Origin: a virus
Length of the DNA: 64,000 bases
IMG/VR virus record: IMGVR_UViG_3300034105_004543
Location: 1 to 64,000 of that record
Direction: 5' to 3' (one strand)
Below are positions 1 through 64,000 of this stretch, in pieces. Position 1 is the stretch's first letter. Every line of letters begins with the position of its first letter. The position numbers were made by a program, and so were the translations under genes. The notes under the pieces were generated by a model, which had not been told where the DNA came from, ran no database searches, and worked only from the letters and a program-made list of their open reading frames with translations.

Positions 1-41
1 GATGTGGCGGGTTCCATGAGGTCACTATAGACGGCAATATA

Positions 42-2297
42 ATGTATATGCCATGCGAAAGTTCTGATTATTATGGTTTAAGAATAGAGCAGCTCGAAAG
101 TGCTTTAAACTTCACGTATATAGGTAGCTATAGATTATTATCATGGGATAAACCATTTGAGAATGTTACTAAATTTAAAGGTTGGATAATAGACACTTTT
201 TATTCAAATAATAGTGGACCCACTCTTGATGCAAATGATATAGCAATAGATTTTAGATATAGTATAGATGGAAGAACATGGTCATTATGGACCAATGTGG
301 GTAGTGCAATTAATGGGTTAACCAATGATTTTTCTGATATTTTTATTATAGAGCTTGATCCAGCGAATAAATTCTATCCCGAGTTTAGATTTACCTCTGT
401 TCTTATCGGTCCTGATGGTGGGATAATTTATAATACTGATGAGCCCATAGACCCATCCATTGTTATAGTTAGTTTCAATTTGGATCTTGAATTTGGTGAA
501 ACCCCTGAAAAGATACAATCAAAACCATTACCTGTTTGCTCTGCAGAAACATCCAATAGACCTGTGGTTTTCTCTGATTGCGGATTTACATTTAAACCAT
601 ATGCTGTTAATAAGGCACTTAATATATACCAAGATTTAAGTCTAATGGTTAATAAAATGTTTGGACTTGATGCTAATTATTATTCGGTTCAGCCACAGGC
701 TAGGGGTAGAGATGTTGTGCTTAGAGAATATACATTATTTAACGTTGTTTCTGAGAAGTGCGTTAAACTTATGGTTAACCAAAACCAATTCCCTGATAAT
801 AAAATAAATTTTGATCCATTCGGATTGAATTATGAGGATCCATTTGAAGTTCAAATGGATAAAAGATATTTCGAATCAATATTTGGAAAAGGCTCGCAGC
901 CTAGAAAAAGGGATATCATATATTTTCCTATAACAAATAGAATATATGAGATAAATTCAACTTATCTATTTAGAGATTTTATGAATGCCCCTGTTTATTT
1001 CAAGATGGAACTTAAAAAATATAATTCCAAAAGTAATACATATTTTAGAGATCCTGCATACAAGGAAGAACTGGACGGTATAAGTCTTACTACTACTGAC
1101 CTATTTGGTGCGGAAGTTCAGAACGAGGAACTTAAAATTGCAAATCCTCAACAATATGCAACCACAATAACACAAATGTCGCAGGATCCTATAAGATCAT
1201 ATATCTATAAGGATCTTCCAGTAATAGGATATGATCTCAATAATAACTGGACTATAGTTTTTAATGATTATTATGATTTATATGCAGGATTTATAGATGA
1301 CTCCGATTTTACATATGCAGCAAAACAATATAGACAGGCAATCAGATATAAACTTTTACCTAAGGTTAGTATAGGAGAGGAGCTAGCATTTACCGCATGG
1401 TTTAGTATAAGGGATCTTTATAACAATCAACAATTAATGAAGAGACCGTATCAGGTTATAACTATAAATATAGAATCGTATGACGATGATTATATAATTT
1501 TTAATTCATATCCTCGAAAACATAATCTGGAAAGATGGGAATCATATGATAGTAATCCTGAGGGATATGTTGCAATAAAGGGTGACCCCGCTCACAGTGG
1601 TGGGTATCAAGTGGAATCAATAATAGATGATTATAAATTTAGGGTTATAAACAAATCCACTGATTTTGCTATTGGACCTATTACATGGAGAATGCAAAAA
1701 GCTCAATCTAGAAATTTGATAAGTGGTCTATATGAGGATCAGAATGGTGATATTAAAGGATTTAGGGCAGATATTATACATTCTGGTGTAATTGATGAAT
1801 TAACAAATCTATTTCTGGAAACTGGAAGTTTAGTTGTTAGATTCAATGATCTTGTTATAAATTCTACACTTCAATTCGTTCCAAAAATGGACGAATGGTA
1901 TGGTATAGTTATAAATTTTTCCAATGTTTACAAGCAGATATCATCGATAATATGGGAAATAACATATGATCCAACTAATAGTTCACCAGACCAATCAAGT
2001 AAGTTGGCTAAGGTCCATGATGATACTAGAATGTTTGTCGATCATATTGTTTTTAATGCTCCTTCCAATATAGTTACTGATAAATACAGTCCATATTATG
2101 GAACTGATAATAATTCATACAAGATATTTACTGGACCAATATATCTTAGTAATATCAGATTATTCAAAAATATGATAGATATAGATAATCAATCAACAGT
2201 GCTTAATCAGAATATAGTTAGAGATTCTCAATTAGCACACATAATAGATAATGCTAAACCTTTGCTAAATATACCAAAATTTGCAAGAAATAAATAA
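42..2297 (+). CDS. Neck/head-closure protein, T4 gp14-like core with long N- and C-terminal extensions
   Basis: Central FGLNYEDPFEVQMDKRYFE..PRKRDIIYFPITNRIYEIN resembles the gp14 family; lies directly upstream of the terminase genes. Confidence 0.65.
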   Translation: MYMPCESSDYYGLRIEQLESALNFTYIGSYRLLSWDKPFENVTKFKGWIIDTFYSNNSGPTLDANDIAIDFRYSIDGRTWSLWTNVGSAINGLTNDFSDIFIIELDPANKFYPEFRFTSVLIGPDGGIIYNTDEPIDPSIVIVSFNLDLEFGETPEKIQSKPLPVCSAETSNRPVVFSDCGFTFKPYAVNKALNIYQDLSLMVNKMFGLDANYYSVQPQARGRDVVLREYTLFNVVSEKCVKLMVNQNQFPDNKINFDPFGLNYEDPFEVQMDKRYFESIFGKGSQPRKRDIIYFPITNRIYEINSTYLFRDFMNAPVYFKMELKKYNSKSNTYFRDPAYKEELDGISLTTTDLFGAEVQNEELKIANPQQYATTITQMSQDPIRSYIYKDLPVIGYDLNNNWTIVFNDYYDLYAGFIDDSDFTYAAKQYRQAIRYKLLPKVSIGEELAFTAWFSIRDLYNNQQLMKRPYQVITINIESYDDDYIIFNSYPRKHNLERWESYDSNPEGYVAIKGDPAHSGGYQVESIIDDYKFRVINKSTDFAIGPITWRMQKAQSRNLISGLYEDQNGDIKGFRADIIHSGVIDELTNLFLETGSLVVRFNDLVINSTLQFVPKMDEWYGIVINFSNVYKQISSIIWEITYDPTNSSPDQSSKLAKVHDDTRMFVDHIVFNAPSNIVTDKYSPYYGTDNNSYKIFTGPIYLSNIRLFKNMIDIDNQSTVLNQNIVRDSQLAHIIDNAKPLLNIPKFARNK

Positions 2298-2300
2298 GCT

Positions 2301-3098
2301 ATGCCAAGAAGAAAACCGAAACCGGAGAAGGTTATAGAGGAGAGAATAAAACAGAATCTTGATTCCATATTAATGGATGAGGGGTTTGATGTTTCTTTCG
2401 CTGCTGATTCTGTGGACCTACCTAGAATAAAAACAACGGATCTTATGGATTTTGCTGGAGCTCAAACTTCAGCTGCATCTGATGCTAAGATTCTTATGGA
2501 TTCTCTAGCAGAATTTTATGTTGATCTTAGTACTGAAAATACATCAGCACTACATGTGCAGCATAAGAAAAAGATGGATACCATGAATGTGTCAGCTATG
2601 ATGTTTCAATTGAAGACCGCTCAACATACAATAACAAAAATACTTGAAGAAATAGATCTAGGTAATACAAATCCTAGGCTTTTTGAGGTGTTAGCACAAA
2701 TGCAATCACAGATTATGCAGATGCCCAAAGATTATCAGGCTTACTTGGAAAAAATGGAGCAGAACTATAAAAAATCAAGAATAGAGATAGACGAAAAAAA
2801 GCAGACGAATAGGGTTATTATGGATCAGAATGGTTCAAGTGAATCTTACGGTGCTCCTGTTTCTGCTATGACTGATAATAGTGGCATTAAATCCAGAGGA
2901 ACAAGAGGCATAATGGAGGGACTTAGAGATATAATAGGATCCGAGGTTGTTGATATTACTGCTGAAGTTGTTGAACCAAATGCTGTTGTTAATGCTAAGC
3001 ATAAAAAAATATTTGATCTCGACAATCCTAATATATCAAAATCAGATAATAATATGGATGATGAAGATGGATTTATCATAGAGGATGACCTTTATTAA
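2301..3098 (+). CDS. Terminase small subunit (gp16-like)
   Basis: NPRLFEVLAQM resembles the gp16 PRxxEV motif; helical; immediately upstream of TerL. Confidence 0.55.
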   Translation: MPRRKPKPEKVIEERIKQNLDSILMDEGFDVSFAADSVDLPRIKTTDLMDFAGAQTSAASDAKILMDSLAEFYVDLSTENTSALHVQHKKKMDTMNVSAMMFQLKTAQHTITKILEEIDLGNTNPRLFEVLAQMQSQIMQMPKDYQAYLEKMEQNYKKSRIEIDEKKQTNRVIMDQNGSSESYGAPVSAMTDNSGIKSRGTRGIMEGLRDIIGSEVVDITAEVVEPNAVVNAKHKKIFDLDNPNISKSDNNMDDEDGFIIEDDLY

Positions 3099-3100
3099 AA

Positions 3101-4927
3101 ATGGGAGAAATAATACAGAAAAAGCAGGATCAGATAGAAACATCCCTTTGGAACACAGAGAGGGTTAATGAACTATTAAGAAGAATAGACGAGGAGGGAT
3201 TGGATTATAAGGATGTTGATAATCCATTTTATGAACAGGATCCTGAATTAAAAAAGCCTAGTCTCCAGTGGGAATACACGAGGGATGAGGTTATTGAAAT
3301 GAAAAAATGTGCTGATGATGTTACGCATTTTGCAAAACATTGTAAAGTAATGACTGATTTTGGTCTCGAATACATAAAGCTGAGGGACTATCAGGAATCT
3401 GTCCTGAAGGAGTATCAATCAAATCGTTTCAATGTTTTTGTGGCTCCTAGACAAATTGGAAAATCGATAACATCATCAATAATTCTTGTTTGGTACCTCC
3501 TTTTTAATCACGATAAGAATGCGATGATTCTAGCTAACGTTGGTGATACAGCGGAGGAATTAATGGATAAAATAAAATCCATAATAAAGGGTCTACCATT
3601 TTTTCTTAAACCTGGAATGATAATAAACAATGTGATGACAATGCGTTTTGATAACGGATGCAGGGTTTTAGCTAAAACTACTACGAAATCATCAGGTATT
3701 GGTTTTACTATACATTTCTTATACATGGATGAGTTTGCACATATTAATGATAACTTCATGGAAGCTTTCTTTAGATCAACATATCCTACAGTATCATCAT
3801 CTAAGGTTTCTAGAATTATAATAACTTCAACACCCAACGGTATGAATAAATTCTATGATATCTATCAGGGAGCTATGGATGGTGATAATAGTTTTAATCC
3901 AATAAGGGTTGATTGGTGGCAAGTTCCCGGTAGGGACGAGGCGTGGAAACAGAAAGAAATAGGTAACTTGGGTAGTGAAGAGTTATTTAATCAGGAATAT
4001 GGTAATCAATTTTTAAGTTCTTCCAGCCTATTATTGGGATCAGATGAGCTTAGAAAAATAAAAAAAAATGAAATCGAATATGAATGGAGAGAAATAAGCG
4101 AACTACATAACCATAATATATCATATGAGAATTTCAGATGGCATCCTAAATTTGATCTGGACTCGTGCAACGAGAGAGGTAAAAAATTTGTTCTATCGAT
4201 TGATCTTAGCGGTGGTGGAAAGGGAGATTTTACAGTAATAAATATATTTAGAGTTACCCCTTTACCCAAAGCAGTCATAGAAAAAATTGATGAATATGAG
4301 GATGAAGCGGATTTTTTTGGTCTTATTCAAGTTGGGGTCTTTAGGGATAATGAGATAAAGTTGGAGGACGTTGTCAAGCTTCTCCAGGTTTTATGTGAAA
4401 ATGTATTCACTGTCGATAGGGTAAAGATAGCTCTTGAAATGAACTTTAAGGGTGAGCTTCTCTACGATAAACTAATATCAAGAGATGAATTTTTTGATGA
4501 GATGTTTCTTTTTACTAAGCACTCCGAAAGTGCAAGAACTTTAAAACCTGGTATAAAGTACAATGAAAAAAACAAGATGAAATATTGTGAATTACTAAGA
4601 AGCTTGATAAGGGAGAATAAGATACTTGTTAATGAAAAAAAATGGACCATACCTGAATTATTTACATTTGGACTTAACAATAGAGGAACATATTCTAGTC
4701 AAAGCGGGCACGATGATGTTGCTATGACACTGGTTAATCTACCTGGACTACTGGACGGGTATGATTTCAATCATATGGTAGGAGAAGTGTTTGATGAGAT
4801 GGAGGATAATCTATACAAGGAACTTATAATAAAAAAATTAGAGGGAGATCAGATTTTTGATGATGATAGAAAAGGTCCTTCAACTAAAGAAGGTAAATCT
4901 TACAGCGACTTCAGTAACTTAATGTAG
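3101..4927 (+). CDS. terL: Terminase large subunit (gp17-like)
   Basis: Q-motif LRDYQ, Walker A APRQIGKS, Walker B LYMDEFAH, ITSTPNG, nuclease SIDLS and HDDVAM. Confidence 0.97.
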   Translation: MGEIIQKKQDQIETSLWNTERVNELLRRIDEEGLDYKDVDNPFYEQDPELKKPSLQWEYTRDEVIEMKKCADDVTHFAKHCKVMTDFGLEYIKLRDYQESVLKEYQSNRFNVFVAPRQIGKSITSSIILVWYLLFNHDKNAMILANVGDTAEELMDKIKSIIKGLPFFLKPGMIINNVMTMRFDNGCRVLAKTTTKSSGIGFTIHFLYMDEFAHINDNFMEAFFRSTYPTVSSSKVSRIIITSTPNGMNKFYDIYQGAMDGDNSFNPIRVDWWQVPGRDEAWKQKEIGNLGSEELFNQEYGNQFLSSSSLLLGSDELRKIKKNEIEYEWREISELHNHNISYENFRWHPKFDLDSCNERGKKFVLSIDLSGGGKGDFTVINIFRVTPLPKAVIEKIDEYEDEADFFGLIQVGVFRDNEIKLEDVVKLLQVLCENVFTVDRVKIALEMNFKGELLYDKLISRDEFFDEMFLFTKHSESARTLKPGIKYNEKNKMKYCELLRSLIRENKILVNEKKWTIPELFTFGLNNRGTYSSQSGHDDVAMTLVNLPGLLDGYDFNHMVGEVFDEMEDNLYKELIIKKLEGDQIFDDDRKGPSTKEGKSYSDFSNLM

Positions 4928-4952
4928 CATCAATAATTCCCGTTTCTTTTTT

Positions 4953-4960
4953 GATATATA
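4953..4960 (+). promoter_or_regulatory. Putative late promoter GATATATA (representative copy, upstream of the sheath gene)
   Basis: Exact copies just upstream of genes at 15822, 18006, 21722, 30392, 33167, 36828, 42460, 49460, 51324, 63780 and at 28766-28773 on the - strand. Confidence 0.8.
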
Positions 4961-4989
4961 GTACAGAAGTAAAAATATATTGAAAAATA

Positions 4990-7900
4990 ATGGCAAATAA
5001 GGTAAAAATAGACTATTCTCAATTTAGAGCATCTGGTGTCTATACGCTTGAATTTGACGCATCACAAAACGTCATACTTACATCACAAACAATTAGATTG
5101 GTGGTTGGTTTCTCGAATAAGGGACCTTTCAATACACCGGTTTATATTCCTGATGCAACAACGATGATATCAATCTTTGGTGACATTGACGCGTCTCTTG
5201 AAAATAAAGGATCTTTCTTCCATAGATCAATATTAACTTGTTTAAATGCTGGACCAGTCTTCGCATTAAATCTTTTAAAATTGAACGATAACCGAGAGAC
5301 TTCAGATCCTGACGAGGTTACATATAGATCATTTTCCCTAGATTCTGAGCAATATAACGGAGTAGTTAGTAGCGAATTATACTCTTCCTATTATAATAAG
5401 GAGAGATTCTGGTTTGCCGATCCTAACTATTTCCTTGCAACATTAAGTACTGTTGATCAAGGTAAATTACTAAGTTTAACAAATCTTGGTAAATCCCCTA
5501 TGAGCATAATAATCAGAAAATCTACTGATTCAACTGCTCCTCTAACGGGATATAATATATTTGCAACCGATTGGTATGGTGCTAATAACGTTCCTTCGTT
5601 TATGCATCCGTATGATTATATGAGTGATTATTTTATTGATGTTATTGCTGTTTATGGTGATTGGACAAACTATCAGGCTCTTCACTTGGATCCTCTATGG
5701 AGTAGTTATTTTACAAACAATGGATTTGTAAAATCTAAAATAGATCAATTCCTTGCGAATCCTAATGTTTCTATAGTTACATCTGTTACTGGATGTATAA
5801 TACCAGATTTTGTTGATCTTAATGGTGTTAATAAATATGTACAAACTTTAATAAATAATGATAGCGCATCTACTGGATTATTCTGTGCAATAGACGAACA
5901 AGCATTTGATGATATCTGTAATAATCCTTATAAAATCGATTTAGTTGGTAATCACCTAATAGATGAGCTTAGTGGGGATAGAGATCTTGCAAATCCTAGA
6001 ATAAACTTCTTAAGCTACGATCAGGCATTACAAGCTGATTATTTATACTCACAAAATGTGGTTGGTATAACAGGGGCTACTGGATTTGTTAGTCCTGCAG
6101 GTATCACTGGATATACATCTGGTGCTAAGGTTGGTACATTATTTACAATAACTGGTTCAACCGCTGGTGTATATCAGGGATCATTTGTTCCTTATGATGC
6201 TACTGCTTTTGACGGTACTACCCATTATTTACAAACCCAATCGTCAACTGGCACAACTGCAGGTACATTACAAAATGCTGCACAAATTGCTGCACTTAAA
6301 TCTTTTCTTAATGTTTCTTCCTCGAATGATGAGAAATTTATACTTGGTATTGTTCAGGGAATAGCCGGATTAACCGGAGCATTAATAAGTCAATTCAACG
6401 AGGCTGATGTGGTTAAACTTAAAGTTACTGGAACTAAGGATGTTAGCGGGCAACTTCGTATATTCTGGACACACCCGTTGGATACCGCACAATATAGATC
6501 ACAAGGTATTACTGTTAAACCTACGTATGACCTTACATCATATAATACTGGTGCATCGGGAAGTAATAAACCTTTTTACACGTCATCTTACCAATTTGGT
6601 AATTCTGATTATTTTGACATAATAAGTTTAGCTACCCCAGATGGAGGTACTGGACCAAATGCACCTAGCGGATACACCAATTCCGTAGTTTCTTATAATG
6701 CATCCACATTCTATCAAAATCATAAATATGTGGAGATAACGGATGGTGATTCTATATGGGTTACAGCTACCGGAACTCCAAATCAACAATATCTCGGATT
6801 TCAAAATACTATCGATAGAGATCAATTTAATCTTACGTATGCTAGAGCTTACTCGCAACAGGCTACACTGAATAACAATACAGTACTCAATATTGCAGCA
6901 TTTGGTGCATCATATGCATCTGACAATATAGGTTTACCTGTAGGTGCACAAAATCTGGATATAATATCACAAATAGGCTCAATAAATCAATTTGTCGGTT
7001 GCTCCAAGATAGATGTTACAACATTTACTATAAACGTGGCTAACGGGGTTTCCCCTTTATCTGTAGGGGATTCAGTAGTTTCTACGGATCTTGATATATG
7101 TGAACCTGCTAGCGGTAATAGACAAAACAGACTTACTAAGGTTAAATCCGTTTCACAAACAGCAACTCAGAACATATTAAAAGTAGTTACAGCAAGACCA
7201 GTTTTATATTATTCTGCTGATGGCGGAGCACTTAGAGTACAAAAATTCAAATCTATACCTCAATTCACAACATCCTTTGATTTTACTTATCTTAAGGGGT
7301 TTACTATGAAAGAAAGACATAGACCAAATGGTACTGATGCAAGATTAAATGAGCTACTTGATGTTCTATATAATACGAATATTGCTAAGACACTCGCTTC
7401 TAAAGATGTTATTTCATTTAGATATATCGTTGATACATTCAGTGGTATAATAGGCCCAGAATCTAAATATCAATTCAGTAGACTTGCAAAAATGAGACAG
7501 CAAGCTCTAGCTATTATAAATGCGCCATCCATGGCTCAATTTAGAGCTAGTACGGATCCATCATTTACTGATTCCCCTACTGCTGCTATTCCCTATCCTC
7601 CGTTGAATACATCGTATATAGTTGATGGTGGTAACTTATCACGTAATCCTAGTTACACATTTACTTTACCTAGCGAGGAGGATGGATCTAAATTCTGTGC
7701 ATTCTACTCACCTTATATAGTTATAAGAAATGGTAATAAAAATATTAACGTTCCACCTGCAGCTTACGTATCTAATAATTTCATTAGAAAATTTGCAAAT
7801 GGTGAGCCTTATGCTATTATTGCTGGACAAAAAAGAGGTATACTCAGCGGTGGTAATATAGTTGGTGTTGAGTATGATTTTACCGATGAGGATAGAGGAA

Positions 7901-8337
7901 ATCTCGAACCATTCGGTATTAATCCTATATTAAAAAGAAAAGGAGTCGGTGTGGTTATATTTGGTAACCAAACGGCTTACCAACAAGTAAATTCTGCATT
8001 TAACTTAGTTCATGTTAGGGATCTATTAATTAGTATAGAAAGTGACGTCCAGGAAATACTTGCAAATTATCTTTTCGATTTCAATGAGGATTCGATAAGA
8101 TTGGAAATTAAAACACTTGTTGATAATTACCTTGATGGTGTTAGATCAGGTGGCGGAATATATGTTTATCAGACAATAATGGATTCATCTAACAATACAC
8201 CAGCTATTATAGATATGAATATGGGTATAATAGATATTATAATCGAACCGGCTAGAGGTATACAAAAATTCATAAATAGAATTACAGTTACTAGAACAGG
8301 CGGAATAGCCGCTGGTGGATTTACACAATTCGTATAA
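4990..8337 (+). CDS. Contractile tail sheath protein (gp18-like) with large internal insertion
   Basis: N-terminal SGVYTLEFD..VVGFSNKGPFNTP; C-terminal GINPI..GVVIFGNQT..VHVRDLLI..YLFDFN; 1115 aa. Confidence 0.95.
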   Translation: MANKVKIDYSQFRASGVYTLEFDASQNVILTSQTIRLVVGFSNKGPFNTPVYIPDATTMISIFGDIDASLENKGSFFHRSILTCLNAGPVFALNLLKLNDNRETSDPDEVTYRSFSLDSEQYNGVVSSELYSSYYNKERFWFADPNYFLATLSTVDQGKLLSLTNLGKSPMSIIIRKSTDSTAPLTGYNIFATDWYGANNVPSFMHPYDYMSDYFIDVIAVYGDWTNYQALHLDPLWSSYFTNNGFVKSKIDQFLANPNVSIVTSVTGCIIPDFVDLNGVNKYVQTLINNDSASTGLFCAIDEQAFDDICNNPYKIDLVGNHLIDELSGDRDLANPRINFLSYDQALQADYLYSQNVVGITGATGFVSPAGITGYTSGAKVGTLFTITGSTAGVYQGSFVPYDATAFDGTTHYLQTQSSTGTTAGTLQNAAQIAALKSFLNVSSSNDEKFILGIVQGIAGLTGALISQFNEADVVKLKVTGTKDVSGQLRIFWTHPLDTAQYRSQGITVKPTYDLTSYNTGASGSNKPFYTSSYQFGNSDYFDIISLATPDGGTGPNAPSGYTNSVVSYNASTFYQNHKYVEITDGDSIWVTATGTPNQQYLGFQNTIDRDQFNLTYARAYSQQATLNNNTVLNIAAFGASYASDNIGLPVGAQNLDIISQIGSINQFVGCSKIDVTTFTINVANGVSPLSVGDSVVSTDLDICEPASGNRQNRLTKVKSVSQTATQNILKVVTARPVLYYSADGGALRVQKFKSIPQFTTSFDFTYLKGFTMKERHRPNGTDARLNELLDVLYNTNIAKTLASKDVISFRYIVDTFSGIIGPESKYQFSRLAKMRQQALAIINAPSMAQFRASTDPSFTDSPTAAIPYPPLNTSYIVDGGNLSRNPSYTFTLPSEEDGSKFCAFYSPYIVIRNGNKNINVPPAAYVSNNFIRKFANGEPYAIIAGQKRGILSGGNIVGVEYDFTDEDRGNLEPFGINPILKRKGVGVVIFGNQTAYQQVNSAFNLVHVRDLLISIESDVQEILANYLFDFNEDSIRLEIKTLVDNYLDGVRSGGGIYVYQTIMDSSNNTPAIIDMNMGIIDIIIEPARGIQKFINRITVTRTGGIAAGGFTQFV

Positions 8338-8377
8338 ATTTCTATTTTTTAGATATCTAAGATAAATATAAGTAATT

Positions 8378-8932
8378 ATGGCAGGACTATCACATTATCA
8401 AAATTCAATATCTTCAATAAACAAGTATGAACCTGTTTATTTGAACCAATTTGAGGTAACTATAATACCTCCAGCTGCTATAGCAGGAGGAAGTATATTG
8501 CTACAACACGTCAGTAAGGTTAATGGACTTTCATTGGACAAGAACCCTGGAACAGTTCAACAAAAATATAAATTCGCTAAAAGGAATTATGCTGGTTCAA
8601 AACCGGAGAATACCTATATGGATCTTAGTATTACATTCAGTGTCAACTTAAATGACGCTAATTCCATGTATGTGTTTAAAACTTTAAGACAATGGTCAGA
8701 TACAATCTATAATCCATTAACTGGAGCGATGGGTCTTAAAAATGATTATACGGGATCGATAGTTATTTCGGTGTTTAATAAAGCTGGTGATGTTTATAGA
8801 AGAATAACATGCAAGGATACGTTTCCTACTAAACCAATTTCTCCAATGAATCTAAACTATACAAGTACGGACCTATATAAAATAGACGACATGGTTTTTG
8901 CTGTTGATTATTGGGACGATCTATTCCTATAA
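8378..8932 (+). CDS. Tail tube protein (gp19-like), paralogue 1
   Basis: Follows sheath; 184 aa; LRQWSDTIYNPLTG..KNDY and FAVDYW tube motifs. Confidence 0.85.
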   Translation: MAGLSHYQNSISSINKYEPVYLNQFEVTIIPPAAIAGGSILLQHVSKVNGLSLDKNPGTVQQKYKFAKRNYAGSKPENTYMDLSITFSVNLNDANSMYVFKTLRQWSDTIYNPLTGAMGLKNDYTGSIVISVFNKAGDVYRRITCKDTFPTKPISPMNLNYTSTDLYKIDDMVFAVDYWDDLFL

Positions 8933-8946
8933 AATAAAAAACATAA

Positions 8947-9522
8947 ATGGCAGGATTACCACATTTTACAAATTCGCTTGCAGGTATAAATAATTTTGAG
9001 CCTGTATTTCTTAACCAGTTTGAAGTACTGATAAGTCCACCTTCCGCTATAGTTGGTGCTAGTACAACTTTTAAGGGTGAAAGTATATTAACTCAACAAG
9101 TTAAATCTATAACTGGTTTAGCTGTTGATATAGCACCTGCTCAAACGGTGAATCAGAACTATAAATTTGCTACTAGAAGATATGCTGGTGGTGAACCACA
9201 AACCAGTGATATGAACCTTTCTATGGAATTTGAGGTGAACCTTAATAATTCGAATTCTATGGAACTTTATAAAATACTTAGACAATGGTCTGATTTAATT
9301 TATAATCCATTAACGGGAGCAATGGGTCTTAAGAACGACTATGTTGGTTCTATACTTATTTCAATATTTAATAAACAGGGTGACGTCTTCAGAAGAATAA
9401 GAATACCCTCATGCTTTATAAGTGAACCTATAAATGCTATGGATCTTGATTATGAGACTCCAGCTATTTATACAGTAAGGACCTCTTGGGTTTGTGATTA
9501 CTGGGAAGATCTATTTATGTAA
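8947..9522 (+). CDS. Tail tube protein (gp19-like), paralogue 2
   Basis: Collinear with the preceding ORF (MAGL, EPVxLNQFEV, IYNPLTGAMGLKNDY, DYWxDLF). Confidence 0.85.
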   Translation: MAGLPHFTNSLAGINNFEPVFLNQFEVLISPPSAIVGASTTFKGESILTQQVKSITGLAVDIAPAQTVNQNYKFATRRYAGGEPQTSDMNLSMEFEVNLNNSNSMELYKILRQWSDLIYNPLTGAMGLKNDYVGSILISIFNKQGDVFRRIRIPSCFISEPINAMDLDYETPAIYTVRTSWVCDYWEDLFM

Positions 9523-9537
9523 AATTATAGTGATATT

Positions 9538-9569
9538 AAAAAAAAGGTCAGATTTTGACCTTTTTTTTT
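9538..9569 (+). terminator. Intrinsic terminator after the tube genes
   Basis: A-tract, GGTCA-gattt-TGACC stem-loop, T9 tract. Confidence 0.8.
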
Positions 9570-9603
9570 GTTGTGTGTTATATAGAATAAAAATTAACTT
9601 TTT

Positions 9604-10734
9604 ATGAGTATAGATATATCACCAGAAGAGATATTAAAGATGAGAGAAGAACAAAGTGGAATTGTATATGACGATCCGATTGATGACGAAACCTCTGTTT
9701 CTAACGGACCTGTCATAGAGCAGGAAATAAAAATTAGTAACGAGCAGAAAGAATCCGAATCGACTGAACCAGTGCAACATATTTCACCAAAGGCGGAAAC
9801 CTCCGTAAATCTCGGAAATATAAACGACGGTAAACCCAAACCTGAACCAATCACATCTTTTGGTAAAGCACAGTCATATTCAGATTCTCCATCATTTGAC
9901 ATCGGATGGAAAAATCTCCCCGCTGAATTATTACCATCTAAGGGATTATTTTATCCAAACGGAACAAAAATAGCAATCAGAGCAGCGGATGTTAAGGAGA
10001 TAAGACATTTTTCTACCATTGACGAGGACGATAGATTGGATATAGAAGAAAAACTTGGGTATGTTATAGACAGATGTCTGAGAATGGATTTTCCTGGTGA
10101 AGGTGTAGTTTCTTTTAAAGATCTTGTCCAAGAGGATAGATTCTTTGCAGTTATGGCTATAAGGGATCTAACATTCATAAGTGGGGAAAATTCCATAATA
10201 CTAATTCCTAGGATTAAATGTGAGGGTAAGTCGGAATGTCCGTTTAACGATGGAATTGAATTAAGAACTGGTTCATTAAGATCATATTCATTGGATCCAA
10301 AAATTCTTAGTTACTATAATCCCGCAACTAGAAGTTTTACTTTTGATGTCAAAAAAATTAGTAAAACCATAGAAATGACTGTTCCTACGATAGGTATAAA
10401 CAGAGCTATCAGTGATTTTATTATTTATTGCTCGTCAAAAAATATTGATATTGATGGGGGCTTCTTAAAGATCGCTCCATTTATTCTTAAGGAGTGGAGA
10501 GGATTGAACAATGAAAGAATTCTTATGAAAATGAGGGAAGCCGATTATTGGACCAAGGAGGAATATAGTTTATATTTCGGACTTTCTGAGAAGATAAGGA
10601 TTGGTACGGAGATTGATGTAAAACAAGTTTGTCCGGTTTGTGGTAAGGAGGTCACTGCGGACATTGCCTTTCCCTCAGGGCTCAGATCTCTTTTCGTTAT
10701 TTCAGATATCTTTGGAGAATTACTTGGATATTAA
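9604..10734 (+). CDS. Baseplate hub assembly protein (gp26-like)
   Basis: LPSKG..IAIRAADVKE, C-terminal CPVCG zinc knuckle and GLRSLF; position after the tube genes. Confidence 0.7.
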   Translation: MSIDISPEEILKMREEQSGIVYDDPIDDETSVSNGPVIEQEIKISNEQKESESTEPVQHISPKAETSVNLGNINDGKPKPEPITSFGKAQSYSDSPSFDIGWKNLPAELLPSKGLFYPNGTKIAIRAADVKEIRHFSTIDEDDRLDIEEKLGYVIDRCLRMDFPGEGVVSFKDLVQEDRFFAVMAIRDLTFISGENSIILIPRIKCEGKSECPFNDGIELRTGSLRSYSLDPKILSYYNPATRSFTFDVKKISKTIEMTVPTIGINRAISDFIIYCSSKNIDIDGGFLKIAPFILKEWRGLNNERILMKMREADYWTKEEYSLYFGLSEKIRIGTEIDVKQVCPVCGKEVTADIAFPSGLRSLFVISDIFGELLGY

Positions 10735-10900
10735 ATTTAGATTATTCTATGAGCATGATCTGGATATGAATTGGGTAGAAAATGTACCCTATTATGAATA
10801 TCAGATATTTTTAGCGAATCTTAATAAAAAAATAGAAGCTGAAAATCTCGAAAACCAAGAAAGTGAAGGACTTAAACAGCTATTCAACTTTTCCCGGTAA
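10712..10900 (+). CDS. Small gp51-like hub assembly/chaperone ORF overlapping the end of gp26 (start uncertain)
   Basis: LENYLDIKFRL..VENVPYYEYQIFL resembles the short gp51 of T4-like phages; only a TTG start at 10712 precedes the conserved part; frame is open from at least 10640. Confidence 0.5.
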   Translation: MENYLDIKFRLFYEHDLDMNWVENVPYYEYQIFLANLNKKIEAENLENQESEGLKQLFNFSR

Positions 10901-10928
10901 TTTTTAAAATATATAGGATAAACAAAAT

Positions 10929-12575
10929 ATGGCTTTCGACCAAAAACTTATTTCCCAATTATTGGATCTTAGCAGAAATGTTGAGAAACTTTCGGGTGAG
11001 GTTAAAAAAAATACCACAGTCAATAAGGATCTTGTTAAATCAGATTCCACTGAACCAAAAACTGCGGATCAGTCTAAAGATTTATCCAAGATAGCTGAAG
11101 GGTTAAAATCGATGGATCTTAAAGGCCTTAAGGATGAATTTAAAGGCCTTAAAGATGGATTGAAAGGTATAGATAAGCTTGACTTCAGAGGTCTTGAAAA
11201 TGGGCTTAAAAGCCTTGATTTCAAAGGTCTAGAAAAAGGACTGAAAGGATTGGATTTTAAAGGACTTGAGCAAGGCCTGAAGGGATTGGATTTTAAAGGA
11301 CTTGAGCAAGGCCTGAAGGGATTTGATATAAAGGGAATAACTGAATCATTCAGGGGAATAACCAATATTAAGAATCTGGATGTTGGTGGAATGGCTAAGA
11401 ACATCGTATCTGGTGGGGGTGTTAAGGATCTTATATCTGGATCTATTGGTAAAATAGGTAAGGGAATTCTTGGAAGATTTGAGGAAGGAGGCGAGGTTAA
11501 AAAATCTGGTCCTTATCTTGTGGGCGAGAAGGGACCAGAAATTGCTAATTTATCAAAAGATACAACGGTAGTTCCAAATGATAAGACCGAAGCCATATTA
11601 TCAGGTAAACCCGCAGCGGTCAAAACTAGAATAAGACCAGGTAAATACCCATCGGCTGAGCAGATAGAAGCAAAGAAAAAAGAAATAATTGCTTCTGGTT
11701 CTCTATATGATCCCAACGATCCCGCAGAACTTGCGGAGGAGATAGAAGATTACAAGGAGCATTTTAGAATGAAAAGTTTACAGAGTCCTAATAGTGATAT
11801 TAAGGAAACTTTCACTATGGGGGATGTAGCAAAACTTGGAAAATCTACAAACAAAGACGTAAATTCTGAATCAACTTCCGGTATAAAGAGTCAGATGGAT
11901 GTATTATCAAAAGGATCCCCTGATGCTTCTAGCGCAAAGAAAAAATCTAGAAGAGAGAAAAAAGCTGAACTTGAAGAAAAAAAACCGGGACTTTTTTCCA
12001 AATTGTTCTCTAAGGAGAACATTAAGAGTGTTGATGATAAAATAGGGGGAGCAGCAAGTGGATTATTGGGAGGTGAATTAAAAGATAAACTAACCGGAAC
12101 TTTAAAAGGATCCGCAGAGTCCCTTATCAATAAGGAAAGTCTAGGTATCCCCGATTTTGCTAAGAGTACATTAACATCGGGTCTTTCATTTCTTAATAAG
12201 GGATCAAAGGAAAAATCACCAACACTCTTTGGTGATATGAAGAAGAATCTGCCTACACTTTCCAGTATGCCAGGTATTAAATCCAAGGTTGAAGCTGCAG
12301 CATCTAAGGTAGTAAATAATATCGAATCAAAATCACCAATAAATGATATATTGGGAAATAATACCCCACCTGGTATGGCCAATACAGAAACGGTTAAAAC
12401 TGAGGGTGAATCGTCAGCAGCTGGGCCAAAACCTGGCGGGGAAGGAGGTACTATTACAAAAAAAGACATAGATACAATAATATCTTTACTTTCTAGAATG
12501 GGATCTTTACTGGAAGGACCTTTAAGTGTTGCATCCATGGATTCTCCAATAAGACCTGATTCTAGAAGAGTTTAA
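10929..12575 (+). CDS. Tape-measure-like / hub protein
   Basis: FEEGGEVKKSGPYLVGEKGPE motif typical of tape-measure proteins; amphipathic repeats; follows the gp26/51 genes. Confidence 0.6.
   Translation: MAFDQKLISQLLDLSRNVEKLSGEVKKNTTVNKDLVKSDSTEPKTADQSKDLSKIAEGLKSMDLKGLKDEFKGLKDGLKGIDKLDFRGLENGLKSLDFKGLEKGLKGLDFKGLEQGLKGLDFKGLEQGLKGFDIKGITESFRGITNIKNLDVGGMAKNIVSGGGVKDLISGSIGKIGKGILGRFEEGGEVKKSGPYLVGEKGPEIANLSKDTTVVPNDKTEAILSGKPAAVKTRIRPGKYPSAEQIEAKKKEIIASGSLYDPNDPAELAEEIEDYKEHFRMKSLQSPNSDIKETFTMGDVAKLGKSTNKDVNSESTSGIKSQMDVLSKGSPDASSAKKKSRREKKAELEEKKPGLFSKLFSKENIKSVDDKIGGAASGLLGGELKDKLTGTLKGSAESLINKESLGIPDFAKSTLTSGLSFLNKGSKEKSPTLFGDMKKNLPTLSSMPGIKSKVEAAASKVVNNIESKSPINDILGNNTPPGMANTETVKTEGESSAAGPKPGGEGGTITKKDIDTIISLLSRMGSLLEGPLSVASMDSPIRPDSRRV
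11110..11340 (+). repeat. Coding 36-nt (12-aa) tandem repeat, KGLDFKGLEQGL-like, about 5-6 degenerate copies
   Basis: GGATTGGATTTTAAAGGACTTGAGCAAGGCCTGAAG occurs twice exactly, with degenerate copies upstream. Confidence 0.9.
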
Positions 12576-12618
12576 TAAATAATTCCCAAAATTATTATTT
12601 TATCTCGTATTTTTAATT

Positions 12619-12626
12619 TACATTTG
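12619..12626 (+). promoter_or_regulatory. Bacteroidota-type housekeeping -7 promoter element TACATTTG
   Basis: Matches TAnnTTTG; same element at 25065, 32412 and 47414, each followed by TA and upstream of enzyme genes. Confidence 0.65.
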
Positions 12627-12646
12627 TAGGTATTAAAAAACAATCT

Positions 12647-13210
12647 ATGAATTTCAAGTTTATAATCCACAGTGATATCTCATTTATAACTGATGATTTT
12701 CTCAAAAACCCAACATGGAAGATAAAAAAAAATACATCCGATGGGTGTATATCCTATGAAGTATATTATTCCGATGATACGGATTCACCGCTTGACTCAA
12801 ATCCGAAGGATCATCAGAAGGATTCTATATACATGGAGATGTCTAAAGTCTGGTCAAAAAATTCAAAATGTAAAAGAATGCAGGTTGGATCTTTAATAGT
12901 CAAGGATAAATCTATTATATCTGATGGGTACAATGGATCACCCAGCGGATTTCCTAATATATGTGAGATTGATGACACTACACTTCCATATGTGCTTCAT
13001 GCCGAAGCCAATGCGATAACAAAATTAGCAAGAGGGACTCAAAGTTCCGACGGGTCAACATTATACGTTACTCTATCGCCTTGCTATGAATGCTCAAAGC
13101 TTATAATACAATCGGGTATTAAAAGAGTTGTATTCTCAGAAATTTATAGAAAACCAGAATCAATAGCTTTTCTTGCAGAGGCAGGAATTGAAATCTTAAG
13201 AAAAAAATAA
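12647..13210 (+). CDS. dCMP deaminase
   Basis: SKCKRMQVG, SDGYNG, HAEANAI, TLSPCYECSK zinc motifs. Confidence 0.95.
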   Translation: MNFKFIIHSDISFITDDFLKNPTWKIKKNTSDGCISYEVYYSDDTDSPLDSNPKDHQKDSIYMEMSKVWSKNSKCKRMQVGSLIVKDKSIISDGYNGSPSGFPNICEIDDTTLPYVLHAEANAITKLARGTQSSDGSTLYVTLSPCYECSKLIIQSGIKRVVFSEIYRKPESIAFLAEAGIEILRKK

Positions 13211-13214
13211 AAAT

Positions 13215-13871
13215 ATGCAAAGTAAGGAAAAAAACATTCAAAAATTGGCTGGTGAATTTATTAAATTGAGAGATGATAGATCTTTTAGAAATCTATTCGA
13301 GAGATTAAAGCCCGGAATATTGAATCATTGTTTCTTAATAGTTAAAGATCCTTCGTTAGCTGAAGATGCCTTTTTGAATACTATGTCCAAGATATGGCAA
13401 AAAATAGAGCAATATAACGACGAGAGAGGAAACTTTTCAACGTGGTGTTATAATATAGCAAGGAATGAGACCCTTCTATTAATGAAGGAGGAAAAAAAGT
13501 ATTATGCAAGGACAAGTTTGGAGATGGAATTCTTTTCATCCAATAATGAGGTAGGCGATATGGGGGGTACATATAACATGGAGGGGGATCAATCCAATTC
13601 ATTTTTTAATGAAACAAGTAAATTTGAAGAAATATACGAGTCAGTTATAAACGAAATAGAAGGACTACCAGACCTATATAAGAATATTATGATCGATAGA
13701 GAAATCAATAATATGAAATATAAGGACATAGCTGAAAAATATGGTCTTAAGAAAAGATCGGTAGCAACAAGAATAAGAAGAGCAAGAAACAAGATAACAA
13801 AAAATATTGGTGATAATGCATCGGAGGTTATTGCTGGTAGATCAAGAAATAAGGTAAAGAGGGAGGCATAG
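13215..13871 (+). CDS. ECF-type sigma-70 factor
   Basis: Region 2 LAEDAFLNT..IW..FSTWCYNIARN; region 4 HTH MKYKDIAEKYGL..SVATRIRRAR. Confidence 0.9.
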   Translation: MQSKEKNIQKLAGEFIKLRDDRSFRNLFERLKPGILNHCFLIVKDPSLAEDAFLNTMSKIWQKIEQYNDERGNFSTWCYNIARNETLLLMKEEKKYYARTSLEMEFFSSNNEVGDMGGTYNMEGDQSNSFFNETSKFEEIYESVINEIEGLPDLYKNIMIDREINNMKYKDIAEKYGLKKRSVATRIRRARNKITKNIGDNASEVIAGRSRNKVKREA

Positions 13872-13885
13872 ATAAATACCAATTG

Positions 13886-13912
13886 GAAACTTTGATGAGC
13901 TTTGCTGTATAA
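13886..13912 (+). promoter_or_regulatory. Putative ECF-type (middle) promoter GAAAC-N16-GTATAA
   Basis: Bipartite motif recurring at 15180, 20810, 31438, 47429, 52784 and 63766. Confidence 0.55.
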
Positions 13913-13927
13913 AATAATAAAAATGTT

Positions 13928-14368
13928 ATGTTTAAATTACCTAGAGTATTAAAAGAGATATCTCTATATCGTGAATATACTAAACAAATAAAATCTGAAG
14001 AACTTAATTCTCCCTTATGGAGTAGAAAAAATCTAAGAAGGGATTATCTTAATAGAATATACACTGTTATAAATTTACCTCCTGAGGTTCTGATGTCTAG
14101 AGATTTTCCTAAGGAATCTAGACCTTCATTTATTCTTAGTGAAATAAAACCCATTAATGACTATCTTAAATCGTTAAATTTAGAGGAACTACTTACCTTA
14201 TGGATAGATCCAGTAAAGGGAACTGACGAGGAATCGTATCTGGTTGTTTATCAGTTTGTATTCAGAGAAATCAGCTGGATTTGGATATTTAGATTTATTT
14301 TAGAGATAGCAATTATTCTAGCTGTGGCTATTAAGTGGAGCTGGTTATGTAATCTATTTGGATTTTAA
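13928..14368 (+). CDS. Hypothetical protein with C-terminal transmembrane helix
   Basis: 146-aa ORF with hydrophobic C-terminus. Confidence 0.6.
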   Translation: MFKLPRVLKEISLYREYTKQIKSEELNSPLWSRKNLRRDYLNRIYTVINLPPEVLMSRDFPKESRPSFILSEIKPINDYLKSLNLEELLTLWIDPVKGTDEESYLVVYQFVFREISWIWIFRFILEIAIILAVAIKWSWLCNLFGF

Positions 14369-15180
14369 TGGTTGAAGCTATAGAAAAAGTTAAGAACGAG
14401 ATAAATTCCAAATTAAAATTTTTTGAAGATAGCAATTTTAATTTCGATGAACCATCCCACGTTTATAGATACAAAGGTGTTAAATTTGATTCTGTTACAA
14501 CATATCTTAAAAATTTTAAAACTCCATTTGATAAGGAATATTGGTCGAAAAGAAAAGCGAAGGAGCAAGGTGTTGATCAATCAGTTATACTTAACAAATG
14601 GAAAGAGAAAGGTGACGTTGCTAATGATTTAGGTACAAGAGTTCATAAATATATAGAGGATTTTTGGAGTGGATTAAATCCAGAATTACCGGAAATTGGC
14701 ACCGAATATAGGACAAGAGTTGATAAATTTATGGATCTATATGCAAGAAAATTCCATTCCCTTGTTCCTTTAAAATCTGAGCTTAGAATATTTTCAAAGA
14801 AATGGAGATTGGCAGGAACTATAGATCAGCCTTTCTTATTTTGGGACTCCAAAAGAAATAAAGTTCTTTTTATCCTTGGCGATTGGAAAACTAATGGTGA
14901 ATTTAAGGACGACAATCATCCAAAGGGCAGATATAAAAAATTACTTAGACCGTTTAATTCACTTTATGAAAATCATCATAATGAATATTCTATACAGATA
15001 TCTCTATATAGATTAATATTGGAAGATGAATTAGGCATAGAATCAGAAAGCGGTTTTTTATGCCATATAGGTCCTGATTCCGAACCAAGGATATATCCAG
15101 CTAAGGATTTGAGAGAACCTTTAAGAGCATATCTTGATCAAAATAGATGTAATAATCTGGATATTTTTGATCTAGCATAG
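14368..15180 (+). CDS. PD-(D/E)XK RecB/Cas4-like exonuclease
   Basis: SVTT, GTRVHKYIE, AGTID, GDWKT, YSIQISLY motifs. Confidence 0.85.
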   Translation: MVEAIEKVKNEINSKLKFFEDSNFNFDEPSHVYRYKGVKFDSVTTYLKNFKTPFDKEYWSKRKAKEQGVDQSVILNKWKEKGDVANDLGTRVHKYIEDFWSGLNPELPEIGTEYRTRVDKFMDLYARKFHSLVPLKSELRIFSKKWRLAGTIDQPFLFWDSKRNKVLFILGDWKTNGEFKDDNHPKGRYKKLLRPFNSLYENHHNEYSIQISLYRLILEDELGIESESGFLCHIGPDSEPRIYPAKDLREPLRAYLDQNRCNNLDIFDLA

Positions 15181-15226
15181 AAACAAAATATAAAAAATTA
15201 CTAAAAATATAAAATAAAAAAAAATT

Positions 15227-15757
15227 ATGAGCGAAAATAATAAAAAAAAAGCGATAAAAATTGAAAATGTAAATGCTGGTCCAGGAGCATCGGATGCAGT
15301 TGATTTCAATGATAATGATTTTGTTAGTAATCTGGATCAGGATTTAATCAACGAATTAAATGAAAAACTGGAGGATAAAAAATCTGAGATTAGAACTAAG
15401 GTTTATGCAGTTTCTTGTACTAGAGAGATATTCTCTTTATACAGAGATTTTGTGATAGATAAAGCTGAATGGAATTCAACGGAAGCACTTGGTATTATCC
15501 AAATTAATAAGGAGATTCAAAAAATTGAGAAAGAAGGTATAAAAGACAATGTTATCTATTTAGGTGCTCTTCCTTTAGAGGCTAGCCACTATTTTATCTC
15601 TAAACATAAAGGTGTTGGATTAGCAAGTGCAACTGAATTTATTACATTATACAAAGCTTTCGATCAGGCTTTAAGTGATGCTAAAAAAGATGCCAGCGAG
15701 ATTAAAGATATTGAAGCACAGCTTAATGCAGCAATGCAAGGTATGACTTTAGGATAG
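15227..15757 (+). CDS. Hypothetical protein
   Basis: 176-aa ORF with A-rich start, followed by a terminator. Confidence 0.6.
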   Translation: MSENNKKKAIKIENVNAGPGASDAVDFNDNDFVSNLDQDLINELNEKLEDKKSEIRTKVYAVSCTREIFSLYRDFVIDKAEWNSTEALGIIQINKEIQKIEKEGIKDNVIYLGALPLEASHYFISKHKGVGLASATEFITLYKAFDQALSDAKKDASEIKDIEAQLNAAMQGMTLG

Positions 15758-15764
15758 TATAAAA

Positions 15765-15817
15765 AAACAAACACAAAAAAAGCTAGATTATCGTCTAGCT
15801 TTTTTTGTGTTTGTTTT
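15765..15817. terminator. Long inverted repeat / bidirectional intrinsic terminator
   Basis: AAAACAAACACAAAAAAAGCTAGA-loop-TCTAGCTTTTTTTGTGTTTGTTTT. Confidence 0.85.
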
Positions 15818-15855
15818 CTATGATATATATCATATAAACTTTAAAATTAATAAAG

Positions 15856-16131
15856 ATGAATAAATTTTTAAATGAACATGGGACTAAGATAATTATTCTT
15901 ATTTTGGTACTTATCTATTTTAAATCGTGCAGTAATGGATCTAACATTAAAGCTTTGAAAAAGGAAGTTGTGAAGATTGAATCCAAAATTGATAGTTTAC
16001 CAACTAGTAGAGATATCAGAATTGAAGGATTAAAAGTGGAAAAAAGAATGATCCAATCGACGGATAGAAAAATATTGGATGTTAATAGGCAAAGTGAAAT
16101 AGAGAAGGAGATAGAGGGACAAAAATTATAA
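15856..16131 (+). CDS. Small membrane-anchored coiled-coil protein (possible lipoprotein/spanin-like)
   Basis: N-terminal hydrophobic helix ending FKSC, then a coiled coil. Confidence 0.45.
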   Translation: MNKFLNEHGTKIIILILVLIYFKSCSNGSNIKALKKEVVKIESKIDSLPTSRDIRIEGLKVEKRMIQSTDRKILDVNRQSEIEKEIEGQKL

Positions 16132-16137
16132 ATTGAC

Positions 16138-16737
16138 ATGCATGATAAAAATAAATTAATTAGAGGATTTATAATAGGTACTTTTGTATCTCTTTATGTA
16201 ATAGTTAGTTGTATTTCAACAATACATGTTATTGATTTCTTTAGATTATCAAATCCTGAATGGCTCTCAATATCACTAGCTATAGCATTTGAAATTGGAG
16301 CAGCAGCATCCCTTGCATCCCTTATTGTTTTACATAAGATGAATAAGTTTATAGTTTGGAGCCTTTTCATAGTTTTAACTATGGTTCAGGCAATGGGTAA
16401 TACATTTTATGCATATTCCCACCTGAATGGCTTTGGTAAATGGATAGAATTATTTAATCTTGTTGATGAGGATCTTATCTATCAGAAAAGAATCCTATCT
16501 ATAATAAGTGGTGCCATATTACCCCTTGTTTCGCTTGGTTTTATAAAATCCCTTGTTGATTATATAAAACCCGAGGATAATACAAAATTGGAAATAGCAG
16601 ATAGCACGGAGCAGGAGATATTTCCGGATAAGGATGAACAGAATACCGAACATAAAAGTACACCTGATCAACCGACAAGTTTAAGAGATTTGGTTTATGG
16701 AGAAACACTGCAAATCGATCCTACTAGGTTACAATAA
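16138..16737 (+). CDS. Multi-pass membrane protein (about 4 TM helices)
   Basis: Four hydrophobic segments and an acidic C-terminal tail. Confidence 0.6.
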   Translation: MHDKNKLIRGFIIGTFVSLYVIVSCISTIHVIDFFRLSNPEWLSISLAIAFEIGAAASLASLIVLHKMNKFIVWSLFIVLTMVQAMGNTFYAYSHLNGFGKWIELFNLVDEDLIYQKRILSIISGAILPLVSLGFIKSLVDYIKPEDNTKLEIADSTEQEIFPDKDEQNTEHKSTPDQPTSLRDLVYGETLQIDPTRLQ

Positions 16738-16752
16738 AATAATAAATAATAA

Positions 16753-17469
16753 GTGCAAGATCTAGAAACACCAAGCATTAATAACTACGACGGAGGATCA
16801 TCCTCCCAGTTTCCAGGTGGAAATGAAATATATGGTGGGAGTTCAAATTTTCCAATAGGTCCTAATCAGTATCCTGAAAACGAGTCGGCTCAAAATCCTC
16901 TGGGTGGACCAACGGGGGGATTCAATACGGAATATAGAAATATAGCATTAAATAAAAACCAATTTAAAATTATTGATGCCACCTTTCAGAGGTTTAATGA
17001 ACCTGTTGGCGTAAATTTTATAAAAGAATCTTTTGATGCTGTTTACCAATCCCAGGTTTTGGATTTTCTGGATGTTGCTGATTTTTTCCATCCCCTCCAG
17101 GAATTTTCTAATTATCAGAAACAAACGATTATAATAAATCCAGCAACATCATTCAATCTGGATCCTGGATCTTTTACTGATACTAACGGTGAAATATCAA
17201 TGTTAGTTGCAAAAGCAGAATATTTACCAGATGCTAGTGATGATGATAAAGTTTTATTTTGGGATTATCTAGGATCACAGAGAAATATAATGGGTGGATT
17301 TATGGTTCTAACCGGTGCAATAAAGAAAGGATATAATTGGAAGGGATGGGACATAGATCCATTTAGTACATATAATCACGCAGATATACCTAACAGTGCC
17401 AACGGAGGATTTATATTTACTAATCCAACAAGTATGACGGTGAGATTGACAATAATAACAGCAAACTAA
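16753..17469 (+). CDS. Hypothetical (probably virion) protein, paralogue of the next ORF
   Basis: Shares KAxxP..W.Y.G....MG..MVL.GA...GW....NGG.IFTNP with 17471..17953; GTG start. Confidence 0.6.
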   Translation: MQDLETPSINNYDGGSSSQFPGGNEIYGGSSNFPIGPNQYPENESAQNPLGGPTGGFNTEYRNIALNKNQFKIIDATFQRFNEPVGVNFIKESFDAVYQSQVLDFLDVADFFHPLQEFSNYQKQTIIINPATSFNLDPGSFTDTNGEISMLVAKAEYLPDASDDDKVLFWDYLGSQRNIMGGFMVLTGAIKKGYNWKGWDIDPFSTYNHADIPNSANGGFIFTNPTSMTVRLTIITAN

Positions 17470-17470
17470 T

Positions 17471-17953
17471 ATGGCAACAAGACCAGTAACGTGTCCATAT
17501 GACACACCGGAAGGATTTAGATTTTATCGGGATAATCTAGTTTTAGATGATGGTATGGGAACTCCCAAAAAATATCTCCCAATGAATGACTTTCTTATAA
17601 ATGTGGATTCATTCTCAAAAAGTAGGGTTTCGTTGGATCCTGGGAGATCTTTCTTATTAAGTCAGAGCGACATTGGTGATAATTTAGGATATGTCTCGTT
17701 TATAGCAATAAAGGCAAAATTCCCCGATACTATAGTTGAATCTAAGAAATATTTAACGTGGGTATATAAGGGACAAACGATGAATATGGGGGAATTAATG
17801 GTGCTTTCTGGTGCTAAACAATATTCAACAGACTCGACATATGAGGGATGGAATCTATCTAAACCTAATGATTATATAAATAATGGCGGAATGATATTTA
17901 CTAATCCACATGCTGATTTCCAGATAAAGTTAGAGATATTAATAGGTAGGTAA
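17471..17953 (+). CDS. Hypothetical (probably virion) protein, paralogue of the previous ORF
   Basis: Same shared motifs as the previous ORF. Confidence 0.6.
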   Translation: MATRPVTCPYDTPEGFRFYRDNLVLDDGMGTPKKYLPMNDFLINVDSFSKSRVSLDPGRSFLLSQSDIGDNLGYVSFIAIKAKFPDTIVESKKYLTWVYKGQTMNMGELMVLSGAKQYSTDSTYEGWNLSKPNDYINNGGMIFTNPHADFQIKLEILIGR

Positions 17954-18035
17954 TAAAATATTTCATTTATGAAATATATAGTAAAAAGTTTCTTGTCCTT
18001 GTATGGATATATAATCAATAAAAAAAAAGTAAACC

Positions 18036-20597
18036 ATGGATTTTATAAATCAAGTTAAAAAAGTAAAAGAAATCACAAAATCTCCGGAGGTAAAAGCTTT
18101 ATGCGAAAGTTTCCTTAGTGGTGATTCAGTTTCTAAGGAGAAACTAGTAGTTTTGATTAGCGAACATAATACATCCATGGATTTAGATAATTCTGGAAAT
18201 AATATACACAATCATATGGATTTAATAAAAAGGGAAGAGTCGGAGATCTCTAAAAAAGCTGCTAATTCGCTTATGGAATCTTGGACCGGTTTAGGAAAAT
18301 CTACATCAGGTAGTAATTCTGGATCATATTCAGATAAACCTAAACAAAATAAAAATGAAGAGGACTCGCTATACGAAAATATCAGCAATTTGGAATCCTC
18401 TGATCTTGTTGCAAAATCATTTATTGATACACAAAGTGTAAAGAATCTTGGTATTAGAAATGCTATAGAAAAGATAAAGGAATCTTCCATCTACACATAT
18501 CCTAAAGCTAAAATTGTTTGTGAACAATATCAATATCTTTTGGAAAATAAAGGAGTTCCTGAATTTTCACTTATCAACAATTTCATAAATGAACTTGCTT
18601 CGTTTTCTTGGGACTCATCAATAGCACCCATTGAGGCGGAATTAAGAGAAAAAGCAAAAACATTTTCCAGAGAAATTGAAGTTGCTAAAGTTTTAGAATC
18701 TATAAAAAATAGCGGAAGCTCTTCTTTCTATTCTGAGCTTTCTGAAACACTTAATGAGTGGTTAGTTTCTGAGAATAAATCTAATGGTCTGTTGGTAAGA
18801 AATATCAGTAAATTTAACTTTAATCCAGTAATCAAAAATCTTATAAACTTTTTGAATATACACGAAAGTACTGATAGCAGAAAATTAGAGGTGCCTGTTA
18901 ATATACAAGGAGAATCTAGCGTTTCTAAAGTTTACTCACCGGTTCTTTTCGAGAACGGAAGAACGTTCTTCTTTATAGGTGGATGTATATTTGAAGCTGA
19001 TTCATCTTCCTTAAGAAAATTAGGAAAATCCGAATATTCTTCTCTACCTGAAAATTATCTAAGACTTTCATTAACGACCATGAAGTCTCATGTAAAAATA
19101 AACGAGTCAGGAATCTCTGTTAAACTTGGTAATAAAATAGTTACCATGATTGAAGAAAATGACAAGGTTTCGGTTTATCTTGGAAAAGACAAACTTAGAT
19201 TTGGTGACACCGTAGGTTTGGCTAAAATAATTGGTCTTGAATCCTCATCATATTTTGGTGTTAATGAATCGGAATCAGTAGGTGACATTATGACCCTTTA
19301 TACAAGCTATTCTTCCGTGGTTGAATTAGATTTTGCAAAATCCATAACATCTAATGTTTATGAGGGTCTTGGAATTAATCTTTTCAAGTGGAATGGTCAA
19401 ATATATCTTCAGAAAATAAATGAGGCTATGAGAGAAAATTCACTTTATGAAGTTAATGGATCTCAAGCTGTTGCTATGGTTAAGAACTTTATGAGATATG
19501 ATATCTCGGAGGGTTTAACAGAATTTCTTGATGGTGAATCTAAGGTTAAATCTGTAATGATAAATGACAGAAGTAAAGTTCTTGAAAATATCTCTAAAGT
19601 GGAAGGTGAGATTACAAAAGTTGAAACGCTTATGGAATCTAATTCATTATACAAAAACTCAAAAGAAATCAAGATTGCACATTCTATGCTTGAAAGAGAA
19701 TTACAATCTCTTAAAAGCAAATGGAATCAAATAAATATAGAGATTCAAAAAGTTGATGCTGATATAAAATTACATGCGGATGTCGATTTATTCGAGGATC
19801 AGAAATTTAACATAGGTTCTTTTGTTAAGGTTAAGGAATCTGGAGATACTGGTAAAGTAATTTCAATCGATAGCTCATCAGGAAGATATACAATCCTTCT
19901 GGATACAGGTAAAACTGAGGATCACCAGATAAATGATCTAGCTGATTTGGACGAGGCTTTAAATAAAGCTGCTGATGATAATGCTGAATCTATGGACTCT
20001 GATGACAATAATGACGATAATGGATCAGTTAAAGAATCTAATAACCTTAATAAATCCAAACTACCTGAAAGTGAGCAAAAAAAAATATTAAAGAAATTTG
20101 CTGGTATGCACGGATTCTCTAAAGCTCCTGGTGCGGATAACGGTCAAATAGAAATGGATGGTGATTCCTTACATGGGTATAATAGAACAATGAACGAGGC
20201 TAAAGCGGATCTTAAGAACAGAACATCTAAAACTAAAGACCCAGTAAATGACAAAAAAGCACAGATGTCTGATATTAAAAATAAATCATTGTCTGTTGCA
20301 AGTGATAAGAAGGAAAATTCTAAATTAACTAAAGGTACATCAAATACTAATTTTGCTGAAGCTCCTGGCGATGATAATATAAACAAAGGTAAAAACGTAA
20401 ATCCAAAAAATAATCTGGGTGCTGCTCCTGGTAATCACAATAAAGTAAACGGTAAAGAATTAGGTAAAGATTTAGTTAGAAAAGCTCCTGAGGGTAAAAA
20501 CAAATCTTCTGAATTTAATGCTAATGATGTGAAAGACGAGGAAGTTTATAACGCTGGTTATAATCTTAAAGAATCTGAAGAAGTAAAAAAAAACTAA
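18036..20597 (+). CDS. Large late protein, probable prohead core/internal protein
   Basis: GATATATA upstream; coiled coil, KOW/SH3-like segment, many (I/V/L)-x-E-S motifs, low-complexity tail with APG repeats. Confidence 0.55.
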   Translation: MDFINQVKKVKEITKSPEVKALCESFLSGDSVSKEKLVVLISEHNTSMDLDNSGNNIHNHMDLIKREESEISKKAANSLMESWTGLGKSTSGSNSGSYSDKPKQNKNEEDSLYENISNLESSDLVAKSFIDTQSVKNLGIRNAIEKIKESSIYTYPKAKIVCEQYQYLLENKGVPEFSLINNFINELASFSWDSSIAPIEAELREKAKTFSREIEVAKVLESIKNSGSSSFYSELSETLNEWLVSENKSNGLLVRNISKFNFNPVIKNLINFLNIHESTDSRKLEVPVNIQGESSVSKVYSPVLFENGRTFFFIGGCIFEADSSSLRKLGKSEYSSLPENYLRLSLTTMKSHVKINESGISVKLGNKIVTMIEENDKVSVYLGKDKLRFGDTVGLAKIIGLESSSYFGVNESESVGDIMTLYTSYSSVVELDFAKSITSNVYEGLGINLFKWNGQIYLQKINEAMRENSLYEVNGSQAVAMVKNFMRYDISEGLTEFLDGESKVKSVMINDRSKVLENISKVEGEITKVETLMESNSLYKNSKEIKIAHSMLERELQSLKSKWNQINIEIQKVDADIKLHADVDLFEDQKFNIGSFVKVKESGDTGKVISIDSSSGRYTILLDTGKTEDHQINDLADLDEALNKAADDNAESMDSDDNNDDNGSVKESNNLNKSKLPESEQKKILKKFAGMHGFSKAPGADNGQIEMDGDSLHGYNRTMNEAKADLKNRTSKTKDPVNDKKAQMSDIKNKSLSVASDKKENSKLTKGTSNTNFAEAPGDDNINKGKNVNPKNNLGAAPGNHNKVNGKELGKDLVRKAPEGKNKSSEFNANDVKDEEVYNAGYNLKESEEVKKN

Positions 20598-20761
20598 GTC
20601 GTAACTTCTATTTCGCTCCTAAGGGTGAAAATCAGAATAAACCTGGAAAACCTTTTGTCCAATCTATGAAAGGTAAATTCTCTAAAGCACCTACAGGAAA
20701 ACCTGAGGATGCGGATGATTCTGAGGATAATAACGATGATTCAGACGAGGATAAACAATAA
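20594..20761 (+). other. Unannotated -1 frame extension (55 codons) of 18036..20597
   Basis: A9C run immediately before TAA; the -1 frame reads LSRNFYFAPKGENQNKPGKPFVQSMKGKFSKAPTGKPEDADDSEDNNDDSDEDKQ*. Confidence 0.75.
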
Positions 20762-20767
20762 TTTAAG

Positions 20768-20803
20768 AAGAATGTAGTATTTTTTAACTACATTCTTTTT
20801 TTT
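20768..20803 (+). terminator. Intrinsic terminator
   Basis: AAGAATGTAG..CTACATTCTT stem followed by a T-tract. Confidence 0.75.
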
Positions 20804-20866
20804 ATGTGTGAAATCTTTTAGTATTTCTGACTAAAATACTAAATATCCAAATATAATTAAATATTA

Positions 20867-21226
20867 ATGGCAAAAGTTTATGTAAAGAATAGCGAGCTGA
20901 TGGCAGCGGTTATAGAATCGAAAAATGCTGGAAAGCTAACACCCGCAACAATAGATATGTTTAATCTGATGATTGAGGGTATATCTAAAAAGATGTCATA
21001 TAAGGATCCTGAGGATAGAGAGGATTGTATGGCTTTTGCTATGGAAGATCTATGCAAATATTGGAATAGATTCAATCCTGAAAAATCAAACAATCCTTTT
21101 GCATATTTTACACAAATAGCAAAGCATGGATTTGCTAAAGGATGGAAAAAATTGCACCCTCCTAAAAATCCAGTAACTATACCATTCAGTTATATAACAG
21201 GTGAGGATAATTCATATAATATCTAA
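20867..21226 (+). CDS. Late-transcription sigma factor (T4 gp55-like), minimal 119 aa
   Basis: YVKNSEL..FNPEKSNNPFAYFTQI signature. Confidence 0.85.
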   Translation: MAKVYVKNSELMAAVIESKNAGKLTPATIDMFNLMIEGISKKMSYKDPEDREDCMAFAMEDLCKYWNRFNPEKSNNPFAYFTQIAKHGFAKGWKKLHPPKNPVTIPFSYITGEDNSYNI

Positions 21227-21229
21227 ACC

Positions 21230-21715
21230 ATGCCGGATATTAAAAAAGTAAAACCAAACGGGGAATATAAATCCGGAAAATATGATCCTAAAAATCCGGA
21301 TAAGTATATAGGCGATATACATAATATTATCTATAGATCATCATGGGAATACAGATTTTGTACATATTGTGATACAAACGAAGCAATATTAAAGTGGAGT
21401 TCTGAACCTGTTGTTATACCATATTATAATCCATTAGATAAAAAGGATCATAATTATAATGTGGATTTCTATATTAAGGTACTAAAGGAGGATAATACTG
21501 AGCAGGAATGGTTAATAGAGATAAAACCAGAAAAACAAACACAGAAACCACTAATGGAGGGTGTTATGACTTTAGCTAAATTAAAATCTTATAATAGAAA
21601 TATGCAGATTTGGATAACAAATCAAGCCAAATTTAAAGCAGCTAAAGAATGGGCCGATAAAAGGGGATATAGATTCGGTGTTATTGATGAGAATTTTTTA
21701 TTCAAAAGTAAGTAA
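21230..21715 (+). CDS. Head completion nuclease (T4 gp4-like, TnsA family)
   Basis: PKNPDKYIGD..YRSSWE..WSSE..IPY..VDF..EIKP..NQAKFKAA. Confidence 0.9.
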   Translation: MPDIKKVKPNGEYKSGKYDPKNPDKYIGDIHNIIYRSSWEYRFCTYCDTNEAILKWSSEPVVIPYYNPLDKKDHNYNVDFYIKVLKEDNTEQEWLIEIKPEKQTQKPLMEGVMTLAKLKSYNRNMQIWITNQAKFKAAKEWADKRGYRFGVIDENFLFKSK

Positions 21716-21749
21716 AATCTCGATATATAAATATCAAAAAATAAAATAA

Positions 21750-23378
21750 ATGGCAGGTTTCGTAAATAATAATAAACCAACAGAGTCACCCGTTGTACAA
21801 AGGATAAGAGAATCAGTTAAAAAACTGAGTACTTTTGGAATGAAGTATGATGATATGGTGATAAGAAATTCACAGGCTGTTGGTGTGACTGAAGCGGCTT
21901 TTCTTAATAAAAATAAAGCCAACGTAGAGGACGAAAGCATGCTATGGTCCCTTGCAAAGCAGGATATTACCACTCGACAATTTATAGGATATTTTGACAA
22001 GGATTATAAGGGAAAGAGGGATTTTTTAAGAATGTTTTCTTTAAATCCTGAGATTGAATATGTACTTGATACTATTTGTGACGAGGCTATAACTTATGAT
22101 CCAGCTAATTTCTTTGCATATCCTGATTTTATAGATCTTACTGATGCAAACGAGAAGGTAAAAGATGAACTTTATGACACATATAAAAATCTCTATGATA
22201 TATGGGGATTCTCTGATGATATAACTGCATGGCAATATTTTAGACAGTTCATTATCGATGGATTTTTGTCATTTGAGATTATTTATGATGATACCGGTAA
22301 AAAAATAGTTGGGTTTAAGGAGCTTGATCCTGTAACATTAATACCCAGCGTGGAGAAACAATTGGATGGAAGTTTTCTTAGTACATGGACTCAATACCCT
22401 CAGGATCCAAAGAAAAAACGTACCCTTTATGATCCTCAGATAATTTATATCTCATATGCTAAGGGAAATTCAATATCAAGAGTTAGTTACATAGAGAGAT
22501 TAATAAGACCATATAATATATTAAGAATTATAGAATATACTAGAGTTATTTGGTCCGTTATGAATGCATCATTTAAAATGAAAATGACAGTTCCGATTGG
22601 CACAAAGTCACAGCAGAAGGGTATGCAGACACTTGGTGAACTTATGAGTATTTATAAGGAAGATATACAGCTTAATGACGAGAGCGGTGAGCTTACTATT
22701 GATGGTAGTCCAAAGATTCAGTTTTATAAGAATTACCTTATGCCTTCAGGAGTTAATGGTACACCAACAATAGAACCAATAAATACAGAGGGACCTAATC
22801 TTAATGATCCCGCTCCTCTAACATATTTCTTCGATAAATTCATATTAGAATCCAAAGTACCTCCTTCAAGGTTTCATAATCCTGATGGTGGTAGTACATC
22901 ACCATATTCGAATGGTGCAGAGGGATTAGACAAGGAGGAAATAAGATTCTATAAATTTATATCCAGACTTAGATCAGTTTTTCAAGAAATATTAATCAAG
23001 CCGTTATGGATTCAAATGATTAATAAATACCCATATCTGGAGAAAGACTTTTTGTTTAAAAGTCAATTAGGACTTAATTATTGGTCCGATAATCCATTTA
23101 AGGAGAACCAAGAAATAGCAAAAATGTCGGGAAGAAAAGAAACTGTTACCGGTCTTGGTGGACTCCTAAATGATGATGGAAAACCATTTTTTTCAAACGC
23201 TTTCCTTATAGAGGAGTATTTAGGTATGTCTAAACAGGATATAATAGCAAATAAAGAAGCTAAAGAAAGAAAAATAAAAGAAAAAGCAGAAGCTGCTAAA
23301 AAAGAAGGAGCTGGTGCAACTGGAGCGGCCGGTGAAAAAAAAGAAGGCGGAGAAGAACCACCACAAGTAACACTATAG
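21750..23378 (+). CDS. Portal protein (gp20-like), paralogue A
   Basis: PEIE..ICDEAI, FRQFIIDG, ELDP, SYIERL, KVPPSRF, EEIRFYKFISRLRSVF. Confidence 0.9.
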   Translation: MAGFVNNNKPTESPVVQRIRESVKKLSTFGMKYDDMVIRNSQAVGVTEAAFLNKNKANVEDESMLWSLAKQDITTRQFIGYFDKDYKGKRDFLRMFSLNPEIEYVLDTICDEAITYDPANFFAYPDFIDLTDANEKVKDELYDTYKNLYDIWGFSDDITAWQYFRQFIIDGFLSFEIIYDDTGKKIVGFKELDPVTLIPSVEKQLDGSFLSTWTQYPQDPKKKRTLYDPQIIYISYAKGNSISRVSYIERLIRPYNILRIIEYTRVIWSVMNASFKMKMTVPIGTKSQQKGMQTLGELMSIYKEDIQLNDESGELTIDGSPKIQFYKNYLMPSGVNGTPTIEPINTEGPNLNDPAPLTYFFDKFILESKVPPSRFHNPDGGSTSPYSNGAEGLDKEEIRFYKFISRLRSVFQEILIKPLWIQMINKYPYLEKDFLFKSQLGLNYWSDNPFKENQEIAKMSGRKETVTGLGGLLNDDGKPFFSNAFLIEEYLGMSKQDIIANKEAKERKIKEKAEAAKKEGAGATGAAGEKKEGGEEPPQVTL

Positions 23379-23382
23379 TAAG

Positions 23383-24999
23383 ATGGCAGGATTTTTAGAC
23401 TTTATAAAACCAAACCAATCAGCATTAGGTAATATACTGAAGAATCTGGGTAGTATATCCAAATTTGGAATGCAGTATGATGATATGATTGTTAGAAATT
23501 CCCAGGCTATTGGTAGAACTGAGGGATCTTTTTTTAACCAGGAGGGAACAGGATATACAAAGGATAGCGCATTCCAATGGACTGCATCCTATCATGATAC
23601 GAAGGTAAGAAAATATATAGCCTACTTTGACAAATCCTATCTGGAAAAGAGAAATTATTTGAGGAAATTCTCAATAAATGGTGAGATTGAATTTATACTT
23701 GATATTATAACAGATGAAGCTATAGTTTATGATGATAGAAATTATTTTGCACAGCCATCTTTTTCCAATATAGATCTAAAGGATAAGGTCAAAGAAAAAA
23801 TAAGCTCACACTTCAATAGGCTCTATAATATATTTCAATTTCAGAATACTGTTCTTGGGTGGCAGTATTTTAGACAATTTATAATAGATGGATTTCTAGC
23901 TTTTGAAATTATTTATGATAATAAAGGTAAGGAAATAATAGGATTCAAGGAATTGGATGCAGTATCGCTTCAGCCAGTTGTTGAGAAGGTTGGTGAGAAT
24001 GAATTTAAACAGTTTTGGTTACAATATCCTGCAAATCCCCAGATGTTTAGAAAACTTACTGATGAACAGGTTATCTACATTTCTTATGCTAAGGGTAACA
24101 CGATATCAAGAACAAGCTATATTGAGAGACTCGTTAGATCCTACAACATACTAAGAATTATGGAGAATTCTAGAGTTATATGGAATGTAATGAATGCAAG
24201 TTACCGAATGAAATTCATTATACCTATTGGAACGCAGTCACCTCAAAAAGCAATGCAAACTCTGGGTCAGCTTATGTCCAGTTATAAGGAAGACATAAGT
24301 ATTAATGATTCTTCCGGTGAATTAACGGTTAATGGTAGACCTAAGGTTCAATTTTATAAAAATTATCTATTTCCCGAGCAGAATGGTGTTTCTCCTCAGA
24401 TATCATCGCTTAATCCAGCAGGTCCGGATTTCAACGTTATGGATAATGTTCTTTATTTCTTTAATAAATTAAAAATGGATTCTAAAATACCATATGCTAG
24501 ATTTGCTGCAAAGAATGGAACTCCAGCAAATTATCAGATAGCAATTGATCAATTAGAAAGGGATGAGATAAGATTCGAAAAATTCTTAAGAAGACTTAGA
24601 TCTATATTCCAAGAAATATTGGTAAAACCCCTTTATATCCAGATGTGTTTGGATTATCCAGAGTTAGCCAAAGATAGAAACTTCAAAGCAAATATTGGAC
24701 TTAATTTTAATAGAGACCTTGAATTTGAAGAACAGGTTGAAATGACAAATCTTAAGAAGAAAGGTGAATTTATAACATCATTGGCTGACCTTAAGATTAA
24801 GGCTGGCGAGGAGGATGTTCCATATTTTGATAATGACTTTCTTATTCAAAGATTTCTTGGTATGTCACCAGATCAGCTCAAACTGAATGAGATATACAAA
24901 AAGAATGAGGAGAAATCCGCTCCCGCTCCTGCGGCCGGGCAACCTCCCGCTTCCGCGGAGGGAGCTGAGGCGGAAGAACCACCACAAGTAACTTTATAA
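23383..24999 (+). CDS. Portal protein (gp20-like), paralogue B
   Basis: EIE..ITDEAI, FRQFIIDG, KIPYARF, RDEIRFEKFLRRLRSIF. Confidence 0.9.
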   Translation: MAGFLDFIKPNQSALGNILKNLGSISKFGMQYDDMIVRNSQAIGRTEGSFFNQEGTGYTKDSAFQWTASYHDTKVRKYIAYFDKSYLEKRNYLRKFSINGEIEFILDIITDEAIVYDDRNYFAQPSFSNIDLKDKVKEKISSHFNRLYNIFQFQNTVLGWQYFRQFIIDGFLAFEIIYDNKGKEIIGFKELDAVSLQPVVEKVGENEFKQFWLQYPANPQMFRKLTDEQVIYISYAKGNTISRTSYIERLVRSYNILRIMENSRVIWNVMNASYRMKFIIPIGTQSPQKAMQTLGQLMSSYKEDISINDSSGELTVNGRPKVQFYKNYLFPEQNGVSPQISSLNPAGPDFNVMDNVLYFFNKLKMDSKIPYARFAAKNGTPANYQIAIDQLERDEIRFEKFLRRLRSIFQEILVKPLYIQMCLDYPELAKDRNFKANIGLNFNRDLEFEEQVEMTNLKKKGEFITSLADLKIKAGEEDVPYFDNDFLIQRFLGMSPDQLKLNEIYKKNEEKSAPAPAAGQPPASAEGAEAEEPPQVTL

Positions 25000-25003
25000 A
25001 TGA

Positions 25004-25030
25004 ATGGAATATGAAAATATTCCATTTTTT
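25004..25030 (+). terminator. Intrinsic terminator after the portal genes
   Basis: ATGGAATAT-gaaa-ATATTCCAT followed by a T-tract. Confidence 0.75.
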
Positions 25031-25095
25031 GTGTTTATTGTTTTTTTAATTCGCACACTTTTATTACTTTTGTATGGAAATTAAAAAAATTAAGA

Positions 25096-26433
25096 ATGAT
25101 AGAAAAATTAAGATTATTTAAACAACTTGAATCGTTAACTGGTAACGGTTCACAAAAATCCAAACAAGATTTAATAAAATTAAATATAGATGACGAATTG
25201 AAGTACATATTGGATATTTGTTTCAATCCATTTGTGACGACAAAGCTTCATAAACTTCCGTCTAGCGAGATTTTATTAGAAAATAATCATAATCTACGGG
25301 AAGACTTTAGATCCTTATTAGAGGAGCTTAAAATTGCTCCTGCGGCTAATGATAATCTTAGAGGTAGAGCTTGTGATTTAATATCTTCTAGAATTAGTGA
25401 TGATGCTGAAGAGGATATCGAATTAAGAATAATTCTTTACAAGATTATAACAAAGAGAATGAATATAGGTATAGGTGCTAAGGTTATAAATAAAGCACTT
25501 GGCTATGAACTTATACCTGATCCCTCTATGATGTTAGCTACTGATGATCACGAAGTTATAGAGAATTGGAAAAAAATATACTGTGAAGAAAAATATGACG
25601 GTGTCAGAGTTATTGCTATATGCAAATCTGGTGAGATAACATACTTTACTAGAGCTTTTAATGAACTCGATGCAACTTGCCTTTCGAGAATAACATTTTC
25701 TCTCAAAACTGCAATGATCAATAGTGGTCAAGGAATACTTGGCGATTGGTTCTTCGACGGTGAATTAACAGATCTTAATAGAAAATCGGTTAGCGGAAAG
25801 GTTAATCAGATACTAAGAGGAACTGCTTCTAAAAATATAGACGATGATATGTTATTTAATGTCTTTGATTTTGAAGAGGTTATGACATTGAACCATGGAT
25901 CTGGAGTTCTTGATTATCTTACCAGAAGAGCAACATTAGAGAAAGTAACATCATTTCTTCCTGATAGCAGTCCAGTTGTTCTCGGTAGAATGTGGGAAGT
26001 TGATAATTCAGCGGAAGTGGCTGAGATCTATAAACAAATAGTTGCTGATGGCGGAGAGGGTGTTATATGTAAGAGTAATTCAATCTATGAGTGTAAAAGA
26101 TCGAAAACTTGGATAAAACTTAAGGAGGTTAATGATTGTGATCTTCTAGTTACTGGCTGGTATCCAGGAGAAGGTAAAAGAGAGGGATACATCGGTGGCT
26201 TTATATGCACCGATGCATCGGGTACACTTAATGTAAAAGTTGGGTCTGGATTTACTGACAATGATCTTAAATCGTTAAGTGAAACACCGGATCAGCATAT
26301 AGGTAAAATAATAGCGGTTCAGTATAATGTTACAATAGAGGATAAGCATGGCAATCGTTCCTTATTTTTGCCTAGATTTATAGAAGTAAGAAATGACAAA
26401 GATACTGCAGATGATTTAAGTAATAAATTTTAA
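25096..26433 (+). CDS. ATP-dependent DNA ligase
   Basis: EEKYDGVR, FDGEL, FNVFD, GEGVICK, WIKLK, VGSGF, LFLPRF. Confidence 0.97.
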   Translation: MIEKLRLFKQLESLTGNGSQKSKQDLIKLNIDDELKYILDICFNPFVTTKLHKLPSSEILLENNHNLREDFRSLLEELKIAPAANDNLRGRACDLISSRISDDAEEDIELRIILYKIITKRMNIGIGAKVINKALGYELIPDPSMMLATDDHEVIENWKKIYCEEKYDGVRVIAICKSGEITYFTRAFNELDATCLSRITFSLKTAMINSGQGILGDWFFDGELTDLNRKSVSGKVNQILRGTASKNIDDDMLFNVFDFEEVMTLNHGSGVLDYLTRRATLEKVTSFLPDSSPVVLGRMWEVDNSAEVAEIYKQIVADGGEGVICKSNSIYECKRSKTWIKLKEVNDCDLLVTGWYPGEGKREGYIGGFICTDASGTLNVKVGSGFTDNDLKSLSETPDQHIGKIIAVQYNVTIEDKHGNRSLFLPRFIEVRNDKDTADDLSNKF

Positions 26434-26442
26434 TTGATATAC

Positions 26443-27387
26443 ATGATACAAGAATTATTAACAGAAAAGCTCCGTCCCAAGAAACTGGAGCATATGATAT
26501 TGCCTTCAAGGATTTCTAAAGTTTTTGAAAACGGACTGGGTCAAAACATTTTACTTAGTGGCTCACCAGGATGTGGTAAAACTACTCTAGCAAAAATATT
26601 GGCAACACCATTTCCCCATTTATTTATAAATGTTTCCGATGAAAGTTCAGTTGAGACTATTAGAACCAAAATAACTGACTTCTGTTCGACCATATCAGTT
26701 ATGGATGGTAAGTCATCAAAAAAAGTGGTTGTGCTCGATGAGTTTGATGGAGCTTCTGATCAATTTTATAAAGCTCTCAGAGGAACAGTCGAAAAATATG
26801 CTTCCAATACGAGATTCATAGCAACATGCAATTATATTAATAAGGTACCTGATGCTATTCAAAGTAGATTTGAAGTTATTGATTTTAATCCGATAAGTAC
26901 CGATGAGGACGAAAGCCTTAAAGCCGAATGGTCTAATCGTGTAAATCTCATACTCGGAAAAATAGGAGTAACAATAGAGGATGAGGCTTTAATTGAATTT
27001 CAGAAGAGTTATTATCCTGATTTCAGAGCAGCATTGAATAAGATACAAGCTTGGATGATAGAGGGTGTTAAAAATATAGATTCGGCAAGGGTTAAAGAAT
27101 TTGGGTGGTCCTACGAGCATTTATATAACCTTCTGGTTACATCAAAGGATCCGGTTAAGAATTATCAGACTATAGTTGGCGAATATCAGGGTAAAACGGA
27201 CGATGTTATGTCTGCTTTAGGTGAGGAATTCATAAATTGGATAATCAATAATAAACCTGAACTTTCCAAGATTATACCTGCTGTGATTGTTCTTGTTGCG
27301 GATCACCAGGCACAGAGAACACAGGTGATAGATCCAATGGTTTCGCTGTTATCCTTATTTTTCCAAATAGAAAAACTCATCGAGTAA
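26443..27387 (+). CDS. Clamp loader large subunit (gp44/RFC-like)
   Basis: EKLRP, GSPGCGKTT, VVLDEFD, FIATCNY, IQSRF; ATG at 26443 preferred to TTG at 26434. Confidence 0.93.
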   Translation: MIQELLTEKLRPKKLEHMILPSRISKVFENGLGQNILLSGSPGCGKTTLAKILATPFPHLFINVSDESSVETIRTKITDFCSTISVMDGKSSKKVVVLDEFDGASDQFYKALRGTVEKYASNTRFIATCNYINKVPDAIQSRFEVIDFNPISTDEDESLKAEWSNRVNLILGKIGVTIEDEALIEFQKSYYPDFRAALNKIQAWMIEGVKNIDSARVKEFGWSYEHLYNLLVTSKDPVKNYQTIVGEYQGKTDDVMSALGEEFINWIINNKPELSKIIPAVIVLVADHQAQRTQVIDPMVSLLSLFFQIEKLIE

Positions 27388-27908
27388 TGGATATCAAGAG
27401 AATAATATTTGTTGGTAAGGCTGCGTCAGGGAAGGACCACGCAAGACAGCAGATGGAAAATTATGGATTTAGATATTGTGTATCCCACACAACAAGACCT
27501 CCGAGGGAGGGTGAGATTAGCGGTGTTGATTATCATTTTATAAGTTTAGATGCAGCCATTCATCATTTTATGCTAAAGAATCTTTTCTGTGAATTTGTTG
27601 AGTTTAATGGTTGGGTTTATGGTACCTCCATAGAGGAATTTGAAAAATCTGATTTATTTATAATGACACCTAGTGGTATAAGTAAACTGAAACCTGAGGA
27701 TCGGAAAGAATCATTTATAGTTTATGTTGATATTCGTGAGGATATCAGAAGAGAGAGGCTACTGAAGCGCAATGATGTGGATAATGTTGATAGAAGATTA
27801 AGTGCAGACGAAAAGGATTTTGAAAACTTTACTGATTTCGACCATAGAATAGCCGATCCTAATTTTGTTATCGATGGAACATTAAAGTGGATAAAATTAT
27901 TGGACTAA
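27387..27908 (+). CDS. gmk: Guanylate kinase
   Basis: GKAASGKD, VSHTTRPPREGEISGVDYHF, WVYGT. Confidence 0.9.
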   Translation: MDIKRIIFVGKAASGKDHARQQMENYGFRYCVSHTTRPPREGEISGVDYHFISLDAAIHHFMLKNLFCEFVEFNGWVYGTSIEEFEKSDLFIMTPSGISKLKPEDRKESFIVYVDIREDIRRERLLKRNDVDNVDRRLSADEKDFENFTDFDHRIADPNFVIDGTLKWIKLLD

Positions 27909-28747
27909 TTATAATATTCCCATTTATATCCACCTATTCTTTTGACTGTACCTTTACAGCATCTGCATATATTGGATGCTGTAAATCCTAATTCGCTGCT
28001 TATGCTTTGCATTGAATCCCATATTTTTATGGTATTACCTTCCTGATCTTTTTGTATAATCTTTTTAGAACTTGGATGTTTCCCACCCTTTATACCAAAC
28101 ATTGGATGCTCTTTGCCAATTTTAGCAGATTTCCTCATTTTTTCTTTTGTTTCTTCCGAGTGCTTTGGCATTATATTGGGCTTTTTTAAATGCCCTTGTA
28201 GTTTATCTGATTTATTTTTATATTCCCATATGAACCCGCCTGATGTTTTTCTCTTATTGTTTAATACCGCTGATATGTTTTGTTTAATTATTCCGGTTTT
28301 TTCAGATGCTTCTTTTATTGAATCGAATTCTGCTAATATATTTTTATTTATGTCAAATTGTATAATTGTTTTTGAAAGGATTTTTCTCCATTCTGGTGTT
28401 ATACAAGTAGTACCCTCTCCTCCATTAGTAAGATTACATAGCGGTCCCAATCCTAAGTCAAATCTTCCGATTAATTTTATGTATTTTATTTCATTGACGA
28501 ATGCATTAGCTTCTGTTAAATTTTCTTCTAATTTAATTGCTATTGGTAAACATCCATCGTTTATTAACATTTTCCTAATTTTTCTTTTTTTATATGTGTT
28601 ATTTTTTGACCCATTTATTCCGGTATAAATTCTATTACCACTTCCCTTCCCTACATAGAAGGGTTCATGATCGAATTCTATCTCCCCATATTTATATTTT
28701 CCTGGTTTTCTAGAGTCAAGATAAATGTATACATAATAATTTTCCAT
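27905..28747 (-). mobile_element. Free-standing homing endonuclease, GIY-YIG-like with NUMOD1/NUMOD3 DNA-binding motifs
   Basis: YVYIY..FYVGKG..R, E..YIKLIG, NLTNGGEG, HSEETKEKMR, two FDSIxEA/WDSM..GG(F/Y)xW repeats; antisense to its neighbours. Confidence 0.85.
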
Positions 28748-28812
28748 TAGCGAAATATTTTATAATATATATCGTATAATAATGAAAGACATAATTCTTA
28801 AATAATTTAAAA

Positions 28813-29970
28813 ATGATAAATATATGCGTGGATGGGAATCATCATTTTCATAAAACTTTCGGTGTGTTTGCTGGGTATGGTAACATGGATCCCGGGAAGG
28901 TATTAAAAGAAAAATCTGAACAAGCAGCTTTTATAAGAAAGGTTGCTACCGATTTATGCTCTTCCCTTAAAATGCTTCCCCAAGGTGGTAGAATAGTATT
29001 TACTGCAGATAGTAGAAGCTGGAGAAAAGACGTGGAAATAGAAAATGGCGGATATAAATCGGGTAGGGTAAGAGATGAAGTTGTTGATTGGACAATATTT
29101 TTTGAGCTAATGACATCATTTGGTGAGCAGCTTGAAAAGATGGGATTTATATTTTCAAGAGTTGAAGGTGCTGAAGGTGATGATCTTTTGATGTTTTGGT
29201 CTGACTATTTTAATCTTAATGGCGAGAATTGTCTTATCATAAGCGGTGATTATGATATGCATCAATTAGCAAGAAAAAATGATAAAGCATGGACTGGTGT
29301 ATGGAATACAAATTCTAAAAAGAATATGCTTTCTGTTCATCAAAAATGGGAGGAATTATGGCTTAATAAGAACGAGTCCGTTGGCATGAGTATATTTAAC
29401 ATGTCATCCGCAATATCTCCTGAGAAAGATAAGTTTAAGGAATTTTTAAAAAAAGTGAAGATTGAGGAAATCGATAGTTATGCTTTCATATTTCATAAAG
29501 TTTTGATTGGCGACGATGGTGATTCTGTTCCAAGTGTTTGGGATTATATGGTTAAAAATAAGGACGGCGAGGATAAGATGGTTAGATTCACAGATAGCAA
29601 GGCTAAAAAAGTTTATGCTGCTTTAACCGAAACGGAATGGATTAATGTCCCCTTTGATTTGCTAATTAAGAATGTGGAATTCCTTAACTGGATAAGTGGA
29701 TTAATACTAAGAACAACCAAAGACGTTGATACAAAGGATAATAGAAAAAAGGTTGCTCTTAATTTTGAGAGAAATCTTATTCTTATGTGGTTAAACTATA
29801 AAGTTATGCCTCCGTTTGTTATAAAAGGTGCTTCCCAAGAAATATCTAGAGGAATGGAAATGCAAAAGAAAAATGTTACACTCGATAGAATAAAAATATT
29901 AGAGGGTAGTGAATGGGTAACAACTGGATATCAACCAAAGGGATTCGATCCCTTTTCATACTTGCAATAA
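28813..29970 (+). CDS. 5'-3' exonuclease / T4 RNase H-like flap nuclease
   Basis: VDGN, DSRSWRK, YKSGR, AEGDD, ISGDYD, LIGDDGDSVP. Confidence 0.9.
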   Translation: MINICVDGNHHFHKTFGVFAGYGNMDPGKVLKEKSEQAAFIRKVATDLCSSLKMLPQGGRIVFTADSRSWRKDVEIENGGYKSGRVRDEVVDWTIFFELMTSFGEQLEKMGFIFSRVEGAEGDDLLMFWSDYFNLNGENCLIISGDYDMHQLARKNDKAWTGVWNTNSKKNMLSVHQKWEELWLNKNESVGMSIFNMSSAISPEKDKFKEFLKKVKIEEIDSYAFIFHKVLIGDDGDSVPSVWDYMVKNKDGEDKMVRFTDSKAKKVYAALTETEWINVPFDLLIKNVEFLNWISGLILRTTKDVDTKDNRKKVALNFERNLILMWLNYKVMPPFVIKGASQEISRGMEMQKKNVTLDRIKILEGSEWVTTGYQPKGFDPFSYLQ

Positions 29971-30392
29971 TGGAGCTTTTTGACATAGTAAAAAATATAT
30001 TTTCAAAGAACCAGAGAAGCTGGGATTCTGTTGGTAAAAACGATAAGGTTCGTAACTTTTTCATGATTAATAGAATCATGGCTATACAATTTCCAGTTCA
30101 GGCAAATCAATTTAATAAAATGAGAGTAACACCTCATTTTGTTGTTGATTGGTGGAGAAATACTTTATCCAATAGATTTTCCAAACCACCTTCATGGATA
30201 TACACTAAAACAATAAAGAAGGAATCCGTTGGAAAAAAAACAAAATCATCCGATTATAGCGAAGTTGAAAACTTCATCTGTGATAGATATAAGATATCAG
30301 TGAGAGATCTTTCACAGATTAAGAAATTTTATCCTGATAAATATAATGATTGGATGATTGATGTTTCAGATCAGTTAGGTTTAAAAAAATAG
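29970..30392 (+). CDS. Probable clamp loader small subunit (gp62-like)
   Basis: MELFDIVKNI..FMINRIM..N..W pattern, size and proximity to gp44; TAATG coupling to the upstream gene. Confidence 0.5.
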   Translation: MELFDIVKNIFSKNQRSWDSVGKNDKVRNFFMINRIMAIQFPVQANQFNKMRVTPHFVVDWWRNTLSNRFSKPPSWIYTKTIKKESVGKKTKSSDYSEVENFICDRYKISVRDLSQIKKFYPDKYNDWMIDVSDQLGLKK

Positions 30393-30403
30393 ATATATAA
30401 GGG

Positions 30404-30940
30404 ATGAAAAATGAAACTGATAAAGTCATTGATAAGGTTCTTTCCGGGATGGATTGGGATGTTATATTTGAGGTTAATAACTGTTTTAAACACGGAATTG
30501 GCGACGGAGTATCAGTTATTCCTGGTGTTAAAAGAAAATCTTTTGCTGATGGTGTAACTAAAAATGATTTAAGGAATGAACTAAAAAGTCTTCTTAAATA
30601 TGTAATAGTAAACAATATCGCTGAATTAGTATACGGGTATTGGATGATATTTTGGAATAATCCAATCTGGACTGAAGAATATCTGGATGAGATTAGAGAT
30701 GAAATGAGTGCAGATGGTGAGGACTTAATGGGTGATATCATTTTAGATCCGACACTGGAAGTGATATATTCGCCTCAGAGAATGTATATTATTGCTAATA
30801 ATATAAAAGCACAAACAGAGGTCGAAAATACAGATTCGCATGCTCTTGATAAGATGCTAAATAAGGCTCTTGATGATGAAAAATTTGAGCTTGCCGCTAA
30901 GATAAGAGACGTTATCAATCTACAAAAAGATCAGAAGTAA
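30404..30940 (+). CDS. Hypothetical protein with C-terminal UVR (UvrB/C) motif
   Basis: LNKALDDEKFELAAKIRDVI. Confidence 0.7.
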   Translation: MKNETDKVIDKVLSGMDWDVIFEVNNCFKHGIGDGVSVIPGVKRKSFADGVTKNDLRNELKSLLKYVIVNNIAELVYGYWMIFWNNPIWTEEYLDEIRDEMSADGEDLMGDIILDPTLEVIYSPQRMYIIANNIKAQTEVENTDSHALDKMLNKALDDEKFELAAKIRDVINLQKDQK

Positions 30941-30955
30941 AATAATAATTTTTGA

Positions 30956-31435
30956 ATGAAACATATTAAGCGTATAAACGAATATCTTGATGGAGGGGTA
31001 TTTGGAGATACCTACGGTTTAGGTAGTGGAAATGGTGTTATGAAGGTTAGCTATAAACCATTTAGTGATCTCTCTGTATCTGTTGGTCCGGACCCCAATA
31101 TTGACAGAACCGTTAAGGGATCGGAATTCCAGATAGGTGATGTAGTTGAATCCCAACCAATAGATTCAAAGAAAAAGGTAATTGGAGTTATAGTTAGATG
31201 TTTCAGAAACCCCGATAATCAGCAATACAGATATTTTATACAATCCTTCATCGGAGAAAAGAAAAATAAAAAAGTTATAGAAATAAAATCTGATTGTATA
31301 AAATTTGCAGAAGGTGGGGATCACGGAAATATGGAAACTATATCCAAAAGTAAAGCAAGTGAACTCCCTGGATCTGTATATAACTCCAAAACTGTTTATA
31401 GCTCCAGTGAATTGGGACAGGAAAACAACGTTTAA
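30956..31435 (+). CDS. Hypothetical protein with SH3/KOW-like domain and MKHIKRINE leader
   Basis: FQIGDVV..GVIV..YFIQ; N-terminal motif shared with other late proteins. Confidence 0.55.
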   Translation: MKHIKRINEYLDGGVFGDTYGLGSGNGVMKVSYKPFSDLSVSVGPDPNIDRTVKGSEFQIGDVVESQPIDSKKKVIGVIVRCFRNPDNQQYRYFIQSFIGEKKNKKVIEIKSDCIKFAEGGDHGNMETISKSKASELPGSVYNSKTVYSSSELGQENNV

Positions 31436-31481
31436 GAGAAACCAATTCCATTATCTATAGTACAAATAAGAAACCCTATAG

Positions 31482-32387
31482 ATGATATTCGGACACAATC
31501 AAACAAATATATCATATCTTGGTATTCCTAAGAATCCAATAGCAATAGATAGGAGAATATGCTCATATGAGGATATTCTCGATCTTATTTTAGCACTATG
31601 CATAGTAAATTCTAATATATCATCTCGAACTGTTTGTTTAAATCTCGGTGAGCTTGATATCACCAATGAGTTTTTAAACACTGATTATATAGAAGAAGAA
31701 AACCCCTCCGTATCAGGTAGAATAAATGAGATAAATTCTATTATTAATAAAAATTCGATGAGAGTTGTAATTTTTATGGGTAAGGATTATTTTTTGGGAA
31801 GCCAGCTTGGTGAGATCAGAATAAAAACAATCAAGTTACTGGATAAACTTTCCGGAGTTTTAGAGGTTATAGGCATGAATGGTCCTTCCCTGATTATAAG
31901 AATAGGATCAGCTTATGGTAATAGGAAGAAAACAATGAAAGAATTCTGTTCCATGGTAAATAATCTCAAAAAACCGACAATACAAAGATTAACAGTTATG
32001 AATGACGAGAAACCAAGTCTTTTCTCTATAACTGATTTATTATCTGGTGTATATTACGAAACTGGTATTCCGTTATGTTTTAGAATTTTACCGCATCAAT
32101 TTAATGACGGTGGATTATCAATAAGGGAAGCAATGTTTCTTGCAGCTTCGACCTGGAAGGTAAACACAAAACCTTTCTTTTTTCATTCAGAAGCATCTGA
32201 AATAGACATAAATGGTAAACCATTATCACCCAATTGTTCGGATTCACTTACTATGAGGATACCAACTTTCGGTCTTGATGTGGATATTATAATAGATTCT
32301 CCAAACAGGGAACTTTGTTATCTTGAATATCTTAAAACACATAAAGGTCTTCCGCCGACAGTTATTAATAAAATTTCAAAGAAATAA
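31482..32387 (+). CDS. UV-damage endonuclease (UvsE/UVDE)-like protein, apparently degenerate
   Basis: IGSAYGNRKKTMKEF, RLTVMNDEKPSLFS, HQFNDGGLS..AASTW..P..HSE follow UVDE architecture. Confidence 0.7.
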   Translation: MIFGHNQTNISYLGIPKNPIAIDRRICSYEDILDLILALCIVNSNISSRTVCLNLGELDITNEFLNTDYIEEENPSVSGRINEINSIINKNSMRVVIFMGKDYFLGSQLGEIRIKTIKLLDKLSGVLEVIGMNGPSLIIRIGSAYGNRKKTMKEFCSMVNNLKKPTIQRLTVMNDEKPSLFSITDLLSGVYYETGIPLCFRILPHQFNDGGLSIREAMFLAASTWKVNTKPFFFHSEASEIDINGKPLSPNCSDSLTMRIPTFGLDVDIIIDSPNRELCYLEYLKTHKGLPPTVINKISKK

Positions 32388-32435
32388 TTTTTTATCCCCG
32401 CAATATTTGATTATATTTGTAAGAAAATTATAATT

Positions 32436-33134
32436 ATGTTCAAATTAGAAACAATAGAAAAATTTCTTTATTTTGATGTAGAGACAGTTTGTTCGGAAAA
32501 AGATCTATCTACACTACGAATAAAAAATCCAAGACTTGCTGATCTTTGGAAAAGGAGAGCTATTTATTATCGTGGGGTAAATCCAGAAATGTCCCACTTA
32601 AGTGATGATGATGTTTATTTAGCTAAGGCATCACTTGAACCTGAATTCGCCAAAATAGTTTGTGTTTCTTTTGGATCATTTAGTGACGGCGAGAAAGTTT
32701 TTAAATCTTTTTATGGAGTCGATGAGCTTGATATACTTCAGAAAAGTAATAAAGTTTTCAATAATGCGATGGGAAAAAATTGGAAATTATGTGGACATAA
32801 TATAAAGGGATTCGATGTGCCATGTCTGGGTAAGAGGATGGTATATAATGGAATAAATCCGTCAGTTAATCTACAGGTCTGGGACAAGAAGCCATGGGAG
32901 ATACCATATATTGATACTTCGGACATTTTTGCTTTTGGTAGCTGGACACAGCAGAAGTATTTAAGCTTGGATCTTCTTTCTTGCTCACTCGGTGTCAAAT
33001 CACCCAAAGAAAATATGGATGGTTCTAAAGTTAATGAATACTTTTGGATTAATGAGGCATATGAAGAAATAAAGGAATACTGTGAGATTGATGTTAGAAC
33101 TGTGATGGACGTCTTGGAAAAAGTCTGCTTCTAG
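32436..33134 (+). CDS. PolB-type 3'-5' exonuclease (DEDDy)
   Basis: FDVETV, GHNIKGFDVP, IDT, YCEIDV. Confidence 0.9.
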   Translation: MFKLETIEKFLYFDVETVCSEKDLSTLRIKNPRLADLWKRRAIYYRGVNPEMSHLSDDDVYLAKASLEPEFAKIVCVSFGSFSDGEKVFKSFYGVDELDILQKSNKVFNNAMGKNWKLCGHNIKGFDVPCLGKRMVYNGINPSVNLQVWDKKPWEIPYIDTSDIFAFGSWTQQKYLSLDLLSCSLGVKSPKENMDGSKVNEYFWINEAYEEIKEYCEIDVRTVMDVLEKVCF

Positions 33135-33153
33135 AAATACCGACAAATACATT

Positions 33154-33191
33154 AAAGCTTTCCCTAGATATATAGAGGAAAGCTTTTTTTT
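33154..33191 (+). terminator. Terminator hairpin with GATATATA promoter motif in its loop
   Basis: AAAGCTTTCC-ctaGATATATAga-GGAAAGCTTT followed by a T-tract. Confidence 0.75.
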
Positions 33192-34007
33192 GTGGATAGA
33201 GTATTAAATTTTAATTTATTTATAGAAAATGATAATAGCAGAATCTTCGAAAAGGAGGTAAGTGCATTTTATCATGATGAACTAAATCCTATTTTCTGGA
33301 AAAAGAAAAAGGATAAGAATGGAAATGTCGAATGGGTATTCGATCAGCGTGTTAGAAGAAAGCTTTTAAGAATCGCTAATGATTTCTATGAAAAATTCCC
33401 AGAACTTCTAAAGGGAAGGGTAATAAAGGATATCCAATTGACTGGATCGCTTTCAAATTACAACTACACAAATTTCTCGGATCTCGACGTGCATGTTCTA
33501 GTAAATCTGGATGGCATAGATGACGATAATCCAAATATTCTTAAAGCTGCTATAGACGGTATAAGATTCATATGGAATCTTAGACATGATATCTCAATCC
33601 GTGGATATGATACTGAATTATATTTACAAAGGGAGGACGAACCCCATGATTCAACCGGATTATTTTCGTTGCTTGATAATGAATGGGTAAAAAAACCTGT
33701 TTATAATCCTCCATTGATAGACGAGATGGACGTTTCTAAAAAATATGATTCAATTTCATCGGATATAGATAAATTAAGTGTCAAATTAAACAATCTTTCC
33801 GATCTACCAAGTAATGCCAAAGCTTTATACAAAAGGTGTCTTAAACTTAAAGATAAGATACAAAAAATGAGAAAAGAGGGTCTCTCCAGTGAGGGAGAGA
33901 TGTCAATCGGTAATCTTGTATTTAAAAAGCTAAGAAATGATGGATATATAGAAAAATTAATAGATACCATATCTAAATCATACGATAAAATTTACACAGA
34001 AAAATAA
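33192..34007 (+). CDS. Pol-beta superfamily nucleotidyltransferase
   Basis: LTGSLSNYNY..SDLDVHV and a third carboxylate in DTELY; GTG start. Confidence 0.85.
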   Translation: MDRVLNFNLFIENDNSRIFEKEVSAFYHDELNPIFWKKKKDKNGNVEWVFDQRVRRKLLRIANDFYEKFPELLKGRVIKDIQLTGSLSNYNYTNFSDLDVHVLVNLDGIDDDNPNILKAAIDGIRFIWNLRHDISIRGYDTELYLQREDEPHDSTGLFSLLDNEWVKKPVYNPPLIDEMDVSKKYDSISSDIDKLSVKLNNLSDLPSNAKALYKRCLKLKDKIQKMRKEGLSSEGEMSIGNLVFKKLRNDGYIEKLIDTISKSYDKIYTEK

Positions 34008-34015
34008 ATTAAATT

Positions 34016-36790
34016 ATGAACATACTCTTACCTAAAACGGGGAAATATAATATCGGTGATGACTTTCCGCTGATAAGCATACCCACTGATATATCCGAAA
34101 TGAATCCAGTGGAAAAAACATTTGATGATTTTCAGTGGTGGGCGGAGTCCAGCGAGTTTAAAAAATGGATGGATAAGAATAAAAGACAATGGGTAGCTGA
34201 TTCTGAGGACATGACGAAATATGCTGATAGCCTAAGTGATCTTATAAGAGAACACATTGGATCATATGCTTTCGATAATGAAATAAACGAATCTGATGTT
34301 TTATCTTTCGATGAATATGATACAATTAATGAGGCGGGGGAACCTTTATCGGATGAAGCTAAAGTCGGTATAAAATTTCATTATGCTTATAATAAACTTA
34401 AAGCCGATGGTAAATTAAAATCCATTTCGTCTGTTGAAGCTGATTTACCTGCCGGAGCGGAAAAAGCTGTTTTTCTTGTTATGGAAGATCCTGATACAAA
34501 AAAGAGCATCGACGAGACACTAAAAGCTTATAAGATGATTGGTCTACCTGGAGCTTCGGAATCTAAGATAAAAATAGTATCAGTAAAGGAAACATTACCA
34601 GGTGGACCATTGGATCCAGATACGACAACGTCCACCTTAATTCAGGGTGTATTAAAAAGTGCTGGTGAGTATGCAGCTATCGGAGTTGGCGTAGGTGTAA
34701 CCTGGGCAATATTGAGAAAGGTTGGTTATACCGTTGCTGGTGTTTCTGCATTAAAGGCATTAAGGGGTCTTGCTCCTGTTGCTAAGGCTGGAACGGAAGT
34801 TGCGAAAACAAGTGGGACATTAGCAAAAAGCGCAGCATTTCTTAAGAAAATATCTTCTGGTGGAATAAACAAAGTTAAAGTTCTAGGAAACGGATTATTT
34901 AACCTTGTTAAATTTAAAAATAGTGCAGTTGTTGGTAAATCCATAGTAAGAGGGATAAGGGGAGCAAGTAAAGCTGCTGTATTAGGTAAATCCTCAATAC
35001 CTGGAATAATGACAGCATTCAAAACTGGATTAAAGAGAGGCGTTACAAAAGGTGGTGCTAGGTTAATTCCTTTTGTTGGTGAGGTTCTTTTAGCTGTTGA
35101 TGCAATTGGATCAACCTGGAATTGGTTCAGTGATAATCAAGCTCCTAAATGGACTGAAATAGAGGATACGATAGCTCCTGGTAAAGGGGGTAGGGAATTC
35201 AATCCTGGAAAAATAAAAGATGGTACTGCAATAACAATATGTTGGAAACAACCAGCTGGTACTGGGCTTGGTATAGCTACAAGTTTTCTTTATAGTAATG
35301 ACACAAGAACAACCGCTGAATTATTTAAAATAGGCAAATCTAAGGATGGCGGTTCATCGATATTTATTTTAACATCGGTAAATTCTAAAGAATACCAACA
35401 AGCACTTTTAAACTATGCTGCAGTTATAGTTGAAATAAAGGATAAAGATATAAATGCTCAAGGTGGTCTTAATCAGCTGGTAAGATTGGTTGATAATGAA
35501 GATATGGATGTTAAGGTAGCTTATCTGGATAAGCCAGAGGATATGGCTTCCAATTTTAATTTTAAAGGTATATGTGATTGGTCAACTGCCCAAGAATATT
35601 ATGATGCTGCATCGGATCAATATTTAATATCAGATAATGATGCACCAGAGTCCTATGAATATTATTATAAGACAAGTAAGAATGACTATGTGAATGTTTC
35701 TGGTAATCTACTTACCAACGAGGAAATAGGTTCTAAAAGCGATTCTGATATCCAGGATATGTTTGCAAATGCTGATACTAAAATAAACAATACAAAACCC
35801 GAACCGAAGGAAGAAAAACGTAAACCCTTGCCTGGCGACGGAGGTCCTGCTAAGAAAGAGGATGCTAAATTCAAGGAGAAAGAACAAGAAGGTGGTACGA
35901 GTGATACACAGATAGCAGATTCCGAAAACAATAGAGAACTTTGGTTAACACCAATGGTCAACGAATCTGCAAAAACTGGTATGGTTATAAGAAAATTTGC
36001 TGAATTTGAGGATGTGCTGGAGTATGTTGTCACTTCAGGAAAATATCCTGAATATTCAAGTTTGAATGAGAAAACATCCAATGATGATAATCTAGTGCTA
36101 GATGCAGAACAGGCATCAGAGCCAGCTAAGATTGCTGTTTATGCGGTGAGTGATATTGTATATGCAGATCCTGCCGATAGACAATATACTGTGGCAGCAT
36201 TCAAATATTTTATGATAGATCCTGTTGACTTTGACGCACCTGTAGATTCACTAATTGGTGTCGGTATAAATACCAACGAAACAATGGTTGACCCAAGGAG
36301 AGGTGTCTATGAATTTAAGGAGAAAAAGGAAAGGGAGGAGAAGGAGGAAAGAAAACCATCACCGGAAGAAAATCCAGAGCAAGATGATAGCGGATCTAGT
36401 AATACACCAGATTCGAATGATGATAATGACGATGAAAATGAACCAAACAAAGACGATTACTTCATCACTGCAGATCCCGATGATATTAGCATCAAGAACA
36501 GAAAGAATGCAACGGTGATAAGAGATAAAAACTTTAAAGGCGGAATAAACATCGTGGATGAATTCCTTACTGATAAGGAAAAAGAAATTCTAGGTATACC
36601 AACATGGAAAGCAGTAACGTTAGCTAAATCTTTCTTGAATGGACAAGGTGAAGTTATAAAGGTTAAGCTTAAAAATAGATATGCACCAATGTTTAATAAA
36701 GCTAAAACCTATGAAGTTCAGGACGGTGAGGCATTCCAAATTGCTAAAAAATTCGCTGCAGAAGTGGAAGATAGAATAAAATTTCAATAA
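34016..36790 (+). CDS. Large hypothetical protein with Gly/Ala-rich hydrophobic helices (possible ejected protein)
   Basis: AAIGVGVGVTWAIL and LIPFVGEVLLAVDAIG segments; several INE/VNE/LNE motifs. Confidence 0.55.
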   Translation: MNILLPKTGKYNIGDDFPLISIPTDISEMNPVEKTFDDFQWWAESSEFKKWMDKNKRQWVADSEDMTKYADSLSDLIREHIGSYAFDNEINESDVLSFDEYDTINEAGEPLSDEAKVGIKFHYAYNKLKADGKLKSISSVEADLPAGAEKAVFLVMEDPDTKKSIDETLKAYKMIGLPGASESKIKIVSVKETLPGGPLDPDTTTSTLIQGVLKSAGEYAAIGVGVGVTWAILRKVGYTVAGVSALKALRGLAPVAKAGTEVAKTSGTLAKSAAFLKKISSGGINKVKVLGNGLFNLVKFKNSAVVGKSIVRGIRGASKAAVLGKSSIPGIMTAFKTGLKRGVTKGGARLIPFVGEVLLAVDAIGSTWNWFSDNQAPKWTEIEDTIAPGKGGREFNPGKIKDGTAITICWKQPAGTGLGIATSFLYSNDTRTTAELFKIGKSKDGGSSIFILTSVNSKEYQQALLNYAAVIVEIKDKDINAQGGLNQLVRLVDNEDMDVKVAYLDKPEDMASNFNFKGICDWSTAQEYYDAASDQYLISDNDAPESYEYYYKTSKNDYVNVSGNLLTNEEIGSKSDSDIQDMFANADTKINNTKPEPKEEKRKPLPGDGGPAKKEDAKFKEKEQEGGTSDTQIADSENNRELWLTPMVNESAKTGMVIRKFAEFEDVLEYVVTSGKYPEYSSLNEKTSNDDNLVLDAEQASEPAKIAVYAVSDIVYADPADRQYTVAAFKYFMIDPVDFDAPVDSLIGVGINTNETMVDPRRGVYEFKEKKEREEKEERKPSPEENPEQDDSGSSNTPDSNDDNDDENEPNKDDYFITADPDDISIKNRKNATVIRDKNFKGGINIVDEFLTDKEKEILGIPTWKAVTLAKSFLNGQGEVIKVKLKNRYAPMFNKAKTYEVQDGEAFQIAKKFAAEVEDRIKFQ

Positions 36791-36849
36791 TTCACTAGAA
36801 AGTCGAAAAAATATGGATATATCCGTTGATATATAAGTAACATAAAAAT

Positions 36850-38814
36850 ATGTATAAAATGCCAACAACTAAAAATTTAAACGAAGAATTGGTTTTCATC
36901 CTTGAGAGACAATCATCAGTACTTGAATCTTCAAAGACTGATAATGATGATTATGTACTAGAAGGTACTGCTGCTGTTTTCGGTAAAGAGAATAACAACA
37001 ATAGAATCTACGAAGAAGCTGAATATCTTCCGCACCTAAACTATCTTAATGAGAAAATAGCTCAAAGAAGACTAGTTGGTGAATTAGATCATCCTGAAAA
37101 GTTTGATGTTTCTCTTAAGAACATTTCTCATATAATTGAAAAACTTGATCACGACAAGACTGGAAGGGAAATTAAGATCAAAGTTAGACTTTTAGATACC
37201 CCTATGGGACAGATAGCTAAAAATCTTGTTGATGCTGGTGTTCCTTTGTCAATCTCTTCTAGAGCAGCTGGTTCCGTTGGTAACGATAAAAAAGTACAGA
37301 TTAAAAAAATATTCACATACGATCTAGTTGCTGATCCTGGATTTCAGGACGCACAGCTAGAAAGAGTATACGAAAGCGCTGGATATCACCTTAATGATTT
37401 CTTCGAAATGAGAAATAAAAGTGTTACTAACGATCTTCTTTGTGTAAATGAATCATTAGGTCTAAAAAATGATTCTGACACTAAGATATATAAAGTTGAA
37501 AATAACGAAGAATTTAATAATCTCGTATCAAAATCAGATAAAAATAAGACGATCCTCATGGAGAATAATGAATTTGTGACTGCAGAAGAATTAAACCAAT
37601 ATTCTGTTTTCTTAAAAAAGGAAATGGAATCAATGAATTCTAAAATTGCAGAAATTAAAGAGCAAAAGCAAGTATTAGTTGAATCTAGTGTTGAAGATAA
37701 AAATTCAAACCTTGAAGAAAGAGTTGCTAAATTAGAAAAATATTCTGAGTATTTAGCTGAGAATTTAGATAATGCTATTAAGTATGGTGAATACCTTGCT
37801 GAAAACTTAGACGAAAGTATAAGCTATAGTAAATATCTTGCTGAAAACTTAGATAAGAATATTTCTTACTCTAAATATCTAGCTGAAAATGTTGACAAAT
37901 CAATTTCTTACACTGAGTATGTTGCAGAGTCAACAGATAAAGGAATAGAATATACAAAATACCTTGCTGAGAAATTAGATCAGAATATTCAATATTCTGA
38001 ATATATAGCGGAAAACCTTGATAAAGGTATTTCTTACTCTGAGTATCTTGGTGAAAACTTAGATAAAGGTATAGCCTACTCTGAGTACTTAGCAGAAAAA
38101 TTAAATGATGGTATTGAGTATACTGAATACCTTGCAGAAAATCTTAACAAGAATATTCAGTATTCTGATTACTTAGCAGAAAATGTTAATAAAGGTTTAG
38201 ATTATTCTGATTACCTAGGAGAAAAATTAAAAAAATCAATTTCTTATACTGAATACATAGCTGAAACTGTTAATACAACTAGATACAAAGCTAATGACAC
38301 ATTAAGGGAAAGCGTAGATCTTTCTGCTTCCGCAGGATTAAACGAATCCGGATTTGCTGGAGACTATACAGATCTTACAACAAGAATAGATAGTTTGATA
38401 GAATCAGTTAAAACACAAAAAACTGAATCAAATATAAACGAAGCTTCTAAGTCAATGAAGCAAACAGCCAACACACAAAAGGCAGACGAAGTTCTTAACG
38501 AAAATGAGAACAAAAACAAAACAGGTCTTAATTTTATTGACACAATGCCTGAAGAATACACACAAGTTTGGGAATCACTTACTGAAGGACACAAGCAATC
38601 AATTATTGCTCAAAGTAACTTCTATAGATTAGATACACCTTACCAAGTGAAAAACTTCTGGTCAACACGTCAATTAGGAGCTGCTACTGTTGGAGTTCAA
38701 AAATTAGATGAGAGCGAGAATATTGCAATGCCTAATACACAAGCAAATGGTTATTCTAACGAATATATGAATGCTATTGCTTCTGCATTAGAGAAAAAAT
38801 TTCAAACAAGATAA
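36850..38814 (+). CDS. Prohead protease (gp21-like) fused to a scaffolding/core domain
   Basis: LEG..ENNNNRIY, GELDHP, SHII, LDTPMG, ISSRAAGS, YDLVADPGF; then a 14-aa repeat coiled coil. The start may be 36859. Confidence 0.92.
   Translation: MYKMPTTKNLNEELVFILERQSSVLESSKTDNDDYVLEGTAAVFGKENNNNRIYEEAEYLPHLNYLNEKIAQRRLVGELDHPEKFDVSLKNISHIIEKLDHDKTGREIKIKVRLLDTPMGQIAKNLVDAGVPLSISSRAAGSVGNDKKVQIKKIFTYDLVADPGFQDAQLERVYESAGYHLNDFFEMRNKSVTNDLLCVNESLGLKNDSDTKIYKVENNEEFNNLVSKSDKNKTILMENNEFVTAEELNQYSVFLKKEMESMNSKIAEIKEQKQVLVESSVEDKNSNLEERVAKLEKYSEYLAENLDNAIKYGEYLAENLDESISYSKYLAENLDKNISYSKYLAENVDKSISYTEYVAESTDKGIEYTKYLAEKLDQNIQYSEYIAENLDKGISYSEYLGENLDKGIAYSEYLAEKLNDGIEYTEYLAENLNKNIQYSDYLAENVNKGLDYSDYLGEKLKKSISYTEYIAETVNTTRYKANDTLRESVDLSASAGLNESGFAGDYTDLTTRIDSLIESVKTQKTESNINEASKSMKQTANTQKADEVLNENENKNKTGLNFIDTMPEEYTQVWESLTEGHKQSIIAQSNFYRLDTPYQVKNFWSTRQLGAATVGVQKLDESENIAMPNTQANGYSNEYMNAIASALEKKFQTR
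37735..38275 (+). repeat. Coding 42-nt (14-aa) tandem repeat, about 13 copies of I-x-Y-S/T-E-Y-L-A-E-N-L-D-K-G
   Basis: Directly visible in the translation. Confidence 0.95.
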
Positions 38815-38831
38815 AAAAAAGTAAATAAATC

Positions 38832-40553
38832 ATGAAATTGATTAACGAACAAGAAATCTACGATACCTGGTCACCGCTTATTGAAAGCAAAGCTGGTATT
38901 ACAGATGAAGGAAAAAAAGGATGGTTGACTAAATATTGTCACTATCACTCATTAAACGAATCTGCTGGAGCTTATAACTCTTTAGGTGTTGTTAATGGTA
39001 TGGGTAGCGTTGCTCCCCCTGCATTCCCAGGAATGGGTTCATTCCAAGGTGGTAATGCTAATGGTGGTTTCTATAACACAGGTAACCAAGGATCTGGAGA
39101 TAAATTCCCATCTTTATTGCCTTTAGCAATTCAAGTTGCTGCAAAAACTATCGGTTTTGATATCGTTCCAGTTATCCCTATGTCGGGTCCAACAGGTATC
39201 TTATCTTACTTAGATTATGTTTATGCTGGTGGTAAAATTGGTGCTTCTGCTGCTTCTACAGCTGCTGATCAATTAGCTTCTGCTCCAACATTAATTAAAT
39301 TCCCAGTTTATACTGGATCTGGTGCTACTGGTGCTACTGGTGCTACTGCAGCTTCATTCCCAACAGTTGGTGCTACAGGTAACATCTCAACATTACAATT
39401 AACATTTGTGGGTCTTTCTAGAATTGACGGTTTCCCAATATTTGAAGTAATGGGTCTGGCTGCTGGACAAAACATCTCTAACTATATTAATGGTACACCA
39501 ACAGCTCTTACTAACTTTGGTATTGCTGGTCCTGCTTTATCAACAGGAGCTACTTATTCTCCAAATGGTTATGCACCACAATTAGTTAAAGCTTTAGAAG
39601 ATCATATCCAAGGTTTCTCTGGTGCTGGTTTCAACAACACTACTGACTGGCAAGGTCCTTATGTAGATGGTACTAAAACTTACAATCCAATGTTAAGAGG
39701 TGTAGGTGAGTCTACTTACTTCAACTCTATGGGTCTTTCGACTTTCACTAAATTCGTTGAAGCTGAAACTTTCCAAGTTGCTGCTGCAGTTACAACTGAG
39801 CAAATTCAGGATCTTAACAAACAATTCGGTATCGACGTTATCTCAATGATCGAGAACGCATTGGTTAATGAGGTATCTCAAGCTATCAACAAACACATCT
39901 TAGCAAGAGCATTCGCTTTAGGTTGGTCTAACCACGTACAGTTCAACAACGTTGAGCAACAAAACTTAAACTTGAATCTAGTGATTGCTGGTTCTGCTGG
40001 TACAACTGCTTCTTATATAAATAAATCTGACTCTAACGTTAGTATGGCAATTCCTGCTGGTCCTGCTTCAGGTGGTTACGAGAACTTATCAACTCTTCAA
40101 AGAAGATTATTCTCTAGAATCCTTGCAGCTGCAAACGTAGTAGCTAACAGAGGTAGAAGAGGTCCTGCTAACTTCATCGTTACTAACGCTGCTGTAGCAA
40201 GTGCACTTCAAGATATTTCTCAGTTCACTTTCGCACCATTCTCTAACACATTAACACAAAACAACGGTACTTTATACCCTGTAGGTTCTCTTGCTGGTAT
40301 GACAGTATATGTAGATCAGAACATGAACTACAATGATACGAGAGTGTTAATCGGAAGAAAAGGTGGTGATGACGAACCAGGATTAAAATTCATGCCTTAC
40401 ATGATGGCGGAGTCTATCCAGACTATCTCAGAGGGTACGATGAGTCCAAAAATCGCAGTTAAATCTAGATACGCTTTAGTTGAAGCTGGTTTCTTACCTG
40501 AAACTATGTACTTAACATTCTATGTTAACGTACCTGCTGGTGGTTTAGCATAA
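38832..40553 (+). CDS. Major capsid protein (gp23-like)
   Basis: DIVPVIPMSGPTG, TTEQIQDL, NEVSQAINK, RRGPANF, GSLAGMTVYVD, FMPY, PKIAVKSRYAL; strongly biased codon usage. Confidence 0.96.
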   Translation: MKLINEQEIYDTWSPLIESKAGITDEGKKGWLTKYCHYHSLNESAGAYNSLGVVNGMGSVAPPAFPGMGSFQGGNANGGFYNTGNQGSGDKFPSLLPLAIQVAAKTIGFDIVPVIPMSGPTGILSYLDYVYAGGKIGASAASTAADQLASAPTLIKFPVYTGSGATGATGATAASFPTVGATGNISTLQLTFVGLSRIDGFPIFEVMGLAAGQNISNYINGTPTALTNFGIAGPALSTGATYSPNGYAPQLVKALEDHIQGFSGAGFNNTTDWQGPYVDGTKTYNPMLRGVGESTYFNSMGLSTFTKFVEAETFQVAAAVTTEQIQDLNKQFGIDVISMIENALVNEVSQAINKHILARAFALGWSNHVQFNNVEQQNLNLNLVIAGSAGTTASYINKSDSNVSMAIPAGPASGGYENLSTLQRRLFSRILAAANVVANRGRRGPANFIVTNAAVASALQDISQFTFAPFSNTLTQNNGTLYPVGSLAGMTVYVDQNMNYNDTRVLIGRKGGDDEPGLKFMPYMMAESIQTISEGTMSPKIAVKSRYALVEAGFLPETMYLTFYVNVPAGGLA

Positions 40554-40595
40554 TTTTGACAATCTACCGAATTTTAATTAATTCGGTTTAAATTT

Positions 40596-40625
40596 AAAGC
40601 TCCGGTGAAACCCGGAGCTTTTTTT
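40596..40625 (+). terminator. Intrinsic terminator after the capsid gene
   Basis: AAAGCTCCGG-tgaaac-CCGGAGCTTT followed by a T-tract. Confidence 0.88.
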
Positions 40626-40665
40626 ATTATATAAGATATGTACAATAATAGATATATTTGGACTC

Positions 40666-42417
40666 ATGGAACATTCTAAAGAATTACAATTACTGATAGT
40701 TTCTTTAATAGACTGCAGAGATAGGGGAAAAAGCTCAACTGGAGAGTTTACTAGAATGAGAGGAAAAACATCACTGTTTTCTGAGATTGGTGTACTTACT
40801 GCTTATTTGGATGATGAATGTACCGATGTTGGATTAGCACAAAGATTATATCATCTCCGTGAAAATATTAATTTTGTACAATATTGTGGATGCTGTAGGG
40901 AAAGAGGAATTTTAAATTCTAGAAAATTTCATAGATTAAGTACCGGTTATTTTGCAACATGTGGTTCTAAAGAATGCAAGAGAAAAACTAAAATTAATTC
41001 ATTTAGATCAACAATAGAAGAAAAATATGATGGTAACTATTTCGGAGAAGGTTCAGTAGCTAGAGAAAAATATAAATCAACAATGATTGGGAAATATGGC
41101 GTTGATCATAACTGGAAATCAGGTGAATTGAGGGATGCTGCTGAAACGACAATGATTGAGAAATATGGGGTAAAAAATGCTTTGTCTAATCCTGAAATAT
41201 TGGAAAAAAGAAATCTAACATGTATAAGTAAACATGGAACGTTAGATTTTATTAATTCAGAAAAATCAAAAGCAACAACTTTTATTAAATATGGTAAGAA
41301 TAATGCTATGCAAAATGATGCAATAGCAAGAAAAGTTGCTATGTCCTCATCAGCGACAAAACAGAGGATCTTATCCGATAAATTGGAATTTTTTAATATA
41401 ACACTTCTTAATTATAATTCAATAAGATCCAAATTTTTGTGTAATAAATGCTCAACTGTATTTGATAATCACCCAGTTACTATAAATCATAAGATAAGAA
41501 TAGGATCTGATCCATGTATTAAATGTAATCCACCAAGCCTTACCTCGTCCATAGCGGAGAATGAATTTTCAGATTTCATCACCACAATATATTCTGGAGA
41601 GATTAAAAAAAATGATAGAGAATTATTCAGAGGAAATCCAAAATTTTCTGAGGTTGATGTGTATTTACCTGAATTAAATATAGCTTTCGAGTATAATGGC
41701 TTATATTGGCATTCCGAAATTTATAAGAATCCCACATACCATATTGAAAAAACTCAAAATCTATTATCTAACGGGATTAAGCTGTATCATATTTGGGAGG
41801 ATGATTGGTTGTATAAGAAGGATATAGTAAAATCGATGGTGTCCGCGATATTAGGAACATGTACTAGAATATATGCAAGGAAATGTAGGGTTGATTACGT
41901 TACTTCCGCTGAGTATGTAAAATTTACTAAAGAAAATCATCTGAAGGGTTATTCAACGGCAAGTAAAGTGATAGGTCTTTATTACAATGATGAACTAATT
42001 TCTTTGATGAGTTTTTCGAAAACCCGTAAATTGATAGATTCAAGTACTAGCTTATATGAATATGAATTAATAAGAAGCTGCACGAAAATGAATTATAGTG
42101 TTGTTGGCGGAGCATCCAAATTATTTAATTTTTTCAATAATAATATAGGAAGATCATTAGTAACATATTGTGATGTATCATTTTCTCCCGATTTAACGAG
42201 TACTGCATATAGTAAATGCGGTATGGAATATTTGAAACTAACTAGCCCAGGATATTATTGGGTAATAGACGGAAAAAGATCAAATAGATTAAATTGGACG
42301 AAGCAGAAATTAATAGATGCTGGTTATCCACCAGAGAAAACAGCTGATGAGATTATGACAGGGATTGGTGCATATAAAATATGGGATTGCGGAAACCATA
42401 AATTTTCTAAAAAATAA
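40666..42417 (+). mobile_element. Free-standing homing-endonuclease-like protein (PD-(D/E)XK/Vsr-like domain, KYGV repeats, Zn ribbons)
   Basis: EVDVYLPELNIAFEYNGLYWH, IWEDDW, IYARKC, GGASKL, IWDCG; KYGV/KHG/KYG repeats. Confidence 0.75.
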
Positions 42418-42489
42418 AAGGTCACAGATATTAGTGGCTTTTTATTTTTCATTTCTGTCGATATATAGATGATAAAAATAAATAAATTT

Positions 42490-43647
42490 ATGAAAATCAT
42501 TCCATCTTTTGAGGATTTCGAACAGTATGAAGGTCTTATAGAAAATCTAGATCCATCGTTGCTTAAAGAGTTAAGATCCATAGAAATTCCAGAAATAACA
42601 TCCCCTATAAATGAGGGTAGAATTGCTAATTTTTTAACCAATAAACTTTCGAAGTTCCTTCTTGGATCTTTCTCTGGAGTTGGTATGATAGATGAAGCTA
42701 TCAAAGTGGTACTTGCCATTGAACTTGATCTTATTCAGAAATCTAGTGACTTTAAAAAGGAGGTAGCTAAAATTGAAGATCAGATAGACCAGCTCTCCAA
42801 GGAAAAAAACACAGATAAAATCACGGCGTTATCGAAGGAAAGGGAAGCCAAAATGAACGAATTTGATGCATACGAAAAAGCACAGAATCTCAAACTTAAA
42901 AAAGCAAGGGATGTAGCTAAACAAATCGTAAATGGCAATTCTAGAAGAAAGGAATATCTTGATTCCTGTTATGCAGAAAACGAGATAGAAATGGCTGAGC
43001 TTGAATATAGATTAGCAAAGGAAAGATCTGAGGATCAGACAGCATTAAAATCGTACGAGGAGAAACTTGCTAAAGCTAGAGAAGAAGCAGAAGCTAAAGC
43101 CAAGGAGATAGAAGAACAGATGAAGAAAGAGGAGGATAATAAGGAACCTAAGGAAGTAAAAACTGAGGTTTCGTTTGATGCTGAAAAGGAGAAAAAAATT
43201 ATATCAAGAAGAAAAGGTGGTGATGTAATTAAAAGAAAAAATGAACTTGAAAAGGAGATAGCTGATATTAAATCAGATATGGAGAGAAGATTAAATCAAA
43301 TTTCTAATAAGATAAAGAAATCCACTAAACCACTAACGGAAAGATACTTAGAAAATGCAAAACTCGATCTGATAGAGATGGCAACTGCACTTGATTATAA
43401 AAAGGAGCTTCTTTCAACATTTAGAAATCTAGGTAAGAATGCAACTGAAATTGAGAAATCACTTGGTAATAATAAGGAATTTAAGGATGCTATAGATAAG
43501 ATTAATAAAGGTGCGGGTAATGCTAAACAGATAAAAGGTGAGGTGTTAAAAGCATTTAGAGATGCATTCTCAACAGTCGGTATTGGTAAATCTGGTGTAT
43601 TAACTATAGGAATCATAGACAATCTTAAAGAAAAAATAAATAAATAA
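42490..43647 (+). CDS. Coiled-coil hypothetical protein (probable internal head protein)
   Basis: Start MKIIPSFEDF preferred because ATG 42469 abuts the promoter motif; K/E-rich helices. Confidence 0.55.
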   Translation: MKIIPSFEDFEQYEGLIENLDPSLLKELRSIEIPEITSPINEGRIANFLTNKLSKFLLGSFSGVGMIDEAIKVVLAIELDLIQKSSDFKKEVAKIEDQIDQLSKEKNTDKITALSKEREAKMNEFDAYEKAQNLKLKKARDVAKQIVNGNSRRKEYLDSCYAENEIEMAELEYRLAKERSEDQTALKSYEEKLAKAREEAEAKAKEIEEQMKKEEDNKEPKEVKTEVSFDAEKEKKIISRRKGGDVIKRKNELEKEIADIKSDMERRLNQISNKIKKSTKPLTERYLENAKLDLIEMATALDYKKELLSTFRNLGKNATEIEKSLGNNKEFKDAIDKINKGAGNAKQIKGEVLKAFRDAFSTVGIGKSGVLTIGIIDNLKEKINK

Positions 43648-43649
43648 TC

Positions 43650-44552
43650 ATGACTTTAAAATTTAAAGATTGGGATCAACTCAACGAGGCTAGCATAATC
43701 GATAAAGTAAAAAACTGGTTTAGTAGCAAATTTGGCGGACCTATAGCTAAGATAGATGATATCGTGGAAGAATATAGATCTGCTGAGGGTGATTATGTGG
43801 ATGAATGGGAAAAACTTAAAGGTGAACTCGACAAACTTGATCTTGAGAAGGGTCAAACCAAAAGTGATCCAGCTGAACTTAAAAGAATTGAAAAATTCAT
43901 AGATAAAAATAATCAGGCATTGGAAGCTGGAGAAAAGGCCCATGCTAAGAGGATAGATCTTATTATGAAGGAGGTTAAGCAGGAAATCAATGGCGATACA
44001 AAACTTAGAAAATACTGGGAATATAATAAAACAAAGGTTGACGCTGAGGTTGCTGAAGAAATGTATAATAGAGCTAAGAATTTAGCAGATGCAGCATTGG
44101 GTAAATCCCTATACAATAAATACAAATCGACTGTTATAAAAGCTAAAGAAAAAGATTTAGAATTTAGAAAGTTGTACGGAGATCTCATAGGCGGTACAGG
44201 GAGAGGCAAAGAAAATGAGCCAAATTCCACTGTTCCTGGTGGGGGATCTACTGGATTAAGCGATTCCCAAATGGAACAGTTTTTAAATATGTCCATAACT
44301 GATTTTTCAAAAAGCTCTAGAACCATGGATAAGGGTGATATTAGAGAACTAGTTTCTTTTCTTATAAGAAAAAGAAATGATCTCTACGTACAGATGGATC
44401 TTGAAAGAGATGCTCTTAATGAACTAATAGCTAGAAAGCAAGGTGCTGGTGCAACTAAAGAAAGCGCAGCAACTAAGCTTAAAGAGATACGTGAAAAATA
44501 CATGGATAAGATCAGGGATCTTAGAGGAAAAATAACTGTGGTTAGAAGATGA
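43650..44552 (+). CDS. Coiled-coil hypothetical protein, distant paralogue of the previous ORF
   Basis: Shared NE-amphipathic helix-ID..NGxxxxxxY..E.AE..Y..AK pattern. Confidence 0.55.
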   Translation: MTLKFKDWDQLNEASIIDKVKNWFSSKFGGPIAKIDDIVEEYRSAEGDYVDEWEKLKGELDKLDLEKGQTKSDPAELKRIEKFIDKNNQALEAGEKAHAKRIDLIMKEVKQEINGDTKLRKYWEYNKTKVDAEVAEEMYNRAKNLADAALGKSLYNKYKSTVIKAKEKDLEFRKLYGDLIGGTGRGKENEPNSTVPGGGSTGLSDSQMEQFLNMSITDFSKSSRTMDKGDIRELVSFLIRKRNDLYVQMDLERDALNELIARKQGAGATKESAATKLKEIREKYMDKIRDLRGKITVVRR

Positions 44553-44809
44553 TAACATTTAATTCGTTTAGATTACTCGAAGAAGAATCAGAGGCAACAA
44601 AAATACAGCAACTAAGATTGCAGTTGTCCCAAAATTTTGATGAGTTAACTGATGCAAAATCTATTAAAAAAGAAGGTGATCCAGCCTCTGAAGCAGCAAG
44701 TCTTGATCAGCAAGCAGCAGTTCATATTAAAGTATCCAATACAATGAAAGCTCTTTCAGCAGAAATTAAAAAACAACCAAAAACAGTAGCTACGCCTGCT
44801 GCAACATAA
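44549..44809 (+). CDS. Small helical hypothetical protein
   Basis: ATGA overlap; MITFNSFRLLEE leader. Confidence 0.55.
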   Translation: MITFNSFRLLEEESEATKIQQLRLQLSQNFDELTDAKSIKKEGDPASEAASLDQQAAVHIKVSNTMKALSAEIKKQPKTVATPAAT

Positions 44810-44821
44810 ACTAATAAAGAT

Positions 44822-47362
44822 ATGAATCAATATTTAAAAAATAATCCTGTAGCTAGATCAATATTCGAAAACCATAGGGAGGAGACAATCGGAAATCTAT
44901 TCGAAAATGAAGTTGTTGATGCACTTTTAAGAACCATCTGCGATGCTTGCTTGGATATCTACCAAAAGATAACTTTCGACGTAGCACCGGGTAGTGACAG
45001 AAATCCTAATGGTACCAGAGAAAAGCTTAGTCCACTTGTTGATGCAAAAAGTATTACTAATCTTATAGCTATTCTTAGAAATGACTCAGCAGAAAATGCA
45101 GTCAGAAATCCAGCTTATGCTGATTCTAAAAATCTATATTTGCAATCCCTTGAAAAATATACAGAGGCCTTAAAAGTTGCATGTGATATAAACAAGTCAA
45201 ATGAAAAATTCATACTTGATTATATCAAAGCCTGTGCTAACGTTAAGCAGAAGCAAACCGAATATATGGCAAAAGCATATAAGGATGAAATGGAAGCTAA
45301 AGTTAATGATTCTGAATCTTACTATTTTGGGGAAGACATCGTGGACGTAAACGAAAGTGGAATTTTTACTGGATATAGAGGTAGAGTCGAGGATCTTAGA
45401 AAGATATTGACTAATCTTATACTCTCATCTAAAGACAAGACATCAAAGAATGGGTACGGCAGGGATTGGCAAACAACATTTGTTGATCTTGATGAAAAAA
45501 GAAAAATCCTGGATATAAACAAGGGAGCATTCGGTGAGAAGGATAAAAAAGCACTAGATGAATTGGAAAAGCAAGTTGATAAATATAGACTTGAGTTTAT
45601 AAAAGCTTCCAATATCGCAATAGATAAATCATTAGCTGCTGTTGAAAATGACGAGGAACTTAATGGAGCTTATGGTGATGTTAATACACTCTGTGACGAA
45701 GCTAAATTGTTAAAAACTAGAGCTGAATCCCAATATACAACCGCTATAGTCGCAATAAAGGATGAGCATAAAGAAAAGGAAGAGGTTTTTAATAAGACTT
45801 TATTTCCTATAAGTAAGGGTAATACTGATGCGGATGATAAATTTAAAGATAGCGGATTAATCTTTGCTATTCAGAAAGCTCTTTGTGATGGTATACCATC
45901 GGCTGGAAAATTAATAAGATCTAAAGGTGGACCTAATGGTAAATATGGACCAGCTACCAAGTCCGTTATTGCAACTATACAAAAGATGGAGGGAAATAAA
46001 AATGTTAATGGTGAAATAGATCAGGCTTTGCTTACTGATATACTTTCTTCTGATTGGGTCTCCACTGCAAATAAGACAGCAATAAATAAAGCATTGGATA
46101 TTGCAAAAGTTAAAATGAATGATGGTCTTTCGACTGTTTTCTCCTTCAGTGATTTCGTGGGTGAGAGTAATAAAGTTAATGAAGGAAAGATTACCATCAA
46201 TAATGATGATTTTGAAAAAGAATTGGCTTCCCAATACAATCAATCTATTTCTGTAGAACCTCTTTCCCAACCCAAAAGTAAATCCCAACCAAAGGAAGGT
46301 GAGGAGGATGGTGACACTGATTCAAGTGGATCAAAATCAGCGGATGCTAATAAGCTTGCAGAAAAGCTTAGAAGCGTTTATAAAATTGATGTTGAAGGAA
46401 AAAACTTTACAAGACCTGATGGATCACTTAAACCTTCGTATAATCCCAAATTCATGGAAGCTTGGATAAAAGCTTTAGATGGTGTATCTACCTCTCCTGG
46501 AGACTATGGATATTTCTTTAATGATGGGGGTTTATATAAAATAAACAGAAAAGAAACATCTCTAAAATCACCATCGAATTGGTCTAAATTTGAAAAAGTT
46601 GATGAGAAAGACGATGCTTTTCTATTCTTTAAAAACAACGCATCACATTTTAAGACAATCGGATATATTAATGGTGCTAAAAAATATGATGCTCTTAATA
46701 AATTTGCATCAGCAATTTCTGAAAATAAACTAAAGAAATTTAATAATATATCAAAAAAGATTGGAAGTATATTAATGAATAAAGAGACTCCCTTCATATC
46801 AATGGAAAATATGAAAGGTGATATAAAAACGGTATTTGATATTGCTTTAGATACCAATTCTACGAATCCTGATATGGGAGTATATGAATTTGTATTATTA
46901 AATACACTGCTTGTTTCCGTATCCAATTGTGTAACGTATGACCCAGATAAGAAAAAATATATTCCTTGTATTAAATGGATTTCTGATAACATTTTAACTG
47001 AAGAAGTTTGTCAGGGTGTTGCTGATGATAGATTATTAAATGACGATGCTCCCGACGGTTCATTATTAATATTCACTAAGGACACATTAATTAATCCAAA
47101 AAGAAGCGATATAGAATCCATATTGAATAAAAAAAATAACGACGGATGGTCCAATCAGAAAGAACTTTCATCTCTTGCTCCGCTTATTAAATTGAGACCT
47201 GGAACAGGAATGAAGACAGCTAAAGGTATAGTTATCCTGAATCTTAGAAGAATTTCTAAAACGATATATCCAGCGATTTCTAATCTGTGTAAGAGAATGA
47301 ATACTGTTGAATTTAAAGATTTTCCTCAGGTGCTACCAAATAAATGTATTGAAATAAAATAA
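44822..47362 (+). CDS. Large helical protein with an internal peptidoglycan-binding (PG_binding_1-like) domain
   Basis: IFAIQKAL..NGKYGPATKSVIATIQK..VNGEIDQ. Confidence 0.65.
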   Translation: MNQYLKNNPVARSIFENHREETIGNLFENEVVDALLRTICDACLDIYQKITFDVAPGSDRNPNGTREKLSPLVDAKSITNLIAILRNDSAENAVRNPAYADSKNLYLQSLEKYTEALKVACDINKSNEKFILDYIKACANVKQKQTEYMAKAYKDEMEAKVNDSESYYFGEDIVDVNESGIFTGYRGRVEDLRKILTNLILSSKDKTSKNGYGRDWQTTFVDLDEKRKILDINKGAFGEKDKKALDELEKQVDKYRLEFIKASNIAIDKSLAAVENDEELNGAYGDVNTLCDEAKLLKTRAESQYTTAIVAIKDEHKEKEEVFNKTLFPISKGNTDADDKFKDSGLIFAIQKALCDGIPSAGKLIRSKGGPNGKYGPATKSVIATIQKMEGNKNVNGEIDQALLTDILSSDWVSTANKTAINKALDIAKVKMNDGLSTVFSFSDFVGESNKVNEGKITINNDDFEKELASQYNQSISVEPLSQPKSKSQPKEGEEDGDTDSSGSKSADANKLAEKLRSVYKIDVEGKNFTRPDGSLKPSYNPKFMEAWIKALDGVSTSPGDYGYFFNDGGLYKINRKETSLKSPSNWSKFEKVDEKDDAFLFFKNNASHFKTIGYINGAKKYDALNKFASAISENKLKKFNNISKKIGSILMNKETPFISMENMKGDIKTVFDIALDTNSTNPDMGVYEFVLLNTLLVSVSNCVTYDPDKKKYIPCIKWISDNILTEEVCQGVADDRLLNDDAPDGSLLIFTKDTLINPKRSDIESILNKKNNDGWSNQKELSSLAPLIKLRPGTGMKTAKGIVILNLRRISKTIYPAISNLCKRMNTVEFKDFPQVLPNKCIEIK

Positions 47363-47367
47363 TAAAA

Positions 47368-47420
47368 TTTTACACAAAAAAAGGAGGATCTTAAAAATCC
47401 TCCTTTTTTTGTGTAAATTT
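47368..47420. terminator. Long inverted repeat / terminator
   Basis: TTTACACAAAAAAAGGAGGAT-loop-ATCCTCCTTTTTTTGTGTAAA. Confidence 0.85.
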
Positions 47421-47461
47421 GTAGGGCCGAAATCAAATTAATTTTTGCATCTATAATATTT

Positions 47462-48016
47462 ATGATATACGTATTTGAAGGACCCAGAAATTCGGGAAAG
47501 ACATACCTTTCCAAAGCTATAGAAAGAAGCTTGCTTATAAAAAGATTCCAATTTGACTTTGGTAGCTATTTTAATCTATTGGAATTATCAAGTAAAGATA
47601 ACAGGGAAGCTCATACATTCTCCATGGGTAAGGAACTTATGATAATGCAAATGGCCAGAGATCTTAAAAGATCACTTCCTGATTATATACATGATAGAGG
47701 TATATTAACCGTTCTAGCTTGGGGTCTATCAGAGAATAGAATAACTGAGGCTGATGTTATAAAGCAGATAGAATTTATAAGGGAGCATGATCTCATGTCC
47801 GAAATTACCATTATCTATGTTAATGGTGTGAATCCTGACAAATCTGATAGAAATAAGGATCAGTGGGATTATGCGGAACTAGATGACAAGGAGAGATCTG
47901 CTTTTAAATTTGTTATTTTTAAATTCATGGAACTTGGATTTCAAAATGTAAAGATCTTCGAAAACAAATTTGATGCCGAGAGCATCGAGACATTAAAGAA
48001 TTATATAAACGATTAA
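47462..48016 (+). CDS. P-loop nucleotide monophosphate kinase (thymidylate-kinase-like)
   Basis: VFEGPRNSGKT, IHDRG. Confidence 0.75.
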   Translation: MIYVFEGPRNSGKTYLSKAIERSLLIKRFQFDFGSYFNLLELSSKDNREAHTFSMGKELMIMQMARDLKRSLPDYIHDRGILTVLAWGLSENRITEADVIKQIEFIREHDLMSEITIIYVNGVNPDKSDRNKDQWDYAELDDKERSAFKFVIFKFMELGFQNVKIFENKFDAESIETLKNYIND

Positions 48017-48028
48017 ATAGATATAATT

Positions 48029-49435
48029 ATGTGTGGTATAATACTAACAACCGGAGCTGGTACGAATCCCGAAATATTAGATTCTATAAAGCATAGAGGT
48101 ATAGAAAGTCACAAGGAATCTTTCGGTAACATTACATTGTGTCACCATAGGCTTCCAATTCAAACTTTGGATGGTGATAACTGGGGACAACCGATTGAGG
48201 TCGCTAAGGACATCTATATGATGTTTAACGGGGAGATATTCAATTATGATCAGAACCTATTTTCATCCGATACTGAATATCTATGTAATCTCTTTTCTAA
48301 ACTAAACGGAGTTAATCTTGAATTCTTCTCCGCTATATACATACCTCACATATGCACATGGGACGGATTTTGGTCGATAGTTTTATATAGCACTGTAACT
48401 GGTCAGGTAATATCATTTACTGATCCACTCGGAAAGAAGTGTCTCTATAAGAATGAACTTGGTGAAATTTGTTCCGAAATTAAAGGTCTATACACCAATA
48501 ATTCTAAAATAGATGAAAAGTTCATAAGCACAGTTAGAAAATTTGGATATAATACCGACAACAGAACAGCCTATACAAACATAAAGAGGCTTCTACCAAA
48601 CACATTGTATTCTTGGAATATGGAATCACCTATGTTTGAACAGACCTATGCTGAGTATTATAGAATATGGGACACTCCAATTCCTGAGCTTAAAGATGCT
48701 GACTATGAAACACATAAAGATTGGTTATGGGACAAGATGTTCGAGAGTGTTAATAATAGGCTTGTTTCTAGAAACTATCCTATATCAATATTGGTTTCAG
48801 GTGGACTTGATTCCGCGATAATTGCAGCGATTCTGAAAGAAACTGGTGCTGATGTTAAATGGTTTAGTATAGAGAATGGTGAAACCCCCTTTGTTAATGA
48901 TTTAGAAGCTCATTTAGAGACTTCTACAAATTTTCTAGACTATGATATGGACTCGGAAAAAAATGCTCTTATATACGCCCAATGGAACGAATCACCCATA
49001 GATCTTGGTTCCGTAATTCCCCAATATCACCTGTTTGAATCCATTAGAAAAAATACTGATTATAGAATAGTTATAAGTGGCGATGGCTCTGATGAGCTAT
49101 TTGGTGGTTACTCACGTATACACGAGTACGATTCACAAAAATCTGATATATTCCAAGAGCTTAGCTTTTATCATCTGCCAAGACTTGATAAGATGTCAAT
49201 GGCTCATACTCTAGAATTGAGATCACCATTCTTAAATAACGACATCATCAGATTTGCAATGCACCTTCCATTAGAATGGAGAACTGATAAAAAAATACTA
49301 AAGGACGCATTTGGTCCGATGCTTCCTGATTCAGTCGTAAATAGAAAAAAAGAAGCTCTGAAAAATCCTGAAATAAAGGAGAATAAATTAGCATATAGAC
49401 AAAAAGCTGTGGATTTGTTCCTATCCAAAGCCTAG
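48029..49435 (+). CDS. Asparagine synthetase B-like glutamine amidotransferase
   Basis: MCGI, HRG, HHRL, FNGEIFNY, SDTE, VSGGLDS, SGDGSDELFGGY, RLDKMSMAH.LE.RSPFL. Confidence 0.92.
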   Translation: MCGIILTTGAGTNPEILDSIKHRGIESHKESFGNITLCHHRLPIQTLDGDNWGQPIEVAKDIYMMFNGEIFNYDQNLFSSDTEYLCNLFSKLNGVNLEFFSAIYIPHICTWDGFWSIVLYSTVTGQVISFTDPLGKKCLYKNELGEICSEIKGLYTNNSKIDEKFISTVRKFGYNTDNRTAYTNIKRLLPNTLYSWNMESPMFEQTYAEYYRIWDTPIPELKDADYETHKDWLWDKMFESVNNRLVSRNYPISILVSGGLDSAIIAAILKETGADVKWFSIENGETPFVNDLEAHLETSTNFLDYDMDSEKNALIYAQWNESPIDLGSVIPQYHLFESIRKNTDYRIVISGDGSDELFGGYSRIHEYDSQKSDIFQELSFYHLPRLDKMSMAHTLELRSPFLNNDIIRFAMHLPLEWRTDKKILKDAFGPMLPDSVVNRKKEALKNPEIKENKLAYRQKAVDLFLSKA

Positions 49436-49486
49436 TCTTTATTAATCTGAATCTTCTTGGATATATACATAAATAAAAATCTAAGA

Positions 49487-50140
49487 ATGACAAGAATAGT
49501 TAAAAATTTCGATTCTTTCTCAAGAGAGGAGCAAATCCATGAAGATTTTGATATTATGGGATTACTAGGTAAAACTGTAGGATATCTGGGCGATGGATTT
49601 ATCGATACAATAAAACAAAAATTTACTGCTAGACTATTAGAAAGATTAGGGATAAAGGAAGATTCATTAGCTTCTGAATTTGTTCAGCAGGTTGTTTCCA
49701 GCATAGATATGAAGGAATGGCCAGGGATACTTAGCGGTGATAATGATAATATGAAATTCTTCATACCTAAAATTGCAGAGGCTATACAATTCACATTAGA
49801 AAGGAAGGGATTCGAAGGGATAACAAGTACTTTAGGTTTAGAACCTAATGGTATGATAATGAGAACTATAGTAAATACTCTACAGGATAAAGGAACAGGT
49901 AAAGCTAAAATTGAAAAATTTCTTTTTGAATTACTGGGCGATGGTAATATTGCATCTGAAACAGTAGCATCCCTGGATGATAAGGATAAAGAAAAGTTTA
50001 CAAGTGCACTCACAAAAGTAGCTAGTAAAAAAGTAAACTATAAACCAGGAACAACCGATTCCAGTACTGATGGCGAATCATTTCTTGGAAATATAATGGG
50101 TGGTTTGCTTGGAGGTAACGGAGCAGCAGCAACAGTATAA
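49487..50140 (+). CDS. Hypothetical late protein
   Basis: ATG 49487 downstream of GATATATA; VKNFDSF..IHE leader. Confidence 0.6.
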   Translation: MTRIVKNFDSFSREEQIHEDFDIMGLLGKTVGYLGDGFIDTIKQKFTARLLERLGIKEDSLASEFVQQVVSSIDMKEWPGILSGDNDNMKFFIPKIAEAIQFTLERKGFEGITSTLGLEPNGMIMRTIVNTLQDKGTGKAKIEKFLFELLGDGNIASETVASLDDKDKEKFTSALTKVASKKVNYKPGTTDSSTDGESFLGNIMGGLLGGNGAAATV

Positions 50141-50155
50141 AAATAAAGACCAGTA

Positions 50156-50491
50156 ATGAATCAAAAAGATGTAAGCAAAAGGGATATATTAGATTTTGAA
50201 AAATTTCTAACAAAAGTACATGATGATAAGTATAAGCCATTTGCTCCGATAAATCAGGAGGATAGAAGTGATGCTAGTGGGTTATCAAAAATAAAAAGGG
50301 AGGCAAGATATGATTTCGTCGGTTATGCTGATGCAGTTTTTGCACATGATTCAAAAATAGATGTACCTGGATATAGAGTTGATGCTGGAGGAAAGTCAGG
50401 AATGGCTGATGCTGGTGCTTTTGGTACAGCTTTTAATGCCAGTGAATCTGAAAACAATGACGTATTTATTAAGAGATTATCCGATTTTTAA
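50156..50491 (+). CDS. Small hypothetical protein
   Basis: ILDFEKF and FIKRLSDF motifs. Confidence 0.55.
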   Translation: MNQKDVSKRDILDFEKFLTKVHDDKYKPFAPINQEDRSDASGLSKIKREARYDFVGYADAVFAHDSKIDVPGYRVDAGGKSGMADAGAFGTAFNASESENNDVFIKRLSDF

Positions 50492-50508
50492 TTAATAATA
50501 CACACCAT

Positions 50509-50540
50509 AATAAAAAAGGAGCATTATGCTCCTTTTTTAT
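50509..50540. terminator. Bidirectional terminator between convergent genes
   Basis: ATAAAAAAGGAGCA-tta-TGCTCCTTTTTTAT. Confidence 0.88.
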
Positions 50541-51265
50541 TATGTAATAGTTTCTATGAATCTTTCTTTTGCCAATTTATATATATCCGAATTTTCATCG
50601 AAGTCCTCATATATTTCTATTACATATAATTCCGGTGATACGTTTTTTTCTATTGAGAATGCATCTAATATTTCATGGTATATGAACTCGTAATTCATAG
50701 AATACCTAGAATTTTTTAGTATTATTTTTTTCAGTACACATATTTTTTTATTGCCATTCTCCGTTTTTAAAGTTACTCCTCCTTGCCAATAATATGGTAT
50801 GATCTTATCATTCACCATATTTCTTATTATTAATATACCAGAATTAACTGGATCTTCCTTTTCTAGATTAAATTTTGATTGTACTTTGAATATTTTAATT
50901 TTCGATTCCTCGTTCTTTAACATATCTAGGAATATTTCTGAGTATTCATATAGTGTTTCTAGTGAGGATTCTATTATCATCAATATGGATTCTTTTTTCT
51001 CCCGATCAAGATTAGCAAAATTAAAATTTTTAAGGTAACTTTTTTCACTATCTGTCAACTGTGAAATTATAGTTTCCCCTATTTTATTATTCTTTTTAAA
51101 TTCGTTTAAAGACTTGATTATTTTCGAAACAGCCCTTAATATTGGATAGCAATTTTTAGAATTTATATTTTTACTTATGGATTTCAAGTAATCCAATAGA
51201 ACATATTCTTTATGCTCTGGGTCTATTGGTTCTTTAATGAACCAGATGGTGCTTAGGTTTTTCAT
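50540..51265 (-). CDS. Hypothetical protein
   Basis: 241-aa reverse-strand ORF ending at the bidirectional terminator. Confidence 0.7.
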   Translation of the reverse strand: MKNLSTIWFIKEPIDPEHKEYVLLDYLKSISKNINSKNCYPILRAVSKIIKSLNEFKKNNKIGETIISQLTDSEKSYLKNFNFANLDREKKESILMIIESSLETLYEYSEIFLDMLKNEESKIKIFKVQSKFNLEKEDPVNSGILIIRNMVNDKIIPYYWQGGVTLKTENGNKKICVLKKIILKNSRYSMNYEFIYHEILDAFSIEKNVSPELYVIEIYEDFDENSDIYKLAKERFIETIT

Positions 51266-51349
51266 CTTTAACTTTTAGAAGTTTGATCTGTTTATATATT
51301 TACACCATAAATTTTTTAAAATTGATATATACTTTAAAAATTTATATCA

Positions 51350-51796
51350 ATGAAAAAAATAAACGAGGGAAGGATCTATGATTATTCAGCTTTTACTGAT
51401 AGTAAGAAACCAACTAATACCAGTGATTACACATTTGGGATGGAATTGGGATATACCGATATCGACATATATAATAGACCGGAAGAATATGATAACATTT
51501 CTGATGCTAAGATTTTTATAGATTATTCAGTTAACCTTATAATAAAAAAATCCGGTATAGACAGCATAGATATGGTTGTTAATTCAATGGAGCTCGATTT
51601 TGAAATTGATGATTATCCCAACGATACTAGAGAATTCGATATTGATCTCATCCCAGGCAGAACAATAGATTATAATCAAATATCCATTGATAAAGGGGAA
51701 GTTCTTATACCATCCTATCCTAAAGAAGTAAAAATTGATATGGGAAAATCAACAGATGCTAAAAATTTTAAAATAAATGTGATTTTTGGATCATAA
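51350..51796 (+). CDS. Hypothetical late protein
   Basis: GATATATA at 51324; MKKINEG leader. Confidence 0.6.
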   Translation: MKKINEGRIYDYSAFTDSKKPTNTSDYTFGMELGYTDIDIYNRPEEYDNISDAKIFIDYSVNLIIKKSGIDSIDMVVNSMELDFEIDDYPNDTREFDIDLIPGRTIDYNQISIDKGEVLIPSYPKEVKIDMGKSTDAKNFKINVIFGS

Positions 51797-51808
51797 TTAA
51801 AGAAATAT

Positions 51809-52771
51809 ATGAAGATTTTAAACTTTAAAAATTTTATATTGAATGAAGCAACCTCCCAGATATATGATGAAATTAGCGGGGTTAATTCCATGTCTGATAA
51901 TGGGTACGAATTAGAAGCTGAGAAATTTGATAATGAAAATCATACTGCACCATTTGGAAAGATTCTTCTAACCAAGAATTTAGCAAATAATATAAGATTG
52001 TCTTTTAATAATTATAAAGGTAAAAAAATTAGTGATTTGTGGATACCTAAAGACCATTGCGATGTTAGTGATATTAATGACGATACCACTAAAATAACAA
52101 TACCAGGAAATAGTGCATGGCTAGAAATTGATGATAATAGATCCAAAGTAGAGGATTTTATAGAGGATCTTTATAATAGTAAGATGAGAGAAAAATTATA
52201 TTCCGGTGATTTAGTTGACACCATAAGGGACGACATATATTTCATAATGAATATAATTGGGATACCGTGTGAGGTTATCGATGTTAAAAAATTAGACGGT
52301 GATAATGAATATGAGGTTATTCTCGATAATGGAATTTCAATAGATGTTAATAAAAAATCATCTGAACAGTTAATAGGAAGCTTTAAAATGTATAAAAATA
52401 ATGGTGAATCATCACCATCGGTTGAAATAAAGAGCAAAAACGGGAAACATAACTTTTATTTTTATAATGAAGATCTACCAAATCTGGATGACGAATCGGA
52501 TCTATCCGATGTAAAAAAGAATCATAGACTTTATTACCTATTAAAAAAGTCATTAGGTGTGGACGATAATGATGATAGAGAAAATTTTTATAAATATTTT
52601 GAAGAAAAATTAGGTAATTTTAAAGACGAAAATGACACTAATCTAAGTCCAGAGATGAAAAAATCTAGGATTGATGATGGAAAAAAATTGAAGGATCTTA
52701 AAAATATAGCAAATACGTTTAAGAACGAGGACGAAATAAGAAAAATATTTCCAAAAAACTTAGTAAATTAA
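51809..52771 (+). CDS. Hypothetical protein with capsid-targeting-like leader
   Basis: MKILNFKNFILNEA. Confidence 0.6.
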   Translation: MKILNFKNFILNEATSQIYDEISGVNSMSDNGYELEAEKFDNENHTAPFGKILLTKNLANNIRLSFNNYKGKKISDLWIPKDHCDVSDINDDTTKITIPGNSAWLEIDDNRSKVEDFIEDLYNSKMREKLYSGDLVDTIRDDIYFIMNIIGIPCEVIDVKKLDGDNEYEVILDNGISIDVNKKSSEQLIGSFKMYKNNGESSPSVEIKSKNGKHNFYFYNEDLPNLDDESDLSDVKKNHRLYYLLKKSLGVDDNDDRENFYKYFEEKLGNFKDENDTNLSPEMKKSRIDDGKKLKDLKNIANTFKNEDEIRKIFPKNLVN

Positions 52772-52875
52772 TACTAAAATAACGAAACAAAACTCCATTA
52801 TATAATCTACAATGTTTATGCAATGGAGTTTTTGTATACAAAGGATCCTAAATTGAAAAAAGAAAAATAAATAAA

Positions 52876-53532
52876 ATGGTATTTAGTATTAAAAATCTTT
52901 TTTCGTCAAAAAATAAAAAACAGAAAAGAATGAATTTAGCTGAAATTAAAACTGTGGATGAAATAAGAGCCATATATGGTAATATGGAATTTCAATGGAT
53001 TAAAGGTGATAATATGGGATCGATTGAATCTTATAAGAATGTTACCTCAATCGGTGAAGATTATTTTATTGAATTTACCAGTGGAAAAAGGATGAACATT
53101 AATCTGTTAGATGAGTTTTTAATGTATTATCCAGCTCCGCCTAAGCAAGATTTAGGTCTAAGAGCCGAATTTACTGAGGTTATGAGTAAGCCATCCAGTG
53201 TAACATCAATAGTATACAGTGATGCTTATCCTATAAACCAATCTGAAGAATCACCGATATATAAGTTACTTAGAAAGCAGAAAAAAAATTCAGTAGAGGT
53301 TTCAATAAAGCTCAAATTGAATTTACCATCAAAGGAACTTTATAGTGTTTTGTCTAGCTCTTTCGATGATGCAGAGAAGGATATAATAGATTTTGTTCTT
53401 TCCGGTGTTGATATAGAAGATATAAAAGCATCACTTGCTGATTCGATAAGACAATCATATTATGTTTCCGAAAAAAAAGAAACAACAAAATCGGGAAAAA
53501 ATCAGTTGAATAAAAAAGAAGACGATGAATAA
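52876..53532 (+). CDS. Hypothetical protein
   Basis: 218-aa ORF behind an ECF-like promoter. Confidence 0.6.
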   Translation: MVFSIKNLFSSKNKKQKRMNLAEIKTVDEIRAIYGNMEFQWIKGDNMGSIESYKNVTSIGEDYFIEFTSGKRMNINLLDEFLMYYPAPPKQDLGLRAEFTEVMSKPSSVTSIVYSDAYPINQSEESPIYKLLRKQKKNSVEVSIKLKLNLPSKELYSVLSSSFDDAEKDIIDFVLSGVDIEDIKASLADSIRQSYYVSEKKETTKSGKNQLNKKEDDE

Positions 53533-54112
53533 AAAAGAAAAAATACTATTAGAAACACCAAAATTTAAGGTTGTTGAGAGGAATGAAAAACCTGGTGTAG
53601 TATCGAGCGTTGAAACGGTTATGATACTGCCGTTTATAAGTGATGATCAGGGACTTCCGCTAATGATCGGTGTTCTCAAGGAAGAGAATCTTTTTAGGGA
53701 GGGCGGTAATTCTCAAAGCTTAATAACAGGAACCTGCGAGGATGAGGATCCAGATTATTTGGCAACAGCAAAAAGAGAATTATTAGAGGAATCTGGGTAT
53801 GATGTTGCTGATAGTAATAAGTGGTATTTTTTAGGAACAGTATCCGGAAATAAATTTGTCGACAAGGAATATCCTGCTTTTGCTGTTGATGTTACTGGAA
53901 TAGAAAAGGGTAAAGCCAAGGGTGATGGATCTAAACAAGAAAAGAATGCAGTCTTTCATTTTATACCAGCGAATGATGTTGTGAAAGCAAGGGATATATT
54001 TATACCTGGTCTTTTTCTAAAATTGTTTAAATTTGTAGTTGGTATGGATTTATATAACAGAGAAGATTCAGTTTTTGGTAAACCCAGTGGATTTAGTGAG
54101 GTTGAACTTTAG
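53525..54112 (+). CDS. NUDIX hydrolase
   Basis: GTCEDEDPDYLATAKRELLEESGY Nudix box. Confidence 0.85.
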   Translation: MNKKEKILLETPKFKVVERNEKPGVVSSVETVMILPFISDDQGLPLMIGVLKEENLFREGGNSQSLITGTCEDEDPDYLATAKRELLEESGYDVADSNKWYFLGTVSGNKFVDKEYPAFAVDVTGIEKGKAKGDGSKQEKNAVFHFIPANDVVKARDIFIPGLFLKLFKFVVGMDLYNREDSVFGKPSGFSEVEL

Positions 54113-54124
54113 CATTTAATTTTT

Positions 54125-54415
54125 ATGAGCAACAGAAAAGAAAGAAGACATATTTTAAGATCTATGGGACTTTTGAATGTATCTAAAAATGATCCATTTA
54201 ATAATAAGCTTAAACTCGAGGAGGGTAAGAATAAACATAGAATACATTTACAGAGAATTAAAAACGAACAAATAAAGAAGGAAAATAGAGGAGATTCGAG
54301 TGATGATTTCTTTATATATAGACAGCAGGAATCCGAATATTCTTCATTTCGATCCATGTTGATCGAAAGAGATTGGAATAACCTGGAATCAAATGATGAT
54401 AATGCAGGAAATTAA
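54125..54415 (+). CDS. Small basic hypothetical protein
   Basis: MSNRKERR start; operonic spacing. Confidence 0.5.
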   Translation: MSNRKERRHILRSMGLLNVSKNDPFNNKLKLEEGKNKHRIHLQRIKNEQIKKENRGDSSDDFFIYRQQESEYSSFRSMLIERDWNNLESNDDNAGN

Positions 54416-54728
54416 AGTAAATTTTTATTTATCAAAATATTCACCAAAGGAAGCCAAGAAAAGATCCACCATCGGATCTGATTTTTATGTTGTTGATATA
54501 TCAAAAATTATAAGGGATCTTGGCTATGAACTTGATAATCTTACCAGTGAATCAGAGTTCGTGATAAACTACACTATTCGAAAGAAAATACTACAAGGAA
54601 TATATAGTACAAAGTGTGATGGTATACTTGTGTGCTATAAGAATATAAATCAGGATTTTATAGAGAATCTTGAGAATCTACTAGACGAACACCCAGAAGA
54701 AATACAGTATACCATTCACGATCTTTAA
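54393..54728 (+). CDS. Hypothetical protein
   Basis: Overlapping operonic ORF; exact start uncertain. Confidence 0.5.
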   Translation: MMIMQEIKVNFYLSKYSPKEAKKRSTIGSDFYVVDISKIIRDLGYELDNLTSESEFVINYTIRKKILQGIYSTKCDGILVCYKNINQDFIENLENLLDEHPEEIQYTIHDL

Positions 54729-54744
54729 AAAAGATTAGTGATAT

Positions 54745-56595
54745 ATGAATCCAATATTTAACAGCGGAGCTAGCGCTCCTTCTCTAGAGGAATTAAGAGG
54801 TAAGGGTGTAGTAAATGACATTGTACAAAAATGGAGTAATTTAGGTTCCGGCAATATATTTAAGGGTCCTACCGCAAGGACCCTTTTCTACGAGGCGGGA
54901 AAGAGAAAACCCGGTAAATATGGACAATTTCTATTTTATTCGCTGGGAAATCACGAGAACAACTTTATTGATGCCTATTATAGATCTGAAAATAGACAAT
55001 ATAATAGATCAATATCTTCGAAAAAATCCAAAAATCCATCTGCTGGTTTTCTAGTAAGAGAAACCTCTGCTCTTGAAGCTGTGTCTGTCAATTGTAATAG
55101 TATATTTAGCGGATTCACAACAAATTTCGAAAAAAACATAGTTGGTGGCATGGCAGCTCCGTATTACTGGAAGGATTTCCTTTTCTGTAAGTATTATGCA
55201 ACAATACCGAATAACTATATGCTAACATTAAGAAGATTCCCAACACCAGTTCTCGATAATCTTTCTGTTCCAGCCGCTCTTAAATCATCATCAGCTTATA
55301 ATGCGGAGGGTGTAGGTAGACCTGTTGCGCAAGCTGTAACTTGGTTTGGTGGTAATACCGGTAATAAATTAAATGATATTATTCAATTTAGTACTGGTAT
55401 AAAATGGAAATCAAAGGAACAGTCAGCTGAAGTTATACAGCAAGCTATGTCCCAGGGTTTTCTAGATGATACCAGTAGAATTTTTGGAGATATTTTTGGT
55501 GGTCTTGGTGATGGCGCTGAAATAAGAAATACTAAAGCACTTCTTAATGCAGCTGTCATAGCGTCTGATCCAAATAATACTAGTGTTGCTAATACTAAGT
55601 TTATGAAGTTTAGAGATTTGATGAAGAATGGTGAGAAAAATGCTGGTCTTCTTAGTGAATACATATGGACATCCGTAGATGTAGTAAACAAAACTAATAT
55701 TAGGGATATTGGTCTACCGTTCACCTGGGGAGCTGGAGACGGTATAACGGTTACTTTTGAATATGATCTAACTTCAGTTGGAGAGGTAAACACAAAAGCT
55801 TCCATGCTGGATATAATAGGTAATCTATTAAGTATTGGAACAAATTACGGATCTTTTTTAACCCCCGATTTTAGATACAATTCTAATTTTCCAGCTTTTG
55901 GTTTTCCTGGTGGTAGCAGAGGACTTGAAATGTTCTATAGAGACCCAATACAATTTGTTCTTGATTATGCAGAAGAGCTAGTAAATCCAGCATCCAGCGC
56001 CAAGACATCAGCTGATATTAATAAAGGTTCCTTTGGCGATAATAACGATATATCTAAATTAAAGAATGCTCTCGAAACTGTTACCAAAAACAACGGGAAT
56101 CCTGCTGCCGCTATAGAGGCTATAAAAAAAGAATTTGGCGGAGCTGCTGGGAGATTATTACAAACTACATTTACGCCAGGATTTTTTGAACAATATCAAT
56201 TTCCTGCCAGTTTGTTGACGGGAGCTCCTATTGGTGAATGGCATCTTGTTGTTGGTAATCCATGTAACCCTATAGCAATGATAGGTAATCTTATATGCGA
56301 AAAAGTGAAAATAGATTTTGGCGAAGCATTGGGACCCGATGATTTTCCAACCTCAGTTAAAGCAGTATTCAGCTTGAAACACGGTAGGGATAGGGAAAGA
56401 GGTGAGATAGAGAGTATATTTAATAGAGGTGACGGTAGATTATATCAATCATCTATGCCGACAACAGCCAATGCACAGTCTTACGATGCTATTTCAACGG
56501 TTGACGGAAGAACATTAAAAAATGCAGTGTCCGACATTTTCGATCAGAGAGCATATGGTGGATTCTCTAGTGATCAAACATCTCCAGGTAGATAA
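54745..56595 (+). CDS. Probable baseplate/tail-tube initiator protein
   Basis: First gene of the baseplate cluster; C-terminal IGNLICEKVKIDF..DDFPTSVKAVFSL resembles tube-fold baseplate proteins. Confidence 0.45.
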   Translation: MNPIFNSGASAPSLEELRGKGVVNDIVQKWSNLGSGNIFKGPTARTLFYEAGKRKPGKYGQFLFYSLGNHENNFIDAYYRSENRQYNRSISSKKSKNPSAGFLVRETSALEAVSVNCNSIFSGFTTNFEKNIVGGMAAPYYWKDFLFCKYYATIPNNYMLTLRRFPTPVLDNLSVPAALKSSSAYNAEGVGRPVAQAVTWFGGNTGNKLNDIIQFSTGIKWKSKEQSAEVIQQAMSQGFLDDTSRIFGDIFGGLGDGAEIRNTKALLNAAVIASDPNNTSVANTKFMKFRDLMKNGEKNAGLLSEYIWTSVDVVNKTNIRDIGLPFTWGAGDGITVTFEYDLTSVGEVNTKASMLDIIGNLLSIGTNYGSFLTPDFRYNSNFPAFGFPGGSRGLEMFYRDPIQFVLDYAEELVNPASSAKTSADINKGSFGDNNDISKLKNALETVTKNNGNPAAAIEAIKKEFGGAAGRLLQTTFTPGFFEQYQFPASLLTGAPIGEWHLVVGNPCNPIAMIGNLICEKVKIDFGEALGPDDFPTSVKAVFSLKHGRDRERGEIESIFNRGDGRLYQSSMPTTANAQSYDAISTVDGRTLKNAVSDIFDQRAYGGFSSDQTSPGR

Positions 56596-56610
56596 AAATA
56601 AAATATTTAT

Positions 56611-57204
56611 ATGTCAAGTTTTCTTATAGATACAATAGCAAAAAATAAAAGCGTGTTCAATCCGAATCCAATGCAAGATGCAAATTCTTATGGAATATGG
56701 AACCTTACTGAGGCATCTGTTAATTATGCTGGTGGTATGAGTCTGGATGATTTTTTTGTTGTTACTGAGTATTATCAGATGAGACCTGATCTTGTTGCTG
56801 CAATAAAATACGGTGATCATGGTAAAGTTGGATCGTTACTTAAATTTAATGGTATAAGTAATCCATTTGCCATCAGGGAGGGAAATGTTCTTCTTATACC
56901 GAATCCAAAATCCATCGATGATTCATTTAATACCAGAAAAATATTAAGCCAATCTCAAGCTCAAGCAGATAATAATACAAATACTAATCAGAATACAGTG
57001 TTTAAGAAAAATCAGGAAAGCAAGAAATTTAAGGTTAGCGATGCTAGAAGAAAATTTCTTGAACAGAAAGTTAAAAATCAACCAAATATTGTTTTACCTC
57101 CTAATGTATTGCAACCAGACGAGAAAACAATAATGAAGAAGGATGGATTCTTGGTATTTGCACCTAGTGCAGGCGGGGGAGGATTTAATAAACCTACCAA
57201 TTAA
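56611..57204 (+). CDS. Baseplate wedge protein (gp53/LysM-like)
   Basis: RPDLVAAIKYGD..LLKFNGISNPFAIREGNVLLIP. Confidence 0.75.
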   Translation: MSSFLIDTIAKNKSVFNPNPMQDANSYGIWNLTEASVNYAGGMSLDDFFVVTEYYQMRPDLVAAIKYGDHGKVGSLLKFNGISNPFAIREGNVLLIPNPKSIDDSFNTRKILSQSQAQADNNTNTNQNTVFKKNQESKKFKVSDARRKFLEQKVKNQPNIVLPPNVLQPDEKTIMKKDGFLVFAPSAGGGGFNKPTN

Positions 57205-57206
57205 TA

Positions 57207-58748
57207 ATGACGGAAAAGGATATAAAAATAAATTCTATAGCTCTCAATAACATCAAACTTGATGAGATGATTATGGTTGATAATGCGGATGGTTCGGAAG
57301 ATCCTAATATTAAGAGGGAAACTAATTCCTCCGCAGAAAAAGCTACTGGTCTAAATTCTCCATTTGTTGTTATTAACGGATATAGCGTTTCCAGATACAT
57401 GCGAAATTTCAGCTTGGACCTTTGCGGATTTATCCCAGTTATAAAATTTACTTTTGCCGCAGCGGATACTATATTTATGTCAGTAAATTATCCCAAGGAT
57501 GGTGATATAGTTTCTGTTTATATAAGATCAGCAGACAATTATTATAAACCATTTAGAATGGATTTTTTAATACTTAGTGTGCTAGGTGACGTTTCCAGTG
57601 CATATTCGGAGAGAGGAACAGATCCGGAGGGTGAATATTTTAGATTTAGTATTGTTGCTGAATGCTATATTCCTGGTTTATATAAGCAGAGAATAAAAGC
57701 ATTTCCTAATATTCCTTCGATTGATGCTTTGTTAGAGGTGTCACAGGAACTGAATTTAGGATTCTCTACCAACGACAAATCCACTAATGATATAATGTCA
57801 TGGATCTGTCCTAATTATTCATACTATGACTTTATACAGGAAGTTTCAATTAGGGCATATAAGGATGATGAAACAAGTTTTTATGATTGCTGGATAGATT
57901 CTTATTATAACTTGAATTTTGTAAATTTAGGCTCACAATTTTCTTTTGAAGGTATATCTAAAGAAACAGCTTATTTTACTCCTGGGTATACGCCTGATGG
58001 AATAAAGGTTGATGCTGCTGTTCCCGGAACACCAGCTCCAAAAACAGAAGCTGTTCCATTGGTTCTAACAAACTTTGCTGGTTCCAATATAACCCCATTT
58101 TTTATAAATGGTTATACATTAACATCCAGAGCCGGTAATAATTCAAATTCTATGGGTTATGTAACTAATATAGGATTCTATGATGATATAGATCAGAAGG
58201 TTGATCCGAAAGAAAAATATGTAAAATATAATATCGAGTCATTAACGACCGATGTAGTTTCCACCGGTATAATGTTACAAAAAGGTAGGGTTAGAAGTTC
58301 GGATTATAAGGAAGAAACAAGATCAGAGTGGTTAGGTGTCCTTAATAGATTTTCAGATGGCTCTGGTGTACATCAAAATTATTTGCATTCAAAATTTCAG
58401 AATTTAATAAATATTAATGATGTAACAAAAATAACATTAGAAGTTGAGATTTCGACATATTATCCGGGTATAATAAGGGGACAAGTTATACCAGTTTCTA
58501 TATATGTTACCAAATCTGGTAATAGACAACAGAACGTTGGACAGGTTCCAAATAATAAACCAAACAACACAAGTACACCAACTCTGGATTCGTTCCTTTC
58601 CGGTAATTATGTTGTTATGGGAATGGAAGTTACCTGGTCATCCACAGGTAAGATGCGGGAAAAATTGATATTATCTAAGAGAACATGGCAGGCTAATTCG
58701 TCTGGTCCGGTTCAAAGATCTTTCCCTAATAATATAGTGAATAAATAA
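57207..58748 (+). CDS. Probable baseplate hub protein (gp27-like)
   Basis: C-terminal FLSGNYVVMGMEV motif and position between the gp53-like and gp5-like genes. Confidence 0.5.
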   Translation: MTEKDIKINSIALNNIKLDEMIMVDNADGSEDPNIKRETNSSAEKATGLNSPFVVINGYSVSRYMRNFSLDLCGFIPVIKFTFAAADTIFMSVNYPKDGDIVSVYIRSADNYYKPFRMDFLILSVLGDVSSAYSERGTDPEGEYFRFSIVAECYIPGLYKQRIKAFPNIPSIDALLEVSQELNLGFSTNDKSTNDIMSWICPNYSYYDFIQEVSIRAYKDDETSFYDCWIDSYYNLNFVNLGSQFSFEGISKETAYFTPGYTPDGIKVDAAVPGTPAPKTEAVPLVLTNFAGSNITPFFINGYTLTSRAGNNSNSMGYVTNIGFYDDIDQKVDPKEKYVKYNIESLTTDVVSTGIMLQKGRVRSSDYKEETRSEWLGVLNRFSDGSGVHQNYLHSKFQNLININDVTKITLEVEISTYYPGIIRGQVIPVSIYVTKSGNRQQNVGQVPNNKPNNTSTPTLDSFLSGNYVVMGMEVTWSSTGKMREKLILSKRTWQANSSGPVQRSFPNNIVNK

Positions 58749-58763
58749 AATAATTGAAAGCCA

Positions 58764-61211
58764 TTGGGAGCAACAGATAAAGAGAGAAGTTTATTTCTAA
58801 AAGGATTTAAACTTTCTAAGCAAGGTCAATATGAAGATCCAACATATTTAGGATTTAAGATTGTTATAGATTTTGGAAATCTACCTATAAATGGCGAGGA
58901 CGGATTACCTCCTAGTCCACTCTTTAGAGAAACAAGTTATAATAACGATAGAGGTAATGATTTCTTTGGTAGGAATCCATTTGGACAGGAACAATACGAT
59001 TTTAGGACCCAAACAAATACCTCTTTCTATAGTGCTATAAGCTATTTGGAGGAGAGAGAAGCTGACTTTAGCAATTCTGGTGGTAAAAGAGCGGATATGT
59101 TAAAGCAATTCAAAAACACATTCAATGATTTATTAACAAATTCCCCTTGGTTTATACAATCGATAACTGGTCTGGATGAGCTTATGAAGGTTCCTAGAGG
59201 TGGATATCAAACGCAATCCGAGACATCATCGGTATTTAATGTTCAAAGAACAATGGGCAAAACCTTAACTTTTAATACTTTGGAATCTATGAATCTTAGG
59301 GTAACAGCTATGGCAGACCTTTATAACCAAGCAACTTTCGATTATGATTTTATGCGTGAACTTGTACCAAGGAATCTTAGAAAATTTACGATGTACATAT
59401 TTGTTTCTGAGATAAGAAACTTCTTTAAGACCTCGAGATTACTAGGGTCATCAACAGCTTTAACAGCACTAGACGGCTTATCTTCCCTGCTGGCTTCTGG
59501 TAATAACCCAGGAACCAATATCGCTTCTTCAACCAACGTCGCTCAAGAACAAAATAAAACTTTTAGTAATGGTGGTCCAGGTAATATAAATCCTGCCAGT
59601 CCTTTTAACGCCTTCGTTGGTAATATATTTAATCAAGCTGGACTTGATAATGATTTTTCTTTATTGAAAAATCAACAGGACCAATCTGGTATAAAGCCTA
59701 TGCTTGTTTTTGAATGTAAAAATTGTGAATTTGACTTCAGTGAAAGTACACCCATACAGAATCAATTGTATGCTGGTACCAATCAAGGTAGTGCCACTCC
59801 AGAAGCACAGAAGTTTAAAATACATGTTGGTAAAGTGAGAATGAGAAACCAATATCCTAATATAAGATCGGACGGTAAACCATTAATCCTTGGTGATAGC
59901 TGGGATTCCGCTAGATCATCCGTCCAAAAATCTCCTCCCGCTGACATAAATGATATATTAAGTGTAGGTGGTGAATTACTAACAAATTTTGTAAGTAATT
60001 CATTGAATGACCTTATAAATGAAGGTGTTACAAATCTTGCTAAAAATTTGGAGGGAATAGATAAGGCAATTTTAGGTAATGCATATAGTTTCAACCCAAG
60101 CGAGCTTTTGTCAAATCTTTCATTCAACAGTGCTCAGGATTTTCTTTCCCAACTAGGAGGAGCAAATATAGGAATAACCAAAACAACACTACCGAATCCG
60201 CAATCGATGGGTCTTGGTGGTCCTCCAAATAGGGTTTATAATTCACCCTCTGGTGATGCTTATCCAAAATCACCCGGAGGTGATCTTGGTCTTCCGCAAA
60301 GAATCTATAATGCACCTTCCGATGATGCTTATCCAAAATCACCTGGTGATGACCTTGGTCTTCCGCAGAGAGTTTACCCAGCTCCTGTTGGAGATGTATA
60401 TTCAGAATCACCTGGACCTGATTTAGGTTTGCCCGATAGAATCTATCCTGCTCCTGTAGGTGACGAATACCCAACATCACCAGGATCTGATCTTGGATCT
60501 CCGGATAGAATCTATCCGCCAACGACAGGTGACGAATACCCAACATCACCAGGATCTGATCTTGGATCTCCGGATAGAATCTATCCGCCAACGACAGGTG
60601 ACGAATACCCAACATCACCAGGATCTGATTTAGGTGCACCTGATAGGACATATCCGCCAACGACAGGAGACGAATACCCAACATCACCAGGATCTGATCT
60701 TGGATCTCCAGATAGAATCTATCCGCCAACGACGGGTGACGAGTATATTAAATCACCAGGACCCGATTTAGGTGCACCTTCACGAATATACAAATCTCCA
60801 AGTGGTGATGAATACCCAGGATCACCAGGACCTGACTTAGGTTTACCCGGTAGAATTTATAAGAATGCTTCTGGCGATGAATACGTGGGATCACCAGGAC
60901 CTGATTTAGGTTTACCCAACAGATCATATGAAGGTGTAAATGAAAATGTGTACCCGAATCAAGGGGTTGTTTCCGCTAATGGAAGATTGATAAACGAGAA
61001 TAATAGTTTTCAACAATCACCAGGAAGTGTTTATACTTCACCACCGATAAACACAAACCCAATATCAAGGGGAGATATGGGTAAAATATATCCACCCACA
61101 AGCGGGGACTTTTCTTTAGAAACACCACTAAATCTCGGGAACCTAAAGCCACATACTAAATATAATATAAGTACTGATGGATTTAATGGTGATATAAATG
61201 ATTTTGAATAA
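58764..61211 (+). CDS. Baseplate/tail-associated protein with Pro-rich repeat domain (TTG start)
   Basis: Globular N-terminal domain followed by 10 x 23-aa repeats; within the baseplate cluster. Confidence 0.55.
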   Translation: MGATDKERSLFLKGFKLSKQGQYEDPTYLGFKIVIDFGNLPINGEDGLPPSPLFRETSYNNDRGNDFFGRNPFGQEQYDFRTQTNTSFYSAISYLEEREADFSNSGGKRADMLKQFKNTFNDLLTNSPWFIQSITGLDELMKVPRGGYQTQSETSSVFNVQRTMGKTLTFNTLESMNLRVTAMADLYNQATFDYDFMRELVPRNLRKFTMYIFVSEIRNFFKTSRLLGSSTALTALDGLSSLLASGNNPGTNIASSTNVAQEQNKTFSNGGPGNINPASPFNAFVGNIFNQAGLDNDFSLLKNQQDQSGIKPMLVFECKNCEFDFSESTPIQNQLYAGTNQGSATPEAQKFKIHVGKVRMRNQYPNIRSDGKPLILGDSWDSARSSVQKSPPADINDILSVGGELLTNFVSNSLNDLINEGVTNLAKNLEGIDKAILGNAYSFNPSELLSNLSFNSAQDFLSQLGGANIGITKTTLPNPQSMGLGGPPNRVYNSPSGDAYPKSPGGDLGLPQRIYNAPSDDAYPKSPGDDLGLPQRVYPAPVGDVYSESPGPDLGLPDRIYPAPVGDEYPTSPGSDLGSPDRIYPPTTGDEYPTSPGSDLGSPDRIYPPTTGDEYPTSPGSDLGAPDRTYPPTTGDEYPTSPGSDLGSPDRIYPPTTGDEYIKSPGPDLGAPSRIYKSPSGDEYPGSPGPDLGLPGRIYKNASGDEYVGSPGPDLGLPNRSYEGVNENVYPNQGVVSANGRLINENNSFQQSPGSVYTSPPINTNPISRGDMGKIYPPTSGDFSLETPLNLGNLKPHTKYNISTDGFNGDINDFE
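60255..60945 (+). repeat. Coding 69-nt (23-aa) tandem repeat, 10 copies of DEYPTSPGSDLGSPDRIYPPTTG-like units
   Basis: Central copies are nearly identical at DNA level; flanking copies are diverged. Confidence 0.95.
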
Positions 61212-61213
61212 TT

Positions 61214-61891
61214 ATGCCTAGTGAAAAAACATACCTTGGACAGATAGTTGATATTAACGATCCTCTTAAGCAGGGAAGAGCCAGAGTTTCTGTATTTGGG
61301 TTGTTCGATGATTTAGCAGTTGAGAATATACCCTGGGCGGAACAAAATTCGTGTTTATCTTTTGGTGCCAATTATGGTGGCGGTAATATAACAGTTCCTA
61401 GATTGGGTGCTGTTGTATCTGTTCATTTTGAGGAGGAAAACTACTATAAGATAACATACGATTATATAAAGGAGCAATCCCATGATATTGCTGCCGAATT
61501 GCAAGAAGAAAATTCATACGAGGGAACGCAGTCTCTAGTTTATGATGGTGAAGCTCTCCCTGGTGCGCTTAAGATAATATACACTAGAAAGAAGGGTCTT
61601 GTCATATCCCTTGGCGATGCTAAGGTTCAATTGGATACACAAAATGGTGGTGAGCTTAGAATCGTTGTTAAAATGGGAGAGGATGAGATACGGATGGAAA
61701 AAAAGAAAGTAATCGTAAAGTGTGAAAATATAGAACTTGGAGAAGGTGCTATAGAAAAGCTAGTTAAAGGTAGTACTTTCTTAAAATATTTCAATACCCA
61801 CACGCACCCGACCGGAGTAGGTCCATCTGGAACACCCATTGTTAAAATGACTGATAAACAGCACCTAAGTCAGGTATCAAAAACTAAATAA
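61214..61891 (+). CDS. Baseplate central spike (gp5 N-terminal OB fold / gpV-like)
   Basis: GQIVDINDPLKQGRARV..IPWA..VPRLGAVV; C-terminal FNTHTH. Confidence 0.85.
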   Translation: MPSEKTYLGQIVDINDPLKQGRARVSVFGLFDDLAVENIPWAEQNSCLSFGANYGGGNITVPRLGAVVSVHFEEENYYKITYDYIKEQSHDIAAELQEENSYEGTQSLVYDGEALPGALKIIYTRKKGLVISLGDAKVQLDTQNGGELRIVVKMGEDEIRMEKKKVIVKCENIELGEGAIEKLVKGSTFLKYFNTHTHPTGVGPSGTPIVKMTDKQHLSQVSKTK

Positions 61892-61893
61892 TA

Positions 61894-63747
61894 ATGGCAG
61901 CAGATTGGGTAACATTCATAACTAAGGTTAGTGATAAATTGGGATCTCAGTCCATTAAATCCTATGATGAAATGGCGGATTTTCTTAAAAAGGAATACAT
62001 CTCTGCGACAGTTGGTAAAGCGGCATCACCCTATGGGGAAATCCACGTCAAGGGAAAGGATAAAGTCATGTTGGATGGTTTTAAAAAGGGATTTAAGATG
62101 CTTTATGAGAAGGGCGATCTATCATTTGAGGATAAGCAAACAAATCCAGAATACGCAGATTTAGATGTGCAGCCACCTACTGTAGATATATCGGATGCTG
62201 CGGATCAGGTGGAACTTGATTTTAGAGATTGGACTGATACAAACAAAGCGACAATACCAGATTTTACATATTCACAATTTTTTTCCCAATATCCAAATTT
62301 TCCCGCTGATAGGAATCAAGCAGTTATAGAGATAGCTAGAAAAATATTGCATCAATTTGATGGTACTGGTTCATATTTGCAATGGATGTATTCCTTGAGA
62401 ACAGGAGCATACAGTAACTGGGGAAATTTAATAATGGATCAGGTGGTGAAATTAATAAAATCTGAAGTTGATCGTCCTCTTCAGCCCGGGGATCTTGTTA
62501 GAGGTTATGCGAAGTATAGGAACGCCGACACAATATATTTTGTTAAAACGATCGACGGTGGTATTAATGCAAGCTCATATACCACAACCGAACCTTCTGG
62601 ATTCAACAGCGGCTTTGGAAATTTCACAAACCAATCGAGTTTAAAATTGAAAGATGCATTTAATTTAATAAAGGGTGATGTGAATGTAGATAGCATGGAC
62701 CTTACTAGTTCAGCTATCGGTGTTACTAATAAAGAAAAATACCCCCTTGATAGAAGTGATCTTGTGGAGGGAAAAATTGTATCCGTATCTGGTTTGGATG
62801 GAGCTAAAACAACAAAAATATCAATTTTTAGTAAGCAGTATAATAGAACTTTAATAAAGACACTAATTCCAGGAACTATAAACAGAAAGCTAGATGTGAA
62901 GGAGATTGCTGCAAATTTGCCCTCAGTTTTACTAAGTGATAAATTATTACAAGAACAACATTATGCAAATCCAAAAAAAATACCTGATTATCTTACCGCT
63001 GAATTTATAACCACTTTTACATACTCTGCTAAATATGATACTAAGTATTTGAAGGCCTGGCTGGGGTCAAATAATCTTTCGGATTCAATCATAAAGAAAA
63101 TAGAATCTGAATTTGATGATTCATATCAGTATGCTGATGAAATATTTGGCTTATTTTCTAATAATCTTGCAAGAAGTGGATTTTTTACTAGAAATATAAA
63201 TTATCTGGGTGGAAATCAGTCAAATATAAATTATAAATTCAATTTTAATTCAGAAAAGCAACGACGCGATCGAAATAAAAGAATCGAATATGGAGCGGAG
63301 GAGGAAAGATACAGAAATCTTAAAATTAGATGGATCAATGAGATAGCTGAGGAAGCTAGAAAAAACTCAGATCTAGATAAGCCCGAGGATCCTTATGATG
63401 TTATGGCTAAAGGGGTACTTGATTATTGGAAATCTTGTGCACAAAAACCACTATCAAAGGAACCCGCTGCTCCACCGTGTGTTATTTCCCTTCCGCAAGG
63501 TGGTCTTTACGTTCCTATATATTATGGAAGCCAGACAATGCTTGGTAATAATATGAGAAGAGCTTTCAATACAGGAAAAAGATTTAATGAACCATTCGAA
63601 AAACCAATTGCTTCCAAATTGGTAGCATCAGCCCTTGCCTATTCTTTTGGTATGCATTTGCTCGAATTAAAATTCATTTATCGTGGTGGTATACCTGGTC
63701 CGAATGGTCCAGTTCCTATGATTGGCTTTATACCGCTCGTCTACTAA
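61894..63747 (+). CDS. Hypothetical baseplate-region protein
   Basis: 617-aa ORF coupled to the spike gene. Confidence 0.55.
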   Translation: MAADWVTFITKVSDKLGSQSIKSYDEMADFLKKEYISATVGKAASPYGEIHVKGKDKVMLDGFKKGFKMLYEKGDLSFEDKQTNPEYADLDVQPPTVDISDAADQVELDFRDWTDTNKATIPDFTYSQFFSQYPNFPADRNQAVIEIARKILHQFDGTGSYLQWMYSLRTGAYSNWGNLIMDQVVKLIKSEVDRPLQPGDLVRGYAKYRNADTIYFVKTIDGGINASSYTTTEPSGFNSGFGNFTNQSSLKLKDAFNLIKGDVNVDSMDLTSSAIGVTNKEKYPLDRSDLVEGKIVSVSGLDGAKTTKISIFSKQYNRTLIKTLIPGTINRKLDVKEIAANLPSVLLSDKLLQEQHYANPKKIPDYLTAEFITTFTYSAKYDTKYLKAWLGSNNLSDSIIKKIESEFDDSYQYADEIFGLFSNNLARSGFFTRNINYLGGNQSNINYKFNFNSEKQRRDRNKRIEYGAEEERYRNLKIRWINEIAEEARKNSDLDKPEDPYDVMAKGVLDYWKSCAQKPLSKEPAAPPCVISLPQGGLYVPIYYGSQTMLGNNMRRAFNTGKRFNEPFEKPIASKLVASALAYSFGMHLLELKFIYRGGIPGPNGPVPMIGFIPLVY

Positions 63748-63830
63748 AAAATCCTGCAATTTAAAGGAACTAAAGATGTGATATATAGTATAATTAATAG
63801 TAATGTATAATCATCTAAAAACTAAAAAAA

Positions 63831-64000
63831 ATGAATTCAGATTTCTTAGAAAATTTTGAATGGGAGCTACCTAACGGATTATCCCTCAATTCTAAAATCA
63901 AATCACCGGCAGGATCTAGAATATATTGCCACGAACCTTACGCTGAGGAGCTAGCGAAACTTTATTTTTCGAGTAATGATAAATTTGAGGGCGGATCTAA
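63831..64000 (+). CDS. Partial ORF running off the window
   Basis: ATG after an A-run; open to the window end (MNSDFLENFEWELPNG...). Confidence 0.55.
   Translation, partial: MNSDFLENFEWELPNGLSLNSKIKSPAGSRIYCHEPYAEELAKLYFSSNDKFEGGS

Follow-up and report, generated by a model that had tools for sequence, protein, structure and literature searches.

Three conserved promoter classes point to a probable sigma factor relay in a megaphage of the T4 superfamily

How does a large phage order its transcription when the DNA at hand encodes two dissimilar sigma factors, one of the ECF type and one resembling T4 gp55? The original prediction had described three promoter classes for this locus, a TAnnTTTG-type class (class i), a bipartite class (class ii) and a class with a single box (class iii), and had proposed that they connect the host sigma factor, the ECF sigma and the gp55-like sigma in a relay. 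The DNA that was analysed, in the following called the window, is a stretch of 64,000 nucleotides. It belongs to a contig of 102 kb, which represents a megaphage genome of about 430 kb at 37% completeness. The phage is a member of the T4 superfamily and a relative of the Lak phages, and its host is most likely a member of the Bacteroidota. A megablast comparison of 10 kb of the contig with the GenBank phages yielded no match. Genes were annotated with batches of PHROG and Pfam profiles, and about half of the genes had no match. The window contained no tRNA genes, and no RNA polymerase of the phage's own was found in the DNA examined.

The patterns had been fitted after the data had been seen, and, therefore, they were tested again on two complete relatives that had played no part in the original prediction, i.e., G001 (434 kb) and G003 (373 kb). 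For the contig itself, 2,000 dinucleotide-preserving shuffles of its non-coding DNA (2,972 nt, 2.9% of the contig) served as the null expectation. In the non-coding DNA of the contig TAnnTTTGTA was observed four times (0.24 expected), the class ii pattern G(A/G)AA(C/T)-N16-18-(C/G)TA(A/T/C)AA eight times (0.16 expected), and the class iii box GATATATA 13 times (0.43 expected), and not one of the 2,000 shuffles equalled the observed count for any of the three motifs. The enrichment was found again in G001 and G003, where the upstream regions contained 63 and 45 copies of TAnnTTTG (15.5 and 13.8 expected), the upstream intergenic regions contained 13 and 17 matches to class ii (0.8 and 0.87 expected), and GATATATA was present 57 and 53 times (1.6 and 2.5 expected), respectively. 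The three motifs are thus real, and the coordinates of all 11 class i and class ii sites had been given exactly (Table 1). Matches to the E. coli-type promoter TTGACA/TATAAT were not enriched (47 observed versus 67.6 expected). A de novo search for 8-mers returned GATATATA and TATATTTGC as top words, and when the upstream regions still unexplained were searched for a fourth motif, nothing but tRNA words and variants of class i came up.

Table 1. Positions of sigma factor genes, promoter elements and terminators in the window
Feature	Position	Strand	Remarks
dCMP deaminase	12647..13210	+	PF00383 2e-25; phrog_174 4e-53
Phage ECF-type (group 4) sigma, 218 aa	13215..13871	+	Sigma70_r2 3.8e-11; Sigma70_r4_2 9e-10
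gp55-like, putative late sigma, 119 aa, sigma region 2 only	20867..21226	+	phrog_234 4.8e-15; Sigma70_r2 5e-5
Clamp loader gene	26443-27387		
Class i -7 element TACATTTG	12619..12626	+	20 nt 5' of dCMP deaminase start; T-run and CTCG upstream
Class i element TACTTTTG	25065..25072	+	3' of terminator, 5' of DNA ligase, clamp loader and guanylate kinase; conserved in G001 and G003
Class i element TATATTTG	32412..32419	+	5' of 3'-5' exonuclease; conserved in G001, variant TAAATTTA in G003
Doubtful class i match TAAATTTG	47414..47421	+	Immediately 3' of terminator; TAATTTTA in G001, absent in G003
Class ii GAAAC-N16-GTATAA	13886..13912	+	5' of 146-aa membrane protein and PD-(D/E)XK exonuclease
Class ii GAAAC-N16-CTAAAA	15180..15206	+	5' of 176-aa gene; boxes identical in G001 and G003, spacers differ
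Class ii (T)GAAAT-N16-CTAAAA	20810..20836	+	5' of gp55-like gene
Class ii GAAAC-N17-GTACAA	31438..31465	+	5' of UvdE-like endonuclease; GGAAC-N17-GTACAA with different spacer in G003
Class ii GAAAT-N17-CTATAA	47429..47456	+	5' of thymidylate-kinase-like and Asn-synthase-like genes; identical in G001
Class ii match GAAAC-N18-CTACAA	52784..52812	+	63 nt 5' of a 218-aa gene; overlaps hairpin
Class ii match GGAAC-N17-GTATAA	63766..63793	+	Encloses class iii box 63780-63787; both elements conserved in G001 and G003
Hairpin terminator ending the putative middle operon	15767..15814	+	Followed by late box at 15822
Terminator insulating gp55-like gene from upstream late operon	20765..20800	+	Hairpin and T-run kept in all relatives
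Class iii box	4953..4960	+	5' of tail sheath gene
Class iii box GATATATA	21722..21729	+	20 nt 5' of first portal gene
Other exact class iii boxes	15822, 18006, 30392, 33167, 36828, 42460, 49460, 51324, 63780	+	
Exact class iii box	28766-28773	-	
One-mismatch class iii boxes	8352, 9577, 10908, 17973, 40635	+	
One-mismatch class iii box	51293-51300	-	

The -7 elements of class i on the contig are TAcaTTTG, TActTTTG and TAtaTTTG, none of which has a G at the n positions. For Bacteroidetes, a -7 element TAnnTTTG has been described, with TAHHTTTG as its refined form, and host promoters have a weak -33 element (PMC6847099). A TTTG -33 element was absent from the class i promoters, and a T-run with (T/C)CGAA about 9 nt 5' of the -7 element was found instead. 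The class i consensus of the phage family is ATTTTTTTAT-tCGAA-N9-TATATTTGCA, and it thus has an upstream element of its own. Of the predicted motif TAnnTTTGTA, the part TAnnTTTG held up, but the "GTA" tail is local to this region. TAnnTTTGTA occurs 13 times genome-wide, and the only intergenic copies are the four listed in Table 1. The copy at 47414 had been counted as an early site, but it is doubtful, as it is conserved in neither G001 nor G003. The genes behind class i encode dCMP deaminase, ligase, clamp loader, kinases and exonuclease. TAnnTTTG in front of the dCMP deaminase orthologue is kept in all clades of relatives, and the location of the ECF sigma operon directly behind such a promoter, as originally predicted, is present here and conserved.

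The ECF sigma consists only of regions 2 and 4 (r2 at residues 27-87, r4_2 at residues 143-194). Its best solved relative is SigW of B. subtilis (3.7e-8, full-length alignment), and it is 65-91% identical across the relatives with conserved wiring. No autoregulation was found, as the operon has a class i promoter only. An anti-sigma partner was not recognised. A role as anti-sigma of the 146-aa tail-anchored protein encoded 3' of the ECF sigma was considered and found no support, as the protein had no match in Pfam, PHROG or the PDB; it is conserved, and its structural model is of the alpha/beta type (pLDDT 76, no PDB match at E<=0.001).

The -35 box of class ii, G(A/G)AA(C/T), is mostly GAAAC and thus contains AAC, the hallmark of ECF promoters. 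The -10 box (C/G)TA(A/T/C)AA shares GTA or CTA with a CGT-type box, but not the CG dinucleotide. The box thus has (C/G)TA, and not the CGT of many ECF promoters, and the TA at -12/-11 and the 17-nt spacer would equally fit a group-1-like sigma.

The class ii pattern, which was fitted by eye and is degenerate, was missed by an unbiased 4+4 dyad search of G001, which was dominated by class i and, after removal of class i, by tRNA T-loops and combinations of late boxes. In addition, one match (28752) is not conserved and another (52784) overlaps a hairpin. Class ii might, therefore, be a chance pattern or the site of another regulator, and transcription of the gp55-like gene might result from read-through or start at an element that went unrecognised. 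We regard this as highly improbable, because the matches in the two unseen genomes far exceeded the expectation of about 0.8, and because the spacer has a sharp optimum at 16-17 nt. In G001 and G003 spacers of 16, 17 and 18 nt were found in 8, 19 and 3 matches, and over the three genomes in 10, 24 and 4 matches, whereas no other spacer length from 6 to 30 nt had more than 3 matches in either case. The matches are also strand-specific, with few on the antisense strand, and are located 5-63 nt upstream of gene starts. The boxes are kept while the spacers have diverged in the relatives, as was seen before the genes at 13928, 15227, 20867, 31482, 52876, 63831 and 77820, and read-through into the gp55-like gene is blocked by the conserved terminator that immediately precedes its promoter.

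The individual class ii sites differ in their degree of conservation. The promoter before gene 47462 is kept more loosely, and the strict pattern misses the counterpart in G003 because an A replaces C/G there; GAAAT and TATAA are kept. Downstream of the ECF sigma gene, GAAAC...TATAA(A/T) is kept in the relatives with variable spacers. The orthologue in G003 of the gene behind site 52784 is preceded by GAAAC-N17-CTAAAA, and an intergenic match at 77772, outside the window, is conserved as well. The match at 28752 is probably due to chance; the relatives lack the adjoining HNH endonuclease gene at this junction. The boxes at 63766 and 63780 possibly form a dual promoter. Class ii precedes genes of DNA repair and recombination and the gp55-like gene. 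In addition, baseplate genes are part of at least one block behind a class ii promoter (52876-63747). Thus, the "middle" class is not cleanly non-structural.

The gp55-like protein matched T4 gp55 (7d7c) with 9.6e-4. Across the relatives, its gene is preceded by a terminator and then by TGAAAT-N16/17-(C/G)TA, and a comparison of seven diverged relatives showed no change in TGAAAT and TA..A, but a variable spacer. The -10 box of this promoter differs between clades, e.g., CTAAAA versus GTAGAA. The class ii copy at 20810 had been placed directly upstream of this gene, and this location was confirmed. No class ii promoter was seen upstream of the gp55 homologues of Lak-B5 and LR756500. The closest phage homologues of both sigma factors of the window, the ECF sigma and the gp55-like sigma, are found in Lak and related huge phages.

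The class iii box is intergenic in 15 of its 18 plus-strand copies, and each of the two minus-strand copies is located 18 nt before the minus-strand gene that it faces. The median distance between box and ATG is 19-20 nt. No conserved upstream or -35 element accompanies the box (0.06-0.15 bit per position upstream). As expected from the original prediction, class iii precedes structural genes, i.e., those for sheath, tube, portal, protease, baseplate and fibre; it is also present before homing-endonuclease genes. By homology to T4, the gp55-like sigma would be the reader of these boxes.

The gene order around the promoters is conserved in the relatives, with class i before the dCMP deaminase and ECF sigma genes, a terminator and class ii before the gp55-like gene, and class iii before virion genes. 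This wiring would fit a relay in which the host core enzyme is reprogrammed by a succession of sigma factors. First, the holoenzyme with host sigmaA, the presumed reader of class i, would start at TAnnTTTG in front of genes of nucleotide metabolism and replication and of the dCMP deaminase-ECF sigma operon. Next, the phage ECF sigma would bring the core RNA polymerase to class ii, including the gp55-like gene behind its insulating terminator. Last, the gp55-like sigma, with its region 2 only, would read the single 8-bp box GATATATA. We infer the order and timing of the three classes from gene functions and wiring only. The relay as a whole is, with some reservation, the best explanation: the predicted wiring is present and conserved across the relatives, but a third sigma in the relatives, the unconserved site 47414 and the baseplate block headed by class ii stand against its simple form.

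The third phage sigma, of 300 aa, was found in the complete relatives, and its gene lies off this contig. It has a full region 1.2-4.2, matches RpoS/SigA with 3e-31 and resembles a Bacteroidota primary sigma. It should also be made early, since its gene sits behind a class i promoter. The relay thus has one more player. As this sigma is a rival reader of class ii, we can only infer that the ECF sigma reads class ii, and we do so with confidence somewhat above even. If the sigmaA-like sigma read class ii, the ECF sigma would have a different, small or unrecognised set of targets. The early position and the complete set of regions of the sigmaA-like sigma are in line with this, as are its substitutions at -10-reading positions (equivalents of Q437K and W434H), its strongly diverged region 4.2, the failure to find a separate fourth motif for it, and the resemblance of class ii to group-1 promoters (TA at the -12/-11 equivalent, TAnAA(T/A), 17-nt spacer). 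However, such a reader is unlikely. The -35 box contains the AAC that marks ECF promoters, there is no conserved T at the last -10 position, and SigW, the best solved relative of the ECF sigma, uses TGAAAC and CGTA (PMC5758882). Furthermore, the region 2.3-2.4 of the third sigma has the signature GFKFIS[FY]A..VW[HW]IR..IL, which is common almost only to Bacteroidota primary sigmas, and it keeps the Leu of Bacteroidota sigmaA where sigma70 has T440. This signature points to TAnnTTTG-type promoters, rather than class ii, as its targets. In the complete relatives the third sigma, made early, would thus probably support or take over class i-type transcription.

Alternatively, class ii could be served by the host, either by an alternative (ECF) sigma or by sigmaA together with a phage activator, as with MotA/AsiA in T4, and the phage ECF sigma could act elsewhere, e.g., by redirecting host genes. 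Bacteroidota have many ECF sigmas, the phage ECF sigma gene is without an autoregulatory class ii promoter, and sigma factors were assigned to motifs by resemblance only. Nevertheless, a host reader is very unlikely, because in all relatives examined the ECF sigma gene is conserved as a set with two class ii promoters, one immediately 3' of it and one in front of the gp55-like gene, and because class ii is without the TTTG that host sigmaA needs. In addition, MotA and AsiA had no PHROG match among the about 70 window proteins scanned, with about 63% of the genome off the contig.

With the ECF sigma kept as the reader of class ii, the relay might be extended to a programme of four sigmas. A diverged copy of the Bacteroidota primary sigma, brought by the phage, would read the phage-specific early promoter with T-run/CGAA and TATATTTGCA, the ECF sigma would open a short middle window with the gp55-like sigma as its key product, and the gp55-like sigma would open the late phase. 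We put this version forward tentatively and do not favour it. If it is true, the phage copy of sigmaA on early promoters would allow early transcription to continue after the host sigmaA has been displaced, and a phage of the T4 superfamily would have replaced sigma appropriation by MotA/AsiA with sigma substitution at every stage.

Phage sigma cascades as such are known, and the arrangement proposed for this phage would be a new form of them. The T4 programme uses sigma70 for early, MotA/AsiA for middle, and gp55/gp33/gp45 for late transcription, the last from promoters that consist of an 8-bp element without a -35 box (PMC2988020). The window phage resembles T4 in having three promoter classes, a gp55 homologue as putative late sigma with one AT-rich 8-bp box without a -35 element, a late sigma gene that is itself under the intermediate class, and T4-type virion genes (sheath, tube, portal, gp4-like head completion). 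In contrast to T4, the middle class consists of bipartite ECF-type promoters with an ECF sigma of the phage's own and no MotA/AsiA seen, TAnnTTTG promoters as in Bacteroidota make up the early class, all three genomes have GATATATA as late box where the T4 consensus is TATAAATA, and the gp55-like protein has 119 aa versus 185 in T4. The Bacillus phage SPO1 has a cascade of host sigmaA, gp28 and gp33/gp34 (PMC13401047). The proposed arrangement would share with it the pure sigma relay, in which each promoter class drives the gene of the next sigma, but the two cascades have unrelated sigmas and belong to different phage lineages with hosts of different phyla, and the one proposed here ends with a gp55-like sigma.

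In phiEco32 (gp36) and phage 7-11 (gp47), too, a small phage sigma of the sigma70 family steers the host core RNA polymerase to phage promoters, and the bipartite promoters of 7-11 (GTAAtg-N16-aCTA) are similar in spacer length and have CTA as -10 box (PMC8948821). However, these phages are enterobacterial podoviruses without a gp55 step, and their sigmas serve middle and late genes (phiEco32) or late genes (7-11) (PMC8948821). ECF promoters commonly have AAC at -35 and spacers of 14-17 bp, and SigW (ECF01) uses TGAAAC, often followed by a T-tract, with CGTA (PMC5758882). Here, TGAAAT..TT is invariant in the gp55 promoter, GAAACTTT is present in the 13886 promoter, and the spacing resembles that of SigW promoters; the differences to SigW are the -10 box (C/G)TA(A/T/C)AA instead of CGTA, the anti-sigma and autoregulation that were not found here, and a low sequence identity. 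The "group 2" (T4-like) jumbo phages, the Lak phages and "moraphage" are likewise large T4-related phages without an RNA polymerase of their own and with several sigmas, minimal and RpoD-like, and the predicted hosts of the latter two are Bacteroidota; as far as the available text of these reports goes, they list sigma genes and give no promoter classes or wiring (PMC7824862, PMC6784885, PMC12619734). Lak differs in that its gp55 upstream region has no class ii promoter.

Transcription control in uncultivated megaphages, and in Bacteroidota phages generally, has been almost unknown so far. Here, a complete and testable regulatory circuit could be read from sequence alone, in which three classes have a defined consensus and each sigma gene is placed one class ahead of the class that its product is proposed to read, an arrangement that is conserved across a family of phages of 370-434 kb. 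It suggests a route to the middle phase for T4-like phages without MotA/AsiA, it offers ready-made orthogonal promoter-sigma pairs for Bacteroidota, and it provides a means of assigning the uncharacterised genes of these genomes to an early, middle or late set.

The three proposed promoter motifs were counted in the non-coding DNA of the whole 102,336-bp contig, and the counts were compared with 2,000 dinucleotide-preserving shuffles of that DNA. The predicted early motif TAnnTTTGTA (class i) was observed four times (0.24 expected), the predicted bipartite middle motif G(A/G)AA(C/T)-N16-18-(C/G)TA(A/T/C)AA (class ii) eight times (0.16 expected) and the predicted late box GATATATA (class iii) 13 times (0.43 expected); these counts were attained in 0 of the 2,000 shuffles. 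As predicted, all three motifs were commoner than in shuffled sequence, and all eleven promoter coordinates of the original prediction were exact. Two minus-strand genes carried GATATATA on their own strand, 18 nt upstream. E. coli-type TTGACA/TATAAT elements were not enriched (47 observed, 67.6 expected).

The window covers the first 64 kb of the contig. The contig has a GC content of about 33% and 79 called genes, nearly all on the plus strand, and 2,972 nt (2.9%) are non-coding. CheckV rated it 37% complete. IMG/VR relatives with an ECF sigma 65-91% identical reach 434,509 bp, and all three that were checked (434, 430 and 373 kb) had direct terminal repeats and a 100% complete rating. Therefore, the contig represents only part of a megaphage genome about 370-430 kb long. 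For both sigmas of the window, the nearest GenBank phage homologues belong to Lak megaphages of Prevotella and related huge phages. A lineage of large aquatic phages that is related to Lak, and whose predicted hosts are Bacteroidota, was described in 2025 (PMC12619734). In contrast to Lak phages, the complete 373-434-kb relatives can be translated well with the standard genetic code.

Because the motif patterns had been fitted by eye, two whole genomes were used as a hold-out set, the relatives G001 (434 kb) and G003 (373 kb), the latter with a 69% identical ECF sigma. Observed/expected numbers, taken over the oriented upstream non-coding regions of G001 and G003, were 63/15.5 and 45/13.8 for TAnnTTTG, 13/0.8 and 17/0.87 for the class ii pattern, and 57/1.6 and 53/2.5 for GATATATA. 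The top-ranked de novo 8-mers were GATATATA and TATATTTGC/ATATTTGC in both genomes. An unbiased dyad search in G001 failed to recover class ii, and a search of the upstream regions left unexplained by the three classes yielded no fourth promoter motif.

Genes, promoters (Pi, Pii, Piii: classes i, ii, iii) and terminators discussed in the text
Feature	Position	Strand	Remarks
Tail-tube paralogues	8378-8932; 8947-9522		tandem
Pi	12619
dCMP deaminase	12647-13210	+	PF00383, 2e-25
ECF sigma	13215-13871	+	sigma regions 2 (3.8e-11) and 4_2 (9e-10) only
Pii	13886
Tail-anchored membrane protein, 146 aa	13928-14368		conserved; directly 3' of ECF sigma gene, behind Pii
Pii	15180
Terminator	15767-15814
Piii	15822
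Piii	18006
-1-frame extension of 853-aa late gene	20585-20761		gene ends in A9 run, then stop codon
Terminator	20765-20800
Pii	20810		before gp55-like gene
gp55-like protein, 119 aa	20867-21226	+	phrog_234, 4.8e-15; T4 gp55 (7d7c), 9.6e-4
TnsA-fold protein	21230-21715		phrog_218, PHROG annotation head closure
Piii	21722
Portal paralogues, full length	21750-23378; 23383-24999		tandem, behind one late box; phrog_213, 1.7e-54 and 3.9e-67
Homing/HNH endonuclease	27905-28747	-	late-type box
Homing/HNH endonuclease	40666-42417		late-type box
Third sigma, 300 aa	L033 (relative's sequence):973-1875; G001 about 204.4-205.3 kb	-	off contig

Class i promoters precede the genes for dCMP deaminase and ECF sigma, for DNA ligase, clamp loader and guanylate kinase, and for a 3'-5' exonuclease. 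Host sigmaA would read this class, because the -7 element of Bacteroidetes is TAnnTTTG (PMC6847099). The consensus in the relatives was ATTTTTTTAT-tCGAA-N9-TATATTTGCA...gTAATTAA; the predicted GTA tail is therefore a local feature. Class i carries its own upstream element, not a TTTG -33 box. Upstream of the dCMP deaminase gene TAnnTTTG was retained in every clade and the flanks drifted, and the predicted match at 47414 was not conserved in the relatives compared. In many early promoters of G001, TATATTTGCA is also followed after about 4 nt by a conserved gTAATTAA, close to where the transcript is expected to begin.

Class iii promoters lack an upstream element, and their median distance to the start codon is 19-20 nt. 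The genes behind them encode sheath, tube, portal, prohead protease, capsid, baseplate and fibre proteins as well as two homing endonucleases. The gp55-like protein would read this class, an assignment based on homology with T4, in which the late promoter consists of 8 bp and lacks a -35 box (PMC2988020). The minus-strand endonuclease gene looks recently inserted, because neither G001 nor G003 has a counterpart of it at the orthologous junction. Behind the A9 run of the 853-aa late gene, 55 further codons are open in the -1 frame (LSRNFYFAPKG...DEDKQ); run and out-of-frame extension were kept in six relatives from several clades, and this conservation favours programmed slippage rather than a sequencing error.

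Class ii promoters precede the genes for the 146-aa membrane protein and a PD-(D/E)XK exonuclease, a 176-aa protein, the gp55-like and head-closure-type proteins, a UvdE-like endonuclease, and thymidylate-kinase-like and Asn-synthase-like proteins, and they also head two blocks running into tail and baseplate genes. When the two boxes were scanned with spacers of 6 to 30 nt in G001, G003 and the contig, 10, 24 and 4 matches had spacers of 16, 17 and 18 nt (8, 19 and 3 in the two unseen genomes), and any other spacer gave at most 3 in either set; the optimum was sharp, and antisense matches were few. Between the contig and G003 the boxes were kept and the spacers differed before genes 13928, 15227, 20867, 31482, 52876, 63831 and 77820; before gene 47462 the boxes were kept more loosely, with A replacing C/G in G003. 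GAAAC-N17/18-TATAA(A/T) was retained in relatives 3' of the ECF sigma gene. There the 146-aa protein occupies the position expected for an anti-sigma; it had no family match, and its alpha/beta model no PDB match. The class ii match at 28752 was rejected: it is not conserved and adjoins an HNH endonuclease gene without counterpart at that junction in relatives. At 63766-63793 the late box GATATATA lies inside a class ii spacer, both elements are conserved including the G003 orthologue, and the site may serve as a middle as well as a late promoter.

The top solved relative of the ECF sigma is B. subtilis SigW (3.7e-8, aligned full length). The main rival explanation for class ii is that it is read by a sigmaA-like phage sigma. 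Complete relatives contain three genes with sigma region 2, versus two on the contig. This third sigma aligned to RpoS/SigA across regions 1.2-4.2 (3e-31), and its gene lies behind the class i promoter tttttttataccg-N-TATCTTTG. A search with the region 2.3-2.4 signature of this sigma returned genomes that were almost only Bacteroidota by title (Bacteroides fragilis, Segatella copri, Flavobacteriales, Cytophagales, Chitinophagales), whose sigmas matched residues 1-285 with 30-38% identity, and FKFIS-AVW-IR..IL is common to it and Bacteroidota primary sigmas in the alignment. The equivalents of sigma70 W434 and Q437 are H and K, respectively, and region 4.2 is strongly diverged. By its sequence, the third sigma resembles a short primary sigma of Bacteroidota. 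These retained Bacteroidota-type region 2 features argue against the rival; together with the AAC-type -35 element, the 16-17-nt spacer and the likeness to the SigW promoter (TGAAAC/CGTA; PMC5758882), they are the reason why the ECF sigma would be the factor reading class ii.

For the predicted relay from host sigma via ECF sigma to gp55-like sigma, the positions and the conservation of promoters and genes were borne out, and we infer which sigma reads which class. The relay logic is like that of T4, which has three promoter classes with gp55 acting late, and of SPO1, a relay made up purely of sigmas; phiEco32-like phages likewise have small phage-encoded sigmas reading bipartite promoters. 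The promoter of phage 7-11 is GTAAtg-N16-aCTA (PMC8948821), and minimal and RpoD-like sigmas are on record for T4-like jumbo phages (PMC7824862). In the passages returned by full-text literature searches, no promoter classes or such wiring were described for T4-like phages of Bacteroidota or for Lak-related phages. In seven diverged relatives the gp55 orthologue is preceded by a terminator hairpin and then by TGAAAT..TT and TA..A, both invariant, whereas the spacer between them is not conserved. As insulation, this conserved terminator upstream of the gp55 promoter fits the relay scheme, because the operon that precedes it belongs to the late class (class iii): uninsulated and without an earlier promoter of its own, the late sigma gene would need its own product for expression.

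Follow-up and report, generated by a model that had tools for sequence, protein, structure and literature searches.

In bacteriophage T4, the internal proteins IPI-III and Alt carry a capsid-targeting sequence (CTS), which the prohead protease gp21 cleaves off (Mullaney and Black 1996, as cited in PMC5694885 and PMC3012670); the N-termini of ipII and ipIII read MKTYQEFIAE|A (bar, cut site), the same form as the tag described here. In phiKZ, 201phi2-1 and SPN3US, propeptides are cut by proteases of the gp175/gp245 type (PMC5694885, PMC10052503).

We analyzed a window of 64,000 nucleotides (positions 1 to 64,000 of IMG/VR record IMGVR_UViG_3300034105_004543) from a huge uncultured phage with a predicted T4-type head, in which at least eight unrelated proteins carry the same short tag and a likely head-protease cut site. 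ORFs are named by their position in the window, and all features lie on the + strand. The tag consists of an aromatic element, h-h-x-F-x-(D/E)-F/W/Y (h, hydrophobic), and, 0–27 residues after it, h-N-E followed by a small residue. It can be classed as a variant of the T4 CTS. Both are short leaders common to unrelated proteins and end in hydrophobic-x-Glu, protease and capsid protein belong to the gp21 and gp23 families in both phages, and the local forms are alike (Y-Q-E-F-I-A-E|A in T4, F-K-N-F-I-L-N-E|A here); T4 gp24 starts MAKINE, comparable to MKLINE and MKKINE here. Unlike the T4 CTS, the signal is divided in two by its variable spacer, favors Asn at P2, and is also placed inside multi-domain proteins of 846–924 aa, in many cases with a cut site on either side, and at a C-terminus in one case. 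Most carriers exceed the T4 internal proteins in size, and the phage genome measures ~430 kb. The sequences of the two tags are only modestly similar. When scored with the position-specific matrix (PSSM) described below, the T4 CTS reaches 8.6 bits and ranks 9–10 among 17,313 positions (56 kb of T4); several unrelated T4 proteins outscore it, so that the PSSM score does not establish homology of the tags.

The locus also resembles phiKZ, 201phi2-1 and SPN3US, in which processing after Glu affects many head and ejection proteins (here predicted from sequence), the protease is cut on its own C-terminal side, extra sites lie within propeptides, and a targeting role has been proposed for the propeptides. 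Their motif, however, has a small P3 (S/A/G-x-E or A-x-E; PMC5694885), and their propeptides mostly exceed 100 residues without a shared short consensus, whereas the leaders here have a hydrophobic P3 (I/L/V/M), a length of 11–42 residues and a defined consensus. We did not assign the tag to the phiKZ/SPN3US type on these grounds.

Results

A predicted T4-type head module with a protease-scaffold fusion

The ORF at 36850..38814 is predicted to encode a head maturation protease (gp21/S77 type, ~aa 13–201) fused to a scaffold-like C-terminal part (phrog_207, 2.9e-38). The protease matches Pfam Peptidase_S77 (PF03420) with 31.3 bits against a cutoff of 27, and T4 gp21 by BLASTP (5e-9), with GELDHP and SSR aligning to T4 GELNHP and SSR; the GEL-x-HP and SSR segments presumably hold the catalytic His and Ser. 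Cuts are predicted at LNE|E (aa 10–12), at VNE|S in the protease/scaffold junction (aa 199–201, nt 37444–37452), and at LNE|S (aa 497–499), INE|A (529–531) and LNE|N (549–551), sites at which h-x-E is found in 80–96% of orthologues. The scaffold part comprises 13 tandem 14-residue repeats, (E/K)-Y-L-A-E-N-L-D-K-x-I-x-Y-S (37750..38298; TRF period 42 nt), with a median number of 13 in orthologues as well. Every repeat contains h-A-E, two reading L-G-E, making them candidates for a repeated scaffold with serial cut sites.

The major capsid protein has a predicted propeptide of aa 1–43, MKLINE ... SLNE|SAGAY (38832..38960). It matches Pfam Gp23 (PF07068) at 4.9e-41 and aligns end to end with T4 gp23 (BLASTP 1e-12), from residue 1 and including the W-x-P-L-h-E segment; its N-terminus is invariant across 40 orthologues, and the alignment of the predicted cut SLNE|S with T4 Glu65 is inexact. 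As judged from these matches, the head is of T4 type: its capsid protein belongs to the Gp23 family and its protease to the gp21 family (S77). The order of protease-scaffold and then capsid recurs in Tenacibaculum phage PTm1 (AP019524), where the fusion is annotated as "Prohead core scaffolding protein and protease" and holds eight h-N-E, the capsid protein having two near its N-terminus. Identity between the two capsid proteins is only 33%, and F-x-x-F leaders were seen neither in 17 kb around the PTm1 capsid gene nor near the capsid genes of the more distant relatives LR756500 and Lak-B5.

One tag on otherwise unrelated proteins

Eight ORFs are robust predicted carriers: 33192, 34016 (two internal modules), 42490, 43650, 44549, 44822 (internal), 49487 and 51809. 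A PSSM was trained anew without each protein and then applied to that protein's site; among 32,557 positions, the held-out sites ranked 1, 7, 9, 9, 10, 11, 18, 20 and 145, eight of the nine thus lying within the first 20. Similarity between tagged proteins beyond the leaders was not found (best E 0.022). The loose aromatic regex by itself is not enriched (88 vs 82); combined with a following h-N-E, it is (7 vs 1.8). [ILV]NE is found at 51 places where 29.0 would be expected (z 4.2; 79 ORFs, 33,110 aa), with the entire excess in the head module, where h-N-E reaches 5.4 per 1000 aa compared with 0.93 elsewhere, the head set having been picked partly by its sites. The residue following h-N-E is S/A/G at 17 of 28 head-module sites (background 21%, p 6e-6) and at 3 of 26 sites outside, and h-N-E lies inside the first 17 residues in eight proteins versus 1.7 expected (p 4e-4). 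Capsid propeptide, scaffold and tags have this P3-P1' rule in common.

The tag is portable and found on head-module genes only. Untagged neighbors are enzymes (Asn synthase, UvdE, exonuclease, HNH), and the remaining genes of the same contig have untagged N-termini. GATATATA boxes at 33167, 42460 and 49460 stand ahead of the tagged genes 33192, 42490 and 49487; such boxes precede structural genes as well as tagged ones.

The 11 strings listed in the first-pass annotation are all present at their ORFs, and its view of one motif across otherwise unrelated ORFs is borne out by the held-out ranks and the lack of similarity beyond the leaders. The cleavage-like half that it saw shared by capsid (SLNE|S) and scaffold/protease (LNE|E, VNE|S, LNE|S, INE|A) is likewise in place. 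Its figure of at least ten cargo proteins was an overcount, only eight combining the two-part signal with orthologue support; the shared, portable tag itself stands.

N-terminal leaders

ORF 33192 encodes a 271-aa nucleotidyltransferase-like protein with the leader ..VLNFNLF IE..IFE (33192..33251), of which aa 1–22 are modeled with low confidence by AF2. Aromatic-x-x-aromatic with a downstream h-x-E is present in 52 of 52 orthologues, which end the leader with h-N-E. Foldseek returned CdnE 6wt9 as best match (E 7.5e-4), residues 31–175 gave VIA Z 6.1–6.3 to FAM46 and CdnD, and the protein contains a G-S-(x10)-D-L-D string comparable to the G-S ... D-x-D of Pol-beta-type nucleotidyltransferases; a Pfam search of 33192 yielded no match.

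The 385-aa, K/E-rich protein 42490 begins MKIIPSFEDF..LIE..(18 aa)..SPINE|G (42490..42615). The ATG at 42490 is the true start, orthologues beginning at the same Met, and h-x-E at INE|G is kept in 98% of them against a flank identity of 28%. The leader of 43650 (300 aa), MTLKFKDWDQLNE|A (43650..43688), retains the motif in 56 of 56 orthologues and h-x-E in 100%. In the 86-aa protein 44549, MITFNSFRLLE|E (44549..44581) is matched by the motif in all 25 orthologues, which read ML.F..F.hNE with variable intervening residues; the window copies of the 33192 and 44549 leaders end in IFE and LLE instead of h-N-E. The 217-aa protein 49487 starts MTRIVKNFDSF..EEQIHE|D (49487..49543), with the motif in 33 of 39 orthologues, a variable spacer and, in the majority, an h-N/Q/D-E ending. 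The top-scoring instance, MKILNFKNFILNE|A (51809..51847), opens the 320-aa protein 51809; it ranks 1 of 32,557 when held out and is retained in relatives at 23–77% identity.

Internal modules and partial instances

Two large proteins carry the tag internally. In 34016 (924 aa), module 1, INE|S-DVLSFDEY-DTINE|A (aa 90–106; 34283..34333), is found in 52 of 53 orthologues and module 2, VNE|S..VIRKFAEF..SSLNE|K (aa 648–685; 35957..36070), in 50 of 53; h-x-E at the downstream site is kept in 96% for both, against flank identities of 29% and 10%, respectively. In 44822 (846 aa), a cut is predicted at VNE|S (aa 176–178; 45347..45355) within the AF2 low-confidence linker 162–181; E178 is invariant in 33 sequences, with h-x-E at 100% versus a flank identity of 31%. 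The 44822 module, MND-GLSTVFSFSDF-VGESNKVNE|G (aa 432–454; 46115..46183), occupies the low-confidence linker 434–458 between folded domains. E454 is invariant; the two aromatics differ in conservation, the first being kept by only 17% of orthologues, the second by 92%, and the upstream site, MND in the window, reads KMNE|S in most of them.

Three ORFs show parts of the signal. The 111-aa protein 50156 has the aromatic part, RDILDFEKF (50180..50206), near its N-terminus, which scores 11.5 bits although outside the training set and is conserved in 38 orthologues; no cut site was found downstream of it, and 50156 was not counted as a two-part carrier. Its C-terminus, ..FIKRLSDF-COOH (50462..50488), follows a conserved (S/N)-E-S, and LSDF stands at the extreme C-terminus in most orthologues. 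Internal and C-terminal placement, claimed earlier together with a likeness to T4 internal proteins, is confirmed by the modules above and, for the C-terminus, in this one family; the T4 likeness holds in form. ORFs 30956 and 51350 were rejected as full carriers, having only an MK..INE stub. In 30956, the short leader MKHIKRINE|Y (30956..30982) has a cut-like site but lacks the aromatic part, with h-x-E in 100% of 44 orthologues. The weak instance MKKINE|G of 51350 (51350..51367) is confined to the closest relatives and missing in most orthologues, the others beginning M-(G/S/A)-R-I-Y-D-Y at the residue following the predicted cut.

Conservation in related phages

Across 80 syntenic IMG/VR contigs (up to 434 kb), 25–57 orthologues per family retain the tag. 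Per family, the motif is kept in 80–100% of 25–56 orthologues, with variable spacers and divergent flanks, the exception being the 44822 module (17 of 48). For eight of nine families, 80–100% of orthologues have an h-x-E after the tag, and the 44822 module again gives 17 of 48; this concerns the sequence rule only. Conservation amid such poorly conserved flanks indicates that the motif is under selection. The h-N-E of the exonuclease and of the endonuclease show no conservation among orthologues. Related loci contain 21 more ORFs with an N-terminal composite motif and without a homologue in the window, where by a rough estimate ~1 would be expected by chance.

Discussion

We consider it fairly probable that the tag is a two-part, T4-type capsid-targeting and processing signal of a huge-phage clade with genomes up to ~430 kb, which probably loads its carriers into the capsid the way T4 loads its internal proteins. 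Placed on a flexible N-terminal extension or inter-domain linker, the aromatic motif would most likely dock the carrier on the assembling prohead core, that is, the 13-repeat fusion of protease and scaffold. h-N-E with S/A/G/E would be where the gp21-family protease preferentially cuts, the same motif ending the capsid propeptide and parting protease from scaffold. Upon shell closure, the protease would remove the tag, and the 924-aa and 846-aa proteins would be cut at their tagged linkers into several mature pieces. By analogy with T4, we infer that the carriers dock, lose their tag, stay in the virion and are delivered into the host.

The K/E-rich proteins 42490 and 43650 (~40% charged, pI ~9 after the predicted cut), encoded directly downstream of the capsid gene, may be core or scaffold parts instead of injected cargo. 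Were this true of all tagged proteins, the aromatic motif would be a core-core contact and the cut fragments would exit the head like T4 gp22, gp67 and gp68, with no injection. Several T4 core proteins are likewise cut by gp21 (PMC5694885), and 33192 is the only enzyme-like tagged protein; yet its nucleotidyltransferase-like fold and motif, the large, confidently folded domains with few cut sites in the 846-aa and 924-aa proteins, and the variable tagged ORFs of related phages, which fit cargo better than core parts, make so general a core role unlikely. The aromatic element might instead act as a protease exosite or as an inhibitory or chaperone-recruiting propeptide that controls cleavage or folding, not head entry, as its position always shortly upstream of a cut-like site and the GroEL recruitment reported for T4 propeptides (PMC10052503, citing Snyder and Tarkowski 2005) would suggest. 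Capsid and scaffold sites, however, obey the h-N-E rule without an aromatic element, which is hence unnecessary for defining a site, 50156 retains the element without a subsequent cut site, and spacers range over 0–27 residues, so that we give this function a low probability.

Asn-synthase-like and AAA/kinase-like genes lie between tagged genes and have a homologue in 51–55 related loci, which raises the question whether a co-encoded modifying enzyme, such as the Asn-synthase-like protein (48029–49435), recognizes the tag, as in leader-guided peptide maturation. This protein matches two glutamine-amidotransferase domain families and begins MCGI, and therefore looks like an ordinary AsnB type; with tags on proteins as long as 924 aa and ending in a motif common to capsid propeptide and scaffold, such a role is very improbable. 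Chance or composition would have AT-rich 5' codons produce K/N/I/F-rich N-termini, in keeping with a genome G+C of 33% and the unenriched aromatic regex. This reading is scarcely credible and is refuted by the held-out ranks and by the conservation of sites and of internal modules within divergent linkers, the untagged N-termini elsewhere on the contig also speaking against it.

Under the targeting and processing reading, F-x-(D/E)-F plus h-N-E might even serve the huge-phage clade as a "load and cut" code that is general and readable, a tentative extension that we regard as rather doubtful. If true, the packaged proteome would be predictable from sequence alone, multi-domain polyproteins would be loaded as a single unit and then split into mature proteins at tagged linkers, and the 13-repeat scaffold would be a multivalent receptor setting cargo copy number.

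Head module and relatives of the phage

The record is a single contig of 102,336 bp with 33% G+C, of which the window forms the first 64 kb, and nearly all of its genes lie on the plus strand. PHROGs and Pfam searches identified genes for a neck protein, large terminase, tail sheath, tail tube protein, two sigma factors, two tandem portal paralogues, DNA ligase, clamp loader and exonucleases, along with a head maturation protease and a major capsid protein. The latter (38832-40553) is a member of the T4 Gp23 family (PF07068, 4.9e-41), and its alignment with T4 gp23 runs over the full length of both (1e-12). The protease (36850-38814), a Peptidase_S77 member like T4 gp21, aligns with gp21 across the GEL-x-HP and SSR segments (5e-9); querying the PDB with the sequence of the protease domain returned no match. 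Among public phages, the closest are huge and uncultured: LR756500 (462 kb, 45% capsid identity) and the Prevotella Lak megaphages (44%). IMG/VR holds 230 relatives, the best 80 of which, on contigs of up to 434 kb, show 70-94% capsid identity and an identical gene order around the capsid gene. Head-gene families, contig sizes of relatives and common gene order together indicate that the phage behind the window is huge and has a T4-type head.

Two further features of this region were recorded. Directly 3' of the capsid gene lies a gene for a 583-aa HNH/homing endonuclease (40666-42417), which resembles a mobile insertion, as a homologue is present in only 4 of 80 related loci. The portal paralogues, arranged in tandem (21750-24999), are both assigned to phrog_213, and the N-terminus of the second, MAGFLDF, contains an F-x-D-F string scoring 7.8 bits with the tag matrix described below.

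A composite motif distinguishes head-module proteins

The first-pass annotation had pointed at an aromatic string followed by h-N-E in many unrelated ORFs. All strings that it quoted are present in the respective ORFs (named here by their start position), and the observation turned out stronger than that annotation could tell. For the cut-like half, [ILV]NE was counted 51 times compared with 29 expected (z 4.2), Asn being the second most enriched middle residue of h-x-E. This excess resides entirely in head-module proteins, a set picked in part by the presence of h-N-E sites (5.4 per 1000 aa versus 0.93 elsewhere). Of 28 head-module sites, 17 are followed by S, A or G (background 21%, p 6e-6), compared with 3 of 26 elsewhere, and eight proteins carry h-N-E inside their first 17 residues, versus 1.7 expected.

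The loose expression h.{1,2}F..[FWY] alone was rejected as a discriminator (88 matches versus 82 expected), enrichment being found only with a cut-like site downstream (7 versus 1.8). Discrimination was achieved only by the composite motif and by a position-specific matrix, which was built from orthologue alignments with each protein left out in turn. Left-out sites ranked 1, 7, 9, 9, 10, 11, 18, 20 and 145 among 32,557 contig positions; as approximately eight training sites outrank any left-out site by necessity, most left-out sites are the next-best position of the contig.

Tag and predicted cut sites are conserved in diverged orthologues

Six proteins carry the tag in N-terminal leaders of 11-42 residues. 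With retention defined as aromatic-x-x-aromatic plus a downstream h-x-E, it is kept in all orthologues of 33192 (52/52), 43650 (56/56) and 44549 (25/25), in 45 of 56 for 42490 and in 33 of 39 for 49487, and the leader of 51809 is retained in relatives at 23-77% identity. These families have diverged, 42490 and 43650 down to ~30-40% identity. Residues between the fixed tag positions are variable, as is the distance to the cut site, with spacers of 0 to 27 residues; this is the pattern of a selected short linear motif.

Internal copies, likewise proposed by the first-pass annotation, were borne out in two large proteins. The 924-aa protein (34016-36790) harbors two modules, INE/S-DVLSFDEY-DTINE/A and VNE/S..VIRKFAEF..SSLNE/K (slashes mark predicted cuts), kept in 52 and 50 of 53 orthologues, respectively, and the 846-aa protein (44822) harbors one, ..STVFSFSDF..KVNE/G, with a KMNE/S just 5' of it in most orthologues. 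Predicted cut sites are conserved far above their flanks: in the 924-aa protein, the LNE/K at aa 683-685 reads h-x-E in 96% of orthologues at a flank identity of 10%, and in the 846-aa protein neither Glu178 nor Glu454 varies in an alignment whose mean column identity is 46%. The h-N-E strings of the UvdE-like endonuclease, the exonuclease and the protease catalytic core showed no conservation in orthologues. We consider it probable that conserved h-N-E sites followed by a small residue are protease sites.

In an AlphaFold2 model (pLDDT 77.9), the 846-aa protein has low-confidence segments at residues 18-28, 162-181, 434-458 and 477-503; the VNE/S site and the entire tag module fall in two of them, between confidently folded domains. 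Foldseek retrieved nothing at E <= 0.001 with this model. The 33192 model (pLDDT 80.6) displays a low-confidence leader followed by a domain weakly resembling Pol-beta-type nucleotidyltransferases, and VIA structure comparison yielded mostly generic helical bundles, with the NTase domain at Z ~6. This 271-aa protein (33192-34007), the sole enzyme-like tagged protein, harbors a G-S-(x10)-D-L-D string, and its model is weakly like CD-NTase, ANT and TENT5 nucleotidyltransferases. Across PHROGs and Pfam, the only match of any tagged protein was that of 33192 to phrog_36119 (unknown function), and the ESM Atlas gave nothing usable for 51809.

Partial copies of the signal were found in addition. The 111-aa protein 50156 keeps RDILDFEKF with no cut site downstream, and its C-terminus is a conserved ..LSDF-COOH with (S/N)-E-S ahead of it, in agreement with the C-terminal copies suggested earlier. 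ORF 30956 begins with MKHIKRINE, a conserved cut-like stub lacking the aromatic part, and the MKKINE stub of 51350 is confined to the closest relatives, other orthologues beginning exactly at the residue that follows the predicted cut. TVEFKDF at the 44822 C-terminus and SFEDFQWW near the 34016 start, although conserved, lie within folded or uncut segments and were not counted. Between its tag modules, the 924-aa protein contains an extended region rich in Gly, Ala and Lys and including hydrophobic runs (aa 200-370), which could be membrane-active. Upstream of the tagged genes, an 853-aa ORFan (18036-20597) behind a GATATATA box harbors six h-N-E strings, three of which (aa 355-357, 409-411 and 719-721; next residue S/N, S and A/G/T) are conserved in 12 relatives; it may be a further processed head protein outside the range first annotated.

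Protease-scaffold fusion and putative late promoters

The protease gene is a fusion: its gp21-like domain is followed, past a VNE/S at aa 199-201 that 96% of orthologues keep, by a separate C-terminal part. The latter comprises thirteen tandem 14-residue repeats (37750-38298; median 13 in orthologues) of the form (E/K)YLAENLDKxIxYS, followed by three more conserved h-N-E sites. Since each repeat contains a T4-like h-A-E, cleavage may break the scaffold down into 14-mers. In T4, scaffold gp22 is cut into small pieces by gp21 (PMC5694885), and the fusion with its repeated h-A-E and h-N-E fits this gp21/gp22 picture. A GATATATA box, a putative late promoter, is positioned 20-30 nt upstream of 33192, 36850, 42490, 49487 and 51350, and also upstream of sheath and portal genes (17 occurrences versus 8.5 expected, 14 on the plus strand).

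The tag is portable and confined to the head module

Paralogy of the tagged proteins was rejected; outside the leaders they have no similarity to one another, the best E being 0.022, between two K/E-rich proteins. Scanning plus-strand ORFs of related loci, we found 21 ORFs without homologue in the window that bear an N-terminal composite motif, e.g. MSRILNFNEFLSE/A and MQNLRSFSDFSINE/S, where by a rough estimate ~1 among 253 such ORFs would be expected by chance; some of the 21 are probably very diverged 44549 orthologues. The first-pass annotation had named an equal frequency in replication enzymes as the observation that would speak against it; the tag is absent from replication genes of the window, as it is from tail and nucleotide-metabolism genes. 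Enzymes interspersed among the tagged genes (Asn synthase, AAA/kinase-like protein, UvdE, exonuclease, HNH endonuclease) likewise lack it, and a search of the 102-kb contig yielded no further tagged small ORFs, the candidate at 50799 being a hydrophobic frame opposite a minus-strand gene. Within this otherwise plus-strand block, a 241-aa ORF (50540-51265) lies on the minus strand; the scan of related loci, which covered plus-strand ORFs, gave no orthologue for it. The AAA/kinase-like and asparagine-synthase genes occupy 47462-49435, amid the tagged genes, with homologues in 51-55 related loci; the asparagine-synthase product has glutamine-amidotransferase domains and an MCGI N-terminus.

Comparison with T4 and other giant phages

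In T4, the capsid targeting sequence (CTS), which gp21 removes, takes internal proteins to the scaffolding core, whereas giant phages of the phiKZ/SPN3US group rely on long propeptides with an S/A/G-x-E rule (PMC5694885, PMC3012670, PMC10052503); unlike these giants, the clade described here has a defined short consensus. In the T4 record, ipII and ipIII both start with MKTYQEFIAE/A, the leader type named in the first-pass annotation, and share with MKILNFKNFILNE/A of this phage an aromatic-x-E-F, then h-x-E, then a small residue. Likewise, T4 gp24 begins with MAKINE and the capsid protein here carries MKLINE. With the clade-trained matrix, the T4 CTS scores 8.6 bits, rank 9-10 of 17,313 positions (56 kb of T4), with unrelated T4 proteins scoring higher; the resemblance is one of form. 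No F-x-x-F leaders were found near the capsid gene of LR756500, Lak-B5 (TAG read as sense codon) or PTm1, only N-terminal h-N-E stubs. In Prevotella phage Lak-B5 (MK250024.1, 28489-70408), reading TAG as a sense codon lifts the coding density from 0.71 to 0.91, and in several ORFs near the capsid gene a basic N-terminal stretch terminates in h-N-E at residues 12-27 (..VKRALNE, ..KKKLNE); here another leader may share the cut rule. A literature search found no description of this motif.

Implications

The most likely mechanism would be a T4-like address tag joined to a protease site. The aromatic element is somewhat favored as the address, by which at least eight unrelated proteins, two as multi-domain precursors, would be loaded into the prohead, the tag being removed thereafter. 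The shared tag on unrelated proteins stands, the count being at least eight rather than the proposed ten or more. The alternative that the leader serves a modifying enzyme is considered improbable. Delivery into the host, for at least some of the carriers, is a tentative suggestion, which we rate at slightly below even chances.

To our knowledge, huge phages of this kind are known from metagenomes only. Most of their genes lack an assigned function. A conserved address-and-cut signal would offer a sequence-only means of naming head-internal or delivered ORFans, predict the mature ends of tagged proteins and mark large ORFs that are in fact polyproteins. Capsid targeting as known from T4 would thereby be extended to a remote clade whose genomes measure roughly 430 kb, and a short, portable tag with a cut rule is a possible protein-packaging handle.
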